A stretch of DNA of 64,000 nucleotides from the IMG/VR virus record IMGVR_UViG_3300032293_001730, positions 29,894 to 93,893 of that record; one strand, written 5' to 3'. The DNA comes from a virus. Numbering within the stretch: position 1 is the first letter of the stretch; each line of letters begins with the position of its first letter. The notes beneath the pieces are model-generated. The model was not told where the DNA came from and did no database searches. It saw nothing but the letters and a program-made list of their open reading frames with translations. Position numbers and translations under genes: made by a program. This document shows positions 1-64,000 of this stretch, piece by piece.

Positions 1-2
1 CG

Positions 3-3000
3 CTGCAAGGCCTCGGCTATTCGCCGTGGATTGAAAACCAGGGGGACTGGGTCGACTTCAGTGGTGATATTGCCACCAACGGATTCGGGCTTCCGTTCAC
101 AGGAGGCTACGCGATCAAAAGCGACGGCACGCTGTGGTCTCTCGGCGGCACGCCGACCGACACTTTGTTCCAGGGAGATGACATCGCAAAGCCGTATCAG
201 GTCGGCTCCGATTCAGACTGGGCGAGTTTCTCCGGCGAATTCATCCTCAAGACCGACGGGTCACTGTGGTCTTTTGGAGGAAAGGGAAGAGGGTCCGACT
301 TACAGTCCTTCTATGGCAGAGGAGATGCTATTTCTGGCGGATACGGAAATGATAATAGCTTCCGCGCAGTAATATCTTGTTCAATTCGGTCGATTGAACT
401 ATTCAGCTATCAGCCGCACTTTGCAAAGAAGCCTGCGGTTACAATCGAGTCGAGAAAAAGGGTCGGCTACAATGAATTTACGCCCGTTCCACTTGCGGGG
501 GGGAGCGGCGTTCAGTTGTCTGTCAACTGGAAGGGCCAGCTACGCGATATTCGCCTTGTGTCTGGCGGATCAGGCTACACGTCCGCGCCGACCGTCTCTG
601 CAATTCCCGAGGGCGATGACGTCGACGATGGTTTGAAAATGTGGGCCTTAATGAATCCCTCCGCAACGGCTAGGTTTGTTGTCCAGTCGGGCGGATCGGG
701 CTACACATACGCGACCGCGACCGATCCGATCACTGGGGCAACCGCAGACGCAGTTGTAGAAAACGGGGCGGTCACTTCCTGGACGATGACGTCTTCCGGC
801 TCCGCCTCGCGGAGAATTTCCACTTCCCCGTACTTTCCGAGCGTCCAGTCAACGACGGCAACGGTTCAGGGTGACGGCACTGGCGCAGCAGCCTCCTGCG
901 TGGCGGCACCGACGTCGATAGCCGGAATTAGGGCTGGAAACTCAATATTCTCAACCGGGAACATATACGCAAGCGCCGACAACCCTCAGTGCTGGACGAC
1001 GCCGCCTTTGATTTCCATCTCTGGCGGCGGAGGCTCTGGGGCGGAGGCCGTAGTCGACAACTTGTGGGGAACCATAAAGTCGATTGCGGTAACCAACGGC
1101 GGGAGCGGGTACAGCGGAGGCAGCTTGTACCCGCTTCGAGCCGTCGCGACCCCGGCCAGCGGCGACACTCTTTCCACGAAAGAGGACATCGGCGACGTAA
1201 AACTTTTAGGCGGCAGCGTCGTTCGGATTGATGGACCGCAAGCTCCTGTTTTTCTTGGCGGCCAGACGGCAAGTACAGGTGTCATGCAGCCGTTCAACAT
1301 TGAAATCGCAGACATGTCCGAGCAGGATGCAGCAGGGTTTCCAGCCAATATACCCTTTAGTGCGGAGTTGGTCGGACTTGGCGGGCTGACTGTCCCGCTA
1401 ACGTTGTCGTCTCAGGTGTATACCGACGGCGGTACCGTGGCTCGCAGAAAAATCTTCGCGTCGCTCGACAGCCCGGCGGGGGGCTTCGGCCGCCAGCCGC
1501 CGATGATTCGTACTTACTTCCGTGGACATAGAGAAGGTATTCCTACGGCTACAGAATTTGTTCAAAGAGTATTTGTGAATGATTGCAATGACTGTAGCTA
1601 TGGTTCGTCTGGTTTCACGGTCTGCGCCGGCAGTACCCCGACGGCACTTGTCGCAAGAGTCGGACTAAGCAACGGTTTTTTGCCTAACGCGTTTCTGCTT
1701 GCAAACTCGGCAAAAAAAGTTAAAGCAGCCGGACCGCTTGGCGCAGAAATTGAATATGTGAACATAAACGGCGAATGGCGTCAGGAGTCGTCTAAGAATG
1801 TATTGCTTGGCGAGTACCCTCATTCGGCTACCGTGCCAATCCCCCCGCCGTCTAACCCCCCCGTCGACATTGAGTGGAGCGACGCACCGCTTCGATTTTC
1901 TAATTCGTATCCGTGGTGGAATGCAGGCTACGCTTTTATCCCAGAAAGAACATCCGAATTCGCTAACATTTACTGCATCGACGGTCGGCCGGGGTCGGCC
2001 GGGGTCGGCAGTTTGGCTACAGGGACCGCAAGCCTTACTCAAGGAGCGGGCGGGCTTTGGGGATACCAGTCCGTATCGCTTGCGTCCGGAGGGTCTGGAT
2101 ACACAGAAGAGCCGACCGTATATTTTGCGATCAACTCTCGGCCGATACCCGAAAGAATTGGAAACAAAACATGGACCAGCGTCGGCAGCAGCGTCACGGT
2201 TGTCTGGCTGCGAAATCTGGCGTTCTTCAATTTTGCCAGCCCCCTGACGGTACAAGTCGGCGTGACGACATCCGGAGAGGCGTACTTTATACCGTCTGCT
2301 TATTTTAACGACGGCGGCCAGCCAATTCCTGTCGGGAGAGGGGTGAAAGTTACCTGCGAGACAACGCTTACAGACCATATTGATCAATCCAGGATTATCA
2401 TTGATTATCCGGACTCTCCACTTGGCGAGCAGCCGAGTGTCAATAGCTGGAGGGCAGGCTATTTTCCAAACTTTTTGAATCGCGAGAGTGGCCTTGCCGC
2501 AACCCTTGAAAGCCAGGATTTTCCAGCGGACGGAAAAGATGAACGGCAGTACAGAACAATCGCGTTCAATCAAGAGTTTTTCGGCGGTGGATACACAAAG
2601 GTGCCCGCCGTTCGTTTTTTAGAACTAGACCCCGACAATCCTATTTACGAGTTTACGGCCGAGCTTGTCGGGCCTGAATCTTTTTCGAGGGTATCCGGGA
2701 CTTTCCTTATTGACTCAAACGGTACTGCGTGGGACCCGTTTTCAAAAGAGCCAGGGGCGTACCCGACGATCACCGCAGTCAGCCGCACAAAATTCGTCGG
2801 GAGAGCCACAAAACGCACCGAGCCAGAATACGGCGGCTTCGCCAGCGGCCAATGGTGGGGCGGACCGATCGGGTTTGTGGGCGCCCTCGCAGGTGCCGCC
2901 GACTTTTCGGGAGAGCTTGAAGAGATCGAGTTGGCAGAAAGCAAAACTCATCGAGTTTCGATTTTTAGAACAGGCCTTGAAAATTCTGGTGTCGTTTCTT

Positions 3001-6000
3001 GCTCCGTTTCCGTCGCAGGCGGACTGGGCAATCAAGGGGCTGCCCACGGCAGCGGGACCGCGTACACCTACGAAGACGAGTTCACCTGCCCGGCAGGCAC
3101 GTCGGTTGTTCCGTTCTCCAGGTTTGATTTTGGCACAATAGTAGATAAGGGATACAGAACTAGAATTTCGACGGACACATTTATTCGCAGTTCAAGGGCG
3201 CCCGCTCAACTCAACTTCACGCTTCCGTCGCTGGCCGATGGCAGGCTCTCCCGGGCGGGGGACACATATTTCTTCGCGTTTAGCAATTGGGGCGTCGAAG
3301 CTGATTCTTTCTCTCCTCCCTCGATCACGGTCGATGGTGACGCCTCGTTTGAAATTTGCGAAAATGTCGTATCTTCGATGAGGAGAGTGCCTCGCGTTGT
3401 CGAGAATCGCGGACAAATCGTGTGGCTCGATGATGGGTCAGTCGGGTACTACATTAACGGCGTTGTCTTCGTCGATCCAGTCTTGTCTGGACTTCTTCCT
3501 CCACAAAACGCTTCACTCAACACCGGCAGAATAGGGCAGAAGCTCTACGGCCTTACTTCATTTGGCGTTGACACAAACGGCAATTGGTTGCCGGCAGGCT
3601 GCTCCAACAGGCTCCGCCGCAAGATCGACCTCGAAGTGAAGGTGGACTCGTTCGGCTCTGGGTACACGGAGCCGCCAGTCGTTGAGGTAAGTCAGCCCCC
3701 GGGCACGGCTATCGTCAAGACCAAGATCAACGGCAAGGCCAGGGGCGCGGCGATTGTTCGGCCCGGGGTCGGGTTTCATTCCCCTCCGGCTCTCACGGTG
3801 ACGCCAAACGACGATGAAGGCGACGGCGCCTCGCTGACGGCAGTTATTCAGGGGCCAGTCTACGACACGAAATTGACATCTGGCGGTTCTGGATACAGGT
3901 GTCCTCCGGAAGTGCTGTTTTCAACGAACGGCGTACCGGGAGTTGCCTCTGCATCGTGCTCCGGGTCAATCGGCTCCGTGACTGTTGCTGACGGGGGGAG
4001 CGGATTCCGGTCGCCGGCGGAGATTTCATTTTCAGGCCTGGGGAGCGGGGCGTCTGCGACCGCGCAAATAAAGGGATACGTCCAGTACGTCACGGTAAAC
4101 AACAGCGGCGCCGGGTACGCTTCGGAGCCGGCTGTGTCTTTCTCGGGCGGGGGCGGGTCCGGCGCGGCTGCGATTCCCGTGCTCTCGGCAGACGGCCAGG
4201 GGAAGTTCAAGGTCACGAGAGTCATCGTGACTTCCGGCGGCTCAGGCTATACGTCAGAGCCAAGCGTGTCATTCTCCGGAGGCGGCGGATCAGGAGCATC
4301 CGCCGCCGCCACGCTCGACGCTGCAATAACGTCAGTTCAACTAACGTCCGGAGGCTCGGGATACGCAACAGGGACTTCCGCCTCCGCCGGGAACGCAAAA
4401 CTTGGCGTCACGCTCTCGATGGCAGTCGACTCGATTGACATTCAGTACGGCGGCAGATACCGGCGGCAGCCTACGGTCTCGTTGCAGCCGTTTGGGCACA
4501 TTGAGTCGATCTCACTCACAAACGGAGGCAGCGGCTATTCGTCTTCGCCCCTGGTCGGCGTAGTCGCGCCGTGCGGAAAAGGTGCGAAAGCGGAGTGCAG
4601 GATTTCAGCATCCGTAGCCTCCATTTCCGTACTGAGCGGAGGGCAGGGGTATGTCAATCCGCCTCTGGTCGAGCTTGTCGGCGGCTACGACCCAGCAAAC
4701 GGCAGGCAAGCGAAGGCTCACGCCGTTGCCTCCGGCGGAGTCGTTTCCTCGATCGTCATAGACGACGAAGGCTCAGGGTATTTCCAGCCCCCAACGGTTT
4801 CTTTTGCGAAGTACACCGAAGCGATTCTGAAATGTACGGCCTCTGGCGGCGCTATTACGGGCGTCGATGTTCTCTCTGGCGGTTACGGATACGCAGCCGC
4901 CCCCGCCCTCTCCTTCTCCGGAGGCAACGGCGCGACGGCTACGGCAACCGTATCCGGCGGAAGAATTACTTCAGTTACAGTAACCTCAGGGGGCTCCGGG
5001 TATTCGGACGGGGCAAGGTGCCTGATTGCAAGCGGAATCGGCACGGGGGCTACTGCATCTGCAAGCATATCAGGAGAAGTTTCGTCGGTGACTGTCACGG
5101 ACTGCGGATACGATTTCGAGCCAGGAGAACCTGTTTTCGTCTTCTTTAGCGGCGGAGGCGGCGACGGCGCGGCGGCGACGGCATCCATTTCCACGGCAGG
5201 CTCAGGCGCGGCGGCAACTGCCAGGATCAACGGTTCGATCGTGGCCGTGAAGATCAACTCACAGGGCAGTGGATACCAAACGTCGCCTTCCGTTTCGGTC
5301 GACATGAGCAACAATTTCCTGGCAGAAGACCCTTCTGACCCAGATTTCTTGCCTTACATTCAACTGCGAATTGCGGGAAGAGTTTCCGAGGCAGAGATCG
5401 TCGAGCCGGGCTCAAGCTACGGCACGCGAGACGACCGTTTCAACATTTTCCAAAAGCCTTCCTGGGCAACCGCAGCGGCGGGCCCGCTCGGAGGAGCAAT
5501 CACGGCCGTCTCGTATTCCCAGGCGGGGCTGACAGGCGTTTACTCTGCCCCCCCGCAGATGAATTTTGAAAACACAATCGTGCCCTACTCCGAGACTTCT
5601 TGCCTGAAAGGCGCTTTTAGCGTCGACGTCGGCGAGCAAGGTTCAGGCCCGGCCCGTACAGGAACAGGAAGTATTTACACGGGGGGCGGGGGTGCGCTTC
5701 CTGATGATTTTCGTCCGTCCTCTAGTCTGTCAACTTACCGTCGGCTGGACAATTCTGGAGATAGCGGAATATCGTTTTCAATGCTTGGAAAGGTCGGCGC
5801 TTCTAGTAATTGCATTGAATTCGATTCAACATTGAGGCAATTTCGTCTTGATCGCCTTCGGAGAGGGCCGTGGGGTTTTGCAATGCCCGTGTACTCGCAG
5901 TCTTCTTTGCCGACAGTCCTCGTCGTAGACGCAAACGGGGAGGGCGCGGCCGCTCAGATGCAGTCGCCGAGTTCCCTTCCAATAACCTCCCAGGGAGATG

Positions 6001-6764
6001 ACTACACCCTTGACGCAACGCTCTACATGCGGGGCGGGAGGCCAGCCTCGTGGGACTCGCCACCGATCGGATCGGTCAGCATCAACCAGTCGACCGGGAA
6101 AATCACCGACACTATAACGTGGCAAACCATCGGCCAGGGAAACGGCGTTTTTGAAAATGGCGCTTACGCCGACGTCTACCTCGACGGAGGCGGCGGCAGC
6201 GAAGGGTCTCTCCTTCCGGTGGGTACCTTAACTGCCCGCAACCCGCCGCAACTGATTGGACTTAACCCTGCCGCATCTTTCTGGAGCAGGTCTTTTTCGT
6301 CCCCGCCGAGGGTGATTGTTGTCACAAGGGAAAAGCCTGCACACCGACAGAGAAGCGATGTTTCATTTTCGTATTTTCAAAGGCCAGAAAAGCCGCTATT
6401 TGCGAACCAGCTACTGGCGTTGAACCAGTCTCTTCCGCTGGTAAGCGCCGCCCCAGAGTCGATGACGTCAGAATCAACTTCGCCAGCGGTTATTTTCAGG
6501 GACGTCTTCTCAAGCTGGAAAGACCCGACGTCAAGCGTGCCATTCGGAGATGGATGGAACTTTTTTATGCACTACTGGGACGGTCAAGTTGACTTTGTTT
6601 GGATTGGCTATCCAAGCCAAGCCAGGGCCACGGATTTATCTTCCGCCCCCGCGTTTTCTTTCTCGCTCGGCGGGGAGGGAGGCGGGGCGTCCGCACACTC
6701 AGAATTTGTCGGCTGGACAGGCTACTTCAGCGATTTCCGCGCTGTTCGCATTCCCCCAACATGA
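3..6764 (+). CDS. Giant virion/adhesin-like protein, N-terminally truncated; RCC1-like repeats plus many GSGY beta-repeats
   Basis: The frame is open from position 3, so the 165 start is an artefact. AIKSDGTLWSLG and ILKTDGSLWSFG are RCC1-like. Many V-x-x-G-S-G-Y...P-x-V-x-F-S-G-G-G-G-S-G-A repeats, typical of aquatic phage structural proteins. Confidence 0.7.
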   Translation: MQGLGYSPWIENQGDWVDFSGDIATNGFGLPFTGGYAIKSDGTLWSLGGTPTDTLFQGDDIAKPYQVGSDSDWASFSGEFILKTDGSLWSFGGKGRGSDLQSFYGRGDAISGGYGNDNSFRAVISCSIRSIELFSYQPHFAKKPAVTIESRKRVGYNEFTPVPLAGGSGVQLSVNWKGQLRDIRLVSGGSGYTSAPTVSAIPEGDDVDDGLKMWALMNPSATARFVVQSGGSGYTYATATDPITGATADAVVENGAVTSWTMTSSGSASRRISTSPYFPSVQSTTATVQGDGTGAAASCVAAPTSIAGIRAGNSIFSTGNIYASADNPQCWTTPPLISISGGGGSGAEAVVDNLWGTIKSIAVTNGGSGYSGGSLYPLRAVATPASGDTLSTKEDIGDVKLLGGSVVRIDGPQAPVFLGGQTASTGVMQPFNIEIADMSEQDAAGFPANIPFSAELVGLGGLTVPLTLSSQVYTDGGTVARRKIFASLDSPAGGFGRQPPMIRTYFRGHREGIPTATEFVQRVFVNDCNDCSYGSSGFTVCAGSTPTALVARVGLSNGFLPNAFLLANSAKKVKAAGPLGAEIEYVNINGEWRQESSKNVLLGEYPHSATVPIPPPSNPPVDIEWSDAPLRFSNSYPWWNAGYAFIPERTSEFANIYCIDGRPGSAGVGSLATGTASLTQGAGGLWGYQSVSLASGGSGYTEEPTVYFAINSRPIPERIGNKTWTSVGSSVTVVWLRNLAFFNFASPLTVQVGVTTSGEAYFIPSAYFNDGGQPIPVGRGVKVTCETTLTDHIDQSRIIIDYPDSPLGEQPSVNSWRAGYFPNFLNRESGLAATLESQDFPADGKDERQYRTIAFNQEFFGGGYTKVPAVRFLELDPDNPIYEFTAELVGPESFSRVSGTFLIDSNGTAWDPFSKEPGAYPTITAVSRTKFVGRATKRTEPEYGGFASGQWWGGPIGFVGALAGAADFSGELEEIELAESKTHRVSIFRTGLENSGVVSCSVSVAGGLGNQGAAHGSGTAYTYEDEFTCPAGTSVVPFSRFDFGTIVDKGYRTRISTDTFIRSSRAPAQLNFTLPSLADGRLSRAGDTYFFAFSNWGVEADSFSPPSITVDGDASFEICENVVSSMRRVPRVVENRGQIVWLDDGSVGYYINGVVFVDPVLSGLLPPQNASLNTGRIGQKLYGLTSFGVDTNGNWLPAGCSNRLRRKIDLEVKVDSFGSGYTEPPVVEVSQPPGTAIVKTKINGKARGAAIVRPGVGFHSPPALTVTPNDDEGDGASLTAVIQGPVYDTKLTSGGSGYRCPPEVLFSTNGVPGVASASCSGSIGSVTVADGGSGFRSPAEISFSGLGSGASATAQIKGYVQYVTVNNSGAGYASEPAVSFSGGGGSGAAAIPVLSADGQGKFKVTRVIVTSGGSGYTSEPSVSFSGGGGSGASAAATLDAAITSVQLTSGGSGYATGTSASAGNAKLGVTLSMAVDSIDIQYGGRYRRQPTVSLQPFGHIESISLTNGGSGYSSSPLVGVVAPCGKGAKAECRISASVASISVLSGGQGYVNPPLVELVGGYDPANGRQAKAHAVASGGVVSSIVIDDEGSGYFQPPTVSFAKYTEAILKCTASGGAITGVDVLSGGYGYAAAPALSFSGGNGATATATVSGGRITSVTVTSGGSGYSDGARCLIASGIGTGATASASISGEVSSVTVTDCGYDFEPGEPVFVFFSGGGGDGAAATASISTAGSGAAATARINGSIVAVKINSQGSGYQTSPSVSVDMSNNFLAEDPSDPDFLPYIQLRIAGRVSEAEIVEPGSSYGTRDDRFNIFQKPSWATAAAGPLGGAITAVSYSQAGLTGVYSAPPQMNFENTIVPYSETSCLKGAFSVDVGEQGSGPARTGTGSIYTGGGGALPDDFRPSSSLSTYRRLDNSGDSGISFSMLGKVGASSNCIEFDSTLRQFRLDRLRRGPWGFAMPVYSQSSLPTVLVVDANGEGAAAQMQSPSSLPITSQGDDYTLDATLYMRGGRPASWDSPPIGSVSINQSTGKITDTITWQTIGQGNGVFENGAYADVYLDGGGGSEGSLLPVGTLTARNPPQLIGLNPAASFWSRSFSSPPRVIVVTREKPAHRQRSDVSFSYFQRPEKPLFANQLLALNQSLPLVSAAPESMTSESTSPAVIFRDVFSSWKDPTSSVPFGDGWNFFMHYWDGQVDFVWIGYPSQARATDLSSAPAFSFSLGGEGGGASAHSEFVGWTGYFSDFRAVRIPPT

Positions 6765-7144
6765 ACCCCTGCCTCCCCGGAACAGCCCTGAAGCAACTCC
6801 TGTCCTGGTTCAAGCTCCAGGACGAAGCCGGCTGCCAGTGTGCGTCCAGGGCCCGAATCATGGACGCTTGGGGGTGTGACGAGACAGAGAGGAGAATGGA
6901 CGAAGTGGTTGGCTGGCTGCGGGAGGCCGCCGCCGCCCGAGGACTGCCGTTCATCGATTTCGCCGCCAGAGCCGCCGTGAAACTTGCAATCTGGAGAGCG
7001 AGGAATGGATCATCACTTCCTGATCAACGGCCAGAGGTGGCTCTGGAGGTACTCGAAGCTCAAGGGCGGAGCGGAGGGCTGGACGGAGTACAGCAAGCAC
7101 AAGGTGCTGATCCACTCGAAGCTCCGCCGGCGAGCGAGACTTGA
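6761..7144 (+). CDS. Hypothetical phage protein (CxC motif)
   Basis: ATG overlaps the upstream stop (ATGA); MNPCLPGTALKQLL...GCQCASRARIMDAWG. Confidence 0.55.
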   Translation: MNPCLPGTALKQLLSWFKLQDEAGCQCASRARIMDAWGCDETERRMDEVVGWLREAAAARGLPFIDFAARAAVKLAIWRARNGSSLPDQRPEVALEVLEAQGRSGGLDGVQQAQGADPLEAPPASET

Positions 7145-7292
7145 ATGCGAACTCCACGAGGGATTGCACGCTGCCCTGGGCGACACGATCAGCGAGTCCT
7201 GTGTCGAGCGGACGGCTGCGGACTTGGCAAAAATCCTCTACTCGTTAGGCTATAGGCTGGATACGAGTACCCACGGAGGGCAACAGCCATGA
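7005..7292 (+). CDS. Small HExxH zinc-metallopeptidase-like protein
   Basis: LHEGLH motif; coupled to the next gene. Confidence 0.55.
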   Translation: MDHHFLINGQRWLWRYSKLKGGAEGWTEYSKHKVLIHSKLRRRARLECELHEGLHAALGDTISESCVERTAADLAKILYSLGYRLDTSTHGGQQP

Positions 7293-7795
7293 TCGACGAC
7301 AGGGAGGCAGTGGAGGAATTGGTCGAGGAGATGAAGAGCGACGACGTCGTGCCTCGACTCTTCGACTCGCTCGACAATCCGAAGGACATCGTCGGCAGCA
7401 ACAAGTTGCCGCTTCATCTCTGGCCGATGACGGCCACCGCGATGGGCTCGATCGCGATGCTCAACGGCGCAATCAAGTATGGCCGAAGCAACTGGCGGGT
7501 AGTTGGCATCAAGGCCTCGATCTACGTCGACGCCTGCCAGCGGCATCTCTCGCAGTGGTTCGAGGGACACGAGTGCGACGAGGAGGGGGTGCCTCACCTC
7601 GCTTCGGCGCTCGCCTGCCTCGCGATTGTCGTCGACGCCCGTGCTGCCGGGACGCTCAGGGACGATCGGCAGGTCGAGGGCGGATACCGAGAACTCGTTC
7701 AGCAACTCACGCCGCATGTTGCCAGGATCAGAGAACTGCATGCAGATCGTCCTCCGGCCAAGCAGTGGACGATCCAAGACTCTCCCCCGCCGTGA
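7289..7795 (+). CDS. dATP/dGTP diphosphohydrolase-domain protein (DUF5664-like)
   Basis: NPKD..G..KLPLHL, GAIKYGRSNWR, YVDACQRHL..W..G...D..GVPHLA. Confidence 0.8.
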   Translation: MIDDREAVEELVEEMKSDDVVPRLFDSLDNPKDIVGSNKLPLHLWPMTATAMGSIAMLNGAIKYGRSNWRVVGIKASIYVDACQRHLSQWFEGHECDEEGVPHLASALACLAIVVDARAAGTLRDDRQVEGGYRELVQQLTPHVARIRELHADRPPAKQWTIQDSPPP

Positions 7796-7844
7796 GAGGC
7801 GGCCACACGTCCTCGCCTACCCCGTGTGGCCGCCTCCGGCGGGC

Positions 7845-8720
7845 TTATCCTCGATGAATCGTCGGCAGGACGTGGCACGCGGGCGTGCTCAAGTCTGCAT
7901 ACCTGGGATCGAGGTATGCCTTCGTGATTTTTGGGCTTGAGTGATCGAGCAGGAGAGTTGGATTGCCTCCCCGTGCAGCGTAGTGACTCGCGGCACAGCG
8001 TCGGAGCTTGTGGAATTTTGCCTTCCTCCCGCTCCCCAGGCCCGCAGCCGTGACAATGTCGCCGAAACGCATCCAGATGTGCGTGTAGCAGCGATCCCAA
8101 CGCCAGATCAGGTCCGTCGGCTTCCGCCCCTCGCACAGCTTGCCCACGAGCAACGCCGTCTCGTCGGTGAGCGTGTAGAGCCGGTCCCGTTTGCCCCCCT
8201 TTCGGTTCTCGGCCCGGACGAGCAGCCGAGCCCCAGACCAGTCTTCCACACGGGCGGCGAAGATCGCGCCGCACCGTTCCGCCGACTCGTAGAGGACACA
8301 GATCAACGATCGCCAGAAAAGCCCGGCCGGCACGTCGCCGATTCGCCCAGGTGTCGCCCCGGCGATCGACACGAGGTGCTGTAGCTCCTCGACGGACCAG
8401 CACTGCGGAACTCGCTCCGGCAGTCGCGACGACGGCGGCACGCACGGGGAGACGTTCCTGATTCCACGGTCACGGGCAAAGCGACCCAGCGACACTAGCT
8501 GGCTTCGCTCCTTCTCGGCCGTGTAGGGGCTTCGTTGCTGAGCCCGCAGGTCGAGGAATCTCGACAGCACGAGATCGTCGAGATCGTCGACGGTGGCCTC
8601 GCGGGCTAGGTAGCGAGTGAATGTCCTGAGGGTGCAGCGATACAGGCGGGCGGTGTTTTCGCTTCGCCCACGCAGGCGAAGGGGGCGGAAGTGGTTCTCG
8701 AATAAATCGTTGAGTGTCAT
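7845..8720 (-). CDS. Tyrosine recombinase/integrase
   Basis: N-terminal SAM-like domain (SENTARLYRCTL); catalytic set R (SAERCGA), K (RKGGK), HKLRR, LLDHS, Y (TKAYLD). Confidence 0.9.
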   Translation of the reverse strand: MTLNDLFENHFRPLRLRGRSENTARLYRCTLRTFTRYLAREATVDDLDDLVLSRFLDLRAQQRSPYTAEKERSQLVSLGRFARDRGIRNVSPCVPPSSRLPERVPQCWSVEELQHLVSIAGATPGRIGDVPAGLFWRSLICVLYESAERCGAIFAARVEDWSGARLLVRAENRKGGKRDRLYTLTDETALLVGKLCEGRKPTDLIWRWDRCYTHIWMRFGDIVTAAGLGSGRKAKFHKLRRCAASHYAARGGNPTLLLDHSSPKITKAYLDPRYADLSTPACHVLPTIHRG

Positions 8721-8840
8721 GGCGTATCTCCAAATTACAGGGAAGGAGGATACGCATCCGTGCGAGGTAGTCATGCCTCCGTGGGGGGGCGCTCTCCTTC
8801 GAGAGAGGGCCCCCCGGGGTATGCCTTTTTGGACTAATCG

Positions 8841-9125
8841 CTACAGAGGGGGTCGTCTCCCTCGGTTGTCGCCCTTAATCGCGATCCGAATGTCCTCGCC
8901 CAGGGCGAGGGCTGCATATTCGATCGTGTTCAGCGGCGAATCTTCTCTTGAGCCATCGTGCGCGCAGAGCAGGTGATGGGGCAGGACGTCACGGATGATT
9001 TTCCGGACGGCCTCGTTGCCGACGACACGGCCCACGCGGCCCTCGATCAAGTCTGCGATCCGCTTGGCATCGTCATAGGCGTCGAGGCATTCAACTTCTC
9101 CGACTGCGTCCCAAAACGGCTTCAT
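8841..9125 (-). CDS. Hypothetical protein upstream of the integrase
   Basis: MKPFWDAVGE..., preceded on the - strand by AACCAGGAGAACCAGCATG, the same leader used in the cassette array. Confidence 0.6.
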   Translation of the reverse strand: MKPFWDAVGEVECLDAYDDAKRIADLIEGRVGRVVGNEAVRKIIRDVLPHHLLCAHDGSREDSPLNTIEYAALALGEDIRIAIKGDNRGRRPPL

Positions 9126-9215
9126 GCTGGTTCTCCTGGTTGGGGTCACTTTTCCGAGGGGGCGATCCCCACGGCCGGAGAAATAGTGGCACCCCCGCCA
9201 CTTGAATGCAAGTCC

Positions 9216-9244
9216 CCAGGGTTCTGGACGGTCCAGAACCCTGG
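9216..9244. repeat. Perfect 29-bp inverted repeat between divergent genes
   Basis: CCAGGGTTCTGGAC-G-GTCCAGAACCCTGG (14-bp arms), followed by TTTTTG. Confidence 0.9.
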
Positions 9245-9280
9245 TTTTTGGCCCGAAAGTACGGAAATGAGGAGACATTC

Positions 9281-9730
9281 ATGGCTGCGGACAGGATTGT
9301 GTCGGTTGTCGAGGCGGCGTCGGTGCGGGGGGTCTCCCGCGAGGCGATTATGAAGGCCATCAAGACGGGTCGCCTCTACGGCCACCTATTGTCCGGAAAG
9401 GGTTACTTACTCTCGGCGAGGCAGGTCGAAGGCAAGACGTTCGACAGGCCGGCGTTCGAGAAGCTCTGCCGTCAGTACATCAGCGTCCCGGAGGCCTGCA
9501 ACATCGTCTGGAAAACAGACGCTGCCGTGATGCGAGACCTCAGATCGGGAAAGATCAAGGGACTCAGAGTCAATCCGAAGTGCTGGGCCGTGCTCAAGTC
9601 TTCGGCCGAGGAAGAGTTTCGAGACTACGAGGAGAACGAGAAGCACCGCGTCGGCAGAAAGAGGACTGTCGGCGCCACTCGCTCGCCGCGAGACATCCGA
9701 AAAAAGTCCTTGAAACGGAAAGGCCGCTGA
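9281..9730 (+). CDS. DNA-binding protein with two tandem excisionase/MerR-like HTH domains
   Basis: VSVVEAASVRGVSREAIMKAIKTGRL and ISVPEACNIVWKTDAAVMRDLRSGKIKG; RBS GAGGAGA. Confidence 0.75.
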   Translation: MAADRIVSVVEAASVRGVSREAIMKAIKTGRLYGHLLSGKGYLLSARQVEGKTFDRPAFEKLCRQYISVPEACNIVWKTDAAVMRDLRSGKIKGLRVNPKCWAVLKSSAEEEFRDYEENEKHRVGRKRTVGATRSPRDIRKKSLKRKGR

Positions 9731-9753
9731 GTACAATCGGCACAGTGTTGCAA

Positions 9754-9963
9754 ATGATTATCCTGACCACCGTCGAGGCGGCCGAAGAACTCGGGACAAG
9801 CGCGTCAAGCATTTCTCGTGCTGCGAGGAAGGCCAACGTGGGAGTCCGACGAGAGGACGGTCGCCTCGTCGGTGTCAGCCGCAACGACATGAAGGCGATC
9901 AAGAAGCTCCTGCGGTACAAGGCCGGCAATCCCAACTTCGTCAAGGTGAAGAGGCATGCATAA
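9754..9963 (+). CDS. Small HTH DNA-binding protein
   Basis: LTTVEAAEELGTSASSISRAARK; TTGAAA..TACAAT promoter-like sequence at 9710-9737. Confidence 0.7.
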   Translation: MIILTTVEAAEELGTSASSISRAARKANVGVRREDGRLVGVSRNDMKAIKKLLRYKAGNPNFVKVKRHA

Positions 9964-10840
9964 AGTCTTCTACAGCGACGACTACTGCCGTGCATCGCAC
10001 GCGTTCGACACGACACGCAAAGCCGCCTGGATCGCCGATTCGCTTCGCAGCCGGCCGATTCCTGGCATTGAAGTTGTCGAGCCACGGCCGGCGATGCTCG
10101 TCGAGGTAGAGCAGGTCCACTCCCGAGACTACGTCGAGGCGATTCGCACGGGCGACCCGGACAGCGTCGCGTCGTCGAGCGGCCTACCGTGGTGCCCGGA
10201 CACGCTCACGGCCGTGCTCGCGAGCACGGGAGGCATGATCGACGCCGTTCGCGAGGCTGCGAAGTCCGGGCTCGCCGGTTCGTTGTCGAGCGGCATGCAC
10301 CACGCGAGGCGGGATTACGGCATGGGCTTCTGCACGTTCAACGGCCTTGCCATCGCCGCCCATGAGGCCGAGCTTTTGGGGTTCAATGACATCTTGATCC
10401 TCGATCTTGACGCGCACGGCGGTGGCGGAACCGCTTCTCTTATTTCTGGGAAAGTACGGATAAGCCAACTCGACCTCGTCGTCGACCCGTTCGACCTGGG
10501 TGAGGGCTCGATCGACCTGTCACGGCGGAGCCCGATCGACTACCTGACGGTGCTCGACTCGACGCTCCACGAGTTGTCGCCAGACATCGTGATCTACAAC
10601 GCCGGCATGGACGTCGCCGTGGGCGACTGCGGCCCGCTCGGCTTCGACTCGAACATCATCGCCGCCCGGGAGGCCACGGTTTTTTCGTGGGCTGCCGAGC
10701 GTTCGATTCCGATCTGCTACGCGATGGCCGGGGGATACACGGGCCCTGACCGATCTCGCGGCCTGCTCGTAGCTCACCACCGCTGCACCATCCGGGCGGC
10801 GGAGCAAATTTTCTCTCAGCGTCAAGGAGCGACGGTATGA
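9956..10840 (+). CDS. Histone deacetylase/AcuC-AphA family Zn-dependent deacetylase
   Basis: VHSRDYV, GMHHA, GFCTFNGLAIA, ILDLDAHGGGGT, YNAGMD, AGGY motifs. Confidence 0.9.
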   Translation: MHKVFYSDDYCRASHAFDTTRKAAWIADSLRSRPIPGIEVVEPRPAMLVEVEQVHSRDYVEAIRTGDPDSVASSSGLPWCPDTLTAVLASTGGMIDAVREAAKSGLAGSLSSGMHHARRDYGMGFCTFNGLAIAAHEAELLGFNDILILDLDAHGGGGTASLISGKVRISQLDLVVDPFDLGEGSIDLSRRSPIDYLTVLDSTLHELSPDIVIYNAGMDVAVGDCGPLGFDSNIIAAREATVFSWAAERSIPICYAMAGGYTGPDRSRGLLVAHHRCTIRAAEQIFSQRQGATV

Positions 10841-11061
10841 ACTGTGCGAATTGCGTCTTCTGGAACTCGAACCCCGTCATGCAGCCCCCGGTGCCGGGCA
10901 TGCCGCCGCAGATGCCTCTGCCCCAGGGCCTCGGTCAGTGCCGACGCAACGCTCCGTTTCCGCTTCCGATGCCGCCGATGGGCATGCAGCAAATGCCCCC
11001 GCTCCAGTGGCCGGTCACGACGGCCAACGACACCTGCGGCGAGTGCAAGGTGAAGGAATGA
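10837..11061 (+). CDS. Small Cys-rich, Pro/Met-rich protein
   Basis: CxxC.W...GQCRRNAP...WP.T..D.CGEC; coupled on both sides. Confidence 0.6.
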   Translation: MNCANCVFWNSNPVMQPPVPGMPPQMPLPQGLGQCRRNAPFPLPMPPMGMQQMPPLQWPVTTANDTCGECKVKE

Positions 11062-11453
11062 GCAACGTCAACCACCCTGCCCACTACAACTCGCACCCGA
11101 GCGGCGTTGAAGCGATCGAGATCGCCGAGCGGCTGTCGTTCAATCTCGGCAACGCCATCAAGTACCTGATGCGACGGAAGCACAAGGGCCGAGAACTTGA
11201 AGACCTGCAAAAGGCCCTCTGGTACACGAAGCGGGAGCACGAGCGGCTCTCGAAAAACACGAGAGAGGTCTGGGGCCTTCCGCCCGGAGACGTCTACGAG
11301 AAGGCAATCATGGTCGTCTCCGCCGAGGATTGTCCGGATATGGGCACCGCGATGGGGCTCATTGCGCTCGCGAGTTGGTCCGAGTCGGCAGCGAGGCTCG
11401 TGTTCCTCGCGGCGAGGTTGATCGAGGAAGAGATTCAGGAGCTATCGAAGTGA
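11058..11453 (+). CDS. DUF3310-domain protein
   Basis: VNHPAHY, EAIEI, FNLGNAIKYLMR...KG..EDLQKALWY. Confidence 0.85.
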   Translation: MSNVNHPAHYNSHPSGVEAIEIAERLSFNLGNAIKYLMRRKHKGRELEDLQKALWYTKREHERLSKNTREVWGLPPGDVYEKAIMVVSAEDCPDMGTAMGLIALASWSESAARLVFLAARLIEEEIQELSK

Positions 11454-11552
11454 TGCTCCTCACGTTCGCGGCCTTTGCGTCGGCCATTCTTTTGTTGTGT
11501 GCCGCCAAAAACGGCGAGACCTGACTGAAATTTTTAGGCACGGAGGCCACCG

Positions 11553-11663
11553 ATGAACGAAGACTTGAGTCGATTCGTCCCGACGATCATCACGATCTCG
11601 ATCATTGCAGTCTCGACGATCTCCTTTTTCGTCGGCCTCATCATCGGGGCGGCCGCCGGATGA
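11553..11663 (+). CDS. Small membrane peptide
   Basis: RBS GGAGG; MNEDLSRFVPTIITISIIAVSTISFFVGLIIGAAAG; stop overlaps the MTase start. Confidence 0.5.
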   Translation: MNEDLSRFVPTIITISIIAVSTISFFVGLIIGAAAG

Positions 11664-12394
11664 AGAACGTCATTCTCAGGGGCGACTGCCTGAAGGTCCT
11701 GCCGACTCTCCCGAGAGAGAGCGTCGACCTCGTCGTCGCGGACCCGCCATACAACATCGGCGTTGACTACGGCAACGGCAAGAAAGCCGATCGCCGCGAC
11801 GACTACTGGGGCTGGTGCGAGCGGTGGATCGGCTGGTGCTACCGAGCACTCAAGCCGACGGGATCGCTCTGGATCATCAGCGGCCAGGAGCACGGCGCGG
11901 AGATCGACATCGCGATCCAGCGTGCTGGGATGACGATGCGGAACCGGATCACTTGGCATGAGACATTCGGCGTCTATTGCCACGGGAAGTTCGGCCGCAC
12001 GAGCCGGCCGCTCTTCTACGCGACCAAGTCTCCGAAGGGCTTCACGTTCAATCGCGAGGCCGTCACGATCCCGTCCGCTCGACAGGCGAAGTACGGCGAC
12101 AGGCGTGCCGCCCCGGGCGGGAAAATCATGGGCGACGTGTGGCAGATCAATCGCGTCTGCGGCACGTTCAAGGAACGCGTCAAGGGTGTGCCCACGCAGC
12201 TTCCCGTGGAACTCGTGCAGCGAATCATCGGCGTGTCGAGCAATCCCGGCGACATCGTGCTCGACCCGTTTGCAGGCAGCGGAACGTCCCTCGTCGTCGC
12301 GAAGGCGATGGGGCGTGAGGCGATTGGGATCGAACTGAACCCCGACTATGCCGCCATCGCGAGTCGGCGTTTTGAAGGAGCGAAGACAGCATGA
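11660..12394 (+). CDS. DNA N6-adenine/N4-cytosine methyltransferase (beta class)
   Basis: DPPY precedes VLDPFAGSGTS; GIELN. Confidence 0.92.
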   Translation: MKNVILRGDCLKVLPTLPRESVDLVVADPPYNIGVDYGNGKKADRRDDYWGWCERWIGWCYRALKPTGSLWIISGQEHGAEIDIAIQRAGMTMRNRITWHETFGVYCHGKFGRTSRPLFYATKSPKGFTFNREAVTIPSARQAKYGDRRAAPGGKIMGDVWQINRVCGTFKERVKGVPTQLPVELVQRIIGVSSNPGDIVLDPFAGSGTSLVVAKAMGREAIGIELNPDYAAIASRRFEGAKTA

Positions 12395-12708
12395 GCGCGA
12401 GAATGTGGCCGTACCTGATCGAAGCCGTTGAGCAATGGGCATTGGATCGCAGGATTATCCCCAACTCGTCACCGCAGGCTCAGCTAATGAAAACGATGAG
12501 CGAACTCGGAGAACTTGCCGACGCCACGCTCAAGGACGACGACGAAGGAATCGTCGACGGACTCGGTGACGTTCTCGTGACGCTCGTCATCTACGCGAAG
12601 CTCCAGGGAGTCGATCTGGGGGCTTGCCTCGCTTCCGCATACGACGTCATCAAGGATCGTCGCGGAACGCTCACGCCGGAGGGCGTCTTCGTGAAGGAGG
12701 AGCCATGA
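12391..12708 (+). CDS. MazG-like nucleotide pyrophosphohydrolase
   Basis: QLMKTMSELGELA...IVDGLGDVLVTL...AYDVIKDRRG. Confidence 0.85.
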   Translation: MSARMWPYLIEAVEQWALDRRIIPNSSPQAQLMKTMSELGELADATLKDDDEGIVDGLGDVLVTLVIYAKLQGVDLGACLASAYDVIKDRRGTLTPEGVFVKEEP

Positions 12709-13043
12709 GGCCTCTCCTCTACATCGCGGCCCCGTACACTCGGCCCGAGCCGGTCCACAACCTGCACGGCGTCTGCCGTGTGGCGATGGAAATCTACGAG
12801 CGGACGGAGTGGTGCCCGTTTGTGCCGCACCTGTCGCTCGTATGGCAGGCGGTGACGCCACGAGACTACGACCACTGGATCAATTACGACCTGCATGTCA
12901 TGCGGCAATGTCAGGCGGTGGTCCGGCTTCCAGGCGAATCTCCCGGCGCGGACGGCGAGATCGAGGAAGCGAAGAGACTTGGGATCAGAATTGTGTCGCT
13001 TGAAGAACTGCCGCCCGAGGCCCTGGAGCACTGGCACCTATGA
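12705..13043 (+). CDS. DUF4406/nucleoside 2-deoxyribosyltransferase-like protein
   Basis: LYIAAPYT, ESPGADGEIEEAKRLGI. Confidence 0.7.
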   Translation: MRPLLYIAAPYTRPEPVHNLHGVCRVAMEIYERTEWCPFVPHLSLVWQAVTPRDYDHWINYDLHVMRQCQAVVRLPGESPGADGEIEEAKRLGIRIVSLEELPPEALEHWHL

Positions 13044-13249
13044 AACTTATTTCGGAAGCCGTTGGCACCATCGCGTTCATCGCGACCTTGTATCTCATCT
13101 TGGGATTCATCGTGATGACGGCGTGGAACTGGTCGATGCCGCCGCTTTTTTCGTTGCCTCGTGCGACGTGGCTCAACGGAGTGGGCCTCGCACTTTTGGC
13201 GGCGTCTTTTCGTCCGGCGAATCGCCCTATTGCAAAGCCGCAGCAATAG
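13040..13249 (+). CDS. Small two-TM membrane protein
   Basis: Hydrophobic ORF coupled to the upstream gene. Confidence 0.55.
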   Translation: MKLISEAVGTIAFIATLYLILGFIVMTAWNWSMPPLFSLPRATWLNGVGLALLAASFRPANRPIAKPQQ

Positions 13250-13258
13250 GTGTATGAT
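13230..13258 (+). promoter_or_regulatory. Sigma70-type promoter (divergent relative of the array promoter)
   Basis: TTGCAA-17 bp-TATGAT, overlapped by the inverted repeat CCTATTGC..GCAATAGG. Confidence 0.65.
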
Positions 13259-13284
13259 TGGGCTCCCCTTCAGGAGAAGCCCAC

Positions 13285-13653
13285 ATGCCCACCAAGATTC
13301 TGACCAAAGCTGACGAGATCGCGACCATCCGCGAGTTCGTCGTCAGCCTGCCCGAAGTGTCCTATCTGCGGTCGGCCCTGGAGCCGTTCGCAGAGGAGTT
13401 CGCGAGGGACATCTACTCGGACCTCGTGCCCCAGGTGCGTGACTCCTGGAACGCCAGGATCGAGGCCGATCGTGAGACGAAGGTCGCACGCGAAGAGCTT
13501 CGTGCTGTCCAGGCGGAGATCAAGAAGGCCCGCCAGGAGGCGGCCATCGAGGCGGCCCGCATCATCCGGCTCCGTGATGCTTTCCAGAGCATCAGGACGT
13601 CGGCCGGTGCTGGCGAACGTGCGATCAACGAGATTGTCGAGTCACTCAAGTAA
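13285..13653 (+). CDS. Hypothetical coiled-coil protein
   Basis: RBS CAGGAG; MPTKILTK... Confidence 0.65.
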   Translation: MPTKILTKADEIATIREFVVSLPEVSYLRSALEPFAEEFARDIYSDLVPQVRDSWNARIEADRETKVAREELRAVQAEIKKARQEAAIEAARIIRLRDAFQSIRTSAGAGERAINEIVESLK

Positions 13654-13671
13654 AGTCTGGAGACGATAACC

Positions 13672-14070
13672 ATGATCGAACTCAAGGAACCGTTTTTCAT
13701 CTCGTCGAGGCTTCTGCCTGCCGTGAAGGTCGGTGGAACGACGGTGAGCATCGAGTACGCCGGCACCCGGCTGCCGGACGGTCGCGTTCCATATCGGTAC
13801 TTCCTCGACTTCCCCGACGGGACGGAGCACGTCGGAGAGGACCTGAAGTCGGGAGCGTTCGGAGGGACGCTGCGGCAGGGAATGGAGTCCCTGCTTGCGT
13901 TCCTCGAAGCATGCGGAGAGTCGAGAAATCCACGCTACGGAGACCACGGCGAGAACGCGGACCTGTTCCCCGAGTTGATCGGAGACTGGGCGTATCAAAA
14001 CAGCGACGAGATCACGAGCGTCAGGCTCTGGATCGAGGAGACGGATGGGTGCTGCATTGAAACTCGTTAG
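13672..14070 (+). CDS. Hypothetical protein
   Basis: ORF follows AAGTCTGGAGAC (box B variant). Confidence 0.65.
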   Translation: MIELKEPFFISSRLLPAVKVGGTTVSIEYAGTRLPDGRVPYRYFLDFPDGTEHVGEDLKSGAFGGTLRQGMESLLAFLEACGESRNPRYGDHGENADLFPELIGDWAYQNSDEITSVRLWIEETDGCCIETR

Positions 14071-14423
14071 GGTCGCTTCAGGTTGGTACGAGACGCGGTG
14101 TGGGCGGTACTCCGTCCTCGTCGCGAACGGAGCCTGGAAGGCCGTCGAGAACGGAACACTTGCAAGCGAAGCCTTTCGCACGAAGCGAGAGGCGGTCGAA
14201 TCAATTGCACGGAGGCTGACGGAGGAACGGACAACAGCGTAGGAGGGAAGGCATGGTCACAGCCTTATTAGGTTAACGCTCCGCCGTGAGCGTCAGCGGC
14301 TTGTCAACACGGCCGCATCGGTCGCCCAGTCGGAAGGTGGCGAGTAACGTCCGACATAGTCCTTTGCATCTCCTGGCGGGGCCGGCACTGTGCCCAAGCG
14401 GTGCCGGCCCCGTTTTGCTTCGC

Positions 14424-14452
14424 TTGCCAATGCTGCGGGGTCGGTGTATACT
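14424..14452 (+). promoter_or_regulatory. Array promoter, type B (left palindrome arm degenerate)
   Basis: TTGCCA ATGCTGCGGGGTCGGTG TATACT. Confidence 0.75.
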
Positions 14453-14474
14453 TGAGCGACCACTGGAGGAAGCG

Positions 14475-15011
14475 ATGAAGACCACCATCCTGACACACGA
14501 CGCACTCGGCAACCCGATTCACACTTTCACCGTCACCTTCACCGAGGTATGCGGCGAGGGGCGGTCATGGTCCTGCCGCATTCGAGAAACGGATCGCACG
14601 ATCGTCGGGCAGTGGGCCCGTGCCGTGAACTGTCTCGCCAAAGACCCTTCGATCGGGCGGGTACGGTGCGACAGGCTTGGGCCAAGGATTTTTTGGCAAC
14701 CAGAAGAAGGGCCGAGGCTTGGGGCTCTGGGCACGATCGTCGTCCACCTTGATTCCGGAGAAACGGTCAAGATCAAAGCCGTGGCGACGTACAGCCGGCC
14801 GGCAATCTCCTGGAAGTACGAATACCTGCTCGATTCGGCGGGTCGCGTCCCGCATGTCGGGGCAAAGAAGTGGATCGGCCGAGTAGACGGAGAAGTCCGG
14901 TTCATCGTTCAGAAGGACGGCGGCACCTGGAAATCGTCCACTGCGGACTGGGTGGACCGCTCGAAGACGAAGGAAGAAGCGTTCTCGAAGTGCGAGGAGA
15001 AGCTGAAGTGA
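14475..15011 (+). CDS. Hypothetical protein
   Basis: RBS GGAGG just after the promoter. Confidence 0.6.
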   Translation: MKTTILTHDALGNPIHTFTVTFTEVCGEGRSWSCRIRETDRTIVGQWARAVNCLAKDPSIGRVRCDRLGPRIFWQPEEGPRLGALGTIVVHLDSGETVKIKAVATYSRPAISWKYEYLLDSAGRVPHVGAKKWIGRVDGEVRFIVQKDGGTWKSSTADWVDRSKTKEEAFSKCEEKLK

Positions 15012-15448
15012 AGTACATCTACCACGACGGCGGCCGCGAGGCTGCCGGATACTCGGGCAAGGCCTCGGACTGCGTGTGCCGGTCCATCGCCATCGCGTCG
15101 GGCATCGACTACCAGGAAATCTACGATCGTCTCGCGGACGGCAACGCCACGCAGCGTGGGGCGTCTCGTGGCCGCACGGCACGCAACGGCATCATCACGC
15201 AACGCCAGTGGTTCAAGGACTACATGGCGTGGCTCGGGTTCGAGTGGACGCCCACGATGAAGGTCGGCCGGGGCTGCACGGTCCACCTCCGGTCCGAGGA
15301 GCTTCCCCTCGGTCGACTCGTGGTGGCGGTGAGCAAGCACTACACGGCGGTGATCGACGGCACGATCTACGACACGCATGACTGCTCCCGTGGTGGGACG
15401 CGGTGTGTGTACGGGTACTGGACCTGGAAGGGAGAGGCTCATGTCTAA
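15008..15448 (+). CDS. Conserved-looking phage protein (DGGR..AG...DCV.RSIAIA...H)
   Basis: GTG overlaps the upstream stop; Cys...His pair could be a peptidase-like dyad (inference). Confidence 0.6.
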   Translation: MKYIYHDGGREAAGYSGKASDCVCRSIAIASGIDYQEIYDRLADGNATQRGASRGRTARNGIITQRQWFKDYMAWLGFEWTPTMKVGRGCTVHLRSEELPLGRLVVAVSKHYTAVIDGTIYDTHDCSRGGTRCVYGYWTWKGEAHV

Positions 15449-15875
15449 AGCTGACTACGAAATCGTTCTCGCGTTTCGCGACATCGTGTTCATCGTCGAC
15501 CTCGACCGAGGCGGGCGGAGCGTCACGAACGACGCCGAGGCTGTCTGGGCTGAGGTCCAGTCGCAGCGTCCAGGCGTTCGACTCGTCTACCGCGACTCTA
15601 TGGGGCGGTGGGACGAGATCATCGGCGGCTCGGAGTTCAAGCCATACCACGGCGACCGTCCGGCGATCGAGGTCTGCGAGTGCTGCGAGCGAGTGTTCAG
15701 GAAGTGGGACCGCTGCACGAACGGCCGGTGCCCGAGGTGCCACGACAGGCATTGCACGAGCGGCGGCGAGACGTGCCCAGGTCACGGCCGGCGTTGGCCT
15801 GAGGGCGTCGTCGGGGACGTCGAGCACGAGAGGAAGATCGAGGGTCTCAGGAAGAAATATGGGGTGACGGCATGA
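15441..15875 (+). CDS. Hypothetical protein with Cys-rich C-terminus
   Basis: SVTNDAE.V, YRDSMGRWD, CECC..C..C..C. Confidence 0.6.
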   Translation: MSKADYEIVLAFRDIVFIVDLDRGGRSVTNDAEAVWAEVQSQRPGVRLVYRDSMGRWDEIIGGSEFKPYHGDRPAIEVCECCERVFRKWDRCTNGRCPRCHDRHCTSGGETCPGHGRRWPEGVVGDVEHERKIEGLRKKYGVTA

Positions 15876-16291
15876 TCTACGCGAAGCACAAACGATTCGT
15901 TCTCTACGGCGGCTATCTCGGGAACAGCAAGCTCACGTTCCGATTCGATCCTCACGACGACAATTCCAGCGTCGAGAAGAAGATCGGGCAACGGTGGGTG
16001 CCTGTGTTCCCTCGCAAGTATCGCTTCTGCGAGGACCTCGCCGATGAGGCTCGCATTTGCGAGGCGAGGGCAAGGCGAATTCCGGAGGACCTGTTCCGGT
16101 GTGAGTGGCGGATGATCAGCGATCGGCTCGACGCTCCAGTCAAGGGCTCCGGCGCCGTCCACTACAAGCCGACGAGGTGTGGGTATTTCTGCGGAACTGA
16201 CAAGCACGTCACCTCCAACGAGCGGACGACGGACGTCCGCAAGGTGACGTGCGATGGCTGCAAGAAAGCTATACGGGAGGCTGTGAGATGA
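15872..16291 (+). CDS. Hypothetical protein
   Basis: Coupled ORF; C-terminal VTCDGC. Confidence 0.55.
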   Translation: MIYAKHKRFVLYGGYLGNSKLTFRFDPHDDNSSVEKKIGQRWVPVFPRKYRFCEDLADEARICEARARRIPEDLFRCEWRMISDRLDAPVKGSGAVHYKPTRCGYFCGTDKHVTSNERTTDVRKVTCDGCKKAIREAVR

Positions 16292-16566
16292 AAAAGATCG
16301 CCTGGATCACCTGGGGCCTGCCCCAACCGCAAAAGGTCGAGGTGGTCGGTCCTCTGAGGCCCGGCAACACGATCGTGAAGTTCAAGGGCGTGTCGCCGTC
16401 CGTACCGGACGAACACATCCACGAGACGGAAGCGGCCGCGTGGTCGAGACTCATCAGAGACGCAGAGAGAAACTTGGATCACGCAGTCGCGAGGCTGGAG
16501 TGGCTCCGCCAGGAGCGAGAAAACTGTTTGACCAATACACCGACAGCGGAGACAATGAACCCATGA
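16288..16566 (+). CDS. Hypothetical protein
   Basis: RBS GGAGG; coupled ORF. Confidence 0.55.
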   Translation: MKKIAWITWGLPQPQKVEVVGPLRPGNTIVKFKGVSPSVPDEHIHETEAAAWSRLIRDAERNLDHAVARLEWLRQERENCLTNTPTAETMNP

Positions 16567-16835
16567 TGAAGAAACCCAAATACGTTCTGGAGCCGAGCAG
16601 CGAGCGTCGCGTCGCGGCCCGCGAGGCCGCCCGTATCCTCGACTGTTCGATGGGGCACTTGCGAGCACTGGCCCGCAAAGAGGTCCTCAAGTCCTGGAAG
16701 ATCGGCCCGAGCACGGTGCTGTACAGCCTCGACGAGATCGTGGCCTACGGCACTGAAAAGGCCAAGGGCCGGAAGGCCGGCAAGGTTCGCGGCGCTCGGC
16801 CCCAGGGATTCTCGCCAGACCTATCCGGCGAATAA
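16563..16835 (+). CDS. Excisionase/MerR-like HTH protein
   Basis: AAREAARILDCSMGHLRALARKEVLKSWKIG. Confidence 0.75.
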   Translation: MMKKPKYVLEPSSERRVAAREAARILDCSMGHLRALARKEVLKSWKIGPSTVLYSLDEIVAYGTEKAKGRKAGKVRGARPQGFSPDLSGE

Positions 16836-16868
16836 AACTCCCGTCTTTCTCGGCCATTTGCGGCCCAC

Positions 16869-16897
16869 TTGCAATGCACCGAGACCGGTGGTATGAT
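16869..16897 (+). promoter_or_regulatory. Array promoter/operator, type A
   Basis: TTGCAA TG CACCG AGAC CGGTG G TATGAT. Confidence 0.85.
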
Positions 16898-16922
16898 GCT
16901 GGGGTCACGAGGAGACATCGAC

Positions 16923-17138
16923 ATGAAAACGGTTCGTCCAATCTCGTTCTTCCCGCCGTCGTCCGGCAAGGGCAAGTGGCACGCGGCCGCTGCGTGCAGC
17001 ACCCTCTCGGCGTGCGGCTCGGGGGCGACGGTCAACTCGCTCGGGTTTCAGCGGATTCAGGTCGAGGGCGGAGTCGATGCGAAGTGGGTTCATCCGATTT
17101 GTTGCCGTCGGTGTCTCAAGCAAGCCTGCGGGGAGTAA
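16923..17138 (+). CDS. Small Cys-rich hypothetical protein
   Basis: RBS GAGGAGA; WH..C..CG..CCRRC. Confidence 0.6.
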   Translation: MKTVRPISFFPPSSGKGKWHAAAACSTLSACGSGATVNSLGFQRIQVEGGVDAKWVHPICCRRCLKQACGE

Positions 17139-17142
17139 CACG

Positions 17143-17661
17143 ATGCCCTACAAATTCCTTCGAGTCACGAGCAACGACGGCCGGTGCGAGAAGTGCGGCA
17201 CGGCCTGCCCGAAGCGTCGGGTCGAGGTGCTGCCCGTCGACGCCGATGGCAACGCCTGCGGAGAGGTGCAACTCTGGGGCGTGAACTGCGCCGCCTTCGC
17301 CCGCTACGGCAGCAAGTCGCAGCGGCACCAGCAGGCCGTCGTCAACGAGGCCGTTACCGCCGAGGCTGGTCGCGCCTACTGGGAGAAGGCCCGCCTGGGG
17401 CGTGTCGCCGTCGCCGGTCAATCCTACGACTTCGGCGGGCCGGCGACTGTCGTAGTCTGCGGCAGCGGCGAGAACTCCTGCCCAGAGGGGCTTGCCAACC
17501 GCCTGTACCACCGCACCGGCCGAAACCTGATCGGCAGCTACTTCGCTCGCGGCCCCCAGGGCGAGGTTGTGCGTGTCGACGGCAGCGACGCGGCCGACGT
17601 GCAGTTCTTCGCGGATCGTGGGTATGTTCAGTGCTCGAACCCCGTGGAGGCTGCGACATGA
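17143..17661 (+). CDS. Hypothetical Zn-ribbon protein
   Basis: CEKCG...WGVNCA. Confidence 0.6.
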   Translation: MPYKFLRVTSNDGRCEKCGTACPKRRVEVLPVDADGNACGEVQLWGVNCAAFARYGSKSQRHQQAVVNEAVTAEAGRAYWEKARLGRVAVAGQSYDFGGPATVVVCGSGENSCPEGLANRLYHRTGRNLIGSYFARGPQGEVVRVDGSDAADVQFFADRGYVQCSNPVEAAT

Positions 17662-17879
17662 ACAAGCCCCAAAGGCTGTACGAGGTCACCACACCGGCTG
17701 GCAAAGTGCTGCCGCTCCGGCGAGGCCTCCAGTTCCGCCACAAGCGAATCATCGACGCCCAGTGCGTCGTCACCCGGGTGTGTCGCGGCATGGTGTACTA
17801 CAAGGTCCTCCCCAATAGCTCCAGCGACTGCTTCCCCGTCGACCAGTTCGACCGATGGGCCGAAATCCCCGTGGAATAG
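17658..17879 (+). CDS. Hypothetical protein
   Basis: Coupled ORF ending GTGGAATAG just before the next promoter. Confidence 0.55.
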   Translation: MNKPQRLYEVTTPAGKVLPLRRGLQFRHKRIIDAQCVVTRVCRGMVYYKVLPNSSSDCFPVDQFDRWAEIPVE

Positions 17880-17885
17880 CCCCCC

Positions 17886-17914
17886 TTGCAATGCACCGAC
17901 GTCGGTGCTATACT
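17886..17914 (+). promoter_or_regulatory. Array promoter/operator, type A
   Basis: TTGCAA TG CACCG ACGT CGGTG C TATACT (perfect 16-bp palindrome). Confidence 0.9.
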
Positions 17915-17937
17915 TGGGGCACCCCAGGAGAAATACC

Positions 17938-18873
17938 ATGACCGACCTCAGCATCCTCTCGCCCTCCGAAGTCGACACGATCTACCTGAAGCGGCTTGCC
18001 TCCTACGACCGTGCTGCGAACGCCCTCGGCTATGCGACCGACCGCGTCCTCCGCGAGTCGGGCGATCAAGTCGGCGTCCAGACCGGCCGCCGCGCATGGT
18101 CCTGGCACATCGTCCGCAAGGGCACGACCCTGCCGAGCTACCCGGTCTACGCCGACGTCCAGCCGCACCTCCTGACGGTCCAAGAGTGCGTCGACGGCCG
18201 TCTGGCGTCGGCTGAAAGCCTGGACGCCCTGGCCCAGGCCACGACCGTCTGCCGCGAGGCCCAGTCGGCCTGCCGCGAGGTCGAGGTCGAGTACGCTCGC
18301 CGACCCTGGAGTCGCTACTGGCTCGTCACGTCGAGCGACGGGCACATCCACCGCTCGTGCCATTGCTCGACGTGCAATAAGGGCCTCCGCCGCACGGGGT
18401 TCGCTCTGACGCCGTTCCTGAGCGGCAAGTCTGACGCCGATGCCGTTGCCGACCTGGGCCCGGCGCTGTGCAGCGTCTGCTTCCCGGACGCCCCGGTCGA
18501 GTCGAGGGAGCAGTCCCGCATCCCGGCCCGGCTCGCCCTGGCCCTCGCCGAGGAGGGCGTCGAGGCCTTCCAGAAGGCTCGCCAGGAGGCATCGGCCAAG
18601 CGGGCCGCTCGGTGCCCCGGCTCGGGCCAGCAAGGCATCCTGGACGGCCACCGGGCCTTCCACAAGTGCCCGGTCTGCGGCGAGTCTCAGCGGGCCACCG
18701 CAGGCGGCAAGTTTCGGCCCCACAAGCCGGCCCAGTTCTACATCGAGAACAACGACTACAAGGCCTGGAACGGCTCTGCCTGGGGCCCCCGCACGAAGGC
18801 CGCGATCTACGGGTCTTTCGACGAGGCCGAGGCGGTGGCGGCTCAGGTCAACGGCAAAGCGAGGAGGAAGTGA
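17938..18873 (+). CDS. Hypothetical Cys/His-rich phage protein
   Basis: GHIHRSCHCSTC, LCSVCFPDAPV, CPGSG..CPVCG; RBS CAGGAG. Confidence 0.7.
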   Translation: MTDLSILSPSEVDTIYLKRLASYDRAANALGYATDRVLRESGDQVGVQTGRRAWSWHIVRKGTTLPSYPVYADVQPHLLTVQECVDGRLASAESLDALAQATTVCREAQSACREVEVEYARRPWSRYWLVTSSDGHIHRSCHCSTCNKGLRRTGFALTPFLSGKSDADAVADLGPALCSVCFPDAPVESREQSRIPARLALALAEEGVEAFQKARQEASAKRAARCPGSGQQGILDGHRAFHKCPVCGESQRATAGGKFRPHKPAQFYIENNDYKAWNGSAWGPRTKAAIYGSFDEAEAVAAQVNGKARRK

Positions 18874-19118
18874 TGGAACTCGAAGAACCGCTCGATCCGA
18901 AGGAAGCCGCAGCCGCCATCCGGGGCATCGTGACGAACTGGAGGGCCTGCACTCAGGCCGCCGGGCTCGCCAAGAAGGCCGGGAGGGGCCGGGACGCCGT
19001 CGAGCCCCTGGCTGCCTCCCTGGCCGCGATCATCGAGGCTGCGGCGTGGCTGTCCCAGGGCGACGGCGAGGACCGGCTCGCCCTGGCCCGGGCGGTGGCC
19101 GAGGGGCTTGTGTCATAG
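18873..19118 (+). CDS. Hypothetical protein; stop supplied by box A
   Basis: Ends CTTGTGTCATAG (LVS*). Confidence 0.6.
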   Translation: MELEEPLDPKEAAAAIRGIVTNWRACTQAAGLAKKAGRGRDAVEPLAASLAAIIEAAAWLSQGDGEDRLALARAVAEGLVS

Positions 19119-19134
19119 GCCGAAAACGACCCCC

Positions 19135-19163
19135 TTGCAATGCACCGAGGCCGGTGCTATACT
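19135..19163 (+). promoter_or_regulatory. Array promoter/operator, type A
   Basis: TTGCAA TG CACCG AGGC CGGTG C TATACT. Confidence 0.9.
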
Positions 19164-19205
19164 TGAGGCAGACGGGACGAGAAACCACTAACCAGGAGAC
19201 GACCA

Positions 19206-19919
19206 GTGAGCACTTTCATCCGACAAGCGTTCGAGACCTACAAGCGACTCTTCGAGGCCCGTCAGGCCGCCGTCGCCGCCGGCCATTACATCCTCCAGGG
19301 ACCGTCCCTTGTCGGCTACCTGGGCGACGGCGTCACTGAGGCTGTGCCGACGTGCAGAGACCTCCAGAAACGGTACTTCGAGGCCCAGGCCTCGCTTCTC
19401 GAAGGCCTCGATGCCGTGATCAAGTCGAAGACCGGATTCGCCGGCTCATTCGCTGCCCTGGTCGACGCCCAGCGGCTGCACGGGTACGTTCCGACGATCC
19501 GCCCCGATGGCGACGACGAACTTGCCGTTCTGGCCGATGCCTACGACTTCGCCGTCGAGAGACAGGCCCTGCCGAGCGAGTGCTACCGGGGCGTCCAGGC
19601 CCAGGCTGCCAAGCCCCGCACGGTCCACCTCCTCGACGACCTGGGGGTCTACAAGGCGACCCTGAAGCGGAACTTCGCCGACAACGACCGGGGCGCCGAG
19701 TTCGACCGCGACCGGGAACTGCTCGCCCGCAGGACGCAGCGGTACACGCTCGAAGAGGCCGAGGTGCTGCTCGGGTGGTGCTCCACGTCGCACGACGACT
19801 GCGTCGACGAGAACCCAGAGGACTACAGCCCGATCGAGGTCTACACCGCCCGGCAGAAGCTCCTCCGGCGGGACGACGCCGTGGCTCGCCTGGAGGCCTT
19901 GAAGGCGGCCGTGCCATAG
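19206..19919 (+). CDS. Hypothetical protein
   Basis: AACCAGGAGA leader; ends GTGCCATAG. Confidence 0.7.
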   Translation: MSTFIRQAFETYKRLFEARQAAVAAGHYILQGPSLVGYLGDGVTEAVPTCRDLQKRYFEAQASLLEGLDAVIKSKTGFAGSFAALVDAQRLHGYVPTIRPDGDDELAVLADAYDFAVERQALPSECYRGVQAQAAKPRTVHLLDDLGVYKATLKRNFADNDRGAEFDRDRELLARRTQRYTLEEAEVLLGWCSTSHDDCVDENPEDYSPIEVYTARQKLLRRDDAVARLEALKAAVP

Positions 19920-19923
19920 CCCC

Positions 19924-19952
19924 TTGCAATGCACCGAGGCCGGTGCTATACT
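19924..19952 (+). promoter_or_regulatory. Array promoter/operator, type A (identical to the 19135 copy)
   Basis: TTGCAA TG CACCG AGGC CGGTG C TATACT. Confidence 0.9.
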
Positions 19953-19989
19953 GCCCCCAGTCGATCACCACCAGCCAGGAGCCAAACCG

Positions 19990-20871
19990 ATGAGCAGCTA
20001 CCCCCGAGCCAAGATCGCCAGCCCCGCCAAGATCGTCGTCGACCCCTGCTTCCGCTGCGGCGGCGGTGGCGTCGTCCCGCCCTGGGGCGAGTGTTTCCGC
20101 TGCGGTGGCAACGGCAAGGACCCGACTTACCGTAGCTGGGCCTATCCGTCCGACTGGACCGACGACCAGTGCAAGGCCCACGAGGCCGCTCGCGACGCCA
20201 GGAACGAGGCGGCCCGGGGCCGGGCCCACGCCAAGAAGCAGGCCGAGGCCACCCGCGTCTGGGAGGCCAACGTGGCGGCCCACCCGATCCTGGTCGAGGC
20301 CAAGGCGGCCCTCCAGGCGTACTCGGACGGCGAGCCCGAGCCCGTCCTCGAAGGCCTGTACGGCGAGGAGACGCACGACTCGATCCGGGCCCGCAACGAG
20401 TACGCCCGGCTCAACTCCCTGCCGCCGTTCGTGTACGACATCGTCTCGAAGGCCAGCCGGTTCCAGGTCAGCGAGAAGCAGGCGGCGGCCGTCGAGAAGG
20501 CCCTCGCCGACCGGGACTCGCGGCACGTCCGGGACGAGGCCCGCAAGGCGTCGTTCAAGGACATCCCCGCCGGCCGGGGCGAGGTCGAGGGCGTGATCGT
20601 GAGCGTCAAGAACACCTCGACTCAGGTGGGCTACCGCACGGTCTCGCAGACCAAGGTGCTCGTCCAGTGCGACGGCTACCGCCTGTACGGCACCGTGCCG
20701 TCGGCTGTCACCGCCATCGCCTACCGCGACGGCTACCCCGCCGATGCAGCCTCCAAGCTCCAGGGCCTCCGCATTCGCTTCACCGCTACGGTCCAGCCGA
20801 AGGAGGCCGGCTTCGGCTTCTTCAGCCGCCCGACCGGCGGCGAGGTGCTCGACGCGGCGGCCACCGCCTGA
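19990..20871 (+). CDS. Hypothetical protein with DnaJ-like Zn finger and beta-rich (OB-like) C-terminus
   Basis: CFRCGGGG..CFRCGGNG; ends TGA followed by ATTGTCCGGATAC. Confidence 0.65.
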   Translation: MSSYPRAKIASPAKIVVDPCFRCGGGGVVPPWGECFRCGGNGKDPTYRSWAYPSDWTDDQCKAHEAARDARNEAARGRAHAKKQAEATRVWEANVAAHPILVEAKAALQAYSDGEPEPVLEGLYGEETHDSIRARNEYARLNSLPPFVYDIVSKASRFQVSEKQAAAVEKALADRDSRHVRDEARKASFKDIPAGRGEVEGVIVSVKNTSTQVGYRTVSQTKVLVQCDGYRLYGTVPSAVTAIAYRDGYPADAASKLQGLRIRFTATVQPKEAGFGFFSRPTGGEVLDAAATA

Positions 20872-20907
20872 ATTGTCCGGATACACCAACCCCCAGGAGA
20901 CTTGCCC

Positions 20908-21393
20908 GTGAACGCCTCCCCAGTCACCACGTTCGCCAAGCTGGCCGAGTCCGCCGGCTGGCGGTTCGAGACAGCCTGGACCGACCGTGAGCCCAACCCT
21001 GAGGCCCTGGAGATCGCCGGCGCCCGCTACGCCACGCTCGTGTCTGCCGACGGGCTCGTGAAGGTGGGGCTCGTCGGCACGCGGCTCTACTACCACGGCG
21101 GGCGGGTCTGGTGGGGCGACCCCTGCTTCGACATCGAGCCCGACCGCGTCACGGTCGCCGGGATCGTCGTCGACCCGGGCCACCGTCGCCAGAGGCTCGG
21201 GACGGCGGCCGTGCGGTCGCTCGTGGACGTGGCCGACCAGGGCGGCTTCCGGCTGCTCCTGGAGGCCCAGCCGATCGGAACGGGCATCAGCCGGCGGAAG
21301 CTGGTGCAGTGGTACAAGGGCCTGGGGTTCGAGCCCGCCTACCCCGGTGAGGGCGAGACGATCTTGTGTCATAGGCCGAAAGCGGCCTGTTGA
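20908..21393 (+). CDS. GNAT-family acetyltransferase
   Basis: [14 protein letters not shown] (motif A); LVQWYKGLGF (motif B). Confidence 0.8.
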   Translation: MNASPVTTFAKLAESAGWRFETAWTDREPNPEALEIAGARYATLVSADGLVKVGLVGTRLYYHGGRVWWGDPCFDIEPDRVTVAGIVVDPGHRRQRLGTAAVRSLVDVADQGGFRLLLEAQPIGTGISRRKLVQWYKGLGFEPAYPGEGETILCHRPKAAC

Positions 21394-21418
21394 CAATGCA
21401 CCGACCCCGGTGTATACT
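21390..21418 (+). promoter_or_regulatory. Array promoter/operator, type B
   Basis: TTGACA ATG CACCG ACCC CGGTG TATACT. Confidence 0.9.
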
Positions 21419-21460
21419 TGGGGGACGACGGACGAAACACCACCTATCAGGAGACGAACC

Positions 21461-21886
21461 GTGAGCGACAATGCCACCTATTTCATCAAGCTGAAGAGCC
21501 TGTCGAATCAGGCGTGCGAGACGCAGACGATCACCAAGGCCAACGAGAGCACGCCCGTGTTCGTCGCTCGGGTTCAGGCCGTCGCCAGGGGCTGGGGGCG
21601 GGGCAACGGCAGCACCGCCGTTCAGGTCTCCGTCGAGACCTACGGCGGTGAATGCGTCGTCTCGGCTCACGCCTTCGCCATCCCCGCGACGCCGGTCGAG
21701 GTCGACGAGGACGAGCAGCCCGTCACGATCACCATCACGAAGGCTCAGGCCGCGATCGTCCTGGCGGGCCTCTCAAGGCGGTACATCGAGCTTGAGTGCC
21801 TCGGAGGCTGGGAGGCGAATGTCCTCGGCCAGGAGACAAAGGCCACCTACCAGTCGATCGACAAGCAGGTCTACGGCGACGCTTGA
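21461..21886 (+). CDS. Hypothetical protein
   Basis: CAGGAGA leader; ends TGA TTGTCCGGATAC. Confidence 0.65.
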   Translation: MSDNATYFIKLKSLSNQACETQTITKANESTPVFVARVQAVARGWGRGNGSTAVQVSVETYGGECVVSAHAFAIPATPVEVDEDEQPVTITITKAQAAIVLAGLSRRYIELECLGGWEANVLGQETKATYQSIDKQVYGDA

Positions 21887-21932
21887 TTGTCCGGATACGC
21901 AGAACCATCACCCTCAACCAGGAGACTTACCA

Positions 21933-22463
21933 GTGAACATCGACAAGCCGATCCGAATCGAAGCGGGCAAGTACGAGTATCGCGGCTTCACGATCGAGCG
22001 GGCCACGAACATTCGCGGCTGCCCCTGGATCGTGAAGGGGCGTGGGCTTGGGTGGCAGCCCTGCTTCAAGACAATCCTCCGTGCATGGCAAGAAATCCGC
22101 TACTGGGAGCACACGTTCGCCAATGGCGGGAGGCTCTCGCCGGCCACGCTCAAGGCCTTCGCCCCCGCGAAGACCATCAAGCTGCCCCCTGCGTTCTACC
22201 AGGACCACTCGGAGCGAGACTTGCCCACACCCGAAGACATCGGCAATGCCAAGAGTTACGTCCTGGTCCGGGCCGACGACCCCGCCCTGCCTGAGCTTCT
22301 CAACGACGCCGAGTTCTGCGCCGATCCCTGGGGGCCTGACGCCGAGTGGCTCGGCGGGCTCAAGGCCTCAGCCAGGGCGACGATCAGGGCCATCCGGGAC
22401 GTCACCGGCTGGGACGACGCAAGTGATACGGTCAAGCGGCTGCGGAAGCCGCAAAAGGCCTGA
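21933..22463 (+). CDS. Hypothetical protein
   Basis: AACCAGGAGA leader, GTG start. Confidence 0.65.
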   Translation: MNIDKPIRIEAGKYEYRGFTIERATNIRGCPWIVKGRGLGWQPCFKTILRAWQEIRYWEHTFANGGRLSPATLKAFAPAKTIKLPPAFYQDHSERDLPTPEDIGNAKSYVLVRADDPALPELLNDAEFCADPWGPDAEWLGGLKASARATIRAIRDVTGWDDASDTVKRLRKPQKA

Positions 22464-22474
22464 TTTCAGGCCCC

Positions 22475-22503
22475 TTGACAATGCACCGACTGCGGTGTAT
22501 ACT
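22475..22503 (+). promoter_or_regulatory. Array promoter/operator, type B
   Basis: TTGACA ATG CACCG ACTG CGGTG TATACT. Confidence 0.9.
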
Positions 22504-22520
22504 TGGGGCACACGGGAGAC

Positions 22521-22736
22521 ATGACCATGAGCAAGCAGTCGATCAAGTGGCACGACATCCGGTGGCTCCAGGGGCCGACGCACTACTACGCGAACATCGG
22601 CGGCACCCTTCACCAGATCAACCGCTCGACGGTCTCGGCCTGGGGGTTCCGGGCATCGGGATACGACCTCGTGGTCGCCGGCCGGACGGTGGGCAGCTTC
22701 CGCCGGCTCGCCGACGCGAAGGAGGCCTGCCGATGA
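22521..22736 (+). CDS. Small hypothetical protein
   Basis: RBS GGGAGA; F.RLADAK motif. Confidence 0.55.
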   Translation: MTMSKQSIKWHDIRWLQGPTHYYANIGGTLHQINRSTVSAWGFRASGYDLVVAGRTVGSFRRLADAKEACR

Positions 22737-22942
22737 CCACCGCAGCCATCAAGCGAGCCCTGGTAGCCATGACGAGCGGCGAGTGCCGCTGGATCGGCCG
22801 CGAGGACGTCCACGTCTACTGCCGCAGCCCGCTCAACCACGGGAGGACCTACCGCGTCGTCACGGCCGACCGGGACTACGAGGGGCAGCCGTGGATCGAG
22901 GCGGAGGCCGCCCTGGCCGTGATCAAGCAGCTTGTGTCATAG
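22733..22942 (+). CDS. Small hypothetical protein; stop supplied by box A
   Basis: Ends CTTGTGTCATAG (LVS*). Confidence 0.55.
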   Translation: MTTAAIKRALVAMTSGECRWIGREDVHVYCRSPLNHGRTYRVVTADRDYEGQPWIEAEAALAVIKQLVS

Positions 22943-22945
22943 GCC

Positions 22946-22974
22946 TTGCATAGCACCGACGTCGGTGCTATACT
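22946..22974 (+). promoter_or_regulatory. Array promoter/operator, type A
   Basis: TTGCAT AG CACCG ACGT CGGTG C TATACT. Confidence 0.88.
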
Positions 22975-23016
22975 GGGACAGTCGAGAACGAAACACCACT
23001 AACCAGGAGACGAGCC

Positions 23017-23355
23017 GTGAAAGACCCCCTCAAGAACATCATCAAGTCCGCCGGCTTCGAGGACGTGACCTGCGACGTCCCTGTGTCCTGCTACTCCCTG
23101 CCCCTGACGTTCCGGGCATTCCACGCCCTGCACGCCCTGGACCACGGGCTCATCGGCACGCCCGACTACCTGGGCATCGCCTACTTCTGGGCGCACGACT
23201 ACAAGTTCTATCTCCGCGAGGCGACGCAAAAGCAGCGGAAGATCGTCCACGATCTGTTCCTCAAGGCGGGGCTCGCCCTCGACGGGGTCAGTCCAGAGCA
23301 CGCCGCGATCGTCGAGAAGCACCTCGGCAAGCGGCTCAAGAAGGTCTACGGCTGA
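23017..23355 (+). CDS. Hypothetical protein
   Basis: AACCAGGAGA leader. Confidence 0.65.
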   Translation: MKDPLKNIIKSAGFEDVTCDVPVSCYSLPLTFRAFHALHALDHGLIGTPDYLGIAYFWAHDYKFYLREATQKQRKIVHDLFLKAGLALDGVSPEHAAIVEKHLGKRLKKVYG

Positions 23356-23385
23356 TACCATCCACCCCTAACCAGGAGACCACCC

Positions 23386-23652
23386 GTGAACAACAAGCTG
23401 CTACAAGACGAGCTTCGCACCTGCATCCGCCTTCTCCGCTGCTACGCGCGAGCCGAGCGAGATCGCGGAGACGCCCATCAGGCTGCCGGCATCGGCAGGC
23501 ATATCGACCGGATATGCGCCGTGTCGCTTCACGCCGGGGGGGTGAAGGAGATCGAGCCGGGCGTGTTCTCGACTGGTGGGCTCTTTGCCCGCCGCTACCT
23601 CGACCTGACGGACGGCACGAAGCAGCACTTGCGGGAACTGCTCGCGTCATAG
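23386..23652 (+). CDS. Hypothetical protein; stop supplied by a box A variant
   Basis: AACCAGGAGA leader; ends GCGTCATAG GCC. Confidence 0.6.
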   Translation: MNNKLLQDELRTCIRLLRCYARAERDRGDAHQAAGIGRHIDRICAVSLHAGGVKEIEPGVFSTGGLFARRYLDLTDGTKQHLRELLAS

Positions 23653-23705
23653 GCCGCGCCCGAAAACGTCAAGCGATCCACCACCACCAACCAGGAGACT
23701 TGCCC

Positions 23706-24029
23706 ATGAACACCCAAAAGACCATCACATTCGGCAAACGGCACAGCGTCGCGGTGACGTTCTACAAGGGATCGGACGGCCTCTGGCACGCCCACGGTGG
23801 GCTCCTGGTCGTCCCAAGAAAGAGCCTCAAGGCAGCCCGCGCGGCGGTCGCCAGTCGCCTCCAGAGCCTCAGCCGCCTCGGCCCGGGCTCGAAGGTGAAG
23901 CTCTGGGGCTCGACCTGGAGGGTCGTCGAGTGGCAGCCCGAGAACGGCAAGGGCGGGGCCTACTGGCTCCGGAACTCTAAGGGCGAGGACGCCGTGGCCG
24001 GGCCCGACGAAGTGGAGCGTGTGTCATAG
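23706..24029 (+). CDS. Hypothetical protein; stop supplied by box A
   Basis: AACCAGGAGA leader; ends GTGTCATAG (RVS*). Confidence 0.6.
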   Translation: MNTQKTITFGKRHSVAVTFYKGSDGLWHAHGGLLVVPRKSLKAARAAVASRLQSLSRLGPGSKVKLWGSTWRVVEWQPENGKGGAYWLRNSKGEDAVAGPDEVERVS

Positions 24030-24032
24030 GCC

Positions 24033-24061
24033 TTGCCAATGCACCGATCCCGGTGTATACT
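24033..24061 (+). promoter_or_regulatory. Array promoter/operator, type B
   Basis: TTGCCA ATG CACCG ATCC CGGTG TATACT. Confidence 0.88.
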
Positions 24062-24104
24062 GCACCCAGACGACGACGAAACACAACTAACCAGGAGACA
24101 TCGA

Positions 24105-24419
24105 ATGATCATCTACAGCGTCGACAAGCCGGGCACCCCGAAGGTTTCCAAGGGAGACCTGGAGTACACGAGTCAAAAGCACGTCGCGTTCCAGGGCCTC
24201 TGCCGCGTCGAGGCGGCCGCCGACGAGTTCTTCGGCGGCAGTCGCTCGAAGCCCTACGTCGGCCGCGTCCTGGAAAGCCCCACCTGGGGGAAGCTCCTGG
24301 CCGAGGCCAGGAAGGTCCAGCGGGCCACCCGGGACGAGCACCACGTCTTCCTGGAGGGCGCCCGCGTCCGGTACGTCGACGGCGGCGTCCAGGTGATCGA
24401 GCTTTTCTTTGGTTCCTGA
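24105..24419 (+). CDS. Hypothetical protein
   Basis: AACCAGGAGA leader; PTWGKL..EA...DEHHVFLEG. Confidence 0.65.
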   Translation: MIIYSVDKPGTPKVSKGDLEYTSQKHVAFQGLCRVEAAADEFFGGSRSKPYVGRVLESPTWGKLLAEARKVQRATRDEHHVFLEGARVRYVDGGVQVIELFFGS

Positions 24420-24423
24420 GGCC

Positions 24424-24452
24424 TTGCAATGCACCGGCATCGGTGCTATACT
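24424..24452 (+). promoter_or_regulatory. Array promoter/operator, type A
   Basis: TTGCAA TG CACCG GCAT CGGTG C TATACT. Confidence 0.9.
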
Positions 24453-24494
24453 TGGGACACGACGAACGAAACACCATTCACGAGGAGACGACCA

Positions 24495-25112
24495 GTGAGC
24501 ACCACCAACTACATCCCGAAGCCCGAGTCCGTCGAGCTTCACCTCGGCAGCGACCCCCATTTCACGAAGAAGTACGGCAAGGCCGTCAAGGCCCTGGGCG
24601 GACGGTACAGTGAATGCCGTGGCGACGCCCACCGTCGGTTCGTCACGCTGCCCTGGAACGATGAAGGCCGGTCGCTGGCAAACAAGCTGGTCGCCGAGTT
24701 CGGCACCGGCAGCCTCCTGTGCGGCAAGACGACGCTGATCGTGCGGGGCAGTGAGACGTTCCGGGGGAAGCACGTTCACGCCTGGGTTGTCGTCCACAAG
24801 GTCGCTCGCGGCTCCGTCGACCCGTGCGGGGTGCTGCTCGGCCTGTACGAGGCCGCTTTCCTCCTGGCCTTCCCTGAGGCCGCGTTCCCCGAGCCGCCCG
24901 TCGTCAAGGCCCCGAAGCCGCTCGCCGCCGACCTGTACCTCAACACGCCGGTGAAGTTCCACGCCGTCCTCGAAGCCCTGCAACAGTACATCGACAACGG
25001 CAACGACGCAGACCACCTCGCCGACGACGAGGAACTTCAGGCCAAGCTGGAGGCCGCAGAGGCTTTCCGCGACCAGCTTGACGGAGTCCTGGCGTCCCTC
25101 GCCAATGCCTGA
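24495..25112 (+). CDS. Hypothetical protein
   Basis: GAGGAGA leader; ends TGA TTGTCCGGATAC. Confidence 0.65.
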   Translation: MSTTNYIPKPESVELHLGSDPHFTKKYGKAVKALGGRYSECRGDAHRRFVTLPWNDEGRSLANKLVAEFGTGSLLCGKTTLIVRGSETFRGKHVHAWVVVHKVARGSVDPCGVLLGLYEAAFLLAFPEAAFPEPPVVKAPKPLAADLYLNTPVKFHAVLEALQQYIDNGNDADHLADDEELQAKLEAAEAFRDQLDGVLASLANA

Positions 25113-25158
25113 TTGTCCGGATACGCTTACCCCCCACCACCCAGCCGGGAGACGAACC

Positions 25159-25434
25159 GTGAGAGAGAACATCCTCAAGCTCACCGACAAGGAAATCGAG
25201 TTCATCAAGAACAGCCTCCGCCGCTCCTCGCAGCGAGGCGAAGACGAGGAGCGTGTCGCCGAGCAGGCCGGCAACGCCGAAGCTGCGGCCTTCTATCGCC
25301 AACTGGCTAAAGACGCGACGAGCCTGCTTCTCGTCATCGAGGTGCAGGTCGCCAAGCCTGACGAAGACAGCGACGAGTGCCCGGAGTGCGGCGAGGACTA
25401 CGGATACTGCCAGTGCGAAGACGAGGAGAACTGA
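25159..25434 (+). CDS. Hypothetical protein with C-terminal Zn-knuckle
   Basis: CPECGEDYGYCQC. Confidence 0.6.
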   Translation: MRENILKLTDKEIEFIKNSLRRSSQRGEDEERVAEQAGNAEAAAFYRQLAKDATSLLLVIEVQVAKPDEDSDECPECGEDYGYCQCEDEEN

Positions 25435-25534
25435 CCTTCCACCTAACCCAGCAAGCCCGCGACATCCTGAAGTACGCCCAGGCATCCACCCACGTCCAGA
25501 GACAATCGAAACTCGAAGCGAAGGAGGCGGTTAA

Positions 25535-25867
25535 GTGAACAAGCTCAAATTCGTTAAGCCGCTCAAGAGCGACCAAAGACACTACGTCCACGGCGAGAGA
25601 ATCGAGCGGTGGGGCTGGTATCGAGACAGCGAGTACCGTCAGGTCTTCGCGTATGTCATCACAGAAAGCTGCAAGGCCTATCGCTGGCCGGGCGGCAAAC
25701 TGGTGGCAGAGCATCGCGAGAAGCCGATGGCCGTGGATCACTACGCATACTCTCGGCAAGCGAGGTGGCCGACGGCCCCGTGGCTCCAGCGTTCGTACAC
25801 GAAACTTGCGTCGCTGTGCCGCAAGGATTTTGAGACTCGATCGAAAACCCAGGAGACCGTCCAGTGA
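25535..25867 (+). CDS. Hypothetical protein
   Basis: RBS AAGGAGG. Confidence 0.55.
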   Translation: MNKLKFVKPLKSDQRHYVHGERIERWGWYRDSEYRQVFAYVITESCKAYRWPGGKLVAEHREKPMAVDHYAYSRQARWPTAPWLQRSYTKLASLCRKDFETRSKTQETVQ

Positions 25868-26091
25868 GCATCCCCCTGAACCTCACCGCAAGCCAGCAGT
25901 CGCTCCTCGCGGAGCTTTGCTGCGTCATCGCGGACCTCGCCCGCACCAACGACGACTGGACGGCCGTGCCGCCCGTCGAGGCTGTGCGGACCTGCAACAA
26001 GCTGCTCGAAGTCGTCGAGACGTTCGACGCGAGCAGCCAGACCTTCGGCGTCCTCTACGACAAACTCCACCGCACGGGAGCCAATGCATGA
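25864..26091 (+). CDS. Hypothetical protein
   Basis: CCAGGAGA leader; coupled. Confidence 0.5.
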   Translation: MSIPLNLTASQQSLLAELCCVIADLARTNDDWTAVPPVEAVRTCNKLLEVVETFDASSQTFGVLYDKLHRTGANA

Positions 26092-26339
26092 CCACCTACA
26101 CCACCACCCGCTCCCGTTTCTCAGACCCCAGTCAGATCACGCCCGGCAGCATCGTGAGACTCGGCGGGGGGCTGTGCAAAGTGATCACGCCTCGCATCCT
26201 GGAGTGCTGCCACACGGGGCGATGGTTCGTCGACGCGCGAGCGTTTCGAGGAGGCGAGCACGCCGAGCCGGTGAGGGTCGAGTACGTCGGCTCTCAGTCA
26301 GACCCGGCCGTCAAGGCCATGATCGAGGAGAGCAAGTGA
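26088..26339 (+). CDS. Hypothetical protein
   Basis: Coupled ORF. Confidence 0.5.
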   Translation: MTTYTTTRSRFSDPSQITPGSIVRLGGGLCKVITPRILECCHTGRWFVDARAFRGGEHAEPVRVEYVGSQSDPAVKAMIEESK

Positions 26340-26509
26340 GCCGAATCATTCTCACCGCCGAAGCAGCGAAGATTCTCGGAGTCTCGACGTCGACCGTCCG
26401 CAGACTCGCGAAGAGAGGCGACATCAAGTCTTGGAGACTTGGAGTCGGGTCCTATGGGTTCAAACTCGAAGACGTCCTGGCACGCAAGGAGAAGACATGC
26501 AAAGACTGA
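26336..26509 (+). CDS. Excisionase/MerR-like HTH protein
   Basis: ILTAEAAKILGVSTSTVRRLAKRGDIKSWRLG. Confidence 0.8.
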   Translation: MSRIILTAEAAKILGVSTSTVRRLAKRGDIKSWRLGVGSYGFKLEDVLARKEKTCKD

Positions 26510-26619
26510 TCAACGCCCTCGTGCTCGTGCGGCTCGGGCAGGAACTCGGCGCCGACACGCCCCTCGCCCGAGCCATCGCCCAACTCGTCGAAGAGGCCCT
26601 AAAACTGGGCGTGTCATAG
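26497..26619 (+). CDS. Small peptide; stop supplied by box A
   Basis: RBS AAGGAG; LVLVRLGQELG; ends GGCGTGTCATAG (GVS*). Confidence 0.55.
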   Translation: MQRLINALVLVRLGQELGADTPLARAIAQLVEEALKLGVS

Positions 26620-26624
26620 CCCCC

Positions 26625-26652
26625 TTGCAATTCACCGACGTCGGTGTATAAT
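26625..26652 (+). promoter_or_regulatory. Array promoter/operator, A/B hybrid (16-bp spacer)
   Basis: TTGCAA TT CACCG ACGT CGGTG TATAAT. Confidence 0.85.
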
Positions 26653-26693
26653 GGGGGAGTAGAGCAACGATACCACCAACCAGGAGCAAACCC

Positions 26694-27074
26694 ATGTCCG
26701 CTTTCGTGTGCAGCAAAAACCATATCGCAGCCGTCGCCGCTTTCGGCTCGTCGAAGCACGCGTTCCTCGGTGGCGGCTACGCCAGCTTCGACAGCATCTA
26801 CAAGACGCTTGCCGATGCCAACGTCCGCAGCGTGTGCCACCGCTACGGCGAGTCCGCCGATGAGTACGACAGCCTCCTGCCCCCGCCCGACAGCCGCCGG
26901 GCGCCGAAGTGCTCCGCCATCGAGATCGTCAAGTTGTGCGACTGCCTCGACTACCAGTCCAGCGAGACCGACGACTGGCGTGAGTCGGAAGCCTGCAAGC
27001 TGCTCGGCCGCATTCGCAACGCGGCGATCAACGCACTGCCCGGCTACGACGAGGCAAAGTGGGCTATCGGCTGA
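26694..27074 (+). CDS. Conserved-looking phage hypothetical protein
   Basis: MSAFVCS..HI, NVRSV.HRY, CLDYQSSE..DW; ends TGA TTGTCTGGACAC. Confidence 0.7.
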   Translation: MSAFVCSKNHIAAVAAFGSSKHAFLGGGYASFDSIYKTLADANVRSVCHRYGESADEYDSLLPPPDSRRAPKCSAIEIVKLCDCLDYQSSETDDWRESEACKLLGRIRNAAINALPGYDEAKWAIG

Positions 27075-27119
27075 TTGTCTGGACACACACACCACCCTCA
27101 ACCATCAGGAGACCTACCC

Positions 27120-27509
27120 GTGAAGTTCACAGCCCAATTCGACAAGTACGTCTGCCCAGGCGACACGATCCGCCGCAACGTGACCGACACCGTGTCGCTC
27201 GTGGCCCGGCTGGAGTTCGACCAGGACACACGCCCTGAGGACTCCGACTGCTACGACGAGAAGGACATCGCCCGCTGGAAGGCGGACGAGTGGTTCTACG
27301 GCGGCGTGGTGCTCTCGATCGAGGTCAACGGCGAGAAGGTCCGCGATCACGTCGCCAGCCTCTGGGGCATCGACTGCAACTTCGGCCAGGACAATAGCTA
27401 CCTCGCCGAGGTCGCCAACGACCTGCTCGCAGAGTCGAAGGACGAGATTCGAGACTTCCTGGAGACGCTCGCGGCTCAGGCCTCGAACGCCGCCGTGCTC
27501 GTGGCTTGA
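27120..27509 (+). CDS. Hypothetical protein
   Basis: W...EWFYGGV...SLWGID; CAGGAGA leader. Confidence 0.65.
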   Translation: MKFTAQFDKYVCPGDTIRRNVTDTVSLVARLEFDQDTRPEDSDCYDEKDIARWKADEWFYGGVVLSIEVNGEKVRDHVASLWGIDCNFGQDNSYLAEVANDLLAESKDEIRDFLETLAAQASNAAVLVA

Positions 27510-27565
27510 CGACAAAGTACGGATTCGATTACCCTCCCCCACCCCCGACGAAAGGAACCCAGCCG

Positions 27566-27883
27566 ATGGCCCACGAAACACTTGAATTCGCCGAGTTCGC
27601 CCGCCGCTACTGCGAGCGACACGTCAACACGCCCGATGGGCTCGCAGAGATATTCCAGCAACAGGTCGAGCTTTTCCAGCCCGACGGCTGGCTGCTCCTG
27701 GAATGCCAGGACTTCTCGTCGAGCCGCCTCGGGCACTACGTCATCCTGCCCTACGGCGGACAGGCGACGCTCAAGACGATCCCAGACCGGCCGGTGAGCC
27801 CCCGGGGACTCGCGAGCGACATGAGCGTCGTCGTCGCGGTACTGCCGGCGGACAAGCTGCCTTCGCAAGGAGGTGACAAGTGA
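27566..27883 (+). CDS. Hypothetical protein
   Basis: RBS AAGGA. Confidence 0.55.
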   Translation: MAHETLEFAEFARRYCERHVNTPDGLAEIFQQQVELFQPDGWLLLECQDFSSSRLGHYVILPYGGQATLKTIPDRPVSPRGLASDMSVVVAVLPADKLPSQGGDK

Positions 27884-28227
27884 ACGCAATCAGAATCATT
27901 CACCCGCGATGGGAGGACGGCGCCCTCGTGTTCGACGACCCGGCCGTGGGGCTCGTTCGCGAGCCCTTCGTCGCGGGGGCTGACGTGGCGATCGGGCTCC
28001 TGGCGAAGAAAGTCAAAGGATGCAGCCGCGAGTTCTCGCTGCTCTTCTCCGACTCGCCGTTCCCGGGGCATCAGGCGTCGATGAAGTGGCAGAGCGAGGA
28101 GTACGGCGGCAACTGGTATTACTGCAAGCAACTTGGCATGAGCGGCTGGCTGTGTCCGGCGTTGCTCAAGTATTTCGATTCCGCACCGAAGAATCTGTAC
28201 CTCCAGGTCAAGCGAAAGGAGTCTTGA
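27880..28227 (+). CDS. DUF6717-like protein
   Basis: VFDD...GLVREPFVAGAD, FS..PFPG, GGNWY, GWLCPALLKYF. Confidence 0.7.
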   Translation: MNAIRIIHPRWEDGALVFDDPAVGLVREPFVAGADVAIGLLAKKVKGCSREFSLLFSDSPFPGHQASMKWQSEEYGGNWYYCKQLGMSGWLCPALLKYFDSAPKNLYLQVKRKES

Positions 28228-28562
28228 TGATCACGATCGAGAGACATGATGAGTATCGAGTCTCGGAGCGTGTGGTGCTTCGCCCAGGCGACGTGTTCCG
28301 CGCGACCGATGGCCCGTACTGGCGGTCAGGCAAGGACGAGATCAGCTTGAAAGCCCCAGGCCCGTATCGCTTCGTGTCGTTTGCGAAGCGAGGCGCCGTC
28401 GGCTGGATCGAAGCGTTCGACAAGTTTGGCAACTTCACGGTGCTTCACATCGAGGGCCGTCGCAAGAAGATCGACACCGCGATCGTGGCTCGTCCGTACC
28501 GTGTCATCGGAAAAAAGCGGCCTCAATTGCAACGGCTTGACAATAGGAAGAAGGGTCGCTAG
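28227..28562 (+). CDS. Hypothetical protein
   Basis: RBS AAGGAG; coupled. Confidence 0.55.
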   Translation: MITIERHDEYRVSERVVLRPGDVFRATDGPYWRSGKDEISLKAPGPYRFVSFAKRGAVGWIEAFDKFGNFTVLHIEGRRKKIDTAIVARPYRVIGKKRPQLQRLDNRKKGR

Positions 28563-28565
28563 AAT
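28537..28565 (+). promoter_or_regulatory. Sigma70-type promoter without the palindrome
   Basis: TTGACA-17 bp-TAGAAT, preceded by the box-A-like GTGTCATCGG at 28501. Confidence 0.7.
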
Positions 28566-28620
28566 CTTTGGCAGTCAGTCAATAGTCCGGAAACGATAAC
28601 CCATCAGGAGAAAGAAACCC

Positions 28621-29370
28621 ATGAGCGAAAACAACAGCAAGCTGTGCCTGCACGCCGGAGCGGAACTCGTCGACCGTGAGGCGGTCGACGCGGTGCTCAC
28701 GCCGCAGGCGACTGAGACCTGGACGCCGGTGGCCCACGGGCTCCTGGTCGACAGCGTCGAGAACTCCCTCGCCGGGAGCGGGCTCGCCGTCGTCGATCGG
28801 GCGTTCGCCCTCACCAAGGGCGGCGACCGACTGTTCGGGCTTCTCACGCTCGGCGGCGAGGATGGTGGTGGAGACTACGCGTTCACGATCGGCATCCGGA
28901 ACAGCCACGACAAGAAGTTCCCCGTCGGGCTGGCGGCCGGTAGCCGTGTTTTCGTCTGCGACAACCTCGCGTTTTCGAGCGAGGTGGTCATCAAGTCGAA
29001 GCACACGCGTTTCATCCACGATCGTCTGCCGCGTCTCGTGGCCGACGGCGTGGCGGGGCTCGTGCAGCACCGACATGTCCAGGCCCGTCGGATCGAGTGC
29101 TACAAGGAGTTGGAGGTCCGCAGTCAGGCTCACCTGCATGACGTGGTGCTCAAGGCTTACCGCGCCCAGGCGATCCCGGCTCAGGCCATCGCCAAGGTGA
29201 TCGAGGAGTTCGAGGCCCCCCGCCATCCGGAGTTCAACGACTGGACTGGCTGGAGCCTTTTCAACGCGTTCACCGAGACCCTGAAGGGGTTCGGCGAATT
29301 GCAGCGGCGGACGCAACGCCTGCATGGCGTGTTCGACGCGGAGGTCGGCCCGAAGCTCCTGGCGGTGTAG
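28621..29370 (+). CDS. DUF932/DUF945-family protein
   Basis: GIRNSHDK, RVFVCDNLAFS, KHT, WSLFNAFTE. Confidence 0.85.
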   Translation: MSENNSKLCLHAGAELVDREAVDAVLTPQATETWTPVAHGLLVDSVENSLAGSGLAVVDRAFALTKGGDRLFGLLTLGGEDGGGDYAFTIGIRNSHDKKFPVGLAAGSRVFVCDNLAFSSEVVIKSKHTRFIHDRLPRLVADGVAGLVQHRHVQARRIECYKELEVRSQAHLHDVVLKAYRAQAIPAQAIAKVIEEFEAPRHPEFNDWTGWSLFNAFTETLKGFGELQRRTQRLHGVFDAEVGPKLLAV

Positions 29371-29450
29371 TCTCAATGTCTGGATACGAGGCGGGGCGAA
29401 TCGTCGCCCCGCCTCGGCCAGAATTCCTCAAATCACGAAGGGACACGACA

Positions 29451-29801
29451 GTGAAGAAGAAAAAGAAAAAAAGCGAGTTCGCGTGGCCGTTCTCGAAGTG
29501 GCGGCAGGACTGGATCGCCGAGGGCGACCGGCTCATCGCCGAGGCCGAAGACTTGATCGGCGGCAGCCCAGGCGAGGCGAAGCCGATCAACGTCCGGCAG
29601 TGCGTGTACCTGCTCCGCGCCGCAAAGCTGTACGCACGATCGGCACGGTACTACCGCCAAGCCGGCCTGGGGCTCATGGCCCAGGCCTCGTGGCAGGACG
29701 CGGCAGACTGCTACCTGTCGCTCGGAAAAGAAGACGCCGTCGCCTTGTGTGAGGCGAAGGCGAAGGCGATCCCCACCTATTACGACGAGGAGGAAGTTTA
29801 A
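29451..29801 (+). CDS. Hypothetical helical protein
   Basis: GTG start; coupled to the next gene. Confidence 0.5.
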   Translation: MKKKKKKSEFAWPFSKWRQDWIAEGDRLIAEAEDLIGGSPGEAKPINVRQCVYLLRAAKLYARSARYYRQAGLGLMAQASWQDAADCYLSLGKEDAVALCEAKAKAIPTYYDEEEV

Positions 29802-30091
29802 TGTCTTTCGTTGCAAGCGTGTTTTTCAACAACGAGCGAGAGTTTGGAGTTGCGGTGAGCAAGGTCGAGGTCCTTGGAAAAACCGATCGAAACGTCGCCT
29901 TGTCGTTCGAGACCGGGCACATCTCCGTTCGTGGGTTGGACGAGGTCTGCGAGACGGCCGATGAGGCCTGCGACAAGGCGATCAAAGAGATCGAGTCGAG
30001 AAAGGCCAAGCTGATCGAATCGTATGATTCCCTCCTGGAGGACGTGGAAAAGAAGCGGCAGGCACTTGCCTCCGCTGTCGTCGTCGGTTAA
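29801..30091 (+). CDS. Hypothetical protein
   Basis: RBS GGAGG; TAATG coupling. Confidence 0.55.
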   Translation: MSFVASVFFNNEREFGVAVSKVEVLGKTDRNVALSFETGHISVRGLDEVCETADEACDKAIKEIESRKAKLIESYDSLLEDVEKKRQALASAVVVG

Positions 30092-30138
30092 TCTCCCTTC
30101 CCACAACACAAAGTACGGATACAGGTAGGCACAGAGAC

Positions 30139-31503
30139 ATGGACGTCCCCCCGTGGGGGCACCAACAGTCCGGATCGGACTGGCTGGTGTCTCGACAATT
30201 TGGCTATTTGGGCCACGAGGTCGGCTGCGGCAAGAGCCGCACGCTCCTCATGGCCGTCCGAGACAGGCGACTCGTCCTGCTCGTGTGCCCGATCGCCGTC
30301 GGCCCTGCCTGGATCAAGCAGGTCAAGCTGTTCGCCGGCGACCGCAACGTCGTCGTCGTCGTCGAGGGCTCGGCGACGAAGCGGGCGAAGGCCATCCGCG
30401 ACTCGCTTGCCACGGATGGCAAGCTGCTCGTCGTCGTCAACTACGACTCTGCCTACCGAGGCGAGGTCGGGAAGGCTCTGCAATCGACTCAGTGGGACGC
30501 CATCGTCTGCGACGAGTCTCACAGGATCAAGTCGCACACAGGCAAGGCGTCGAAGTTCCTGGCGAAACTCGCCAGGGCCAATCCGCAGTCTCTGCGGGTC
30601 TGCATGTCCGGAACGCCGACGCCCAACAATCCGCTCGACTGGTTCGCGCAGTTTCGGTTCCTCGACCCGTCGGTGCTCGGCGAGAACTACCACTCGTTCA
30701 AGAATCGCATTGCGATCACGCACCCCCGCTATCCGGGATGGATCACGGGCTTTAGAGACGAGGCTCTGGCCTCACTCAGGACGCGGATCGACGAGCACAT
30801 TCACCGGGTTAAAGCCGACGACGTGCTCACTCTGCCGGACGCGATTCACACCACGATCCCTGTCACGATCAACGCGACCGTCAGGAAGTTCTACAGCGAC
30901 ATGGAGGCCGATCAGATCGCCCGCCTTGAACGCGGCGAGGCGGTGACGGCCGCGAATGCGATGGTGGTCGTCGGCCGGCTCCAGGCCGCTGCCAGCGGTT
31001 TCGCCCGCGCTGATGGATCGGACGTGTTCGAGCGAATCGCCGGCGAGCCGGACAAGCGGCTTGCCCTTCGAGAGTTCCTCGCGGATTTCCCGCAGCGGGA
31101 GCCGCTCGTCGTGTTCGTGAAATTCATCGAGGACCTGCGGGAGGTCGCCGAGGAATGCAAGGCCGGCGGACGCACAGTGTCGCTGCTCTGCGGGGCGACG
31201 AAGCAACTCATTGACTGGCAGGAAGGCCTGACGGACGTGATCGTCGTCCAGCAACAGGCCGGCGGCGCCGGTGTGGACCTCACGCGGGCGAGCTACTGCG
31301 TGTACTACTCGCTGTCGCACAGCCTGGGTGACTTCGAGCAATCGCTCGGCCGGCTGCGTCGCCCAGGCCAGAAGAACTGCGTCCGCTACTACCACCTCGT
31401 CGCCGAGGGGACGGTCGACGAGGACATCTACGCAGCGTTGCAAGACAAGTCGGACATCGTGGAGTCGATTCTTTCAAACCTGACGAGGAGGGTGGCAGCA
31501 TGA
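30139..31503 (+). CDS. SNF2-like SF2 helicase
   Basis: GCGKS, DESH, SGTP, GVDLT, QSLGRLRRPGQ. Confidence 0.9.
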   Translation: MDVPPWGHQQSGSDWLVSRQFGYLGHEVGCGKSRTLLMAVRDRRLVLLVCPIAVGPAWIKQVKLFAGDRNVVVVVEGSATKRAKAIRDSLATDGKLLVVVNYDSAYRGEVGKALQSTQWDAIVCDESHRIKSHTGKASKFLAKLARANPQSLRVCMSGTPTPNNPLDWFAQFRFLDPSVLGENYHSFKNRIAITHPRYPGWITGFRDEALASLRTRIDEHIHRVKADDVLTLPDAIHTTIPVTINATVRKFYSDMEADQIARLERGEAVTAANAMVVVGRLQAAASGFARADGSDVFERIAGEPDKRLALREFLADFPQREPLVVFVKFIEDLREVAEECKAGGRTVSLLCGATKQLIDWQEGLTDVIVVQQQAGGAGVDLTRASYCVYYSLSHSLGDFEQSLGRLRRPGQKNCVRYYHLVAEGTVDEDIYAALQDKSDIVESILSNLTRRVAA

Positions 31504-32339
31504 TTACACATAGTCTGGATACAGGACTTCGTGTCGACTACGACATGGCGAACGAGGTCTATCACGCCGAGAAGAAACACAAGAGCCGTTCTCAGGTCCA
31601 CCGCTATCGCGGCGTGCTCGGCGGCCGGGCCCAGCGGTACGCCGAAGTCCTGGGCAAGAGCCTGTTCAGCGGCAACTCGGCCACGAGCTTCGGATCGCTC
31701 GTCGACGCGGCGTTCGAGGCAGTGGTTCGTGGAGTCGACTGGCGGTCTCGCTGTGTCGTGCCCCCGCCGGGTGTCCTCGCATCGGACGGCAGTCGTCGAG
31801 GCAACGCGTTCAAGGAGTGGCGTTCGAGCTTGCCCGTCGGGGCCGTCGAGTGCTCGGAGTCTGATTTCGGCAAGTGTGCGGACATGATCGCGAGCCTCTG
31901 GGAGCACAAGGCCGCCAAGGCCCTGATGGATCAGGTCGCACACTCGCAGATGAGTGTGTTCTGGGCCGACGCCAACGGGCACAGGCGGAAGGCTCGTGCC
32001 GACGGCGTGACGCGATCCGGCGCGTGGTTCGACCTGAAGACGACGAGCAGCGAGTGGCGGGAACTCAAGTGGTCCTTCCGCCGGTTCGGCTACGACTGGC
32101 AGGCGTCTTGGTACTCACAAGCGGCGGCAGCGGCCGGTGCTGATCCTTTCGTGTTCAAGTTCATCGTCGTGCAGAGCTTCGCTCCTTACGACGTGAAGGT
32201 CGTGTCTCTCAAGCCCGAGGCCATCGAGCGGGCTCGGATCGAGATCGACGAGACGCTCTTCGAGATGCATCGTCGCGAGCAGACCGGCGAGTACGTCGCC
32301 GAGTCGTATCACGAGGAAGAGGTGCTCGACCTCGACTGA
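31500..32339 (+). CDS. RecE/exonuclease VIII-like PD-(D/E)XK nuclease (DUF3799-like)
   Basis: YHA..S.S, FGSLVD, KARAD...DLKTT, YDWQASWY. Confidence 0.8.
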   Translation: MITHSLDTGLRVDYDMANEVYHAEKKHKSRSQVHRYRGVLGGRAQRYAEVLGKSLFSGNSATSFGSLVDAAFEAVVRGVDWRSRCVVPPPGVLASDGSRRGNAFKEWRSSLPVGAVECSESDFGKCADMIASLWEHKAAKALMDQVAHSQMSVFWADANGHRRKARADGVTRSGAWFDLKTTSSEWRELKWSFRRFGYDWQASWYSQAAAAAGADPFVFKFIVVQSFAPYDVKVVSLKPEAIERARIEIDETLFEMHRREQTGEYVAESYHEEEVLDLD

Positions 32340-32424
32340 AGTCTTTAGCGACCAGAACCCGTCCGCGTCGCGGCGGTGTGTCTGTTCGTTGGTTGGTGGT
32401 AGGTAAAGAAAGGAGTTGACATAA

Positions 32425-33192
32425 ATGTCAACAACTCTTGCGGTAGCTGGTTCGTTCCGTGCCCTCGCTCCTAACAGCGAGATCGCGGAGGTCATCCAGG
32501 CGAACCTCGGTGGCGGTTCGCTGCGTCGGTCGGACCTGACGTTCGTCAAGATTCCGACGGGTGGTAGCACCCGCTGGAACTGGTCGGTCGCGGGCAACGA
32601 GTTTTCGGAGAAGAGCATCACGGGCCTGTGTGTCGTGGCGACTCGGACGGAGTACAACCTCTGGCCGCAGTCGACCGCGACGCCCGGCAGTCTTCCGTAC
32701 CTTCGTTCGCTCGACGGTGTGGTCGGGCACAAGGTCGGAGACGATCACGGCGACCTGGACCTGAAGGTCCTCGAAGCCGCGAAGAATGCGGACGGCACCT
32801 ATCGGTGGAAGGACCTGCCGTACTGCCAGTGGCAGGACCGGACCCCTCCCCGTGCGAAGCCGTCTCGCGTGGTCGGCGTTCTCCGCGAGGAGGACGCAAG
32901 TCCTTTGTTCGTGCAGATTTCTCCGACGAGCCTCAAGCCCGTCGAGGACTTTCTGCGTGCTCTCGCTGCTCAGTTCGTCCCGCACTACCGTGCGATCGTC
33001 GAACTGACGCTCGAAAAGCGGAAGGGTGCTCGGGCCGACTACGCCGCGATCGTGTGCCGCCATGTCGGCACGATCGGACAGGATGAGGGTGAACGGGCCA
33101 AGGCCTTGTTCACAACGTCCCTCACGCCTGTGTTGACCGGAGGCATCTCGCAGATCGCCCCTCGGTCGGCCGACAACGCGGTGCCCTTCTAG
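32425..33192 (+). CDS. Putative ssDNA-binding/recombination protein
   Basis: Lies between the nuclease and the primase; VKIPTGG; C-terminal ..DNAVPF like an SSB tail. Confidence 0.5.
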   Translation: MSTTLAVAGSFRALAPNSEIAEVIQANLGGGSLRRSDLTFVKIPTGGSTRWNWSVAGNEFSEKSITGLCVVATRTEYNLWPQSTATPGSLPYLRSLDGVVGHKVGDDHGDLDLKVLEAAKNADGTYRWKDLPYCQWQDRTPPRAKPSRVVGVLREEDASPLFVQISPTSLKPVEDFLRALAAQFVPHYRAIVELTLEKRKGARADYAAIVCRHVGTIGQDEGERAKALFTTSLTPVLTGGISQIAPRSADNAVPF

Positions 33193-33206
33193 TTGATTGT
33201 CTGGAT

Positions 33207-33249
33207 ACGGGGGCCCCGGCTGTCGGGGCCCCCGTCTTTTTCTTTTTTC
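33207..33249 (+). terminator. Intrinsic terminator
   Basis: ACGGGGGCCCCG/CGGGGCCCCCGT 12-bp stem plus a long T tract. Confidence 0.85.
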
Positions 33250-33264
33250 ACGGAGGAATTCACA

Positions 33265-34878
33265 GTGCCCTACGATCCCAACGAAATCTTCGCGGCCGCC
33301 GCCGCTCTCGCCGCGCTCGGCATGAAGGTGGTCAAGCTCTACGGAGTCCGCGAGGACGGCTCCTGCACCTGCTCGAAGGGCCGTGCCTGCCCGAGCATCG
33401 GGAAGCACCCGGCCGGCGAAGGCTGGCAGCACCTCGCCACCGACAACGAGGAAGAGATCGCGACGTGGTTCGAGGACGTGAACGACAACATCCGATGGAA
33501 CATCGGCGTCCGCCTGGGGCGAGTCTCTGGCATCGTCGACGTCGAGGCCGATGACGAGCACGCCATCGAGGTGATGAAGCGGTTCGGGCTCGATCAGATC
33601 GACACCACGGCCTACAAGGGCTCGCGAGGGCCGCACTACTTGTTCCAGTACGACAGCGACCTGCCTGACGTCGGCGTCGTCAAGGTCGACGGCCTGGAGG
33701 TCCGGATCGGCGGCGGCGAGATGGCGTCGCAGTCAGTCTTCCCGAAGTCCTGGCATCGGACAGGCGTGCAGTACGACTGGCTGCCTGGGCGGTCTCCTGA
33801 AGACGTGAAGCCGGCAAGGCTGCCTGACGATTTCAAGGAGGCGGTGATCGCCAACTCGAAGGCGAAGGGCTCGGGGGTCATTCAACAGGCCCGCGACATC
33901 CTGGCCGGCGAAGAGAAGGTCGGGGAAGGCGGGCGACACGCGTTCCTGCTCGGGATCGCCTCGTGGCTCGCGCAGCAATGCCGAGACTTCTCGGACTCTG
34001 ACCGTGTCCGCCTGACGACGATCCTCAGGTCGGTGAATCAGTTCAAGTGTGCTGTCCCGAAGACAGACGAAGAGATTCGCAAGCTCGCGAACGATCAGTT
34101 CGACCACTACCGAAACCGTCACCTGGAGCGGAACGCACGTCGACCGCTGGAGCAATTCGGCCTGGAGTGGGACCCGGTCGCGAGAGAGTACGAGCCGGGC
34201 CAGTGGCATCTGGCGGTCGTCCACTCAGACCCGACGATGTACCGACTCATCATCCCACACCTGGAACGAGGCAAGGGGTATCGCCCGTATCAGATTCCCC
34301 TCGACAGCAATCAGCTTCTATCGCCGAAGGCGGTGGCGGCCGCAGTGCTGGCGGTGACAAAGAAAATGGACCTGCACGATCCCAACCCAGGCCGCTGGAG
34401 CAGCATCTGGAACGGCGAGCAGGTCGAGAACGAGGCCGGCGAGCGGAGACAGGTCCGGAGCCTCAGGGCGAAGCTGCTCGGCTCATGCTCTGACGAGCAT
34501 CCGAGCGAGGACGTGATGAGGTATGCCTACGTTGCCGGTCAGTTGCTCAACTACCTGCGCGGCTTCGAGAAGTTCACCGGCGACCAGGAAGACGATCTGC
34601 CCAACCCGAGCGGCGTCCCCAAGTGGCGTCGAGTCTCCAGGGGCGGCGTCTCCCGGGACGAGTTGTGGCTCAAGTGGGGCGAGACCTGGGACCGTGTCCG
34701 CCAGAAGAACAACTCGATCACCCCGAAGGACATCTCGGACCTGCGGTCGAGACTCCTGGAGGCGGTGGGCGAGAAGGAGTTCGCCTCCGAGAAGCTCACC
34801 GTCGCCGGGACTCTCGGTCGGTGGCGGATTTGGGGAGACGCCCACATCCGCGCCCTCGAACGCCTGTCCGGCATCTGA
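33265..34878 (+). CDS. Bifunctional DNA primase/polymerase (Prim-Pol) domain protein
   Basis: CTC..CPSIGKHP, NIGVRLG, DVEAD, RGPHYLF, PKSWH.TG..Y.W; PriCT-like EGGRHAFL. Confidence 0.85.
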   Translation: MPYDPNEIFAAAAALAALGMKVVKLYGVREDGSCTCSKGRACPSIGKHPAGEGWQHLATDNEEEIATWFEDVNDNIRWNIGVRLGRVSGIVDVEADDEHAIEVMKRFGLDQIDTTAYKGSRGPHYLFQYDSDLPDVGVVKVDGLEVRIGGGEMASQSVFPKSWHRTGVQYDWLPGRSPEDVKPARLPDDFKEAVIANSKAKGSGVIQQARDILAGEEKVGEGGRHAFLLGIASWLAQQCRDFSDSDRVRLTTILRSVNQFKCAVPKTDEEIRKLANDQFDHYRNRHLERNARRPLEQFGLEWDPVAREYEPGQWHLAVVHSDPTMYRLIIPHLERGKGYRPYQIPLDSNQLLSPKAVAAAVLAVTKKMDLHDPNPGRWSSIWNGEQVENEAGERRQVRSLRAKLLGSCSDEHPSEDVMRYAYVAGQLLNYLRGFEKFTGDQEDDLPNPSGVPKWRRVSRGGVSRDELWLKWGETWDRVRQKNNSITPKDISDLRSRLLEAVGEKEFASEKLTVAGTLGRWRIWGDAHIRALERLSGI

Positions 34879-35045
34879 TGGCAAAAACCGCGAACTCCAT
34901 ATAGGGACTCTTTTTCATCCAGACAGTTCCAAACAGAAGTTCAAAGTTCAAACAGTAGAGAATGTTGTCTCGAAGTCTTTTAAAGATAAGAGTTTAGGTC
35001 CTTATATAGAAAAGAACTTTTTTGTCCAAAAGGCTGGTTCAAGGA
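34879..35045. other. AT-rich intergenic segment, candidate replication origin
   Basis: Abrupt AT enrichment; three AGTTC(C)AAA repeats at 34925-34950; lies between primase and helicase. Confidence 0.5.
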
Positions 35046-35052
35046 GGGCGTG

Positions 35053-36717
35053 ATGGGAAGTCAGGAAAGATGCATAGGCGGGGCAGGTACGGGAAAGACG
35101 AGGCTCATCGAGGCCAAGCTCACACAGGCTCGCGAGGAGCTTGGCCTCGATACGGACGAGGTTGGCCTCTGCACGTTCACGCGGGCGGGGAGGCAGGAAC
35201 TATCGGAGCGGGTGGCGGCCTCGTGGGGCGTCGACGTTGAGGCCCTGACGAAGCACGGCTGGTTCCGGACGGCGCACTCGATCGCCTTCAAGCAGTCCGG
35301 GGTCGAGGAAGGAGCCCTGATCGAAGGCAAGGACGGAGCCGAGTGGACCGGCCACGCGATCGGGGCCCGCATCTCGATCTCCCAAGGTCGGGGGGGAGAC
35401 GTGGAGTACGAGGCGACCGAAGGCGATCGTGACGCCGCCATCAGCCTCCAGGCTTGGGAACTTGCCCGCCAGTCGCTCAGGCCACTCGCCAGCGTGATCG
35501 AGGAGCAGCGGAGGCTCGGGGACGATTCTGTCACACTGTCGACGGCCAGGGTATTCGTGGAGAAGTACGAGCGGGCGAAGGCTCGCGAGGGGCGTCTCGA
35601 CTTCACTGACGTCGTCAGTCGGTTTGGTGGAGTCAAAAATACCATCGAGGGGCCGGTGGATACGGACCCGATCGGTGAATTGCCGGAGAGACTCCGCGTG
35701 CTCGCGGTCGACGAGGCTCAGGACTCATCGGCGATCGTCGACCGAATCTGCCGCCGCCTTGCATCGTCGCCCAGCATGGAGAGAGTGTTCCTCGTCGGAG
35801 ACCCGTACCAAAGTGTGTTCGGCTTCGGCGGAAGCGACTATCGCCACTTCCTGTCGTGGGACGCAAACGAAGAAATCATGCCCCAGAGCTATCGCTGCCC
35901 GGCTAACGTGATGGCTCTCGGCGAGCGATGCCTACGGCAGATGAAGCGTGGCTACCGCGACAGGAAGATCAAGCCGGCGCCGCACAAGGGCACGATCCGC
36001 GAGGCGTCCGCAGCCGAGGAAGCCGTCGGCAGAATCGACCCCTCGCGGTCGACGCTCATCCTGGCTCGGTGTGCCTTCTCGCTCGCCGAGTACGAAGCCT
36101 CGCTCAAGGAACGGAAAATCCCCTTTTCGTGGATCGACAAAGTCCACGGCGAGTCGACATTGTCTGGATACAAGGCACTCTGGGACCTGGAGCACGGCCA
36201 GATCGTGAGCGGCGAGGACTGGGCGAATGCCATCGCGATGATCGCCGTCGCGAGCAAGTCGCTCGGCAAGCTCCTGCACCACGGCGAGAAGACGGCCTGG
36301 AAACAGGGAAAGCGGTCGAACGTGGACTTCGTGCTGCCGACGCCCGAGATCATGTCGATCGCCGGCTGCACCGAGACGCTCTCCCACCTGATCCTTGCCG
36401 GCAGGTGGCCGTCCGCCCTCGAAGACAAACACGGCGTGAAGGCTGCGGACTGGAGGGCTGCGGCCGTGGCCCATGGCGTGGACGTGGCGAGCAATCCACG
36501 GGTCAGGCTCTCGACGATTCACTCAGCAAAAGGGTGCGAGGCCGACGACGTCATCCTGAGCACGGTTTCCAGTCGAGCCGTGGAGAACGCGAGGCTGGCC
36601 TTGGATGAGAGGCATGACGAGGAGTGTCGCGTGAACTATGTGGCCGTCACACGGGCGAGGGAGAATCTCATTGTGGTGGGCGATGGACGCCAACATCGAC
36701 TGGAGATTCCCGTATGA
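35053..36717 (+). CDS. UvrD/Rep-like SF1 helicase
   Basis: GGAGTGKT, DEAQD, GDPYQS, QSYRCP, TIHSAKGCEAD, YVAVTRAR. Confidence 0.92.
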   Translation: MGSQERCIGGAGTGKTRLIEAKLTQAREELGLDTDEVGLCTFTRAGRQELSERVAASWGVDVEALTKHGWFRTAHSIAFKQSGVEEGALIEGKDGAEWTGHAIGARISISQGRGGDVEYEATEGDRDAAISLQAWELARQSLRPLASVIEEQRRLGDDSVTLSTARVFVEKYERAKAREGRLDFTDVVSRFGGVKNTIEGPVDTDPIGELPERLRVLAVDEAQDSSAIVDRICRRLASSPSMERVFLVGDPYQSVFGFGGSDYRHFLSWDANEEIMPQSYRCPANVMALGERCLRQMKRGYRDRKIKPAPHKGTIREASAAEEAVGRIDPSRSTLILARCAFSLAEYEASLKERKIPFSWIDKVHGESTLSGYKALWDLEHGQIVSGEDWANAIAMIAVASKSLGKLLHHGEKTAWKQGKRSNVDFVLPTPEIMSIAGCTETLSHLILAGRWPSALEDKHGVKAADWRAAAVAHGVDVASNPRVRLSTIHSAKGCEADDVILSTVSSRAVENARLALDERHDEECRVNYVAVTRARENLIVVGDGRQHRLEIPV

Positions 36718-37436
36718 ACGCTCTCTTGCTGTTTCTCGTTGCTGCCGGAACGATCGACCCCGGCACACCAGACCAGAAGTACCTGGACTACGGAAGCCAG
36801 TTCAAGTGTGTCGCTAGGATAAGTTGCCTCGACACCGAGACCATGATCCCCGCGTGGGCGTCCTGCGTGATCGTGGGGCCGAGGCACGTCGTGACTGCGG
36901 CGCACGTCGTCGACAAGGCCGAGGCCTGGGTCGTTCACGTCGGCGAAGAGAAGTACCCACTCTCAGAGGTGCTGGTCCACGAGAACTTCCGCAAGACCGG
37001 CATCGGGTGCTGCGACATCGCCGTAGGGCGTGTCATGGGCTCGAAAGAGTTCGACCTCGACTTCTATCCCAAGTTGTACGGAAACGACAACGAGGTCGGG
37101 AAGGTCGTGTCTATCTGCGGACACGGCATCACAGGAACTTTCCTGACCGGATGCGTGCTCGCAGACGGCCGGAAGCGGGCCGGCAGCAACGTCATCGACT
37201 ACATCGACACCAACAACCTGATGGTCTGCTCGGTCGGGAGCGGAGTGAAGACTGAGCTTGAGTACCTGATCTCTCCCGGCGACTCAGGAGGCGGCCTGTT
37301 CATCGGCAATGAGCTTGCCGGCATCAATTCGGTGGTCATGGCAAACGGGCGTTCGCCCATGTCGAAGCTCGGCGAAGAGTCTGGGCACACTAGGATCAGC
37401 AAGCACAGGGAGTGGATTCTTGAGCACACCAAGTAG
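36714..37436 (+). CDS. Trypsin-like (S1) serine protease with signal peptide
   Basis: TAAH, DIAV, GDSGG catalytic triad. Confidence 0.9.
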   Translation: MNALLLFLVAAGTIDPGTPDQKYLDYGSQFKCVARISCLDTETMIPAWASCVIVGPRHVVTAAHVVDKAEAWVVHVGEEKYPLSEVLVHENFRKTGIGCCDIAVGRVMGSKEFDLDFYPKLYGNDNEVGKVVSICGHGITGTFLTGCVLADGRKRAGSNVIDYIDTNNLMVCSVGSGVKTELEYLISPGDSGGGLFIGNELAGINSVVMANGRSPMSKLGEESGHTRISKHREWILEHTK

Positions 37437-37917
37437 CGGACTCCTGTTCGAGGTCGCTCCCGAGGAGCGGGACGGGCAGACAAAGAAGAAGCCGACAAAG
37501 AAGCCCCGGAAGGTCGCAGATGATCAGCACGTCTCGACGGCCTCCGAGTGGGTTCCGGACGACAGGCCGTTCCTGGCCTCGATCGACGGGCACTACGCGT
37601 GCGACCGGTGCGGCATGACTGTGCTCGACCTTGCCGACGTGCGAAAGGTCGACGGCAAGCCGCAGTGGCTCGTACAGTGCGGATGGGGATGCCTGAATCT
37701 CCAGTTTGTCGACCCAGTCCCTGGAATTCTGGAGAAGCTGGACGAGGAGGCCTCTCGCGAGGACGAGTTCCGGATTCGCGACGGCATCTTCGCCGGCAAG
37801 ACGTTCGACGAGATCGAGGCAGCCGGCTACCGCGCCTACATCGAGAATCTCGTGAAGGCATCGAAGCGGACGTTCATCGCCGAAGCAGCCGCGAGATGGC
37901 TCACAAAAAACCGTTGA
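37420..37917 (+). CDS. Hypothetical Zn-ribbon protein
   Basis: CDRCG...CGWGC; G.F.GKTF.E; start uncertain. Confidence 0.55.
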   Translation: MSTPSSGLLFEVAPEERDGQTKKKPTKKPRKVADDQHVSTASEWVPDDRPFLASIDGHYACDRCGMTVLDLADVRKVDGKPQWLVQCGWGCLNLQFVDPVPGILEKLDEEASREDEFRIRDGIFAGKTFDEIEAAGYRAYIENLVKASKRTFIAEAAARWLTKNR

Positions 37918-37941
37918 CAAGATTCATAGTCTGGATACCAT
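37914..37941 (+). promoter_or_regulatory. Promoter containing box B
   Basis: TTGACA-16 bp-TACCAT with TAGTCTGGATAC overlapping the spacer and -10. Confidence 0.55.
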
Positions 37942-37968
37942 AACCGCTCGCCAAGGATCGGCGTTCAG

Positions 37969-38010
37969 CCTGAGGGCTGGCACGACGGACCGCCAGCCCT
38001 CAGGTTTTTT
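37969..38010 (+). terminator. Intrinsic terminator-like hairpin
   Basis: CCTGAGGGCTGGC/GCCAGCCCTCAGG 13-bp stem plus T6. Confidence 0.75.
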
Positions 38011-38011
38011 C

Positions 38012-38494
38012 ATGCCCGAGATTCTCGACAACTGGACGGTCCAGCAAGCCTGGGAGCAGGTTCGAGGCGACGCTCTCCCCCCCAGGCCTGAAGAGATCAA
38101 GCAGGAGTCTCTCTGCGAGATAGACGTCGTCATTGCGTCGTACTTCGGCGACACGAGTCTCGAAGGGCGGCGTAAGGCTGCGGCAGCCGTTGCGTACATC
38201 TGGCCGAGGCTCATGGATGCTCCGCTCCCCAGCGGTCCAGAGACAGGCCAGCAAGAGTACATCTACGAGGAAGTCTCGAAGTCGCTGATCAAATACTGCG
38301 AGGACGACGAGGGCCTGCCTTTCGCCGACATTTGCGGCGCCCTGATGGCGTGGGACCTCTCCCTCATCGAGCCCGATCAGTGGTTCATCATCTGGGACGC
38401 CATGGGCACGTCGGAGTGCCACATGAAAAACCTGCTTTTGTGGGACTTCTACAAGCTGGCAGGATCGTATTCCCGTTTCTCTCGAATGGAGTGA
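38012..38494 (+). CDS. Hypothetical protein
   Basis: Acidic ORF with typical codon usage. Confidence 0.6.
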   Translation: MPEILDNWTVQQAWEQVRGDALPPRPEEIKQESLCEIDVVIASYFGDTSLEGRRKAAAAVAYIWPRLMDAPLPSGPETGQQEYIYEEVSKSLIKYCEDDEGLPFADICGALMAWDLSLIEPDQWFIIWDAMGTSECHMKNLLLWDFYKLAGSYSRFSRME

Positions 38495-38497
38495 TTC

Positions 38498-38965
38498 ATG
38501 CCCGCAGGCCCGCAGCAAATCATCGAAATTCTCCAGTCCTCTCTCTCACTGCACTGGGCGGCCGTCGAGGCCTACACGCTCCAGAGCCGGCACTACGCGA
38601 CCTACGGCTACGCGAAGCTGGCGGCGAAGTACGCCGCCGACGCCGAAGAGGAGCGTGGGCACGCCCAGGCGATCATCGACCGCCTGGAGTTTCACAACGT
38701 CGCAGCCGAGGCCCAGCATGACTCGGCCGAGTGGCCTCGACATGACTTCGTCGGCGCCCTCGAAGCCAACTACCAGTTGGAGTCGTCCGCAGCCGAAATC
38801 GAGCGGGGCGGCTTCTCGATGGCTATCGAGCTTGGTGATGCAGTGGCGGCGGACCTGTTCAAGGGCCTGCTCGCCGACAGCGAGGCCTCGCTCATCCAGA
38901 TCGAGGCCATTCGGCTGATGATCGAGGAGATCGGTCTCGACAACTACCTCGCGAATCAGGCGTGA
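38498..38965 (+). CDS. Bacterioferritin-like (ferritin-fold) protein
   Basis: GYAKLA...EEERGHAQAIIDRL, LE, D.VAADLF..LL.D, C-terminal IGLDNYLANQ. Confidence 0.8.
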   Translation: MPAGPQQIIEILQSSLSLHWAAVEAYTLQSRHYATYGYAKLAAKYAADAEEERGHAQAIIDRLEFHNVAAEAQHDSAEWPRHDFVGALEANYQLESSAAEIERGGFSMAIELGDAVAADLFKGLLADSEASLIQIEAIRLMIEEIGLDNYLANQA

Positions 38966-38969
38966 GCAC

Positions 38970-39233
38970 ATGGTAGCCCGCGACCCCATCGCCGATCTTC
39001 GTGAACTGAACCCCGAGGCCCTCACGGCCGACGGGTTCGACGGTGCGATCATCGGATACAGCGTGAGCACGATCCGGCCGCACATCGTGATCTACGACGT
39101 CGACAAGTGCATCGAGATTCTCGTGGATCGAGAAGGCATGAGTCGCGAGGACGCCGAGGAGTACCTGAGCTTCAATACTCTGTGCGCCTGGGTGGGTGAG
39201 AACACGCCGATGTACGTCAAGGTGACTGCGTAG
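38970..39233 (+). CDS. Conserved-looking aquatic phage hypothetical protein
   Basis: ADGFDGAIIG, YD..KCIEIL, GMS.EDAEEY..FN...AWVGE.TP. Confidence 0.7.
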   Translation: MVARDPIADLRELNPEALTADGFDGAIIGYSVSTIRPHIVIYDVDKCIEILVDREGMSREDAEEYLSFNTLCAWVGENTPMYVKVTA

Positions 39234-39366
39234 AAACACTTAGAAAAAATTGTCGCGTTTTCTTAGCATCAGCCCTCAGGCTGTTTTCCTAACTTCGCGA
39301 CGTAAATCGCCAGCATCGCCCGTTTGCTAGACGTGTAACTTTGGTTGCTTTTTTTCTTCTCGGGCG

Positions 39367-40620
39367 ATGCTGGCGAATCTAAAAAAAATTATGTCGCCGA
39401 CACAATCATTTCTTTCGTTCGCTGAAGATGATGCCTCTGAGCAAAAGGAGGCATACGCAAAGGTCGACTCGGCCGGATATGACGTCAACAAAAGTTGGTG
39501 CAATCCAAAAACTTACAGCGAGATAATTGGCGTCGACTTCGGCGGCGGGAAGATGGCCTGTCACAAGCTGTTTGCGGGCGAGGACATGAAGGGCGTTCCG
39601 ATCGCTAAGGCTCGGTTGACGCTATCGTCGATGCCTGCCGGTTCTCTCGTGATAGCTGAGCGCGCCCACCTAGCAACTCCGCAAACAGACAAGTCTTTGT
39701 CGCAGCCGTTCACGGCAGTCGAACTGCTTGCCCTGTACTCGGCTATGGAGTCGAAGGAAGTTACGCTTCTCTTGTTTCCGCACGCTCACACGAGAAAGGC
39801 TCGCGACTGGGCCGCAGCTAACGACAGGCAGTTGCGCGTCGCAAAAGGCAAGACAACAGACATCAATGACGCGAGGGGGCTTGCGTACTACGTCGCAAAC
39901 AACAACGGAGTTGCTCTCTCAAAGCCCCCGAAAGACTTCATCGGTAGCCTAAAGAGAAATTACGGCTCTCTGGTTAGGGCTCAGTCAAATCTAATCCTGA
40001 ACGCCGCAAGGGTGCATGGATACGAAGGGCAAGTATTTCCGCACGTCTCGGGAGTTGCATCTGAGATCGTCGCAAGGTTGCCGGAAAAAGAATTGTTTGT
40101 TGACCATAAGGTCGCATACTCAATCGCGTCGCTCGTGGTCGGTGTATTTGCTGGAGAGCCATGCAAGTACAGCTACAAAAAGAAAATCATCGGATGGAAG
40201 TCCTGGAAGAACAGCGTCCTTCTTTTTAGCTCCCTTCACCACGACGGCGGCGTAGCAAGGTCGAATCTTTTGTGGCACAGATTTAGACCTGCCTTTGCAA
40301 AGTACGCAAAAAGCAAGGGATTGCCTGTAAAGACTGGCATGAGCTACGACAAGTTTGGCGACTTGAGTCCATCTCAGGAAATGCTGCGTCGCGAGTATTG
40401 GGCGATTGTCCGGAAACAGGTACGAGACGCTTACAGGATCGCTGTCGAGCTTTCATCCGACTTTCGGTCCTATGAAATCCTTGAATCAAACGGGTCGGAG
40501 TCCACGCCCGAGACGGTTCGCAAGCTCTTGGCGTCGATGCCCCCCGAAGAGCGGCTCACTTTTCTCAAGGACGCATACGGCCGCGAGGCGGAGGCAAAGC
40601 AGTGTCAGTCCGTAGCCTAG
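39367..40620 (+). CDS. AT-richer protein with RuvC/IS110-like DEDD motifs
   Basis: IIGVDFGG, VIAE, GKTTDINDARGLA; composition differs from neighbours. Confidence 0.4.
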   Translation: MLANLKKIMSPTQSFLSFAEDDASEQKEAYAKVDSAGYDVNKSWCNPKTYSEIIGVDFGGGKMACHKLFAGEDMKGVPIAKARLTLSSMPAGSLVIAERAHLATPQTDKSLSQPFTAVELLALYSAMESKEVTLLLFPHAHTRKARDWAAANDRQLRVAKGKTTDINDARGLAYYVANNNGVALSKPPKDFIGSLKRNYGSLVRAQSNLILNAARVHGYEGQVFPHVSGVASEIVARLPEKELFVDHKVAYSIASLVVGVFAGEPCKYSYKKKIIGWKSWKNSVLLFSSLHHDGGVARSNLLWHRFRPAFAKYAKSKGLPVKTGMSYDKFGDLSPSQEMLRREYWAIVRKQVRDAYRIAVELSSDFRSYEILESNGSESTPETVRKLLASMPPEERLTFLKDAYGREAEAKQCQSVA

Positions 40621-41351
40621 CCAAAAAACACGTCCACTACACCGAGCGTCTCGACCCTCGCGAGGACCCGTTCAGCACCAATCGAGTCACGGGCCGATCG
40701 CTCAACTTCCCGATCATCGGGACGTGCAACCCCACAAAAATCTGCGCGGTGACCTGCTACTTTGCGAAGGGGCCGTCCACCTGGACGGCGAGCCTCAAGA
40801 AGCAACACCGCCTGATGAACTCGATCAAGGACGATCCGGCCGGCGTCGCCGCTAGGATCGTGAAGTCCGCCCGCAGGAGGAAGCTCACCTTCATCCGTTG
40901 GACAGGGGGCGGCGACCTGTTCGAGGAACTGCTCCCCTGCATCGACGCCGTGGCCGTTGCGATGCCCGACGTCCCGCAGTGGATCGTGAGCCGCATCCCG
41001 AAGCTCGCGGCCAGGATCACGCCCCGCAAGAACGTCTACCTGCACCTGTCGGTCGATCGCTCATCGTGGGATCGGCTCGATGAGTTTCGCTCGATCGTCC
41101 CGGACGGGCTCCAGTGGTTCTGGTCTTACCAGTGCGACAGGGGCGAGACGCCGCCGTCGCCTGACGTGGCTCCAGTGATCTTCCGGGACGGATACGACCC
41201 AATGGGTGGGCAATTGTACGGAAACGATTGCGCATTGAACGCTGCGGAGGACATCACCGGCGTCTGCGAGACATGCAGACGCTGCTTCGACGGAGGGGCC
41301 GTCGAAAGGGCGAAGGAATGCCGTGGATTGTCTATGAGACCAGAAACTTGA
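40602..41351 (+). CDS. Phage GP88-like Cys-rich (radical-SAM-like) protein
   Basis: SLNFP...TCNPTKICAVTCY.AKG, FIRWTGGGD, C..C.RCF. Confidence 0.7.
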   Translation: MSVRSLAKKHVHYTERLDPREDPFSTNRVTGRSLNFPIIGTCNPTKICAVTCYFAKGPSTWTASLKKQHRLMNSIKDDPAGVAARIVKSARRRKLTFIRWTGGGDLFEELLPCIDAVAVAMPDVPQWIVSRIPKLAARITPRKNVYLHLSVDRSSWDRLDEFRSIVPDGLQWFWSYQCDRGETPPSPDVAPVIFRDGYDPMGGQLYGNDCALNAAEDITGVCETCRRCFDGGAVERAKECRGLSMRPET

Positions 41352-41866
41352 TCAGTGGCTCCATCTACGTCGGCGTCAGCAAGGTCGGGAAGTCTCGCGA
41401 AGACTCCTACCTGGGGAGCGGCACGGCTCTGCTTGACGCCGTCGCAAAGTACGGACGCGAGCACTTCGTTCGCACGACGCTCTTCGAGTGTGAGACGGCC
41501 GATGAGGCTTATCTCATCGAGGCTGCCGTCGTCGATGAGGCGTGGGTTAAGCGTCCTGACACCTACAACCTCAAGACCGGCGGCATGGGTGGCATGGGAT
41601 TCTCGTCCCCGATGCCCGAGTCGGCGAAGGAGAAGATTCGCCAGTACAGGCTCGGCAAAAGACACACCGAGGAGACGAAAGCAAAGATCAGCGCCGCCGC
41701 GAGAAACCGCGAGGTGAGCGATGAGACTCGCAAGAAGATTTCGGAGTCAGTGAGCCGGTCCAACTCTACGAGGACGGTGACCCAGGAGACTCGGAATCTC
41801 CTGGCTCAAAAGCAACGCGAGGCCTGGGCGAGGGGTAGGAAGTCACACAAGGGAGATGGCCCTTGA
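41318..41866 (+). CDS. GIY-YIG homing endonuclease with NUMOD3-like repeats
   Basis: IVYETRNLISGSIYVG, YLGSG, KYGREHF, YNL..GG, HTEETKAKIS. Confidence 0.85.
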   Translation: MPWIVYETRNLISGSIYVGVSKVGKSREDSYLGSGTALLDAVAKYGREHFVRTTLFECETADEAYLIEAAVVDEAWVKRPDTYNLKTGGMGGMGFSSPMPESAKEKIRQYRLGKRHTEETKAKISAAARNREVSDETRKKISESVSRSNSTRTVTQETRNLLAQKQREAWARGRKSHKGDGP

Positions 41867-42155
41867 GTCTTCGATAACGAAGTCGATCGTGGCGTCCGCA
41901 AAAGCTCGCGGGTGGTGGACTTTCAAAATCCACGGCGGGCCGATGCAGACCAGCGGAATCCCAGACTTGCTCTGCGTGAAGCATGGCAAGTGCGTGTTCC
42001 TCGAAGTGAAGCAGCCCGGGAAGAAACCGACGGAACTTCAGAAGCATCGGATACACGAGATCAAGTCGATCGGCGGCGGTGTGGCAGAGGTCGTGACGAG
42101 CAGGCAGGAAGCAGAAAGGATTCTCGATGAGACAGATCACCCTTGCGTGGCATGA
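41856..42155 (+). CDS. VRR-NUC domain nuclease
   Basis: GIPDL...FLEVKQPGKKPTELQ. Confidence 0.85.
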   Translation: MALESSITKSIVASAKARGWWTFKIHGGPMQTSGIPDLLCVKHGKCVFLEVKQPGKKPTELQKHRIHEIKSIGGGVAEVVTSRQEAERILDETDHPCVA

Positions 42156-42582
42156 GGCGGCGATGGCCTCGGACGTGGGTCGCATGAGACACCTCGCCAG
42201 CATCAAGGCAGGGCTCCAGGACGCCCACGGCTTCACCGGCGACGGCTGGAGCGAGCACATCGAGGGCGCCTGCGGCGAGATGGCCGTCGCTAAGTCTCTC
42301 GACCGCTACTGGGACGGCAGCGTGAACTCTTTCAAGGCTGACGACCTGCCTGGGCTTCAGATTCGGACGCGAAGCCAGTCTCACTACGACCTGATCATCC
42401 GCAAGTCGGACAGCGACGACTCGATATTCGTACTCGTCACGGGCAGGTGCCCGCACTACGTCGTGCGTGGCTGGATCAGGGCCGGCGACGGGAAGAAGCC
42501 AGAGCACGAGAGAGACTACGCTGGGCGAGTCTCCGCGTGGTTCGTCCCCCAGTCTGCCCTTCGGCCGATGGAGGAACTCTAA
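42127..42582 (+). CDS. Hypothetical phage protein (possible PD-(D/E)XK fold)
   Basis: GACGEMAVAK, DDLPGLQIRT, GWI, WFVPQSAL. Confidence 0.55.
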   Translation: MRQITLAWHEAAMASDVGRMRHLASIKAGLQDAHGFTGDGWSEHIEGACGEMAVAKSLDRYWDGSVNSFKADDLPGLQIRTRSQSHYDLIIRKSDSDDSIFVLVTGRCPHYVVRGWIRAGDGKKPEHERDYAGRVSAWFVPQSALRPMEEL

Positions 42583-42815
42583 TGGGCAGTATCACGTCGA
42601 GGGGAAGCTGGCCCCCAGAACCGTCGCGGAGGCCGATCGTCAGGACAGAAAAGCGTCTCGTGATGCAAAACGGGAAGTGGGTCTCGGAACTCGTGACCGT
42701 GACCGACTACACGATCGATTGGCCGAGCCTGCGGTGCTCGGGCTCAAGCCGTTCGGCCGTCGATGACACTTCGTCGCTTCAGGACTCAGCAATCCGCGCA
42801 ATGGAGGGCGACTGA
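42582..42815 (+). CDS. Hypothetical protein
   Basis: RBS GGAGG; TAATG coupling. Confidence 0.5.
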   Translation: MGSITSRGSWPPEPSRRPIVRTEKRLVMQNGKWVSELVTVTDYTIDWPSLRCSGSSRSAVDDTSSLQDSAIRAMEGD

Positions 42816-42986
42816 TGGTCCGCATGGAATGGAAGGGCTCTGTCGAGCCAGCGAAGGCGGTGAAGGTGAAGCCAGGAAAGCAGCCAGCCGTGAAGGTAAA
42901 GGCAGCCGATCCTGCCGTTGTGAAGATCAACGCCGGTAAGAAAACTGGTTGACGCGTTGTACGGATATGCGTACCCTATGGGCCGC

Positions 42987-43391
42987 ATGGATGCTGTTGT
43001 TCTCACCGTTGGCACGCTGAGCGAGCAGGACGCGAAAGTCATCGTCTCGTCGATGACTCGCCCTGACTCCGATTTTCAGCGAGAGGTCTCCGCTCGCTGC
43101 ACGGCGACTCCGGTCGCGATTGTGCGAGACGGCGGAAGCCGCGTGGCCTCTTGGGCCGCCACTCACATCTGGCATGGCAAGCAAACGCTCGAAGGCTTCA
43201 CGGCCGAGCCGCTCCGCCGGCGGGGGCTCGCGAGGGTTGCAGCGTCGCTGCTCGTGGCGGACGGGCACATCGACACGAACGAGCCTGTGTGCGTCTTTGC
43301 ACCGTACTGCGTCGAAATTGCACGAAGCGTTGGATGCCGTGACGTTCGACTGTTCGAGCGTCGTGGCGAAGAGTGGGTCGAGAACTCGTAG
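42987..43391 (+). CDS. GNAT-like acetyltransferase
   Basis: LEGFTAEPLRRRGLARVAA (motif A); promoter-like TTGACG-17-TACCCT at 42949. Confidence 0.55.
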   Translation: MDAVVLTVGTLSEQDAKVIVSSMTRPDSDFQREVSARCTATPVAIVRDGGSRVASWAATHIWHGKQTLEGFTAEPLRRRGLARVAASLLVADGHIDTNEPVCVFAPYCVEIARSVGCRDVRLFERRGEEWVENS

Positions 43392-43405
43392 CTGGAGAAT
43401 TTCGC

Positions 43406-43804
43406 ATGAACGTCCTGTTCCTGCTTTTTGCGTTGACCGGTGAACCGACGTTGGCCGGTGAGCCGTGCTCGGTTCTGACACCCGGCGAGAGTCAGATCGT
43501 TGAGAAGACGAATCAAGCCCGTGCGACGGCGGGGCTTCCGCCGCTCGTGATCGACTGCCGGCTGATGGGCTCGGCCCGTCGTCACGCCAACCGCATGGCG
43601 AGGGCCATGTCCATGTACCACTCGACAGGCGTGACTGAAAACGTGGCGACTGGTCAGCCGTTCGCTGCGGACGCCGTGGTGGTGTGGCTCAAATCGCCTG
43701 GGCACCGAGCGAACATTCTCGGCCGCAGCTACCGGCGTGTCGGCGTGGCTGGCGTCGTCGGACCCGATGGCAAGACCTACTGGGTGCAGCAGTTCGCACC
43801 GTGA
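43406..43804 (+). CDS. CAP/SCP domain secreted protein
   Basis: TNQARA..GLPPL, H...M.H, ENVA, WLKSPGHRANIL, YWVQQF. Confidence 0.88.
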   Translation: MNVLFLLFALTGEPTLAGEPCSVLTPGESQIVEKTNQARATAGLPPLVIDCRLMGSARRHANRMARAMSMYHSTGVTENVATGQPFAADAVVVWLKSPGHRANILGRSYRRVGVAGVVGPDGKTYWVQQFAP

Positions 43805-43918
43805 CCGTCCCCTCCGGTGGTTCCGTTGCCCTCGGCTACTGGGTAGGTAGCCGGGGGTGACGGGCCATCGGGTTTCTCTGAGGAGTTCTCATGTTCTCTT
43901 GGCTAAGGAGGGTTTTCG

Positions 43919-44236
43919 GTGGGCGACGATCAGTTCAAGGAGTTGTGGGCGTCGAGCACGCCGACAGAGATCGCGAAGCTGTGCAACGTGTCACGAAGCT
44001 CGATCTACCAGCGGGCGAGAACGCTCAAGCTCCCGCCGCGAATGGAGATGGACCTTCCGGACGTCGAGAGACCAACAGACGACGAGATAAAAAAGATGAC
44101 TGCCCAGATCAGGGCAAAGTGGTCCGACGAGGAGGAAAGACTTCGACGCGTCGGCAACCGGCAAAACGGAAGAAGGTGGACGCCCCCCGTAATCGAGATC
44201 GGCGAGATTGAGGCCCCGACCTATTCGAGGATTTAG
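43919..44236 (+). CDS. HTH-like protein, paralog of 46894
   Basis: ELW..S...EIAKLCNVS...LKLPPR; WSDEEERLRRVG. Confidence 0.55.
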   Translation: MGDDQFKELWASSTPTEIAKLCNVSRSSIYQRARTLKLPPRMEMDLPDVERPTDDEIKKMTAQIRAKWSDEEERLRRVGNRQNGRRWTPPVIEIGEIEAPTYSRI

Positions 44237-44237
44237 C

Positions 44238-44819
44238 ATGATCGTCAGTTCAGAGCCGTGGTTGTCGAATGTGCCTCTCCCTGCGACGAGGGCCTTGGCC
44301 GTCGACGTCGGCGCGAACCGTGGCGACTGGTCGCGGGCGTTGTGCAACGAGTTCCAGAAAGTCGTGGCCGTCGAACCCGACGAGCGAGCCTACTCTCAAA
44401 TCGGCGAGATTCCGCGAGTCGAGGTCGCGCCGTATGCCGTCGGAGAGAAGACCGGCGTGGCGACTCTCTTCAAGCGGCCGTCTCCCGACCAGAACTCGCT
44501 CCTTGAGTCTCACCCGATCGGGGCCGCCGGCGGAGCCGAGGCTCCAGTCGTAGGCACTCAAGAGGTGGCCGTCGTATCGATGGACGACCTGCTTCCCGAG
44601 GGCGCGGACTTCGTCAAGATGGACATCGAGGGCGGCGAGGTTGCCTCGCTTCGTGGGTGCCTGAAACTCGACAACTGGGCCAGAACGATCTTCGTCGTCG
44701 AGTGCCACGATACGTTTGCAGAGGTTTCGCGGGAGCTTCAGAGACTCGGCAAGAGTGTCGAGCGGATTCCGCATCCGATGCCGGGCCATCCGGGCCACTG
44801 TTGGGCGGTGGGGACGTGA
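44238..44819 (+). CDS. FkbM-family methyltransferase
   Basis: VDVGANRG, AVEP, FVKMDIEGGE, VECH. Confidence 0.88.
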   Translation: MIVSSEPWLSNVPLPATRALAVDVGANRGDWSRALCNEFQKVVAVEPDERAYSQIGEIPRVEVAPYAVGEKTGVATLFKRPSPDQNSLLESHPIGAAGGAEAPVVGTQEVAVVSMDDLLPEGADFVKMDIEGGEVASLRGCLKLDNWARTIFVVECHDTFAEVSRELQRLGKSVERIPHPMPGHPGHCWAVGT

Positions 44820-45403
44820 AGCGAGCGGTTGTATCAATGGCCTTTGGGCCATATTGGCACCGGATCGCCGACGTGTCGTGGCCTACGCAGGAGCGGTACG
44901 CCGAATCCATTTCGGCAGACTTTGTAGTCGCCCGGCAGATTCCTCCTCACCATAACCACGCGGCGGCGTGGGCGAAGCTCACTATCATCGCCGATGCATT
45001 GTCTGAGTACGACGAGGTGCTCTGGCTCGACGCGGACGTGGTCGCGGTGGGGTTCGGCCGGTCTGCGTTCGATGAGGTGCCTGAAACATCGAGCATTGCT
45101 GCCGTACCGCTCCAGGACAAGCCCGGGTCGGCAACGAAGCACTTCAATACAGGCGTCATGGTTGTGAGGCGACTAGCTCTCTCGACGCTTGTTCAGGCGG
45201 CCCTCCAAGACGACCTTCGCGACCACAAGTGGTGGGAGCAGGCGGCGATCCATCGCGTCTGCGACGACATCTTTCCTCTTGCCGATTCGTGGAACGTCTG
45301 GACTGGGGTCGAGGGCAAAGTCAGCGACCCAATGTTCATGCACGCATGCGGCCTACACGACCCCGGCGAGCAACTCGCGAAAGTCACGGAGTGGGCGAAA
45401 TGA
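44816..45403 (+). CDS. Glycosyltransferase (GT-A, GT34/GT8-like)
   Basis: WAKL, WLDAD, FNTGVM, WEQAAI, WN. Confidence 0.75.
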   Translation: MKRAVVSMAFGPYWHRIADVSWPTQERYAESISADFVVARQIPPHHNHAAAWAKLTIIADALSEYDEVLWLDADVVAVGFGRSAFDEVPETSSIAAVPLQDKPGSATKHFNTGVMVVRRLALSTLVQAALQDDLRDHKWWEQAAIHRVCDDIFPLADSWNVWTGVEGKVSDPMFMHACGLHDPGEQLAKVTEWAK

Positions 45404-46044
45404 TTCTCGCCACCCAGAAGTACACACCCCGCGACCCCGCAAGGCAGAGCGAGTTGGACTCCTGCCTGGAGGCGAACCGGCAGTCTCCTCTGTTCTCGCA
45501 CATTCTTCTCCTGGACGGAGACGCAGAGCGATGGACGCTCGGAGGTCTATTTGACATTTGCCATCTGCGTTTCCCTGGCGAGTTGTGCGTCGTCGCCAAC
45601 AGCGACATCGTGTTTGACGAGTCATGCAGCAAAGCGAGCGAGCTTCTGCCGCCAGGGGGCATTCTGGCTTTGACGCGGTGGGAGAATCAGTGCTCCCCGA
45701 GGATGATCGGCCATCTCCACGAGGATCGCTTCTACAGCGGCTCGCAGGACTCGTGGTTCTTTCGTGCCGGCAGCGTGCCGAAAATCGAAGACGAAATCCC
45801 GATGGGGTACGTCGGCTGCGACAACGTACTGGTGGGGTGGGCGGTCAGGAACGGGGTCCGCATCGCGAACCCGGCCATGTCTCTGAGAACGTTTCACCGT
45901 CACGCAGACGAGAGCCGTCCGGAGCGGCCGACCGTGTTCGGATACTACGGATACCCGGAACTGACCGCTGAGAAGCTGTCTGATTTCATTCTGTGCAGTC
46001 AGGTTGAGCAGGCCTTCTTTCCACACTTATGCAAGTTCAAATAA
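45400..46044 (+). CDS. Glycosyltransferase-like protein
   Basis: R..EL..CL..N, ANSDI.FD, ALTRW, SQDSW.F, GCDN. Confidence 0.6.
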   Translation: MILATQKYTPRDPARQSELDSCLEANRQSPLFSHILLLDGDAERWTLGGLFDICHLRFPGELCVVANSDIVFDESCSKASELLPPGGILALTRWENQCSPRMIGHLHEDRFYSGSQDSWFFRAGSVPKIEDEIPMGYVGCDNVLVGWAVRNGVRIANPAMSLRTFHRHADESRPERPTVFGYYGYPELTAEKLSDFILCSQVEQAFFPHLCKFK

Positions 46045-46982
46045 GCCTCGCGGACATCCACCGGCACGACGTCGAAAGGCTCTTGCCGCCTGACGAGGAG
46101 TTCGCTGAAGAGTACGCCCACCGTGTCAAGCTCGGCCGGCAGGCCGCTGAGCATCGCACGGTGGCATTCGTCGCCATCTGCCGCAACGCGATGCCGTTCC
46201 TGCCGTTCACGCTTCAGCGTGTCGAGCAGTCCTCCAAGATGTTTCGCCACGCCTGGACATTCATTTACGAGAACGACTCATCGGACGAGACAAAGGATTT
46301 TCTCGCCCACTGGAAGGACTCGGGGCCTGATCGGTACTGCGAGATGCGGAGCCATGGAAGGCCACACCTGAACTTCACGAAGGCGACCGAGCGAACTCTT
46401 GCCCTCGCCGAGTATCGGAACCAGTGTCGCCTTTGGGTGGCCTCGAAGACGAACGCCGACTACGTCGTAGTCTTCGACACCGACCCCTGGGGCGGCTTCA
46501 GCGTCGACGGTATCGCGAACACGATCGGGCACCTCGAAGAATTTGGCGAGTACAGCAACGCGTCGGGCATGGCGAGCTACTCGTGGTGTGAGTGGGGGCC
46601 GCCCGTCTGGTCGCAGCCTACGCTTTGCCACTACGACGCATGGGCATGCCGATGGACGTGGTGGAAAGAACGCCAGGACATGCTCTGGTTTCATCTTTGG
46701 CACCCGCCAGTCGGATCGCCGCCCGTGAGGATGAACTCGGCCTTCGGCCAACTGGCCGTGTACCGCGCATCGGACTACATAGCCGGCCAATACGCGGGAG
46801 GTGATTGCGAGCACGTTCCATTTCACAAGTCTCTGGGAGGGGATTTTTACCTGAACCCGTCGAGCCGGGTCGTTTCCTTCTGGATACCCAAGGATGAATC
46901 CCAAGAAAGTGCAGGTAGCCGTTTGCACGGTGACCTTCACGCAAATGTGGCTGGCAGGGACGCCAACCAGGATCATCGCTGA
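46029..46982 (+). CDS. Glycosyltransferase (GT-A, CAP59-like)
   Basis: ENDSSDET, LAEYRN, FDTD, SAFGQLAVYR, DCEHVPFH. Confidence 0.7.
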   Translation: MQVQISLADIHRHDVERLLPPDEEFAEEYAHRVKLGRQAAEHRTVAFVAICRNAMPFLPFTLQRVEQSSKMFRHAWTFIYENDSSDETKDFLAHWKDSGPDRYCEMRSHGRPHLNFTKATERTLALAEYRNQCRLWVASKTNADYVVVFDTDPWGGFSVDGIANTIGHLEEFGEYSNASGMASYSWCEWGPPVWSQPTLCHYDAWACRWTWWKERQDMLWFHLWHPPVGSPPVRMNSAFGQLAVYRASDYIAGQYAGGDCEHVPFHKSLGGDFYLNPSSRVVSFWIPKDESQESAGSRLHGDLHANVAGRDANQDHR

Positions 46983-47286
46983 GACACTGAAAATCTCGGC
47001 GGATCGCGCTGACATCACTCGCCGAGAACTCAAGCTCCCCAGGCGTGAAAGCTGGCACGGCAGCAAGGCCGGGCACCGCAAGGCCTATCTGCCGTCCAAG
47101 GCCGAGATTCGCCAGAAATGCCTGGAGTTTCAGGCAGGATGGAGCGAAGAGGAGCGGAATCGCCGAAGGGTTGGCTGGAAGCCGCCCGATCCCGTCGAGG
47201 CTCGCGTGTTCCCCGAGGCCATCTTCGACGTTCAGGGCGACGTGACCGGTTTCTTAGAAGACCTCGCCGACTCTTCGGGTGGTTGA
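46894..47286 (+). CDS. HTH-like protein, paralog of 43919
   Basis: W..G....IAETLKIS...LKLPRR; WSEEERNRRRVG. Confidence 0.55.
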   Translation: MNPKKVQVAVCTVTFTQMWLAGTPTRIIAETLKISADRADITRRELKLPRRESWHGSKAGHRKAYLPSKAEIRQKCLEFQAGWSEEERNRRRVGWKPPDPVEARVFPEAIFDVQGDVTGFLEDLADSSGG

Positions 47287-47337
47287 CCCGAGGACGATAG
47301 TCTCGGGATAGGTAGGCGTTGCATGGAGGCACGCGAG

Positions 47338-47619
47338 ATGAGCGAGCAGAACTACGGCGACACCCTGTCGATCTGGGAAAAGATTCGCATTCTCCAGGAA
47401 TGGGCCCCCATCCTGACCTACGTCCAGGCGTTTCTCGCCACGGCTGACTCGCACGACAAGGCTGTGATCGTCGGCGACGCGTGCGAGTGGCTGGCGTCGA
47501 AGACGAAGGGAACGCAGGTCGACGACGAACTCGTTGCCCACCTGACCGCGATCCTGCGGTCTCCGCAGGGCGAGTCCTTCCTGCGGTGGCTCGTGGCGAA
47601 GGTCGAGGGTGACAAGTGA
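47338..47619 (+). CDS. Hypothetical protein
   Basis: LASKT..TQVDDELV. Confidence 0.6.
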   Translation: MSEQNYGDTLSIWEKIRILQEWAPILTYVQAFLATADSHDKAVIVGDACEWLASKTKGTQVDDELVAHLTAILRSPQGESFLRWLVAKVEGDK

Positions 47620-47870
47620 TTGACTATGAATTCATTTTTCGCGCCTGTGCCGTTGTGGCAGCGGTTGCTGTCGTGGCGGGCCCCCGTCTGGTGGCAGCAA
47701 TTAAAAAGGTCCGCCTGCCCTCCCCCGCCCCGGGAAAAGCAGTCGAAATGAGCGACGCCCACACGCTCCTGGAGATTGCCAGCCGCCTCAAGGTGGCCGG
47801 CAACAAGAAAGGCGTGGCTCTCTGCCAACAGTTGATCGACGTCATTCTCCAGCCGGAGGGGAAAGCGTGA
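47616..47870 (+). CDS. Membrane-anchored hypothetical protein
   Basis: N-terminal TM segment. Confidence 0.55.
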   Translation: MIDYEFIFRACAVVAAVAVVAGPRLVAAIKKVRLPSPAPGKAVEMSDAHTLLEIASRLKVAGNKKGVALCQQLIDVILQPEGKA

Positions 47871-48346
47871 CTTGGCGGAACCTGATCGTCGTTCTCTTGT
47901 TGGCGTTCGGGGTGTTCGGCGTGCCCTCTGCCCCAACGTTCAATCAAGTTCAGTCAATCTCGATTAGGGAGCCTTCGAGCGAGATGAAGAACGCCGTCCA
48001 GCCTGTTGTGAAGATCGTCAAGGACATGAGCCCGATCGACAGGCTCTGGCTCCAGAACGTGTACCTCAACTGCGCACGGGTTGTCGCCGCCGACGGGATT
48101 GTCGAAGAGCCGACGGTCACGACGACCGACTCCCTGCGAGCCGTCCACGTCGCCGTGCTCGGCTTCATCTGGAAGGGGATGGCGAACAACTCTCCTGGCA
48201 AGTATCGAGGCTTGTCTGAGGCCATCGACGGCGTGCTGTCGGGCGTTATTGGAGACGAGTCCCAACAGTTGACTGCGGAAAAGCGGCAGAAGGCGGTTGA
48301 CCTGTACGAAGCGATTGCATGGGCAGGGCTCGGAAAGGACGCGTAA
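47867..48346 (+). CDS. Secreted/membrane hypothetical protein
   Basis: N-terminal signal/TM segment. Confidence 0.6.
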   Translation: MTWRNLIVVLLLAFGVFGVPSAPTFNQVQSISIREPSSEMKNAVQPVVKIVKDMSPIDRLWLQNVYLNCARVVAADGIVEEPTVTTTDSLRAVHVAVLGFIWKGMANNSPGKYRGLSEAIDGVLSGVIGDESQQLTAEKRQKAVDLYEAIAWAGLGKDA

Positions 48347-49288
48347 ATGGCCGCTCCGTGGAGGCCGCAGGGGTATGTCCCAAACCCCAAGGCCACTGAA
48401 AAGTACGTCTCCAGCTTGAAGTGGCCCACGCTTGCCGAGGCCGGCTCCAAGCTCAAGGCCAACGACAACGCCGACGTCGTGCTCTGGCCGGCGATCATCC
48501 GCGTCAAGCCGACGTACTCTCGCGTCGCCCAAGCGATCGGGTCGTGCATTGGGCATGGTTTCGCTGGAGCGGTGGATGCTCTATCCAGTACAGAAATTGT
48601 CGTCCACGGCGAGCCTGAAGACTGGCCCGGCCGATGCCTGGAGGCCTCGATTTATGCGTTGAGCAGGGTCGAAAGCAGGGGCCTCACGCGAAACTACGGC
48701 GGTGACGGAAGCTACGGAGCCGCTGCGGCGGATGCCGTGACGAAGTGGGGATGCCTCCACTACGACGTCGACTACGGCGGCAAGGTCTTCAGCGAGTATT
48801 CGGGCACTCGCGAGAAGCAGTGGGGCGCCTCGGGGCTGCCCGACGAGCTTGAGCCGTTCGCGAAGAAGCGGCGAGTGAAGACGGCTACGCTCGTCGAGAA
48901 CTTCGAGCAACTCTGCAAAGCGATCTCGAACGGCTACCCTGTCGCCCAGGCCAGCGTCCAAGGCTTTGTGTTCAAGCGTGACGAGGCCGGCTTCTGTAAG
49001 GCCAACAACGCCGGATGGGCCCACTGCACATGCTTCATCGGAAAGCGAATGGGCAAGAGGCCCGGGGCGTTGTACTGGCAGTCCTGGGGGCCGAAGAGCA
49101 ACAACGGTCCGCACTACTCCGGCATTCCAGGGAAGCCCGAGATGCACCCGGCATTCGCTGGCTGCACGTTCTGGGTCGACGCGGACATCGTAAATAAGAT
49201 GCTCGGGCAACGTGATAGCTATGCGTTGTCTGGATACGATGGCTTCCCGGCTCGCAAGCTCCCATCCTGGACAGGGGGAATTTTGTGA
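48347..49288 (+). CDS. Papain-like (C1) cysteine peptidase
   Basis: QAIGSC, DGS, GYPV, WAHC, QSWG. Confidence 0.75.
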   Translation: MAAPWRPQGYVPNPKATEKYVSSLKWPTLAEAGSKLKANDNADVVLWPAIIRVKPTYSRVAQAIGSCIGHGFAGAVDALSSTEIVVHGEPEDWPGRCLEASIYALSRVESRGLTRNYGGDGSYGAAAADAVTKWGCLHYDVDYGGKVFSEYSGTREKQWGASGLPDELEPFAKKRRVKTATLVENFEQLCKAISNGYPVAQASVQGFVFKRDEAGFCKANNAGWAHCTCFIGKRMGKRPGALYWQSWGPKSNNGPHYSGIPGKPEMHPAFAGCTFWVDADIVNKMLGQRDSYALSGYDGFPARKLPSWTGGIL

Positions 49289-49563
49289 GGAAACTTTTTT
49301 TCCTGGTGGTGCTCGCTGGCTGCTCGCCAAACACGCCTCCGGACCGCATAGACCTCCTGTGTGAGTGCTTCTCCACGGCCGCGTTCGCGGCCTACAAGGC
49401 CAAGGTCGCCCCGAAGCCCCCGGAGCCGCACAAAGAGTGCTGCAAAGAGTGTGGCGGCACCGGACGAGTCAGGAGTGGCGACAACCTGTCGTGGGTTGCC
49501 TGCCCGTGCCCGGACACCTGCAAATGCAAGTGCAAGGACGGCCAATGCGCGACCAAGAAATGA
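49285..49563 (+). CDS. Cys-rich putative lipoprotein
   Basis: Lipobox VLAGC; CKECGGTG..GD...CPCP..CKC. Confidence 0.6.
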   Translation: MRKLFFLVVLAGCSPNTPPDRIDLLCECFSTAAFAAYKAKVAPKPPEPHKECCKECGGTGRVRSGDNLSWVACPCPDTCKCKCKDGQCATKK

Positions 49564-49931
49564 CTATCCGGGAACTCCAGGAATCCATCTGGAAGGACCT
49601 GCCCGTCATTCGTCGGAATCTCCTCGGGCGGGAGCGGGTCAACGACTTGATCGTCGTCTCGATTGAGCAGTCTCCGGTCGAGCTTTTCAGGCATATCACG
49701 ACGGCAAACAACTCTCAGGAAATCGTGCTCGCCGCCTGGGGACAGAGCGTCAAACGTGGATACTGCCTCTTGCACGAGTCGACCGACGAGAAGCAATTCG
49801 GCCCGATCTTCTGGCTCCTGATCGGCCCAATGCTCCAGATTCTCTTGTCACGGCTCTTGGACTGGTATTTCAGATCGCCGAAGAACGCCGTCCTCATGCG
49901 GGGATGGAAGAGGAACCTGACGAATGACTGA
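49560..49931 (+). CDS. Hypothetical membrane protein
   Basis: Coupled ORF; C-terminal hydrophobic helix. Confidence 0.55.
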   Translation: MTIRELQESIWKDLPVIRRNLLGRERVNDLIVVSIEQSPVELFRHITTANNSQEIVLAAWGQSVKRGYCLLHESTDEKQFGPIFWLLIGPMLQILLSRLLDWYFRSPKNAVLMRGWKRNLTND

Positions 49932-50229
49932 CGAGACAAGACAGACGATCATCGACGTGGCCCTCCGCGCTGCCGAGCGTTTTGGCCTGCCGGTCGTAAT
50001 CCTGGCGGCCATGCTTTGGATGGCCCGGGAGGCGGCTACTTCGGTTCACCACTCCGTAATCGTTCCAATGGTCGAAAGCCACACGCAGTTCCTGGAGGCG
50101 ACGTCCCAGACGCTCCATGAGCTTGGCAAGACACAGGACCAACAGGCGGAGACGCTACGCGAGATTGCCGTCAGCCAAAGAGACATTCACAACGAGTTGA
50201 TGAAGCAAAAGAAGGAGACAGTCAAATGA
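49924..50229 (+). CDS. Single-TM coiled-coil protein (holin-like, tentative)
   Basis: ERFGLPVVILAAMLW followed by a coiled coil. Confidence 0.4.
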   Translation: MTDETRQTIIDVALRAAERFGLPVVILAAMLWMAREAATSVHHSVIVPMVESHTQFLEATSQTLHELGKTQDQQAETLREIAVSQRDIHNELMKQKKETVK

Positions 50230-50504
50230 TTGCGAGCGTCACCGTCGGAACGACCCAGGTGCAGGTCCTCCCCCCGCCATCGGGTCGGCCGTGGGCCTTC
50301 GTGGCAATCGGCAACAACGGCCCGAGCAAGGCATACCTCAAGCTCGTTCCCGACGCCGATGCCGTCACGGCCTCGAACGGCGTCCCGCTCGCGGTGGACT
50401 CCGTACTGATCTGCGACCAGGACCTCCAGAAGGAGCTTTTCCGAGGGAGCATCACGGCGATTGTGTCGTCGGGAACCACCACCATCTCGGTCCAGGCTTT
50501 CTGA
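50226..50504 (+). CDS. Small beta-rich structural-like protein
   Basis: IGNNG...AYL...T..NGVPL. Confidence 0.55.
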   Translation: MIASVTVGTTQVQVLPPPSGRPWAFVAIGNNGPSKAYLKLVPDADAVTASNGVPLAVDSVLICDQDLQKELFRGSITAIVSSGTTTISVQAF

Positions 50505-53500
50505 TGCCGTTCTGGGCAAACGAAAATACGATTTCCTTTGGCGGGGCCGCCCGCATCCTTCGACCGCGAGCCACGACTGCCGCTGCGCCGCCGTGCGCCA
50601 CGCCATCGTCCTTGCTCCTTCGCTTCGACGGCAACTTCACCGACTCGTCGGCCAATGCGTTGACGGTGACTGCGAATGGTGAGGCGGGGATCAGCACCGC
50701 GACGAAGAAATGGGGAAGTGGCAGCGCCTCATTTGATGGTGACGGAGACTATCTGACCGTGCCTACTGGCGGCACGCTGGGCTTCGGGATGGCTGATTTC
50801 ACAGTCGAACTGTGGGCGTTTGTTCCTCCTGACACCAACAACAATGAGCATGTGCTGTTCTCGCAGGCAGCCCCAACGGATTTCGTGGGCATCGCAATCT
50901 CGATTTACCAAAACGATCTCATGTGGCTGGCGGAAGGCGAAGGATCTTGGACGTTTCAGCGGTATCCCAGCGGCGGGCACTTTCCCGCTGGTTCCGTGAA
51001 TCCGAACGAATGGAACCACCTTGCTGTCACGCGGCATAACGGCGTCCTGAGATTGTTTTGCAACGGTCAGGTGGTGGACACCTACAGCGGTGCTATCGTG
51101 CTGGCCGACACAAACGAACTCGTCAGCATCGGCGGGAGAAGCAACTTCGGCCAATCATTCAGCGGCTACATCGACGATGTCCGCGTCGTAAAAAATCTGG
51201 CCGTTTACCAGGGCCCGTTCATCCCGCCCGCCGCGCCGCTCTCGCCATGCGCCACGCCGGTGCCGGTGCAGGCTGCGGCCAGCCTGCTCCTCAACTTCGA
51301 CGGCAACTTTACAGACTCGTCGCCCAATGCGTTGACCGCAACGGCACAAGGCAACGCCGTTGTCAGTACGACGCAGAGCAAGTTTGGCGGATCGTCGCTG
51401 TATCTGGATGGCTCAAGTACGGTGACGATTCCGTATGACGGGACGTTCGACTTTGGCTACGGCGACTTTACGATTGAAGCGTGGGTTCGGCCGTCTTCAA
51501 CACAGCCCGATACTCCATACGGACTTGTCTGCGCTGGCGGATTCCCAAGCGGCTGGGCGACGTACACCGGCGGAGGCGACGGTCAAACATCGCTGAACAC
51601 AGGCTCGCCTTCTTGGGGCGGCAACTCGCTTGGGCCGTCGCCCGCCAACGACGCATGGTCGCACATCGCTTTCACCAAACAAGGCACGCTATGCAGGTGC
51701 TACGTCAACGGCGTGCTGAACGGAACGGCGACGATCAGCGGTGCCTTCAATGCGAACAGCGAGCCGCTCACCATTGGCAGTGACCGGACTGATGAAGGGT
51801 ACAAATTCATCGGCTACATAGACGAACTCCGCATCGTTGAAGGCTTGGCCGTTTACACCGGCCCGTTCATCCCGCCGACTGCGCCGCTGGAAGTAAACGC
51901 CACGCCGGTGCAGGCTGCGGCCAGCCTGCTCCTCAACTTCGACGGCAACTTCAATGACTCGTCGCCCAACGCGTTGGCGGTGACGGCGAACGGCGATGCG
52001 GCGATCAGCACGACCACGAAAAAGTATGGCAGTGGCAGCGTGGAGTTGAATGGACTTTTTTCCAACGGCACAACCTCCGGCGTCACGGCGGCAGACTCAG
52101 TGGCGTTCGGTTTCGGAACCGGAGACTTTACGCTGGAGGGCTGGTTCTACTCTGACAATCCGTCTGCGAGCAATCACACGCTTTTCTCGGTTGGCACATT
52201 CCAAAACGGCGTGCTGGTACGTCTCGGCGGCGGCGGCTTCAACGACCCGGTGTACGTCAACGGGACGGCCTATGGGTACGCAAGCGGCCACAACTTTCCG
52301 AGTTCTCAATGGACGCACGTTGCTGTAGTGCGAAACGCAGGCACGCTCAAGGTCTACGTCGCAGGGCAGGAGAAACTGTCCGAGAATGCGAGCGATGACA
52401 TTGGCAGTTCCCGGCCGCTGTTTATCGGAACTTCTGGACACGCGTTTGAGAGCCAGGAATATGGCCCTTCGGATGCTTGGGTTGGCTACATAGACGATGT
52501 CAGGATCGTGAAGGGCTTGGCCGTTTACACCGCCAACTTCACGCCGCCCGCTGGGCCGCTCACAGTGAACGCTACGCCCTACGTTCCGCAACCTCCGGCC
52601 GCGCCGACGGGCGTCAGCGCCACCAGCGGCAATGGTCAGTTGTCGATTGCTTGGACTGCGCCCTATAGCGACTCAGCGATTACGGGCTATGTTGTCGAAT
52701 ACACGCCAGCGGGCGGCTCGGCAACAACGGTTAGCACTGGCAGCAGCGCGACGGTGTATTTGCTTACGTTTCTCACGAACGGCACGGCATACACGGTGCG
52801 GGTTGCGGCAATTAGTGCCGTAGGCACCGGCCCGTACTCGTCGGCATCTGCACCGGCAACGCCCGCCGCACCATCGTTCACGGCCACCGCCGTGATGCTG
52901 ACCTCAGGCACCTCATACACGGTGCCTGCTGGCGCGACGAGCATGAAAGCGTGGGCGGTGGGCAGTGGAACTTCCGGTGCCGGTGGCACGGCTTTCAAAA
53001 CATGGTCGGTGTCTGGCGGGCAGTCAGTGACCTATGCGGTCGGCAACAAATCCACCACCAATTTCGGCAACGACTCTAGCGTCACGTTCGGTGGCGCGAC
53101 GATTACGGGTCGCGGTGCTGGCAAGAACGCGAACGGCACGAACAAGAACGCCTTCGGCAGCGGCGGCGGCGAGTTCACGGGCGGCGACGGCGGCGTTGCT
53201 GGAGGTATCAACCAGTATCTCGGCGGCGGCGACACCCGATTCGGTGCTGTTGGAAACAATAACGCCGCCGCCACTGCCGCCACGATCTCCACGAAACCGC
53301 GATTTGCCGCCGCCGATGTTTCCGGGTTGTTCGCAGCACTCCAGTTGGCAGGAGAGAACACTACGCTATCTTCCGGCAATCCGCAGGCGTTCGGCTCTGG
53401 CGGTTTCACCGGCAAATATGACACGACCGCGCAGGCTGTTTCACCCGGTCGCGGCGGAGGAGGAGGCTACGGAACAGCGTCCAGCGGCACCCCGTTCACC

Positions 53501-53542
53501 GATAATCGCGTAGGCGGCGCAGTCGTTTTGTATTTCTCGTAG
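50504..53542 (+). CDS. Fibre/adhesin: three LamG (concanavalin A-like) domains, FN3 and a Gly-rich C-terminus
   Basis: Three SLLL.FDGNF.DSS.N...DFT.E.W...W.H.A...GYIDD.R repeats; PAAPTGVSA..GNGQ...WTAP...ITGY FN3. Confidence 0.85.
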   Translation: MPFWANENTISFGGAARILRPRATTAAAPPCATPSSLLLRFDGNFTDSSANALTVTANGEAGISTATKKWGSGSASFDGDGDYLTVPTGGTLGFGMADFTVELWAFVPPDTNNNEHVLFSQAAPTDFVGIAISIYQNDLMWLAEGEGSWTFQRYPSGGHFPAGSVNPNEWNHLAVTRHNGVLRLFCNGQVVDTYSGAIVLADTNELVSIGGRSNFGQSFSGYIDDVRVVKNLAVYQGPFIPPAAPLSPCATPVPVQAAASLLLNFDGNFTDSSPNALTATAQGNAVVSTTQSKFGGSSLYLDGSSTVTIPYDGTFDFGYGDFTIEAWVRPSSTQPDTPYGLVCAGGFPSGWATYTGGGDGQTSLNTGSPSWGGNSLGPSPANDAWSHIAFTKQGTLCRCYVNGVLNGTATISGAFNANSEPLTIGSDRTDEGYKFIGYIDELRIVEGLAVYTGPFIPPTAPLEVNATPVQAAASLLLNFDGNFNDSSPNALAVTANGDAAISTTTKKYGSGSVELNGLFSNGTTSGVTAADSVAFGFGTGDFTLEGWFYSDNPSASNHTLFSVGTFQNGVLVRLGGGGFNDPVYVNGTAYGYASGHNFPSSQWTHVAVVRNAGTLKVYVAGQEKLSENASDDIGSSRPLFIGTSGHAFESQEYGPSDAWVGYIDDVRIVKGLAVYTANFTPPAGPLTVNATPYVPQPPAAPTGVSATSGNGQLSIAWTAPYSDSAITGYVVEYTPAGGSATTVSTGSSATVYLLTFLTNGTAYTVRVAAISAVGTGPYSSASAPATPAAPSFTATAVMLTSGTSYTVPAGATSMKAWAVGSGTSGAGGTAFKTWSVSGGQSVTYAVGNKSTTNFGNDSSVTFGGATITGRGAGKNANGTNKNAFGSGGGEFTGGDGGVAGGINQYLGGGDTRFGAVGNNNAAATAATISTKPRFAAADVSGLFAALQLAGENTTLSSGNPQAFGSGGFTGKYDTTAQAVSPGRGGGGGYGTASSGTPFTDNRVGGAVVLYFS

Positions 53543-53551
53543 GGGACTACC

Positions 53552-54031
53552 ATGCCGAAAGTTCTTCGCACACCAAGCGGTCGCGGTATCTATCTGATTC
53601 CCCGCAGCGGATCGCACTCCATTGCCGCCGCCGTCATGCAGTCATTCCACCCGGAGATCGCAATCGACGCGAGCGCACACCCGGCAGCGAGTTACCCAGA
53701 CGCAGGGGGCGACGGCCCGCTGTGTGTGATCGTGCGAAACCCGGTTGAGCGTTTCCGGTCGATGGTTGCCCACGCACAAAGCACTGTTGAGGAGCAACTC
53801 GCCGCGCCACGATACGGCTGCGAGTTCTGTTTCGGCCAGACATACGATGCGTATTTCCGCTTTGAAGATCAGTTGCAGGCGTGCGCCGACTGGCTGGGCA
53901 TCACCGTTCCGCTGCCGCACCTTGACGGCACGGACGAGGCCGACAAGCCGACGCTCACGCCAGAGCAGGATGCGGCGGTCAGGCTGATCTACGCTGCGGA
54001 CATTGCGTTGTGGGAATCGTTGCAGAACTGA
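53552..54031 (+). CDS. Sulfotransferase-family protein
   Basis: IPRSGSHSI (5'-PSB), VRNPVERFRS (3'-PB), FRFED. Confidence 0.65.
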   Translation: MPKVLRTPSGRGIYLIPRSGSHSIAAAVMQSFHPEIAIDASAHPAASYPDAGGDGPLCVIVRNPVERFRSMVAHAQSTVEEQLAAPRYGCEFCFGQTYDAYFRFEDQLQACADWLGITVPLPHLDGTDEADKPTLTPEQDAAVRLIYAADIALWESLQN

Positions 54032-54048
54032 CGGAGATATAAGCAGCA

Positions 54049-54366
54049 ATGCCAACATACGAGCAACTGCCGGGATCGCTGAGCCTTGCGTTTCGCGCCG
54101 GAGACGACGTCGCTACAGTCGTTGATTTTTCGATTCCGCTGACTGGATACTCTGTTTTGGCGACGCTGCATAGCGTCGTCACCGACCAGCAAATCATGTC
54201 GTTCACGACTGTTATCACAGACGCGAATGCCGGGCAGGTGAGCGTTTCGCTTACTGATTCCCAGACGGCTGCTCTCGCGGTCGGTACCTACCGCTGGCGA
54301 ATGGTCGCTACGCAGGGCACCGTGACCCGCACCTACATCCAGGGGCTCGTGGAGGTGACGGCGTGA
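54049..54366 (+). CDS. Structural/baseplate-like beta protein
   Basis: GDD...DF...LTGY...AGQVSVSLTD.QT..L..G.Y.W. Confidence 0.55.
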   Translation: MPTYEQLPGSLSLAFRAGDDVATVVDFSIPLTGYSVLATLHSVVTDQQIMSFTTVITDANAGQVSVSLTDSQTAALAVGTYRWRMVATQGTVTRTYIQGLVEVTA

Positions 54367-54719
54367 GCACTATCTCGGCGACCGTCGTGCAGACGGGCGT
54401 TTCTTTTTCAGTTAGCGGCAGCACCGTGCTGGCGACAGTATCTCAGTCCCCGGTTTCCGTGTCGGCTGGCGGCAGCAACGTGCTGTCGACAGTATCGCAG
54501 TCCCCTGTCTCCGTTTCGGCTGGCGGCAGCAACGTGCTGGCGACAATATCGCAATCTCCTGTGCTTGTGTCGGCCAGCGGCCAGAGCGACTCCTCGACTC
54601 TTGAAGATGCACCCGACGTGGAGTTTTCGTCTGTGAGCGTCGGCGACGTCGTCAGATATTCCAGCGGCAAGTGGAGAAACTACCCCGAGCGAAGTCTCGT
54701 TGATGGAGGAAACTGGTAA
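54363..54719 (+). CDS. Short structural protein with 18-aa tandem repeats
   Basis: [16 protein letters not shown] x3; C-terminal DGGNW. Confidence 0.6.
54417..54578 (+). repeat. 3 x 54-bp tandem repeat
   Basis: Units start at 54417, 54471 and 54525 (GGCAGCA.CGTGCTG.CGACA.TATC.CA.TC.CC...). Confidence 0.85.
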
Positions 54720-56119
54720 TGGCAAACACGATTCGCATCAAGCGTCGCGCGACGGGCGGAGGGGCAGGTGCCCCGACAACGCTCCAGAATGCGGAACTGG
54801 CGTTCAACGAGCAGTCGAACATCCTCTACTACGGCACGGGCACGGGCGGAGCCGGCGGCTCGGCGACTCAGGTCATCGCGATCGGGGGCGACGGGGCGTT
54901 TGCCACGAAGACTTATGTCGACACAGCGATCTCCAGCGCCGACCTGTCGAGTTACGCCAAACTGGGGGCGAGCAATACGTTCGCGGCCGGGTTTACTAAC
55001 ACGTTCAGCGGCACGCTGAACATCGCGAGCGCTTTTCAGATTGCCGGAACCGCCGTGACTTCGTCCGCCGCTGAACTCAATCTAGTGGACGGCTCGTCTC
55101 CGGCCAGCGTCGTAAACGGTAAGGCTGTGATCTACGGCGCGGCTGGTGAGGTGGCGGCCTCGTCGATCTCGACAACCGGGAACGCTAGTGTCAGTGGCAA
55201 TCTCACGGTAACCGGCAACCTGACGATTAACGGCACGACGACAACGATTAACACGAACACGCTATCGGTCGACGACAAGGAAATTGAACTTGGCGCAGCC
55301 ACCGGCGTGGTGGGCACCGCCGGCAGCGTCTCGGCGGGCTCTGCGGTTGTTACAAGTTTAGCCAGTACAGCAAATATAATCCCCGGCTCTACCGCTAGTT
55401 TTCTTGCTGGCAACGGCACTGTCACTATGCCATTGGGCACAACCGTCGCCAGCGTCGACAGCGCTACGCAGATAACTCTAAGCGCAGCATGTACCGGCAG
55501 CGGAACGGCGGGTGGGGCTATTCTTGCATTCGGCGGCGCCAGCGACACAACTGCTTCTGGCGGGGGCATTCGGCTCAAGGGCACGACCGATAAGACGCTG
55601 ACGTGGGTCAACTCGACGAGCGCGTGGACGAGCAGCGAGGACTTCAATCTCGTCACTGGCAAGGTGTACGAGATCAACGGCGTGTCGGTGCTCTCCGCCA
55701 CGGCTCTCGGTTCGGGCGTCGTGAGTTCGAGCCTGACGAGCGTCGGGACGATTGGCACTGGAACATGGCAGGGTACGGCCGTCGCTGTGGCCTACGGCGG
55801 CACGGGCGCGACCGACGCTGCGGGTGCGAGGACGAACCTTGGGCTTGCGATCGGCACGAATGTGCAGGCCTACGATGCGGAACTTGCTGCCATTGCCGGA
55901 CTCACGAGCGCTGCCGACCGACTGCCGTACTTCACGGGCTCAGGCGCGGCGGCGCTCGCCACGTTCACGTCTTTCGGCCGCAGTCTTGTTGACGACGCTG
56001 ATGCCGCTGCTGCGCGCACGACGCTGGGCCTCGGCACGATCGCGACCCAGAACGCCAACAACGTCACGATCACCGGCGGCACGATCGACAACGTAGTGCT
56101 CGACGGCGGCACGTTCTAA
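54719..56119 (+). CDS. Tail fibre-like protein
   Basis: [12 protein letters not shown]...ELA.NE; [17 protein letters not shown]; C-terminal DGGTF. Confidence 0.75.
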
Positions 56120-56128
56120 GGCGGCACC

Positions 56129-57751
56129 ATGCCTGACACTATCCTGGTCAAGAAGTCCGGCACAGCCAGTGCTGTGCCGGCTTCGTTAAGTTTTGGCGAA
56201 TTAGCGCTGAATTACGCAGACGGCCGGCTGTTCTATAAGAACGCGGCTGGCAGCATTGTCAGCCTCACGGCGAACTCGGGGCTCAACGCCAAGTTCGACT
56301 CGCTTACGTTTAATGGCTCGACGACGACGTTTAATCTCTTGAGCGGCGGCGTGGCTGTCACTCCGGCCAACGCCAACTGCCTATTGATATCTTTGAACGG
56401 CGTGATTCAAGAGCCGGGCGTGAGCTTTACGCTCTCCGGCTCGCAGATCACGTTCAGCGTCGCCCCGGCCAGCACTGACGTCTTCTTTGGCGTGCATCTC
56501 ACGGGCGGGGCTATCAGCGGTGGTGGCTCAGGTGGCGGCGACGCAGCGACCAACACGCCCGCCCAGATCACGAGCAACCAGAATAACTACGCCCTACCGA
56601 CAGCCGACATCGTCCGGCTCTCATCTGACGCCACGCGGACGATCACGGGCTTTCAGGCTGATGCTGGCGCCGTTGTGACGCTCTACAACGTCGGCTCTTT
56701 TGATATCAGGATCGACCACGAAGACACAGCCAGCACGGCGGCAAATCGCGTGACGAGCGCGACTGGCGCTGACGTTGTAATCTCGCCCAACGATTCGATC
56801 ACGCTCGCGTATGACAGCGTGAGTTCTCGCTGGCGGACGGCAGGGTCTGTAAAAGCCGCCGTCGGGCAGGTCGCTATTTACGAGTTTACGCGAACAAGCG
56901 CGCCGTCGGACGCGACTGGCTCTTCAGGTTCTTACACATGGAGCATTCCCGCCGCCGCGAGATATGTCGATATTTACGCCGTCGGGCCCGGGGGCGGTGG
57001 CGGCAGTGGTCGTCGTGGCGCCGCTGGTTCAGCCCGTTTTGGCGGCGGTGGTGGCGCGTCAGGCAGCGTTTTCATGCTCACGCGCGCGGCGGCGGATTTT
57101 CCGCAACGATCACTTAGCCTCACTATTGGTGCGGGCGGTGCGGGTGGTGCGGCGAGAACCACGAATGACACAGACGGCAACACCGGGGGGTTTGGCAACG
57201 ACACACTGATTCAATCAGGCTCGATGCTTTTATATGCTCAGCGGGGCAACGGCGGCGGAGCCGGGTCGGCGGCGGCGGGCACCGGCGGCACGCCGGGCAG
57301 CGCATCGATGTTTCCGGGCGTAAGCGGATCGAGTTCGTCGATTACCGGAACGCCTACCGGCTCAAACGGCACCAACTGGACTGCTGGCGGCGGCGGCGCG
57401 GGCGGCGGTATATCTGCCGCAAACGTGTCTTACGACGGAGCAATTGGTCGCGCAAACGGAGCGACGCAGTACGGCGTTCTTACGAACACGCTTGGCGGTA
57501 CAGCGCCCGGCGGAAACGGGCAGTCTGTTTCCGCCGTGTTTACAGCGGGCGTCAACGGATTTCTGGGCACAGTTGGCGGCAGCGGCGGTGGCGGCGCGGC
57601 CGGGAACGCGTCAACAGCGGGCGGCTCGGGCGGCAACGGCGCAAGTTATGGTGGCGCGGGTGGTGGTGGAGGCGCGTCCGTAAACGGTTTTAACTCAGGC
57701 ACAGGTGGCAACGGCGGCGACGGGTACGTTCGCATCACAGTCTGGTTCTAG
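56129..57751 (+). CDS. Tail fibre-like Gly-rich protein
   Basis: ILVKKSGTA..VP..L..GELALNYADGRLFYK; FNGSTTTF.L...LNGVIQEPG; GGNGGDGYVRI. Confidence 0.75.
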   Translation: MPDTILVKKSGTASAVPASLSFGELALNYADGRLFYKNAAGSIVSLTANSGLNAKFDSLTFNGSTTTFNLLSGGVAVTPANANCLLISLNGVIQEPGVSFTLSGSQITFSVAPASTDVFFGVHLTGGAISGGGSGGGDAATNTPAQITSNQNNYALPTADIVRLSSDATRTITGFQADAGAVVTLYNVGSFDIRIDHEDTASTAANRVTSATGADVVISPNDSITLAYDSVSSRWRTAGSVKAAVGQVAIYEFTRTSAPSDATGSSGSYTWSIPAAARYVDIYAVGPGGGGGSGRRGAAGSARFGGGGGASGSVFMLTRAAADFPQRSLSLTIGAGGAGGAARTTNDTDGNTGGFGNDTLIQSGSMLLYAQRGNGGGAGSAAAGTGGTPGSASMFPGVSGSSSSITGTPTGSNGTNWTAGGGGAGGGISAANVSYDGAIGRANGATQYGVLTNTLGGTAPGGNGQSVSAVFTAGVNGFLGTVGGSGGGGAAGNASTAGGSGGNGASYGGAGGGGGASVNGFNSGTGGNGGDGYVRITVWF

Positions 57752-57765
57752 TGGAATAGATATCA

Positions 57766-58176
57766 ATGGGCGAGAACGCAACTTCCTACGCGCTAGTCAG
57801 GCCCGACGGCAAGGTCGAGACGTTTCTGCGTTTAGACATGCCCGCAAACTGGGAGCCTGAAATCGGCTACTCAATCGTGCCTGATGACGAGTTGCCAGAA
57901 GGCTGGGAAAAGTATGAAGAGCCCGTGCCCGTTCCGACGACCATCAGCCCCCGGCAAATCCGCATTTGGCTAATCACGCACGGCATCCCGCTCTCCGTTG
58001 TCGAGCAGGCTATCGCCGGTATCCCCGACGAGACGCAGCGGCAGATTGTGCAAGTCGAGTGGGAGTACGCGCCCTACGTCGAACGCACACACCCGTGGCT
58101 TGAAGCGCTGGGCGCGGCCCTGGGAATGGACGCGGCGGCGATAGATCAGGCGTTTCGCGAAGCGTCGGTGATCTGA
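57766..58176 (+). CDS. Tail fibre assembly-like protein
   Basis: PVP.TISPRQIR, EWEYA...R.HP, ID.AF..A. Confidence 0.6.
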   Translation: MGENATSYALVRPDGKVETFLRLDMPANWEPEIGYSIVPDDELPEGWEKYEEPVPVPTTISPRQIRIWLITHGIPLSVVEQAIAGIPDETQRQIVQVEWEYAPYVERTHPWLEALGAALGMDAAAIDQAFREASVI

Positions 58177-61100
58177 TGGGCCGGAATAATCAGCGCGCGC
58201 TCACAAACCAGTCATTCAACCCAGCCGCCATCGGATCGATATATCTCTGGCTCGACGGCACTGACTCCAGCACGATCACGTTAACGAGTAACGCAGTCTC
58301 TGAGTGGCGAGACAAGTCAGATAATGCTCGTCACGTTACGCAAGCCACGGCGAGCCAGCGGCCTGTCATGGGTTTCTTAAACGGCCGCCCGGCAGTGCAG
58401 TTCACTGCTGCGAACAGCCAGACATTATCTCGCGCCGGGTCGTTTTTAGACGGCAACCCAGCGTTCACGACATTTGTCGTATTTCAGAAACTGTCTTCGC
58501 TGAACGTCACGCCGTTTGGTTGGGGCTCGCAAAACACGGGCGGTTTGTTTCTCTTGTTTCCGTCGCAGGTCGGCGGGTCTGCGTCGTCTTACTCATTCGG
58601 CGGCGCCACGACGTATCCGTTCGTTCTTAATAACGCCGACCCCGACTCGTTTCACCCATTAAACAAAACGTGGTTTGATTGCTTTGTAAAGCCCGCAGGG
58701 CCAGTGACGAATGCAAGGGCGTTTCGCAGCGGGCAGTTTTTTCCGTCCGCAGGCGCATCGACGGCGACGCCAAACATTTCAGGGCCGCTTGTCATCGGGC
58801 AGACGCCGGGTGTGCCCGCGCAAGTGTTTGACGGCCTGATTGGCGAAATACTCATCTACAACAAAGCGCTTACCGACACGGAGCGACAAGAAGTCGAGCA
58901 GTACATATCTAAAAAGTGGCGGATCACGCTCGCCAACTACAAACTCGCCACAAGCGTTGCCGCGCCCGCTGTTTCGTCGCCATTAGATATCTCTAACTGC
59001 GCCCTCTGGCTCGACGGCAGCGATACGTCGACGCTGTACACGACTGACGCTGGGCCGGTCACGGCAGTCACGGCGCCGACGGACATCAGCGGCTGCGTGG
59101 GGTGGTGGGACGCGAGTGACGCGACGACGCTATTTGCAGCGAATACAGGCACGACGCCCGCCACGACGACTGTTGGCCGCTGGGCAAATAAGGGCACGCT
59201 AGGCGCCACGGCTGACCTATTGCAGGCTACGGCAGCATCCCGGCCTACCACTGGCGCAGCGACGCGCAATGGACGAAACGTCATTCGATTCGACGGGACA
59301 GACGACTGGATGCAGCGTTCGTTTACGCTCGGCTTTCCGACGACGGCATTTATCGTATTCTCGTTCAACAACCCCTTTACGGCGACGCAAACGCTGCTTG
59401 ACGGAGTAGGCACCGGCAACACGCTGCGGCTTGCCACGACGGCGCAGACGGCGTTTCTGGCTTGCACCGGCGGTGTCTTGCCGCAGTTCACGCTTAACGG
59501 CTGGGGTGACATTCAGCCGTGGCAGGTCGCGTCCCTACTTGTTAACGGCGCAAGTAGCCTCGCTAGACGAGACGGCACCGTTACGGCTAATGGTTCTGGC
59601 ACGCTTGGCACGGTAACGGCACCAAGCGGCATCACGCTGGCTTCGTGGGGTGCGTCTGGTTCGCAATACGCTGACGTCAGCATTGCGGAGGTGATTGTAT
59701 TTAACAGCGCCCTCCCCGCCGCCGATCGCGCGCGTGTTGAAAAATATCTTGCCATCAAGTGGGCAATTAATCGCGTCCATGACACGCCGGGCGCGGGAGA
59801 CTTCGTCGGTTACTGGGGAGACAAGTCTGGCAACAGCCGACACTTTACGACGACAACGACTACCCGCCCGGCATTGGCTGCAACCGGTCGCGCTGGTGTA
59901 GTGTTCAACGCCTCGCCACTTTACAACACGGCTGCAAACCTGACGGTAACGGCTCAAACTACAGTCGTTGTTACGTCGCTCGACAATACTGTCACTAACA
60001 CTCGCATCTTCAGTCAGGTGCCGTCCAGCGGCGCAGACTTTTCAGTGGGTGGACATTACATACCGTTGCTGCGCACAAGCAGTTCGCTTGCAATATCATC
60101 GTGGGTAGACGGGACAAACCGTGCCAGCGTGTCTGTTGCCAACGCAGTCGGCGCCGTGATGGCGTCGGTTCATACCGGCACGTCTATCGTGAACTACGTC
60201 AACGGCGTGCGCTCCTCGGCATACACACCGACAGCCGCACTGAACCTCGCGGTTGCCACCATGTCGTTGATGGGCGACCAATCCGGCGCTGCGACAACAA
60301 CCGGCCGCGTCTCCGCCGTGCTCGTGTACAACCGGGCGCTCTCGGCTGCGGAGATTGCGTCGCTCACCTCGCACCTGTCGGCGACCTACGGAATCGGCGT
60401 GCTGGCGCCCGTCTCAGGCCACCCGGAAGTCCAAGACTGGATCAACCGCGTCTATCGTAACGGCGGCTCAGTGTCGCAGTACACGGCCGACCAAGTCACG
60501 TCGTTCGCTAGAGAGATCGACTCGGCTGGACTGCGTTCGCTGCTATACCGCGTGAATCTGTTTTGCGGCAATGATATCAATGCCGCCTTTGTGCCGCTCT
60601 ATCGTGGGCCCGTTGCGCTCGACACTAGATTTGGCAACGAGATCGACGTCACAACTGGTTCTGGCGTGGCGTTCACTTATTCAGAAGGCACAGGCTTGCA
60701 GGGCGACCCGGTGTCGAATGGCGGCGGGGCGCGGCGGTATCTCAACACTGGCGTAATACTGGGCGCTGTGCCGCAGTTAGTGGGCAATCACCACATCAGC
60801 GCATACACGAACAGACTGCCGTCGATTGGAGACGCCACTGTCGGCACACCGATCGGCGTATACGAAAGCGCTAGTCGTGGCATGACGCTGTACATAACGC
60901 AAGAAGTTTATAACGTCGGGGCCTTCGCGAACTCACTGCTCAATTTTGCCAACTCAACAGCGCCGAAAGCGCTACCTACGGATCGCGGGCATTACATCGC
61001 CAATCACATCTCGCCGATCCTGAACATTTATGAGGCGGGCACCAAGATCGGCGAACGTAACCTTACAGGCTTTTTGATTACGACGCCGACTGTTTTTCCA

Positions 61101-61280
61101 GTGTGCGTGTTTGCTGAGGGTCGACCTAGTCCCAGCGTGCCGCTCTTTAACTACACAAACCCGATGCAGGGCTATTCAATCGGCGCAGGGCTAACGGCGG
61201 CGCAGGCATTGGCGTTTTCGCAGATTATGGAGCTTTTCCAACAACGGCTTAGTCGCGGTAGACTGGTTGTTAGCGCGTAA
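58176..61280 (+). CDS. Multi-LamG-like virion protein
   Basis: Repeated LWLD.SD..T, W.DKS.N.RH and I.E...YN.AL...E...VE.Y...KW. Confidence 0.7.
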   Translation: MGRNNQRALTNQSFNPAAIGSIYLWLDGTDSSTITLTSNAVSEWRDKSDNARHVTQATASQRPVMGFLNGRPAVQFTAANSQTLSRAGSFLDGNPAFTTFVVFQKLSSLNVTPFGWGSQNTGGLFLLFPSQVGGSASSYSFGGATTYPFVLNNADPDSFHPLNKTWFDCFVKPAGPVTNARAFRSGQFFPSAGASTATPNISGPLVIGQTPGVPAQVFDGLIGEILIYNKALTDTERQEVEQYISKKWRITLANYKLATSVAAPAVSSPLDISNCALWLDGSDTSTLYTTDAGPVTAVTAPTDISGCVGWWDASDATTLFAANTGTTPATTTVGRWANKGTLGATADLLQATAASRPTTGAATRNGRNVIRFDGTDDWMQRSFTLGFPTTAFIVFSFNNPFTATQTLLDGVGTGNTLRLATTAQTAFLACTGGVLPQFTLNGWGDIQPWQVASLLVNGASSLARRDGTVTANGSGTLGTVTAPSGITLASWGASGSQYADVSIAEVIVFNSALPAADRARVEKYLAIKWAINRVHDTPGAGDFVGYWGDKSGNSRHFTTTTTTRPALAATGRAGVVFNASPLYNTAANLTVTAQTTVVVTSLDNTVTNTRIFSQVPSSGADFSVGGHYIPLLRTSSSLAISSWVDGTNRASVSVANAVGAVMASVHTGTSIVNYVNGVRSSAYTPTAALNLAVATMSLMGDQSGAATTTGRVSAVLVYNRALSAAEIASLTSHLSATYGIGVLAPVSGHPEVQDWINRVYRNGGSVSQYTADQVTSFAREIDSAGLRSLLYRVNLFCGNDINAAFVPLYRGPVALDTRFGNEIDVTTGSGVAFTYSEGTGLQGDPVSNGGGARRYLNTGVILGAVPQLVGNHHISAYTNRLPSIGDATVGTPIGVYESASRGMTLYITQEVYNVGAFANSLLNFANSTAPKALPTDRGHYIANHISPILNIYEAGTKIGERNLTGFLITTPTVFPVCVFAEGRPSPSVPLFNYTNPMQGYSIGAGLTAAQALAFSQIMELFQQRLSRGRLVVSA

Positions 61281-61311
61281 AAGCGCAGCTTCTAAAGGTT
61301 AAAATAACAAT

Positions 61312-62055
61312 ATGACACGATCACGCATCCAAACGAACGGCATCGCAGACAACGCCGTAACGTCGGCCAAAATTGCGGCCAGCCCGGCGTTCACTGGCAA
61401 CGCGTCTTTTGTCGGCACCACTGCGCCTGTCGTGAGCCTACAAATAAATTCCGCAGTCGATTCCGGTGTACTGGCGCTTCGCGGGCGTACAAATGACGGC
61501 GCCGCGCTTTTGTATTTTCAAAACAACGCCGGGTCGCTCAATAACTGCTATATCGTTGGCTTCAACAACCAAATGGAGTTATACGGCGCAAATTACGTCG
61601 GGCCGCTTGTTATTGGGGCGACTGGGTTGCTTACTAGCCAGCCCACCTACGACAACACTGCCGCAGGCTCCGCTGTTGTCGTAACGTCGAGCGGCCAAAT
61701 CCGACGCACGTCATCGTCGCTCAAGTACAAGCAAGACATCGAGAATCTGGACTACACGATCGTTGTCAATGCCGTCGACAACCTGCGCCCTGTGTGGTAT
61801 CGCACGAAAACCCCCAGCGGCGACGACAAGACAACGTGGTCGCATGTCGGTTTGATCGCCGAAGAGGTCGCGGAGGTCGAGCCGAGGCTTGTGCGGTACA
61901 GGACCGTCGAGGTCACGGAAGCTGACGGCGTCCGGACGGAGACTGCCTTGGAAACGCCGGAACCGGAGGACGTCGACTACGGGCGGCTGGCCGTGCTCTT
62001 GCTGGCAGAGGTCAAGGCTTTGCGGGCGAGGGTGGCTGCTTTGGAGCAGGCGTGA
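61312..62055 (+). CDS. Tail fibre with C-terminal peptidase S74 intramolecular chaperone
   Basis: SSLKYKQDI, LRPVWY, GLIAEEV, VDYGRL..LL..VK.L..RVAALE. Confidence 0.85.
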   Translation: MTRSRIQTNGIADNAVTSAKIAASPAFTGNASFVGTTAPVVSLQINSAVDSGVLALRGRTNDGAALLYFQNNAGSLNNCYIVGFNNQMELYGANYVGPLVIGATGLLTSQPTYDNTAAGSAVVVTSSGQIRRTSSSLKYKQDIENLDYTIVVNAVDNLRPVWYRTKTPSGDDKTTWSHVGLIAEEVAEVEPRLVRYRTVEVTEADGVRTETALETPEPEDVDYGRLAVLLLAEVKALRARVAALEQA

Positions 62056-62269
62056 GTGACGCTCTTCACCTTATGTTGGGAACTGCCGAGAAATGCTCGG
62101 TAGTTCACGACGCTCTTGCACCAGCATACGGTCGCGCAACCGGCCACTTTCGCGATTCGCGAATCACGAAAGCCGTAGAAAAACGCACCAGAATTCCTTA
62201 CAGAATAGCGGCCACGAAACCGGCCGAGATGGCATTGCGCGGCGTGACCGGGCCGGTAGAATTTGAGCC

Positions 62270-62512
62270 ATGATCGCCACGCTACGATTTGACCTGTCCG
62301 ATCCCGATTACGCCATCGCTGCGGAAGTATTTGACGAAGCCGCCAACTTGATTGAGCGCCTTCGGAACGAAGTCGCTAGACAGCGGCTCACCGGCGCGGA
62401 ACGTGAGGCGATTGAGTTGGCGGCAGGCGACTACCTCTACCACCAAGACGCTGGAGGCCGAGCGCAGTGGATTCGGACAACGCTGCTAGGACTACTGGAG
62501 CGGCTAGGCTGA
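62270..62512 (+). CDS. Small hypothetical protein
   Basis: LT.AEREAI...TLLGLLER; the stop lies within the attC-like site. Confidence 0.5.
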   Translation: MIATLRFDLSDPDYAIAAEVFDEAANLIERLRNEVARQRLTGAEREAIELAAGDYLYHQDAGGRAQWIRTTLLGLLERLG

Positions 62513-62560
62513 GAACGCTTGCGATCAGCGGCGCAGTCCGCTGCATCGCGTGGTTCTGGC
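62510..62560 (-). other. Integron attC-like recombination site (solitary)
   Basis: - strand: GCCAGAAC CACGC GATGCAGC GGAC TGC GCC GCTGATC GCAAGC GTTCTCA, i.e. AAC/GTT cores, 5- and 6-bp spacers and two extrahelical bases. Confidence 0.7.
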
Positions 62561-62579
62561 TTGCGAAAGGAGTGACAAA

Positions 62580-62894
62580 ATGACAACAGAAGGCATCGGC
62601 GGATTCATCCTTGTGTGCGCCGCTGCGGCGCTGATTACTGGCGTTCTGATTGGCTACGCCATTTTTGGCCGCTCGCCACAGCGCGCGCATCTGACTGACG
62701 GCTACGACGACGCCCTTATTCACCCCGAGACAACGCCTGAAGTGAAGTGGGTCAAGATGACCAAGCCGACCAGAGATACGCTGCTGGAAATCTACGCGGA
62801 GAACATGGACGAGTGCAGTCGGTACATGCAGGAGTGCGACCGCGTGACGATTGGCGAGTCGGCAATCATGTGGCTGATGGAGCGGAAGAAATGA
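62580..62894 (+). CDS. Membrane-anchored hypothetical protein
   Basis: RBS AAGGAG; N-terminal TM segment. Confidence 0.55.
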   Translation: MTTEGIGGFILVCAAAALITGVLIGYAIFGRSPQRAHLTDGYDDALIHPETTPEVKWVKMTKPTRDTLLEIYAENMDECSRYMQECDRVTIGESAIMWLMERKK

Positions 62895-63166
62895 CACGCC
62901 GAGAACTTCTGGCAACGCTGACGCTCGGCATTGCGGCCCACCCGCGTTCCGTCATTGGCCCGCAAGTGGGCGACACGATATGGGTTTGGGTGCCGCCGTC
63001 AAAAAGGTTGTGGATGGACGGAGCGTGGGTTGAAATGAGGGTGTGCGAGCGTTTCTGTAACCCGATTGGCAGGGACGGAATGCCACAGCAAGCCTTTTGG
63101 ATACCGCACCCAGTTGGCGTGCTGGATGGTAAGTTTCAAATTCAGTGGAGGTGGACAAGGCCATGA
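62891..63166 (+). CDS. Hypothetical protein
   Basis: MTRRELL (twin-Arg-like); coupled. Confidence 0.5.
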   Translation: MTRRELLATLTLGIAAHPRSVIGPQVGDTIWVWVPPSKRLWMDGAWVEMRVCERFCNPIGRDGMPQQAFWIPHPVGVLDGKFQIQWRWTRP

Positions 63167-63396
63167 GCGATTCAAAAAAAGCGTGGATGAGTGTCGAAGA
63201 CGGACTTCCCAAACACGGTCAGTGGGTAATCGCACGCACTGAGCGACGGCCGCTTGGATGCGACGACGATGAGTCGGGATGGCACATTTGCGTCTTTGAC
63301 AAAGACGACAAGTCGTTCACGCGGGCTGATTTGTTGATGATTGATGCGACGGAATGGCATGCGCTCCCGTCTCCGCCAAGGAGGAAAGACAAGTGA
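63163..63396 (+). CDS. DUF551-like small protein
   Basis: WMSVEDGLP...TEWHALPSPP. Confidence 0.65.
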   Translation: MSDSKKAWMSVEDGLPKHGQWVIARTERRPLGCDDDESGWHICVFDKDDKSFTRADLLMIDATEWHALPSPPRRKDK

Positions 63397-63716
63397 GCGG
63401 AAAGGGGCTGGAGCCGTTTGCGTGGGCTGTGATCGCGCCGGATTGCCAGTACGTGTCCCTGTTTCGCGAATCGGCAGAGGCCGCCGCTGCGCAAGAGGGC
63501 GGTACGGTCGTTCCTATATATCGACATCCAACGCTCACCGACGAGGAGCCTGTACTCACCGACTTAGAGCGTGCTGTGATTGAGCGGAGTTCTGCCTTGC
63601 ACTTAGCAAAAGCCGATGTGGCTACGGCGAATAAACAATACTCACTCGCCATGTATCACAAAGAGGACGCGAAAACTCTGGACGGCTTGCTGAAACGAGT
63701 GTCGCTGCGATCTTAA
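63393..63716 (+). CDS. Hypothetical protein
   Basis: EPFAWAV, VVPIYRHPTLTDEE, TLDGLLKR. Confidence 0.55.
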   Translation: MSGKGLEPFAWAVIAPDCQYVSLFRESAEAAAAQEGGTVVPIYRHPTLTDEEPVLTDLERAVIERSSALHLAKADVATANKQYSLAMYHKEDAKTLDGLLKRVSLRS

Positions 63717-63733
63717 TCGGAGAGGTAGTTTAG

Positions 63734-63991
63734 GTGGTGCAGAACATGAGCAGGAACGCTCAAGGCCCGCGTTCGACTCGCGGCCTCTCCATTTCAAGGT
63801 CCGATAGGAAGCGGTTGGCCCGATTGGATCGTGACATCGGGTGGTTTGATCGTGCGATGGCTTGCGTCCTTGTGCAGATTGAGGAAAAGCGGATGGTGCG
63901 GCTGCAATCAGAGCGTGCAAAACTGGACGCTCGCCGGAAAGCACTGAGGCTGGCGATGAAGGCGAAGAAGAAGGCCAGACTGCGCTACTGA
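63734..63991 (+). CDS. Basic hypothetical protein
   Basis: RBS GAGG; Arg/Lys-rich. Confidence 0.45.
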   Translation: MVQNMSRNAQGPRSTRGLSISRSDRKRLARLDRDIGWFDRAMACVLVQIEEKRMVRLQSERAKLDARRKALRLAMKAKKKARLRY

Positions 63992-64000
63992 GCGAAGGGA

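Follow-up and report, generated by a model that had tools for sequence, protein, structure and literature searches.

The DNA analyzed here is a window of 64,000 nt, to whose positions all coordinates refer, from the 93.9-kb genome of an uncultured tailed phage (G0). The phage has an HK97-type capsid, portal, and protease, lacks the T4 core, and has a GC content of 61%; its host assignment is based on a single 1.3-kb MAG contig. Its hyperplastic early region occupies about 14.4 to 27.5 kb of the window. Within 14.4 to 26.7 kb lie 11 co-oriented near-consensus sigma70-type promoters with an invariant inverted repeat in the 17-nt spacer. About 38 to 40 ORFs are found between positions 13285 and 29370, rather more than the 35 or so counted in an earlier note on this DNA; as stated there, they are mutually unrelated, apart from a single paralogous pair (16563-16835 and 26336-26509). 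When some 30 of the array proteins were compared with protein families, the only matches were to GNAT, DUF6717, HTH_17 (weak), and DUF932 (sub-threshold), and the host-takeover or anti-defense gene content that had been proposed was not borne out. The features are collected in Table 1.

Table 1. Features of the array and its surroundings, all on the + strand. P, promoter; SD, Shine-Dalgarno sequence; G3, close relative of G0.
Positions	Feature	Remarks	Basis
13230-13258	sigma70-like promoter, loose copy	No inverted repeat	Consensus scan
13653-13664	Box B variant	GGAGAC also SD of 13672-14070	
14377-14420	Intrinsic-terminator-like hairpin and T-run	Left array edge, directly 5' of first array promoter	Direct reading
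14424-14452	P unit	Left repeat arm degenerate; G0/G3 breakpoint directly after -10 hexamer	
16563-16835	Small protein, weak HTH_17 match	Below Pfam's cut-off; conserved in relatives	
16869-16897	P unit, perfect repeat	G3 insert (2 genes + P) between two P copies	
17886-17914	P unit		Repeat and consensus scan
19110-19118	Box A	Stop of 18873-19118	
19135-19163	P unit	33-nt exact repeat shared with P19924; additional P + gene in G3	
19924-19952	P unit	Cassette (P + 19990-20871) missing from G3	
20873-20884	Box B	B-type linker (stop codon, box B, CA-rich leader, SD, start codon)	
21366-21374	Box A, out of frame	GNAT ORF continues to TGA within -35 hexamer	
21390-21418	P unit, register 2	TTGACA, repeat shifted 1 nt; replacement breakpoint at SD	
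21887-21898	Box B	B-type linker; right breakpoint of gene replacement	
22475-22503	P unit, register 2	Left end of P-to-P indel (right end 22946)	
22934-22942	Box A	Stop of 22733-22942	
22946-22974	P unit	Right end of P-to-P indel beginning at 22475	
23644-23652	Box A variant and leader	No promoter follows; P looks lost	
24021-24029	Box A	Stop of 23706-24029	
24033-24061	P unit, register 2		
24424-24452	P unit	Replacement begins at start codon of gene driven	
25113-25124	Box B	B-type linker	
26611-26619	Box A	Stop of 26497-26619	
26625-26652	P unit	16-nt spacer, TATAAT; replacement breakpoint directly after -10 hexamer	
27075-27086	Box B	B-type linker	
27515-27526	Box B variant	Right breakpoint of replacement	
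28537-28565	sigma70-like promoter	No repeat; box B variant follows	Consensus scan
28583-28594	Box B	5' of DUF932-like gene	
29376-29387	Box B	13-bp GC-rich hairpin directly after	
30111-30122	Box B	5' of SNF2 helicase gene, outside array	
31500-32339	PDDEXK (DUF3799) exonuclease		
32425-33192	OB-fold, ssDNA-binding-like protein	Adjoins exonuclease	AF2 model, pLDDT 86.5
33197-33208	Box B	Intrinsic terminator directly after; 5' of Prim-Pol gene	
37911-37944	sigma70-like promoter, TTGACA-N16-TACCAT	Box B in spacer and -10 region; conserved across lineage	

Promoter units and their inverted repeat

A consensus scan of positions 12500 to 31500 returned 13 sigma70-like sites, every one of them on the + strand; shuffled sequence gave 1.6 ± 1.1. 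The spacer repeat, CACCG-N4-CGGTG, is present in 11 of the 13 (10 perfect and 1, at 14424, degenerate); the looser sites P13230 and P28537 of the earlier note are sigma70-like but lack it, while the four arrangements that it called clear units, headed by P19924, P21390, P24424, and P26625, are present as described. Scanning the whole genome with the repeat-plus-flank pattern gave nine forward and no reverse matches (control, 0), confined to 16.8 to 26.7 kb of the window. The 5- to 6-bp inverted repeat lies within the 17-nt spacer, with half-site centers 10 bp apart, and every promoter is followed by a CA-rich leader with an extended SD. The longest exact match between P units in G0 is 33 nt, and most pairs share only short matches (median, 12 nt). 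Relatives were obtained by a promoter-pattern scan; in one, three P units are 92 to 97% identical across 81 to 94 nt, and single genes flanked by near-identical P units of 81 to 113 nt are found among them. One gene of a distant relative (L263) lies between 88-nt repeats of box A plus promoter that are 99% identical. The promoter repeat is absent from the promoters of more distant relatives.

The inverted repeat may be the operator of a dimeric repressor that would switch all P promoters together. Some 40 promoter copies, taken from genomes with only 70% identity, all have the same arm sequence; their 4-nt center differs freely and compensatory changes are absent, which points to sequence-specific recognition; the 16563-16835 protein is a candidate binder. 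Alternatively, the repeat could form a hairpin, in RNA or in DNA, and so attenuate transcription reading through from the preceding cassette. It does fold as a 6- to 9-bp hairpin, and a search for a repressor identified none, the sole HTH match in the array lying below Pfam's cut-off. There is also a precedent in the promoter-early stem-loops (PeSLs), mobile regulatory cassettes of T4-type myoviruses (Arbiol et al. 2010, PMC2839356; Comeau et al. 2014, PMC4122927); their stem-loop, most often positioned between the -35 and -10 hexamers, acts as a transcription terminator (PMC2839356). However, no T-run follows the repeat, the array has no excess of terminator-like sites (12 found against 13.1 expected by chance), and arms that stay invariant around a free loop, with no compensatory pair change, speak against a structural role, so that we regard attenuation in place of an operator as unlikely. 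The two roles are compatible.

Box A and box B

Box A (GTGTCATAG) is present in five copies where chance would give 0.23, and each of them is on the + strand. It had been taken for a non-coding part; it is indeed a recurrent junction motif, but it is a 9-mer ending in TAG, and in most copies this TAG is the in-frame stop codon of the gene upstream. At least nine unrelated gene families are terminated by box A as ...VS-stop or ...AS-stop, and one family has an A-type tail in the relative G1 and a B-type tail in G3.

The window has 15 copies of the 10-nt core of box B where 0.65 would be expected, and all of them are on the + strand. With its eighth base left free, the whole genome contains 25 on the + strand and none on the other, structural and replication modules included, and in relatives 43 copies are co-oriented with transcription versus 1 opposed. 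The motif is contiguous and asymmetric, about 20 nt long, with a purine directly after; the extended 20-nt form has no upstream partner. Box B is retained at orthologous sites and in relatives of 50 to 57% protein identity that lack the promoter repeat; it is thus lineage-wide and genome-wide, and not the array-specific cassette part that it was earlier thought to be. Eight non-redundant sites lie exactly 9 nt after a TTGAC(A/T) hexamer, giving a full sigma70-like promoter with box B at the operator position.

Our best guess, from the distribution of the motif, is that box B is a separate, stoperator-like regulatory signal and putative factor-binding site, whose role as a junction is most likely only incidental. 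The operators and stoperators of Cluster A mycobacteriophages (L5 gp71; PMC9283540) resemble box B, and box B only, in that one genome has more than 20 of these asymmetric sites, each pointing in the direction of transcription and most in short intergenic spaces, with some inside a promoter. The sequences differ, the early promoters here carry another, symmetric site, and some box B copies fall within ORFs; a homologue of the two-domain repressor was not found.

Two other roles for box B, taken together, seem to us doubtful though worth weighing: (a) the core of a second promoter class, read by a phage or host factor, or (b) an intercistronic RNA signal, for example one for processing or for a translational regulator to bind. 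The contiguous motif with its purine suits the former, and box B lies 23 to 64 nt from the next start codon, the same as the -10 hexamer of P units, with similar leaders following; one variant follows a terminator-like palindrome and precedes the first + strand gene, at 9256. However, sigma70 region 2 was undetectable in G0 or G1, and an intrinsic terminator stands directly after the box at 33197; a search for a T7-type RNA polymerase gave no match, and its control likewise matched in no genome. An RNA signal would be in keeping with a single-stranded motif that begins 1 to 9 nt past stop codons, and with the core, GU-[..GGA.]-AC, which resembles the CsrA SELEX hairpin. Against it, the phage has no CsrA gene, and the 2-bp stem shows one compensatory change, one wobble pair, and three or four disruptions in orthologous variants. 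At 37911 and seven other sites, box B is upstream of the start predicted for a sigma70-like promoter, so an RNA role there is impossible.

Gene gain, loss, and breakpoints in relatives

Outside the array, G3 is 94 to 96% identical to G0 over most colinear blocks (up to 10 kb). Thirteen indel or replacement events separate the two between 14455 and 27506, compared with three in about 30 kb outside; plasticity in the array is about 10 times that of the flanks. In the G0/G3 junction alignments, 13 of 26 breakpoint ends fall inside P-to-start-codon units, although only 11 of 39 junctions are P-type (binomial p 0.015). Three ends are at box B, two in SD-leader repeats, seven at gene boundaries without a repeat, and one inside a gene; two events used microhomology of merely 3 to 7 nt. 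Three indels run exactly from P to P (16869, 19135, and 22475/22946), and in one chimeric G3 promoter the flank 5' of P22475 is joined to the leader of P22946. The prediction that gains and losses in relatives would break at the repeated elements was largely upheld.

Across four arrays, the same genes occur in differing cassette contexts. Downstream of the 19990-20871 gene come box B and the GNAT gene in G0, but box B and another gene in G1, and a cassette of P plus a 230-aa gene differs in position between G3 and G1. By a cruder test on the four arrays, adjacency was broken at 0.86 of P, 0.62 of B, 0.77 of tight, and 0.71 of other junctions; where both genes are present in the other genome, 15/27 P junctions were broken and 10/33 tight ones. 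Since adjacency is broken at similar rates at every junction type, the repeats are preferred but non-exclusive sites.

The motifs might be purely regulatory, with mosaicism produced by random illegitimate recombination and selection for joints at gene boundaries, the repeats being non-causal. Breakpoints at gene boundaries are also what selection acting on random illegitimate events would give, and the repeat-free ends, the two microhomology events, the similar rates among junction types, and the 12-nt median match between P units all fit. We nevertheless consider this improbable. P ends exceed the share of P junctions; the three indels are bounded by P on both sides, with the joint inside shared sequence and zero extra bases; one promoter is chimeric; and relatives have near-identical P units around single genes. 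Moreover, unrelated genes end in the last codons and stop that box A and the B-type linkers carry, and this requires crossovers inside the linker. The array junctions look like homologous or microhomology crossovers.

An integron-like system, in which a site-specific recombinase recognizes box A or box B, is disfavored and, we think, highly improbable. Like integron cassettes, the genes are small, unrelated, and co-oriented, with recurring junction elements between them that are short, conserved, and of one orientation, and a tyrosine recombinase gene exists (7845-8720; Phage_integrase, E 2.7e-7). That gene, however, is on the other strand, 5.5 kb upstream, beside an excisionase-like gene with which it forms the usual phage integration module, and ORF 39367-40620, called IS110-like in the earlier note, has no Pfam match, to a transposase or otherwise; of these two candidates named there, neither is supported as a site-specific catalyst. 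Unlike integrons, the array lacks IntI, attI, and attC, each cassette has its own promoter, and crossovers are scattered over the linker (promoter, -10 hexamer, SD, start codon, last codons) with no fixed position; box B, besides being genome-wide, shows no structure in single-stranded form (z +1.4). The PDDEXK exonuclease likely belongs to the general recombination machinery, and the best fold matches of its neighbor's model, with middling scores, are the OB folds of phiC31 gp3 (Z 7.5), BRCA2, RPA, and gp32.

Proposed portable linkers and related systems

We favor, at a probability of roughly 60%, an explanation of the ORFan array on the PeSL principle, in which linkers recombine and genes are shuffled, with box B as a separate signal. 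Small ORFan genes would be joined by two kinds of portable linker. The P-type, about 100 nt, would comprise box A, a short C-rich or hairpin spacer, the sigma70-type promoter, and the CA-rich leader with its extended SD up to the start codon, box A contributing the last two codons and the TAG stop to any gene upstream; the B-type, about 55 nt, would run from a TGA stop through box B, a CA-rich leader, and SD to the start codon. Between linkers in direct orientation, ordinary homologous or microhomology-mediated recombination, catalyzed perhaps by host machinery or by the phage exonuclease with its OB-fold partner, would delete, duplicate, insert, or swap the flanked genes, and every recombinant would retain a stop codon, a promoter or leader, and a start codon. 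The plug-in cassette platform of the earlier note survives in outline, through the breakpoints and the PeSL analogy, but its box B part, a site-specific catalyst, and its gene content are not supported.

Lambdoid phage modules have short conserved boundary ("linker") sequences at gene boundaries. Such sequences are, as here, crossover points for homologous recombination, and phage recombinases carry out relaxed homologous recombination, for which short or diverged homology suffices (De Paepe et al. 2014, PMC3945230); in this array, however, one regulatory unit is repeated, with a dozen copies in tandem order in a single region. In Cluster O mycobacteriophages, several SigA-like promoters are strongly predicted and a 17-bp dyad repeat occurs more than 30 times, and in one case a direct repeat surrounds a gene and is single in relatives, from which the authors infer inter-repeat recombination (PMC4351075). 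Their dyad repeats are scattered and outside the promoter spacer, and a composite linker or cassette array is not described (PMC4351075).

The likeness to PeSLs is closer than first thought in promoter type, stem-loop position, and unit extent, though there is no sequence similarity and the phage lineages are unrelated. PeSLs are sigma70-like promoters with a stem-loop often between -35 and -10, and each spans the interval between the stop codon of one gene and the SD and start codon of the next (PMC2839356). Both systems have tens of repeats of strong sigma70-like promoters, often with an inverted repeat between the hexamers, in units of about 100 bp that reach from stop codon to SD and start codon; in both, units cluster in a hyperplastic region 5' of ORFans and bound indels and replacements between close relatives. 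The repeat here has an invariant sequence and no T-run, and on that account resembles an operator more than a terminator. For the B-type linker, and for a shared stop-codon module like box A, no PeSL counterpart is described. The array is an analogue of PeSLs in a different, uncultured lineage, not a member of them, and as such would extend the PeSL principle to a new, unrelated phage lineage.

Promoter units and box A in the small-gene array

The recurring order of promoter, gene, and box that an earlier note had read from the sequence is present in the spaces separating the genes from 13.2 to 29.4 kb of the window. A consensus scan identified 13 σ70-like promoters, against 1.6 ± 1.1 in shuffled sequence; all lie on the + strand and are restricted to window positions 13.2 to 28.6 kb. 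Eleven of them, referred to here as P units and named by their window start, carry the inverted repeat CACCG-N4-CGGTG in a 17-nt spacer, with arms of 5 to 6 bp. Two registers occur: the -35 hexamer is either TTGCAA with 6-bp arms, or TTGACA with 5-bp arms and a one-base shift, the spacer length being unchanged. Across the 94-kb genome the repeat pattern was found nine times forward and never in reverse (control, 0), with no copy outside the array region. The -10 hexamer is followed by a CA-rich leader and then by an extended SD (ACCAGGAGAC) 5 to 7 nt before the start codon, and the unit measures about 75 to 100 nt from the TAG of box A to the start codon.

The repeat arms are invariant in ∼40 copies, with half-site centers 10 bp apart, a free center, and no compensatory change. 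The P units would be early promoters for a host σ70-type holoenzyme, with the invariant arms bound by a dimeric repressor. The sole hint of a candidate binder is a weakly matching HTH_17 protein encoded at 16563-16835; PDB sequence searches with the 90-aa HTH_17-like protein and with a 149-aa HTH-like protein returned nothing usable. At 23653-23705, a box A variant is joined to the usual leader and SD with no promoter between them, and this segment looks like a P unit that has lost its core promoter.

Box A (GTGTCATAG) occurs in five copies on the + strand, against 0.23 expected, 3 to 25 nt upstream of a -35 hexamer. The window genome (G0) and its relatives, four genomes in all, hold 18 exact copies on the + strand and none on the − strand, nearly always with a P unit directly behind. 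In at least nine unrelated gene families, the TAG of box A serves as in-frame stop and its GTG-TCA supplies the last two residues; one family has this A-type tail in one genome (G1) and a box B-type tail in another (G3). It follows that crossovers have fallen inside the linkers and rewritten the C terminus. In L263, a more distant relative, box A is entirely intergenic and precedes a different promoter without the repeat, so box A predates the promoter repeat; one gene there is flanked by two 88-nt copies of box A plus promoter that are 99% identical. A separate function for box A is also probable.

When metagenomes were scanned for the 14-base repeat pattern, at least 120 single matches appeared, none of which, among the matches listed, had the full promoter context, and we rejected them as chance occurrences for that reason. 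Widening the viral scan brought in, besides single matches attributable to chance, only an unrelated low-GC provirus. This provirus (IMGVR_UViG_3300038738_000029; L237, GC 27%) has three near-identical promoters, TTGACA-tt-CACCG-N4-CGGTG-a-TATAAT, at 1780-3100; the repeat of G0 is at the same spacer position, and the proteins have no homology to those of the G0 phage. The likeness may reflect convergence, or the search pattern may have produced it by chance. A distant relative with an OB-fold protein 36% identical and no box B (L273) contains a three-copy promoter family at 2376-4890 in which a different near-palindrome overlaps the spacer and the -10 hexamer; the promoter architecture recurs there with another operator-like sequence.

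Breakpoints and reshuffling among related arrays

Four other records were recovered by the promoter-pattern scan of viral contigs: G3, ∼95% identical to the window; G1, a 96-kb genome about 70 to 80% identical; G2, 100% identical to G1 over 20 kb; and G4, about 70 to 75% identical. Outside the array, G0 and G3 are colinear at 95 to 96% identity, in stretches 6.8, 8.3, and 10.1 kb long. The alignment breaks 13 times at 14455-27506, versus three events in ∼30 kb outside.

Differences between the window and G3 in the array, and two further features of the window
Feature	Position in window	Difference or context	Joints
Event 1	P14424	Leader and first gene after the promoter replaced	Left, directly after -10 hexamer; right, at next start codon
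Event 2	P16869	Extra two genes plus P unit in G3	Between two P unit copies
Event 3	16923-17138	Gene missing from G3	ATG to ATG
Event 4	17938-18873; 18873-19118	3' end of first gene and whole second gene replaced	Right, start of P19135
Event 5		Extra P unit plus 230-aa gene in G3	Between two P unit copies
Event 6	P19924; 19990-20871	P unit and gene missing from G3	6-7-nt microhomology, three codons before each stop
Event 7	21461-21886	Two genes in its place	Left, after SD; right, at TGA plus box B
Event 8	22527-22942	Segment, box A, and P unit missing from G3	G3 promoter is a P22475/P22946 chimera
Event 9	23386-23652	Gene missing	In SD-leader plus start-codon repeat
Event 10	24495-25434	Genes replaced	Begins just 3' of start codon behind P24424
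Event 11	25535-26091	Genes replaced	Both at gene starts
Event 12	26336-26509	Gene missing from G3	At tight gene boundaries
Event 13	26651-27505	Replaced	From just after P26625 -10 hexamer to box B variant
Terminator-like hairpin	14377-14420	Precedes first array promoter	
Box B-overlapping promoter	37911-37944		

Of the 26 breakpoint ends, 13 fall in P units and 3 at box B, SD-leader repeats account for 2 and other gene boundaries for 7, and the last one is internal to a gene; three events are exact P-to-P insertions or deletions. With P-type junctions making up 11 of the 39 in the array, the p value is 0.015 at the level of ends and 0.036 when the events that touch a P unit are counted. The position of the event 6 joint means that the upstream protein gains a B-type tail.

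Family-level maps of four arrays showed the same gene with different neighbors across box B, one cassette of P unit plus gene at differing positions in G3 and G1, and several genes relocated within the array of G4; the four arrays have genuinely been reshuffled. Overall, the fraction of adjacencies broken among the four did not single out P or box B junctions (P, 0.86; box B, 0.62; tight, 0.77; other, 0.71). P junctions stand out solely in cases where the other genome has both genes (15/27 broken, versus 10/33 for tight junctions), and the repeats are therefore preferred rather than exclusive sites. The earlier proposal of modular shuffling is supported by these comparisons. The array itself is a real feature and stands on solid statistics. 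Directly shown are the elements with their order and shared orientation, how plastic the region is, and where the joints lie.

The longest exact match between P units in G0 is 33 nt, and three P units of G1 are 92 to 97% identical over 81 to 94 nt. Such direct repeats would recombine homologously or via microhomology, for which host RecA would be a natural catalyst, as would the phage exonuclease acting with its OB-fold neighbor. Relaxed homologous recombination by phage recombinases fits the proposed mechanism (PMC3945230). A site-specific catalyst, also put forward earlier, found no support: the tyrosine recombinase lies within an ordinary integration module, and the supposed IS110-like ORF, 39367-40620, has no family match. 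Nor did the functions first guessed for the cassette genes gain support.

Box B across the genome

Genome-wide box B is the most interesting loose end. With the 8th base free, its core occurs at 25 sites on the + strand and at none on the − strand of the whole 94-kb genome; a stricter core (W at the 8th base) gave 43 co-oriented sites versus 1 opposed in the four relatives, with 2 to 3 for controls. Alignment of 67 nonredundant sites defined a contiguous, asymmetric motif of ∼20 nt, AWWGTMYGGAWACR-N3-ACC, and no second conserved element upstream of it. Roughly one site in two is intergenic, beginning 1 to 22 nt after a stop codon and 7 to 64 nt before the next start; the remaining sites are within ORFs. 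Box B is kept at orthologous positions between genomes only 70 to 85% identical, and is present in relatives of 50 to 57% protein identity that lack the promoter repeat. Eight nonredundant sites lie exactly 9 nt after TTGAC(A/T), giving TTGACW-N16-TACNNT, by its sequence a full σ70-like promoter with box B at the operator position; the window has this arrangement at 37911-37944. A strong hairpin lies directly 3' of box B at 29376 and at 33197, the latter a canonical terminator; as single-stranded RNA, box B plus leader is unstructured (z, +1.4).

We rank first, tentatively and at somewhat short of an even chance, the reading that box B is a DNA site for a factor, akin to a stoperator. Cluster A mycobacteriophages have more than 20 asymmetric stoperators of ∼13 bp per genome, oriented with transcription (PMC9283540); box B likewise has its 25 core sites per 94 kb and follows the direction of transcription. 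Cluster A sites occupy short intergenic spaces and some are promoter operators; of the box B sites, about half are intergenic, eight nonredundant ones overlap a σ70-like promoter, and some ten are in ORFs. Pfam, PHROGs, and PDB sequence searches gave no candidate for a monomeric repressor of the Cluster A type (HTH plus stoperator domain). The box B consensus has no known relationship to the Cluster A 13-mer consensus. Less close is the resemblance to Cluster O mycobacteriophages (PMC4351075).

Second, and doubtful, is a signal at the RNA level. A search for phage-encoded CsrA, and for σ70 region 2, detected neither. Complementarity of box B to the 3' region of 16S rRNA was considered and dropped as unconvincing.

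A second promoter class ranks third and seems distinctly unlikely. A search for a T7-type RNA polymerase found no match, but the control was also silent in every genome, so this result is uninformative.

Two further sites deserve mention. The ∼70-nt stretch at 37940-38012, 3' of a box B promoter, ends in a strong hairpin and T-run, with an ORF directly behind that lacks an SD; the layout suggests a leader-attenuator or a small RNA gene. At 9218-9268, where the integrase-side genes and the first + strand gene diverge, a perfect palindrome with 14-bp arms is followed by a T-run; behind these come a variant of box B and the SD for an excisionase-like HTH protein.

Genomic setting, known systems, and implications

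The source record is a 93.9-kb IMG/VR virus rated 96% complete (the window being bases 29894-93893), with 61% GC and nearly all genes on the + strand. Upstream of the window are terminase, portal, prohead protease, and HK97-type capsid genes (structural types: HK97 capsid, portal, S78 protease). Nucleotide-metabolism and methylase genes occupy window positions 7 to 13 kb, and the array is followed by a replication/recombination module encoding an SNF2 helicase, a DUF3799 PDDEXK exonuclease, an OB-fold protein, a Prim-Pol, and a UvrD helicase. The 174-nt AT-rich gap between the last two genes (34879-35052), with short direct repeats of the AGTTCAAA type, is origin-like. The conserved 255-aa product of 32425-33192 has the φC31 recombination directionality factor gp3 as its top structural match (9teh_I; Z, 7.5; 151 residues aligned), with the OB folds of RPA, BRCA2, and gp32 scoring lower; its more than 60 homologues are encoded by phage contigs, the longest of 98 kb.

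The closest cultured capsids, at 27 to 29% identity, are from Firmicute phages, and no cultured phage is near. As to the host, the only clue, and a weak one, is that a Microbacteriaceae MAG includes a 1.3-kb contig matching the capsid gene at 98% identity. The array had no Megablast match among 50,697 phage records, and an Rfam search of the window gave no family. A 7-kb "noncoding" stretch at the window start was rejected, as a single giant ORF lies there (165-6764; 2199 aa); neither it nor its counterpart in size on another contig (L026:5635-12315; 2226 aa) has a Pfam match, and a PDB sequence search with the 2226-aa head protein gave nothing usable. ORF 165-6764 has unusually low GC3, and GC3 is also low in ORF 39367-40620. 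The locus of the latter is a second variable locus: an N6/N4 DNA methylase gene, upstream of the array in G0 (11660-12394), occupies this position downstream of a ferritin-like gene in G1 (78756-79435) and in a further contig (L260, 14999-15692), and G3 has a different 0.9-kb segment there. Relatives sought through DUF932 belong to other phage groups without the array motifs; low-GC DUF932 phages (L161-L168, L164-L165) have intergenic repeats of their own, 4 to 7 copies per locus, one of the TCTCTAATTCT type and one an 18-mer around GTTGATATTCAACG.

By analogy, the array appears to work like the promoter-early stem-loop (PeSL) cassettes. A PeSL comprises an upstream stop codon, a σ70-like promoter, and a stem-loop, which in many cases sits between -35 and -10, and is completed by an SD and a start codon; PeSLs lie upstream of ORFans in hyperplastic regions and bound indels between near-identical phages (PMC2839356; PMC4122927). 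The array has the same many consensus-like promoters in a hyperplastic region, the stem-loop-capable repeat within the promoter (11 copies), the unit of about 100 bp from stop to start codon, and indels and replacements between close relatives bounded by these units. Mini-circles from recombination of neighboring units are a further PeSL feature. The PeSL stem-loop terminates or attenuates upstream transcription. The array repeat folds into a hairpin; no T-run follows it, and terminator-like sites are at chance level (12 versus 13.1 expected). PeSLs reside in T4-type myoviruses; the array belongs to an HK97-type lineage and shares no sequence kinship with them, and it is therefore an analogue rather than a member. 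To our knowledge, PeSL-type cassettes are documented solely in T4-like myoviruses of Gram-negative hosts. Integrons differ: their cassettes are promoterless, with a structured attC and intI, attI, and Pc nearby, whereas each array cassette has its own promoter, box B is unstructured, and the sole tyrosine recombinase is encoded on the opposite strand at a distance of 5.5 kb.

A broader reading is that box B binds a phage factor for genome-wide, orientation-dependent control of transcription (stoperator-type silencing or a new promoter class) in a lineage unrelated to Cluster A, and that box A-promoter cassettes are actively mobile, excising as circles and reinserting at other copies. We hold this joint reading to be rather unlikely; if true, the phage carries a self-organizing expression platform for new genes.

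A point-by-point PeSL analogue in an unrelated, high-GC, uncultured phage of ∼94 kb suggests a general, convergent way to trial new genes, in which linkers containing stop codon, promoter, and start codon would leave most crossovers viable. Three features go beyond PeSLs: a dozen promoters could be switched jointly through the invariant, operator-like repeat; the common stop-codon box would rewrite the C terminus of any gene landing upstream; and box B, whose conservation runs deeper than that of the promoters, may indicate that stoperator-like control exists beyond the mycobacteriophages. For work in high-GC hosts, the P unit is in addition a candidate for a compact promoter-operator part.

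Follow-up and report, generated by a model that had tools for sequence, protein, structure and literature searches.

A family of near-identical predicted promoters with a shared spacer dyad heads small gene cassettes in an uncultured siphovirus

The repressor c of the temperate Streptomyces siphovirus phiC31 has many dyad operators, each located at one of a series of near-identical early promoters, an arrangement similar to the one proposed here; those promoters do not conform to the sigma70 consensus, the repeats are 17 bp long, and the repressor is larger and belongs to another family. The T4-type phages RB49 and phi1 contain PeSL (promoter-early stem-loop) cassettes (Arbiol et al. 2010, PMC2839356), in which the stem-loop is most often situated between the -35 and -10 hexamers or over the -10 box, and has been interpreted as a terminator. 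The Aca repressors of anti-CRISPR operons (PMC6765145, PMC9410906) are small HTH repressors encoded at the 3′ end of an accessory-gene operon with a very strong early promoter that has inverted repeats in or near its core, and the Cluster O mycobacteriophages contain more than 30 copies per genome of a 17-bp dyad repeat, TGTTCGGNNNCCGAACA, whose binder is not known (PMC4351075).

The record IMGVR_UViG_3300032293_001730 represents an uncultured siphovirus (93.9 kb, 61% GC) that encodes a tyrosine integrase, which suggests a temperate life style; the window analysed here is a stretch of 64,000 nucleotides of that record, and all coordinates refer to it (Table 1). About ten small gene blocks lie behind near-identical, strong predicted promoters of the sigma70 type that carry the same dyad between -35 and -10. 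The dyad CACCG-N4-CGGTG (CACCGNNNNCGGTG) occurs in exact form ten times, as against a mean of 0.20 and a maximum of 2 in shuffled sequences, and a count of the motif over the complete 93.9-kb record, as proposed in the first-pass annotation of this DNA, finds no copies beyond the array. All ten fill the 16-17 bp spacer of a TTGCAA/TTGACA...TATACT-like promoter whose hexamers match the sigma70 consensus (TTGACA, TATAAT) at 9-11 of 12 positions. The spacer is 17 bp at every dyad promoter except the one at 26625, and the dyad lies in either of two registers, shifted by 1 bp within an unchanged 17-bp spacer. The promoter at 14424 is an eleventh member of the family, in which CTGCG replaces the left arm CACCG.

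The first-pass annotation had reported these eleven promoters with a spacer palindrome, their common orientation, the N4 sequences of the ten exact copies and the exact 33-bp match between 19131-19163 and 19920-19952, all of which is borne out; an independent promoter scan of the region from 12 to 30 kb finds 13 sites on the plus strand, where 1.6 are expected, and none on the minus strand. One detail needs adjustment: the -10 sequence TATACT holds for most copies and not for those at 16869 and 26625. The start codon lies 22-43 nt beyond the end of the -10 box (18-44 bp in the first-pass annotation). The repeated unit extends beyond the promoter and includes an upstream box GTGTCATAG (in its extended form GTGTCATAG(G/C)CC), which is optional in the cassettes, the discriminator TGGGGCA and a conserved leader. 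No function is known for the genes of the cassettes, none of which was recognised as a known anti-CRISPR or anti-defence gene; likewise, no Pfam or PHROG function was found for the first five genes of the 14424 operon. The array ends at the 28537 promoter, ahead of gene 28621 and the replication genes.

Table 1. Promoters, dyads and associated genes in and around the array (positions in the window).
Feature	Coordinates	Strand	Details
Tyrosine integrase gene	7845..8720	-	Pfam Phage_integrase and Phage_int_SAM_1
Excisionase-like protein adjoining the integrase	9281..9730	+	PHROG 2907 excisionase, E=3.7e-5
Dyad-less sigma70-like promoter	9710..9737	+	TTGAAA-16-TACAAT; before small HTH gene 9754-9963; conserved in G003
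Dyad-less sigma70-like promoter	13230..13258	+	TTGCAA-17-TATGAT; conserved in G003, variant in G001
Predicted promoter with half operator	14424..14452	+	TTGCCA-17-TATACT; CTGCG-GGGT-CGGTG; heads six-gene operon ending in candidate regulator
Six tightly packed genes (14475, 15008, 15441, 15872, 16288, 16563)	14475..16835	+	Stop and start codons overlap
Candidate regulator, 90-aa excisionase/MerR-like winged-helix protein	16563..16835	+	PHROG excisionase, E=0.002
Copy 1	16869..16897	+	Dyad 16877-16890, N4 AGAC; -10 TATGAT; first gene 16923-17138
Copy 2	17886..17914	+	Dyad 17894-17907, N4 ACGT; first gene 17938-18873
Copy 3	19135..19163	+	Dyad 19143-19156, N4 AGGC; long conserved leader; first gene 19206-19919
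Copy 4	19924..19952	+	Dyad 19932-19945, N4 AGGC; first gene 19990-20871
Copy 5, register 2	21390..21418	+	TTGACA-ATG-dyad-TATACT; dyad 21399-21412, N4 ACCC; first gene 21461-21886
Copy 6	22475..22503	+	Dyad 22484-22497, N4 ACTG; first gene 22527-22736
Copy 7	22946..22974	+	Dyad 22954-22967, N4 ACGT; first gene 23017-23355
Copy 8	24033..24061	+	Dyad 24042-24055, N4 ATCC; first gene 24105-24419
Copy 9	24424..24452	+	Dyad 24432-24445, N4 GCAT; operon 24495-26509, last gene is the second HTH_17 gene
Second HTH_17 protein, 57 aa, paralogue of 16563	26336..26509	+	Pfam HTH_17 E=2.8e-9, 37.5 bits (cut-off 27); PHROG 66 E=1e-8
Copy 10	26625..26652	+	Dyad 26633-26646, N4 ACGT; 16-bp spacer, TATAAT; first gene 26694-27074
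Dyad-less sigma70-like promoter	28537..28565	+	TTGACA-17-TAGAAT; conserved in G003, diverged -10 (TATCCT) in G001

The sequence pattern, its conservation, gene co-occurrence and the mosaic seams described below are observed, and from them we infer whether the promoters are active, what binds them and in which direction it regulates. We propose that all eleven sites represent a single regulatory cassette in repeated copies and that the dyad most probably serves as operator for a dimeric DNA-binding protein encoded by the phage, with the product of gene 16563 as the best candidate; we would give this reading a probability of roughly 0.55. Each cassette would consist, in order, of the optional upstream box, a strong promoter of the host sigma70 type, a discriminator rich in GC, a leader containing a strong ribosome-binding site, and between one and five genes without known function, and the 14-bp dyad CACCGR-NN-YCGGTG would occupy the spacer, from about -27 to about -13 relative to the predicted start. 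A single phage regulator could then act on all blocks at once, either to shut off early genes during lytic growth or to silence them in a prophage; because 16563 would be made from the only promoter of the family with a half-site operator, its repression of its own gene would be incomplete. The principle is familiar from PeSLs, Aca systems and phiC31, and the array is a further instance of it, not a new one; its interest is as a clean, testable case in which an uncultured phage appears to standardise accessory-gene expression with one promoter, one operator and one candidate regulator, the same repeats acting also as seams for gene exchange. Should the 16563 protein bind the dyad, an excisionase-type fold would be serving as a global early-gene repressor, and the dyad could become a search key for accessory genes, possibly with roles in host takeover or anti-defence, in related metagenomic phages.

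The conservation of the dyad bears directly on its nature. Four related IMG/VR phages (G001-G004) contain 7-12 dyads each, and an unbiased promoter scan detects 45 promoters of the family, of which 36 have perfect arms. Among these 36 the ten arm bases are invariant and N4 takes 21 forms, its first base being a purine in every case and its last a pyrimidine in 29, with complementarity in only 7; this R...Y preference without complementarity points to a protein half-site, CACCGR. Imperfect variants have lost one arm, a compensating change being present in none of the 45, and the orthologues of the 14424 promoter in G001 and G003 have a degenerate left arm too. In more distant relatives the dyads differ: those of clade B (L173 and L174) have other dyads at the same spacer position, among them hybrids built from two half-site types and unable to pair, and clade C has TAACG-N4-CG(C/T)TA, twice, retaining a dyad with only two promoters and no ORFan array. 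RNA polymerase seems to have no need of the dyad, since three conserved sigma70-like promoters (9710, 13230 and 28537) carry none. Invariant arms around a variable centre are also a property of the Cluster O repeats, which differ in being scattered, often within genes, and in lying outside promoter spacers. This comparative evidence favours an operator over a hairpin.

An alternative that we regard as unlikely is a PeSL-type element, in which an RNA or single-stranded DNA stem-loop would attenuate read-through from the preceding cassette and insulate the units, with the repeats serving mainly as homology for recombination and with no dedicated repressor. The likeness is considerable: in either system a strong sigma70-like promoter with an inverted repeat, often placed between -35 and -10, recurs many times, the repeated unit runs on as far as the Shine-Dalgarno sequence and start codon and precedes small ORFan genes in a region of high plasticity, and close relatives differ by insertions, deletions and replacements at the repeats (PMC2839356). 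Homology seams coincide with the promoters here, and the dyad can fold as a 5-8 bp hairpin of -6.6 to -11 kcal/mol. The stem is nonetheless short, with 5-6 Watson-Crick pairs and no T tract; a terminator scan is negative at the dyad sites, finding 12 terminators overall where 11.9 are expected, and folding z-scores are only +0.1 to -2.0. The missing compensatory changes, the non-pairing clade B hybrids, the N4 preference and the dyad of clade C also speak against a stem-loop. The PeSL stems, moreover, are of the form GGGG...CCCC, variable in position and terminators, whereas here the arms are invariant, the position is fixed to within 1 bp and a conserved HTH gene co-occurs; and RB49 and phi1 are lytic myoviruses, with no sequence similarity to the unrelated and apparently temperate siphovirus considered here. 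The first-pass annotation had argued that the palindrome has the pattern of a dimeric-protein operator or a recombinase core and not of an RNA hairpin. The invariant arms, dyad-less promoters, clade B hybrids and N4 pattern agree with the operator reading, but because the PeSL stem-loop between -35 and -10 has been read as a terminator, the hairpin can be dismissed less firmly than was done there.

Returning to the operator reading, the four HTH proteins singled out in the first-pass annotation (9281, 9754, 16563 and 26336) do match the excisionase and HTH_17 families, at weak to moderate strength, and we consider the 16563 protein the best, if unproven, candidate for the regulator of the dyad promoters. 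It scores 19.1 bits against Pfam HTH_17, below the cut-off of 27. Its model (pLDDT 75) has a beta-alpha-alpha-beta-beta-alpha fold like that of Xis and superposes on Pukovnik Xis with an rmsd of 1.2 Å over 46 residues and on BldC with 1.3 Å over 48 residues; these two are its closest Foldseek matches, with weak E-values (0.03-0.12), and its atlas look-alikes carry HTH_17. Modelled as a homodimer it scores 0.48, as against 0.00 for the best of three controls, with at least 95% contact agreement between runs and a partner pLDDT of at least 74; of 30 proteins solved as pairs of one chain, 20 attain the mark of 0.48, as does 1 of 23 solved as single chains, both counts being approximate because our own alignment was used. 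A 16563 homologue is kept in every relative, always with a dyad-type promoter within about 50 bp downstream, and its recognition helix (SM[GS]H[LIV]R in clade A, SM[KR]QVR in clade B, SMGRVR in clade C) changes together with the half-site, a correspondence that spans three clades only and is not independent of their overall divergence. Counting against 16563 as the binder, Xis- and BldC-type proteins usually bind head-to-tail direct repeats and not palindromes.

Its paralogue 26336 has no detected orthologue in G001, G003 or G004. Both are the last genes of their operons, as in the Aca systems, which differ in usually having one operon and in using other HTH families. The 9281 protein is a rival regulator candidate, and the dyad could be bound by it or by other small conserved proteins (9754 and 8841-9125), or by a host factor. 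The last of these would be a host transcription factor recruited by the phage, tying the accessory genes to a host signal, and we consider it improbable: no gene for a classical CI-type repressor was detected, and phages with host-factor sites in repeated promoters are known, but among 185,579 species genomes the promoter-plus-dyad pattern gives only 38 single matches, in unrelated taxa, a number of the same order as the 17 expected by chance, and the dyad differs between phage clades in step with the phage-encoded HTH protein. Also doubtful is a bolder scheme in which an Xis-like winged-helix protein, not of the CI type, would be the master switch of this temperate phage clade, silencing ten or more strong promoters through the dyad, and its complexes with DNA would also guide the exchange of cassettes, so that the array would be an integron-like system of gene capture that regulates itself.

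The position of the dyad further recalls AlpA and lambda Q, which bind between -35 and -10 (PMC9371919), and the candidate proteins fall within a single broad excisionase/AlpA-like group of HTH proteins with AlpA. A phage HTH protein might bind in the spacer and travel with RNA polymerase across the cassettes as an antiterminator. We think this very improbable. The AlpA element is a 6-mer without symmetry to which a single molecule binds, and it requires a -10-like pause site after the start (PMC9371919), whereas the dyad is a symmetric 14-mer and the array has no such pause element, a weak hexamer being present in only 1 of 11 initial transcribed regions; nor are terminators enriched.

Comparison with the relatives indicates that the promoter repeats are seams at which related phages swap cassettes, as in PeSL elements. 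Nine of the 20 ends of homology blocks shared with G003 fall in promoter units (0.8 expected, P=3e-8), as do 5 of the 32 shared with G001. The cassette at 22511-22944 is missing from G003, and the deletion of one cassette between relatives has left a hybrid promoter. That the dyad is the core of a site-specific recombinase moving cassettes in integron fashion, an option raised in the first-pass annotation, is scarcely credible, for although cassettes are gained and lost exactly between promoter copies and the phage encodes a tyrosine integrase, arms of 5-6 bp and a 4-bp centre are far below the size of known tyrosine or serine recombinase cores, the unlike N4 of neighbouring copies would block strand exchange, the homology ends sit at the edges of the whole repeat and not at the dyad centre, and homologous recombination across repeats of 50-100 bp suffices, as in PeSLs. 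Under the operator reading, these repeats of about 50-100 bp would offer the homology by which cassettes are swapped, deleted and inserted between related phages, either as a by-product of the shared promoter or as a second role. Neither the larger repeat unit, with its upstream box, discriminator and leader, nor the seams had been picked up at first pass. We note also that gene conversion among the repeats could contribute to the invariance of the arms.

The motif CACCGNNNNCGGTG (CACCG-N4-CGGTG, hereafter the dyad) occurs ten times in the window, compared with a mean of 0.20 and a maximum of 2 in dinucleotide-preserving shuffles. A pattern search places all ten copies exactly where the first-pass annotation had them, with the same N4 sequences, and its observation of repeated dyad promoters stands, as does the exact 33-bp identity between 19131-19163 and 19920-19952. 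The flanking -35 hexamers are TTGCAA, TTGACA, TTGCCA or TTGCAT, and the spacer to the -10 box is 17 bp (16 bp at 26625). The -10 sequence TATACT, previously described as shared, is present in eight copies but is TATGAT at 16869 and TATAAT at 26625, and the distance from promoter to start codon, given before as 18-44 bp, is 22-43 nt when measured from the end of the -10 box, with a strong AGGAG-type ribosome site present. A whole-genome scan for TTGNNN-N16-18-TAYANT yields only eleven matches, nine of which are dyad copies and one the copy with a degenerate left arm at 14424; the copy at 16869 is missed because of its TATGAT box. A consensus promoter scan of 12-30 kb finds 13 promoter-like sites on the plus strand, where 1.6 are expected, and none on the minus strand.

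Alignment of the eleven copies reveals common elements beyond the promoter (an upstream box, a discriminator and a leader; see table), and the repeat unit is a cassette larger than the promoter alone. There are two registers, TTGCAA-TG-dyad-C-TATACT and TTGACA-ATG-dyad-TATACT, such that the dyad shifts by 1 bp against both hexamers while the 17-bp spacer is unchanged; in the former the right arm of the dyad provides the TGn of an extended -10. The first genes behind the ten promoters have no Pfam match, and PHROGs assigns them only to families of unknown function.

Coordinates of the early region and elements of the repeated promoter unit
Feature	Window position	Strand	Remarks
Tyrosine integrase	7845-8720	minus	
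Small excisionase-like protein	9281-9730		rightward of integrase; PHROG excisionase, E=3.7e-5
Small excisionase-like protein	9754-9963		rightward of integrase; excisionase/HTH_17 match, E=0.008
Deacetylase-like protein (Hist_deacetyl family)	9956-10840		Pfam Hist_deacetyl, E=1.3e-33; early region, adjoins a DUF3310 protein and the N6/N4 DNA methylase
N6/N4 DNA methylase	11660-12394		
Promoter array	14.4-26.7 kb		after the methylase region
Winged-helix protein	16563-16835	plus	E=0.002; Pfam HTH_17 19.1 bits, under cut-off
HTH_17 protein	26336-26509		Pfam HTH_17 37.5 bits, E=2.8e-9
Replication genes	3' of array		SNF2 helicase, PDDEXK nuclease, primase-polymerase, UvrD helicase
Upstream box GTGTCATAG(G/C)CC			most of the eleven copies
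Small GC hairpin	around promoter		sometimes present
Discriminator TGGGGCA	3' of promoter		
Long conserved leader GACGAAACACCACTAACCAGGAGACGA	extends to start codon		seven copies

The box GTGTCATAG, or a variant with one mismatch, lies just 5' of promoters at 19110-19118, 19911-19919, 21366-21374, 22934-22942, 23644-23652, 24021-24029 and 26611-26619. At least three well-supported genes (18873-19118, 19206-19919 and 23386-23652) stop at the TAG of this box, but the box is not simply a common gene end, because the frame at 21366 stays open for just 7 codons. The TGA that ends gene 20902-21393 falls within the -35 hexamer TTGACA (21390-21395) of the next promoter. The ribosome-site context of the conserved leaders, (A/C)CAGGAGAC, is reused by internal cassette genes (20893-20907, 23371-23385, 25849-25863 and 27105-27119), and so looks like a phage-wide standard translation start.

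Four related phages, G001-G004, were obtained by an IMG/VR pattern scan for clustered promoter-plus-dyad sites and carry 12, 10, 10 and 7 dyads, respectively; the G001 genome is 96 kb and 98% complete. Because this search forced the arms to match, the early regions were re-scanned with a promoter model blind to the spacer, and 36 of the 45 family promoters have perfect arms. The imperfect copies have changes in one arm (CTGCG, CACCT, CGGCG, CGTAG or a 1-bp deletion), or in three cases both, and none of them contains a compensating change in the opposite arm. The promoter orthologous to 14424 has a degenerate left arm in all three phages covering that site. Sigma70-like promoters without a dyad are present at 9710, 13230 and 28537, all with counterparts in G003, and those at 13230 and 28537 also have somewhat diverged counterparts in G001. 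The conservation of such promoters indicates that RNA polymerase does not need the dyad, which by comparison of these genomes marks a promoter subclass. Extra dyads in G001 (25277 and 92521) and G003 (45105) fall within coding regions and lack promoter boxes; we take them to be chance occurrences.

The first-pass annotation interpreted the dyad as a dimeric-protein operator or a recombinase core and not an RNA hairpin. Not one of the ten arm bases varies among the 36 perfect copies, whereas N4 occurs in 21 forms; its first base is always a purine and its last a pyrimidine in 29, yet the two are complementary in only seven. This symmetric preference without pairing is expected of a protein with two-fold symmetry that recognises CACCGR on both strands, but not of a longer stem. 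In clade B (L173 and L174, reached through their HTH protein) the spacer position is occupied by ACGGA-SS-TCCGT, TGCTGA-CG-TCAGCA and GTGTGA-CG-TCGCAC, and also by hybrids of two different half-sites, which are unable to self-pair. The dyad could alternatively be purely a hairpin of the kind found in the promoter-early stem-loop (PeSL) cassettes of the T4-type phages RB49 and phi1, in which stem-loops at the same promoter position have been shown to terminate transcription (PMC2839356). The dyad hairpins in the window are, however, short and unremarkable in energy (-6.6 to -11 kcal/mol; z-scores of +0.1 to -2.0 against shuffles) and lack a T tract, and none passes a terminator scan, which found 12 terminators overall against 11.9 expected; the terminator reading was set aside on these grounds, and we consider a pure hairpin unlikely. 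The invariant arms, the N4 pattern, the unpairable clade B hybrids and the modest hairpins favour a protein site, as the annotation held, but its dismissal of the hairpin goes too far, since the PeSL precedent leaves room for a structural role. We note that in G000-G004 a given 14-mer can face either way relative to the promoter (N4 of AGGC four times and of GCCT four times; GCAT/ATGC; ATCC/GGAT; ACCC/GGGT), which is what functional symmetry of the site would predict.

We favour the interpretation that the dyad is the operator of a phage-encoded regulator, with a probability of roughly 0.55. The four small HTH proteins singled out earlier (9281, 9754, 16563 and 26336) do match excisionase/HTH_17 families (E-values of 0.008 to 2.8e-9), although 16563 is below the Pfam cut-off. 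For the clearest HTH_17 match, 26336, no orthologue could be detected in G001, G003 or G004, all of which retain their dyads, and so 26336 is not the conserved factor. The half-operator promoter 14424 is followed by six translationally coupled genes, the final one encoding the 90-residue 16563 protein, and the first full promoter-operator begins 34 bp past the end of that gene. Homologues are present in every relative (98% identity in G003, 87% in G001, 58% in G004, 54% in L172, 47-49% in L173 and L174, and about 30% in L175-L183), each with a dyad-bearing promoter within about 50 bp on the 3' side. In the more distant clade C the homologue adjoins the integrase, and the promoter TTGCTA-GTTC-TAACG-N4-CG(C/T)TA-CAAT, which occurs twice, retains the 5-N4-5 geometry with a different half-site. 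Clade A has SM[GS]H[LIV]R as its predicted recognition helix, clade B has SM[KR]QVR and clade C has SMGRVR; these changes seem to parallel those of the half-sites, but with only three clades this is suggestive at most. In G004 (L166) the 16563 homologue has its own promoter with only the right half-site, CGGTG (10562-10590), paralleling the half operator at 14424.

An AlphaFold model of the 16563 protein (pLDDT 75) is a beta-alpha-alpha-beta-beta-alpha winged helix; 46 of its residues superpose on the Xis of mycobacteriophage Pukovnik with an rmsd of 1.2 A and 48 on BldC with 1.3 A, though the Foldseek E-values are weak. Its look-alikes in the structure atlas carry HTH_17. A two-copy complex model scores 0.48, compared with 0.00 for the best of three controls; of proteins solved as same-chain pairs 20 of 30 attain that mark, and of those solved as single chains one of 23, counts that hold only roughly because our own alignment was used. 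At least 95% of contacts are shared between the runs, partner pLDDT is at least 74, and the predicted interface is an exchange of N-terminal strands; the model supports a dimer. The 16563 protein is put forward as a specific and testable candidate regulator, with a fold unusual for that job.

From the observed sequence architecture, its conservation and the co-occurrence of the candidate regulator gene we infer promoter activity, binding, repression and timing as follows. On phage entry, host sigma70 polymerase would fire all of the strong promoters and the accessory genes would be made, while the half-operator promoter 14424 would go on producing the winged-helix protein; its dimer would then sit on the dyad of ten promoters, at about -27 to -13, and block polymerase, switching off the whole accessory set. 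In a lysogen these promoters could be held silent by the same circuit, since Pfam identifies no CI-type repressor among the minus-strand and neighbouring genes. That the dyad is instead read by a host factor we regard as improbable, and a loading site of the Q/AlpA type is rejected as very unlikely because the dyad is symmetric and its promoters have no pause element. We also considered a target of the phage DNA methylase, for which a 10-base specificity would be unusual.

BLAST comparison of window 8-31 kb with G003 yields blocks of 88-97% identity, nine of whose 20 ends fall in promoter units where 0.8 are expected (P=3e-8); against G001 the count is 5 of 32 (P=0.009). The genes directly behind promoters 14424, 21390 and 24424 are replaced by unrelated genes, G003 has extra cassettes after its counterpart of promoter 16869, and cassette 22511-22944 is absent from G003, which has a single hybrid promoter there instead. 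Homology ends at the repeat edges, as homologous recombination would be expected to leave it, and nothing in the blocks shared with G003 or G001 suggests that crossovers are confined to the centre of the dyad, making a recombinase core the least credible reading of the dyad.

In architecture and evolution the nearest published parallel is the PeSL cassette, where relatives likewise differ in their cassettes at the repeats; in regulatory logic the phiC31 c repressor and the Aca repressors come closest. The phiC31 repressor has inverted repeats at a family of early promoters. Aca repressors act at anti-CRISPR promoters (PMC6765145, PMC9410906). The dyad repeats of Cluster O mycobacteriophages have invariant arms and a free centre, as here, but are located outside promoters (PMC4351075). 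The array is a well-defined case of a general logic already known from other phages.

The source record is a 93,893-bp IMG/VR virus, rated 96% complete, and the window covers its bases 29894-93893. Genes for terminase, portal, protease, capsid and tape-measure proteins occupy the first 30 kb of the record, indicating a siphovirus. There is no near relative among cultured phages by DNA, and the best match by capsid protein is 29% identical. A promoter-plus-dyad scan of genome contigs did not point to a host, giving 38 single matches in unrelated taxa, a number comparable in magnitude to the 17 that chance would give; the single tRNA call in the phage is doubtful. Following the tape-measure gene, a single reading frame stays open over more than 2,250 codons (window 3-6764) and presumably encodes a giant tail protein; its GC content of 0.56-0.60 is lower than in the rest of the genome. 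Between the leftward gene 8841-9125 and the rightward gene 9281 is a perfect inverted repeat with 14-bp arms (9215-9248; CCAGGGTTCTGGAC GGTCCAGAACCCTGG) followed by TTTTT, which may act as a terminator in both directions, as an operator of the switch region or as part of attP.

Follow-up and report, generated by a model that had tools for sequence, protein, structure and literature searches.

The DNA analysed here is a 64,000-nt window (the whole stretch under study, part of a 93.9 kb record) from an uncultured freshwater phage in which many unrelated early genes end in the same 9-base motif, designated box A. Box A forms the left end of the conserved sequence in a cassette of approximately 85-110 bp that is repeated in the early-gene array. 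It is followed by 3-6 nt of G/C, or by 15-16 nt where a spacer has been inserted, and then by a sigma70-type -35 hexamer, a 17-nt spacer with the palindrome CACCG-N4-CGGTG, a -10 hexamer, a conserved 5'UTR, a Shine-Dalgarno site and a start codon. Ten such sigma70-like promoters with the palindrome in the 17-nt spacer lie between positions 16869 and 26652 on the plus strand, with -35 hexamers starting at 16869, 17886, 19135, 19924, 21390, 22475, 22946, 24033, 24424 and 26625. Each of the ten is followed by the conserved 5'UTR of about 45 nt, a Shine-Dalgarno site and a start codon, and the 5'UTRs ahead of unrelated genes are 85-100% identical. At 16.5-29 kb there are 11 promoter-like sites (0.8 expected), and the palindrome-bearing unit is present in 10 copies (0.2 expected). 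The palindrome occurs in all ten units with invariant arms and no covariation; it is probably an operator. Most genes or gene pairs of the array have their own promoter. Searches against Pfam and PHROGs left most of the small array genes without a family and gave no obvious repressor, nothing matched in Rfam (E<=1, 15-30 kb), and terminator-like sites in the array were not above chance.

Genes in the array are also joined by a second type of linker, designated box B, in which a TGA stop codon directly abuts a conserved motif and a Shine-Dalgarno site and start codon come next, with no promoter. It is found on the plus strand at 20869-20910, and further copies start at 21884, 25110 and 27072.

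The exact sequence of box A, GTGTCATAG, occurs five times in the window against 0.23 expected, a number attained in none of 100 shuffles; allowing for up to one mismatch there are 18 copies against 6.9 expected. All exact copies are on the plus strand (starting at 19110, 21366, 22934, 24021 and 26611) and restricted to 19.1-26.6 kb of the window. No exact copy was found outside the early array in the rest of the 93.9 kb record, nor on the minus strand. Box A is a specific 9- to 12-mer with fixed G/C positions, asymmetric and not palindromic.

The copy at 19110-19121 provides the TAG (19116-19118) that stops the gene 18870-19118, whose product ends in LVS; the -35 hexamer begins 16 nt downstream, with a small hairpin insert in between. 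The copies at 22934-22945 and 24021-24032 stop the genes 22733-22942 (ending in LVS) and 23706-24029 (RVS), both with 3 nt to the -35 hexamer, and the copy at 26611-26622 stops a 40-aa gene at 26497-26619 (GVS), with 5 nt to the -35 hexamer. The exact copy at 21366-21377 is read in frame 2 by a GNAT gene (20908-21393) which, as the first-pass annotation had noticed, runs on to a TGA at 21391-21393 inside the -35 hexamer TTGACA. Two copies have one mismatch. That at 19911-19922 (GTGCCATAG) is the stop of the gene 19206-19919 (AVP), and the -35 hexamer comes 4 nt later. That at 23644-23655 is the stop of the gene 23386-23652 (LAS); it has no promoter after it, and in the homologous junction of contig L138 a promoter lies 15 nt downstream. 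The earlier observation that unrelated open reading frames share nearly identical last codons could thus be confirmed at 19118, 19919, 22942, 23652, 24029 and 26619. Most of the copies listed at that time hold, and two are weak. The degenerate, doubtful copy at 17871-17882 (2 mismatches) is the stop of the gene 17658-17879 (PVE), the orthologue of which in contig L144 has drifted further to a PEE tail. The doubtful copy at 28501-28512 (1 mismatch, no TAG) lies within the coding sequence of the gene 28227-28562 and is a match of the kind expected by chance. This gene stops at a TAG with which a -10 hexamer, TAGAAT, begins.

The same motif and arrays recur in seven metagenome contigs and in four related contigs of IMG/VR, and the arrangement of G001 is found again in a second assembly, G002. 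These phages are a high-GC, freshwater, integrase-bearing family with PrimPol and RecE-like genes. Megablast of the 17-29 kb region against deposited phage genomes matched nothing. A loose DNA pattern scan of viral contigs gave mostly chance matches, the only relatives being L036 and L080, and a search for box A together with a -35 hexamer yielded, among the matches listed, chance matches, none of them with the operator.

Across the family, box A is present in 25 of 46 non-identical promoter units. The distance from its TAG to the -35 hexamer is 3 nt in ten units, 4 nt in three, 5 nt in four, 6 nt in one, 15 nt in five and 16 nt in two; distances of 7-14 nt never occur in these 25 units. The 15-16 nt class comprises three unrelated spacer sequences. 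Box A is found at approximately -40 to -50, in two distance classes (3-6 and 15-16 nt) about one helical turn apart. Counted from the -35 hexamer, positions -14 to -6 have an AT content of 50-80%, compared with a background of about 35%. Approximately 45% of the promoter units lack box A, among them the first promoter of the window, which has lost it, and an identical promoter-plus-gene unit can be found with or without it. Box A must therefore be dispensable for the promoter. Five or six phages have box A unchanged in the non-coding DNA ahead of the first promoter; in five, GTGTCATAGAGACTT does not vary there, and the immediate left flank of this box A is different in each of the five. Contig L143 retains the box A of the first promoter despite a 12-nt deletion. 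The sharp left edge of box A, together with the five different left flanks, would also fit a precise capture mechanism.

In the window and its relatives, 12 non-homologous gene families stop in frame at the TAG of box A. Altogether 13 families have an open reading frame entering box A, and 12 of them use the TAG in frame (binomial p at 1/3 of about 2e-5); the sole family reading through in another frame is GNAT. Seven families (4, 26, 34, 37, 39, 0 and 12) have members both with and without box A. In these, similarity ends where box A begins, and the proteins differ only in their last 2-5 residues. The gene 23706-24029 is an example: its database homologues end in EIE or TVHN instead of RVS. 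Homologues in other downstream contexts lack the xVS tail, so these codons must be supplied by the repeat; had they shared the tail, this would have counted as refutation by the standard of the first-pass annotation. The suggestion that the DNA rather than the peptide is under selection is likewise borne out, box A being retained in frame, out of frame as in GNAT, and also in non-coding DNA.

Upstream stops lie 0-12 nt from the -35 hexamer in nearly all units. Other open reading frames stop inside the -35 (TTGTAA, TTGACA) or the -10 hexamer. We also considered the cassette as a three-frame stop insulator and rejected this, as only 4 of 23 cassettes have stops in all three frames; frames 1 and 2 would lead to long extensions, and termination is prompt only in the TAG frame.

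A comparison of G000 with G003 revealed how genes may be exchanged in these arrays. The shared blocks are approximately 95% identical and are interrupted by 9 indels or replacements, all ends of which fall in linker elements, chimeric promoters included. Indels or replacements that have cassettes at their borders and leave chimeric cassettes were seen between G000 and the metagenome assemblies G003, G001 and G004. Contigs from four other freshwater runs gave more joints at the same elements, although joints in these contigs and in those of the relatives come from metagenome assemblies, in which mis-joining at repeats is possible. Breakpoints between related phages lie in the promoter interior, at the Shine-Dalgarno site or start codon, and at the stop codon or box B. 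Only one of the events between G000 and G003 touches the edge of box A: a 952-nt segment missing in G003, whose left end is the first base of the box A at 19911. It is flanked by the 7-nt direct repeat GGCGGCC and, from this signature, looks typical of a microhomology deletion. In addition, a contig of run X2 has a different upstream sequence joined at 19109/19110. No exchange between two copies of box A was found among the approximately 9 indels between G000 and G003 or the joints of the other runs. The proposal that box A marks a crossover or capture junction is not supported by this comparison, as breakpoints can be found throughout the cassette and in the box B linker.

On balance we consider it probable that box A is the left element of a promoter cassette which punctuates the early array, and that genes are swapped by recombination of these cassettes. 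Tight packing would cause upstream open reading frames to run into the cassette and to stop at the first in-frame stop codon, usually the TAG of box A and otherwise a TGA or TAA within the -35 hexamer. New joints between a gene and a cassette would survive mainly in the TAG frame, which would give rise to the shared xVS tails. Gene-sized modules appear, in part from the events described above, to be gained, lost and reordered by recombination anywhere in the cassettes and box B linkers. The exchange may proceed by homologous or microhomology-mediated recombination, possibly aided by a RecE-like system. A candidate part of such a system is the RecE-like gene (exonuclease VIII, PDDEXK) at 31500-32339 on the plus strand, and a system of this kind could act on short repeats. 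As to its function, we favour box A as a putative promoter-associated protein site acting at the level of DNA. The contact would lie on one helix face relative to the -35 hexamer, and box A would serve either as a regulator site or as an upstream promoter element. A generic UP element is A/T-rich DNA at about -40 to -60 that works on one helix face; box A has fixed G/C positions, and about 45% of the units do without it.

Other explanations for a short motif at so many gene ends have to be weighed. In cluster A mycobacteriophages the stoperator sequence is the same as that of the promoter operator, and the sites occur genome-wide. Mycobacteriophage stoperators, on which Brown and co-workers worked in 1997, are reportedly asymmetric, present in many copies, in one orientation with respect to transcription and located at gene ends. 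Box A could accordingly be an asymmetric site for a phage repressor that acts as a roadblock, halting read-through into the next cassette in the lysogen. The likeness to the cluster A sites (the L5 gp71 sites) extends to tiny gaps or stop/start overlaps between genes: box A too is an asymmetric 9- to 12-mer in many copies, all in one orientation to transcription, at gene ends and over stop codons, and its fixed G/C positions fit sequence-specific recognition. Nevertheless we regard this as unlikely, because the operator-like palindrome differs in sequence from box A, because no candidate for a monomeric repressor was identified and because box A does not occur outside the early array.

It is rather improbable that box A is a dedicated protein site at the left end of the cassette and at the same time a universal in-frame stop adaptor, so that the box would direct or bias the joining of genes and the early region would follow an integron-like grammar of capture without an integron integrase.

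Box A might also act in the upstream mRNA, as a signal for 3' processing or stability, as a stop-codon context or by pairing with the 5'UTR. It does remain with the upstream gene when the downstream part is exchanged (families 9, 19, 11, 4 and GNAT), and minimum-free-energy folds often pair GUGUC with GACAC of the 5'UTR. However, the presence of GACAC in the 5'UTR is not correlated with that of box A, and folding of 24 units revealed no consistent partner for box A. The box A of the first promoter follows terminator-like hairpins, where little transcription is expected. With no Rfam match at 15-30 kb, terminator-like sites at chance level and no covariation (the latter because the motif is invariant), a role in RNA seems very improbable.

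The first-pass annotation had drawn an analogy with integrons, whose unrelated cassette genes often end inside the attC repeat and, as here, form a one-directional array. A site-specific recombinase would then recognise box A as its core site and move cassettes by exchange between two copies. Several observations are what this would predict: homologous genes and first-promoter regions lose similarity precisely where box A begins, one segment specific to G000 begins at its first base, the X2 contig has a different upstream sequence joined at 19109/19110, and there is a strong preference for the TAG frame. The machinery does not fit. The only integrase is a generic tyrosine integrase, not of the integron type, at 7845-8774 on the minus strand. 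It is far under every curated cut-off (46.9 bits against the 220-bit cut-off of the best NCBIfam model), and no integron-integrase model matched, so there is no counterpart of IntI. Nor is there an attC site: box A lacks the structure of an imperfect palindrome in which some bases are extrahelical. Integron cassettes are promoter-less and served by one common promoter, whereas every cassette here has its own. Exchange points are not restricted to box A but lie inside promoters, at the Shine-Dalgarno site or start codon and at box B as well; no event has box A at both ends, and the lone event at its edge carries the GGCGGCC direct repeat. The analogy is thus not supported, and capture of this kind seems very improbable.

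Many small proteins of the array finish in V-S or A-S, but that this is a functional tail, for instance a degradation or sorting signal, is almost certainly wrong, being effectively refuted by the same DNA in non-coding and out-of-frame copies and by the other tails of homologues without box A. By-eye checks led us to drop three further candidates: a sigma54 -24/-12 element, the nut boxA/boxB of lambda and a promoter on the minus strand. The GG doublet is missing, few copies have a hairpin, and the spacings are wrong.

Short conserved sequences at gene borders are also found in other phages. The boundary or linker sequences of lambdoid phages and the start-associated sequences of cluster K mycobacteriophages lie at gene borders and coincide with mosaic joints or translation starts. 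In contrast to the elements described here they are not known to include a full promoter cassette or a shared stop codon plus two codons.

The closest known system, by analogy of its layout, is the PeSL (promoter-early stem-loop), a mobile regulatory cassette of T4-like phages (Arbiol et al. 2010, PMC2839356; Comeau et al. 2014, PMC4122927). A PeSL consists of an upstream stop codon in an AT-richer patch, a sigma70 promoter with a stem-loop separating its -35 and -10 elements, and a Shine-Dalgarno site with the start codon; copies recombine, and mini-circles as well as promoter and terminator activity have been demonstrated (PMC2839356; PMC4122927). In both systems the repeats measure about 100 bp and lie where small ORFan early genes form a plastic region. 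Both start with an upstream stop codon in an AT-richer patch before the -35 hexamer, contain a stem-loop or palindrome between -35 and -10 within a sigma70-like promoter and end at the Shine-Dalgarno site and start codon of the next gene, and in both the indels that separate related phages have repeats at their borders and leave chimeric copies behind. The two systems also differ. The phage lineages are unrelated: the one described here is high in GC and carries an integrase, PrimPol and RecE-like genes. Upstream, a PeSL has an AT-rich tract, whereas here a near-invariant 9- to 12-mer fixes the last two codons of the gene. The invariant palindrome arms without covariation are operator-like rather than terminator-like, and part of the cassette's role falls to the promoter-less box B linker.

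If cassette recombination is indeed at work, these phages would provide a second, phylogenetically unrelated case of regulatory cassettes that serve both as early promoters and as seams for swaps of accessory genes. The PeSL idea, which comes from lytic T4-like phages with AT-rich genomes, would then also cover freshwater phages that are high in GC and carry an integrase. The arrays are a concrete case in which the final codons of unrelated proteins come from a conserved non-coding element, which calls for caution in annotation and in the interpretation of C-terminal motifs shared by small phage proteins. The grammar of the cassettes may offer a practical means of finding the limits of ORFan modules in phage contigs from metagenomes, and the array would be a clean system for studying how short repeats steer mosaicism.

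The window, bases 29894-93893 of an IMG/VR virus record of 93.9 kb rated at 96% completeness, has a G+C content of about 62% and carries genes for a tyrosine integrase, an SNF2 helicase, a PDDEXK/RecE-like exonuclease, a PrimPol and a UvrD helicase. Its early-gene array (16.8-28.6 kb) comprises about 25 small genes, all on the + strand and reading in one direction, and for almost all of them no known family was found. At 31500-33192 a RecE-like exonuclease VIII gene precedes a gene for a 255-aa protein without a known family (phrog_23155), a possible annealing partner of the exonuclease. Pattern scans recovered relatives carrying the same array: the phages G001 to G004 and seven high-GC metagenome contigs. 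G001 is 96 kb long, and G002, a second independent assembly of its arrangement, has identical promoter spacing.

Many unrelated genes of the array end in box A, a nine-base motif whose TAG is their stop codon. The window has five exact copies of the motif, GTGTCATAG, where 0.23 are expected, a number reached in none of 100 shuffles, and 18 matches with at most one mismatch compare with 6.9 expected. Exact copies lie on the + strand only, from 19110 to 26619, and none was found elsewhere in the whole 93.9 kb record; in all relatives they are likewise restricted to the + strand of the arrays. Gene calling based on GC3 and Shine-Dalgarno sites bore out the gene ends LVS, AVP, LVS, LAS, RVS and GVS of the first-pass annotation, and the observation that box A is a shared gene end is confirmed. 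Two further copies listed there are weak: that at 17871 has two mismatches and has drifted further in an orthologue, and that at 28501 lies within a gene and matches no better than chance. The GNAT gene, whose Pfam domain ends near residue 143 of 161, passes through box A in frame 2 and terminates at the TGA within the -35 hexamer. In two cassettes a small GNRA-like hairpin (GGCCG-loop-CGGCC) lies between box A and the -35 box (19118-19131 and 21374-21387); in contig L150 this insert is 12 nt longer and the GNAT frame is preserved down to the TGA in the -35 box.

It had been proposed that selection acts on the nucleic acid and not on the peptide, and for DNA this is well supported, as box A is kept in frame, out of frame and in non-coding sequence. 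Twelve non-homologous gene families end at it in frame and one reads through it out of frame. In G004 it is non-coding in two places, after an earlier stop. Ahead of the array's first promoter it is likewise non-coding in G001, G003, G004, L135 and L146, where GTGTCATAGAGACTT is invariant while the immediate left flank, a terminator-like hairpin, is different in each; the window has lost this copy. In L143, where a 12-nt deletion turned the long spacing to the promoter into the short one, GTGTCATA is retained but the TAG is not.

Homologous proteins can be aligned until 2-5 residues from their ends, where box A starts and the similarity is lost. Family 4 ends in ALKAAVP, KAVS or EAAS with box A and in ALKAATA (at box B, the second type of linker) or ALKRL without it. 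The corresponding tails are LPGAVS and LPGVDG in family 34, RLRKPVS and RLRKPKKA in family 39, PDLVS and PDESP or PDLPSEE in family 37, and IEALAS and IEAPL in family 26, the last being ended by a TAA made inside the -35 box (TTGTAA). Database homologues of family 4 end in AAAT, GGE, AAVS and GGE, and those of family 12 in EIE or TVHN as against ERVS in the window. Homologues in another downstream context lack the xVS tail. Because the tails differ where box A is missing, in relatives and in database homologues, it is the repeat which supplies the last codons.

The TAG frame is used by 12 of the 13 ORFs entering box A (p about 2e-5 for a chance of 1/3). Stops in every frame are present in only 4 of 23 cassettes, so ORFs arriving in either of the other frames would gain tens of residues or continue into the next gene. 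ORFs at units without box A still reach to within 0-12 nt of the -35 box or enter it, and they use TTGTAA, the TGA of TTGACA, a TAG abutting the -35 box or, at 28560, a TAG inside the -10 box. We infer that the frame bias reflects extreme compaction together with selection on newly formed joints, without any need for a frame-setting mechanism. TTGTAA in place of TTGCAA ends three ORFs of relatives (L130, 10232-10237 and 11084-11089; L132, 1182-1187), and in family 26 it accompanies the loss of a box A still present in the G004 homologue. A different, near-consensus promoter (TTGACA-17-TAGAAT, 28537-28565) lies wholly within the 3' end of gene 28227-28562, whose stop codon doubles as the TAG that begins the -10 hexamer; G003 has an identical arrangement.

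Box A lies directly 5' of the -35 box of a promoter-like unit. Ten such units have TTGCAA or TTGACA, a 17-nt spacer with the palindrome CACCG-N4-CGGTG and TATACT; downstream of each come a conserved UTR of about 45 nt, a Shine-Dalgarno site and a start codon. The palindrome occurs 10 times where 0.2 copies are expected, and promoter-like sites number 11 where 0.8 are expected. Among 46 non-identical units of the window and its relatives 25 possess box A. Eighteen units have the TAG 3-6 nt from the -35 box and seven have it 15-16 nt away, the latter with three unrelated spacer sequences; distances of 7-14 nt never occur, and two more distant placements are at 27 and 37 nt. Since the spacing classes differ by about one helical turn, box A may keep a face-of-the-helix relation to the promoter. 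These spacing classes, the fixed orientation and the conservation in non-coding DNA behind terminator-like hairpins make box A a candidate promoter-associated protein contact at the DNA level. An essential role is argued against by its absence from 45% of units, the first promoter of the window among them. Stoperators share its asymmetry, orientation and overlap with stop codons but differ in their identity with the operator and their genome-wide spread. The evidence counts against an RNA-level element, as neither a consistent structure nor an Rfam match was found.

The first-pass annotation had also regarded box A as a crossover or capture junction; this part of its interpretation is not supported, and box A is not a dedicated crossover site. 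The 5'UTRs are 85-100% identical before unrelated genes. Shared blocks of the window and G003 are about 95% identical, and nine indels or replacements distinguish the two; these end in the promoter interior (3-4), the Shine-Dalgarno/start repeat (about 4) and the stop/box B region (2-3). In the first class, 22475 and 22946 correspond to one chimeric promoter in G003, and the first promoter of the window (16869-16897) is a chimera of two G003 promoters 2 kb apart, with two genes between them missing. A 288-nt insert carrying gene 23386-23652 and its promoter-less box A exemplifies the Shine-Dalgarno/start class. In one case the break falls exactly on the left edge of box A. Segment 19911-20862, which lies between copies of the 7-nt direct repeat GGCGGCC, is missing in G003, and there the upstream ORF runs in frame into the final two codons of the following gene. 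G001 has a single promoter in place of 22475...24424. In contigs of four other freshwater runs these elements again carry joints (19202 to 21911; 23366 to 24089), among them a chimeric promoter (19936 to 21413) and back-joins (24423 to 21390; 25133 to 19190). All these comparisons rest on assemblies, and some joints could be mis-joins at repeats. The breakpoints are spread over the cassette elements, and no event in any of these comparisons has box A at both ends. Box A goes with the upstream gene where the downstream genes are not the same, and with the promoter at the first promoter; both patterns would be expected if box A were simply the outer edge of the shared homology. The box B linker (20869-20908, 21884-21933, 25110-25159 and 27072-27120) has no promoter, and leads from the upstream stop TGA through the box B motif into the Shine-Dalgarno/start region common to the promoter cassettes; several comparisons have breakpoints in it. 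A 57-aa HTH_17 (excisionase/MerR-like) DNA-binding gene lies inside the array (26336-26509) and overlaps the next gene by 13 nt; G003 and contigs of three or four other runs lack precisely this gene (joints 26328/26330 to 26487/26497/26506). Membership of the integrons, drawn on earlier as an analogy, fails on the integrase, the site structure, the promoter-less nature of integron cassettes and the breakpoint positions.

Three metagenome contigs of 46-47% G+C (L137, L152 and L153) carry the promoter and its palindrome nearly letter for letter, so the regulatory unit spans phages about 18% apart in G+C content. In them another box, CTAAAG, takes the place of box A, exactly 6 nt 5' of the -35 box; in 3 of 7 cases the upstream ORF stops at the TAA of CTAAAG. 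The PeSLs of T4-like phages, about 100 bp long, consist of an upstream stop in an AT-rich region, a sigma70 promoter and a Shine-Dalgarno/start region, with the stem-loop most often between -35 and -10; they precede ORFans, and recombination between copies yields a chimeric copy. The cassettes described here agree with this point for point. They differ in belonging to an unrelated high-GC, integrase-bearing lineage, in their discrete and nearly invariant upstream box, in an operator-like palindrome with invariant arms and in the companion promoter-less linker. The array is a PeSL-like cassette system in a new phage group.
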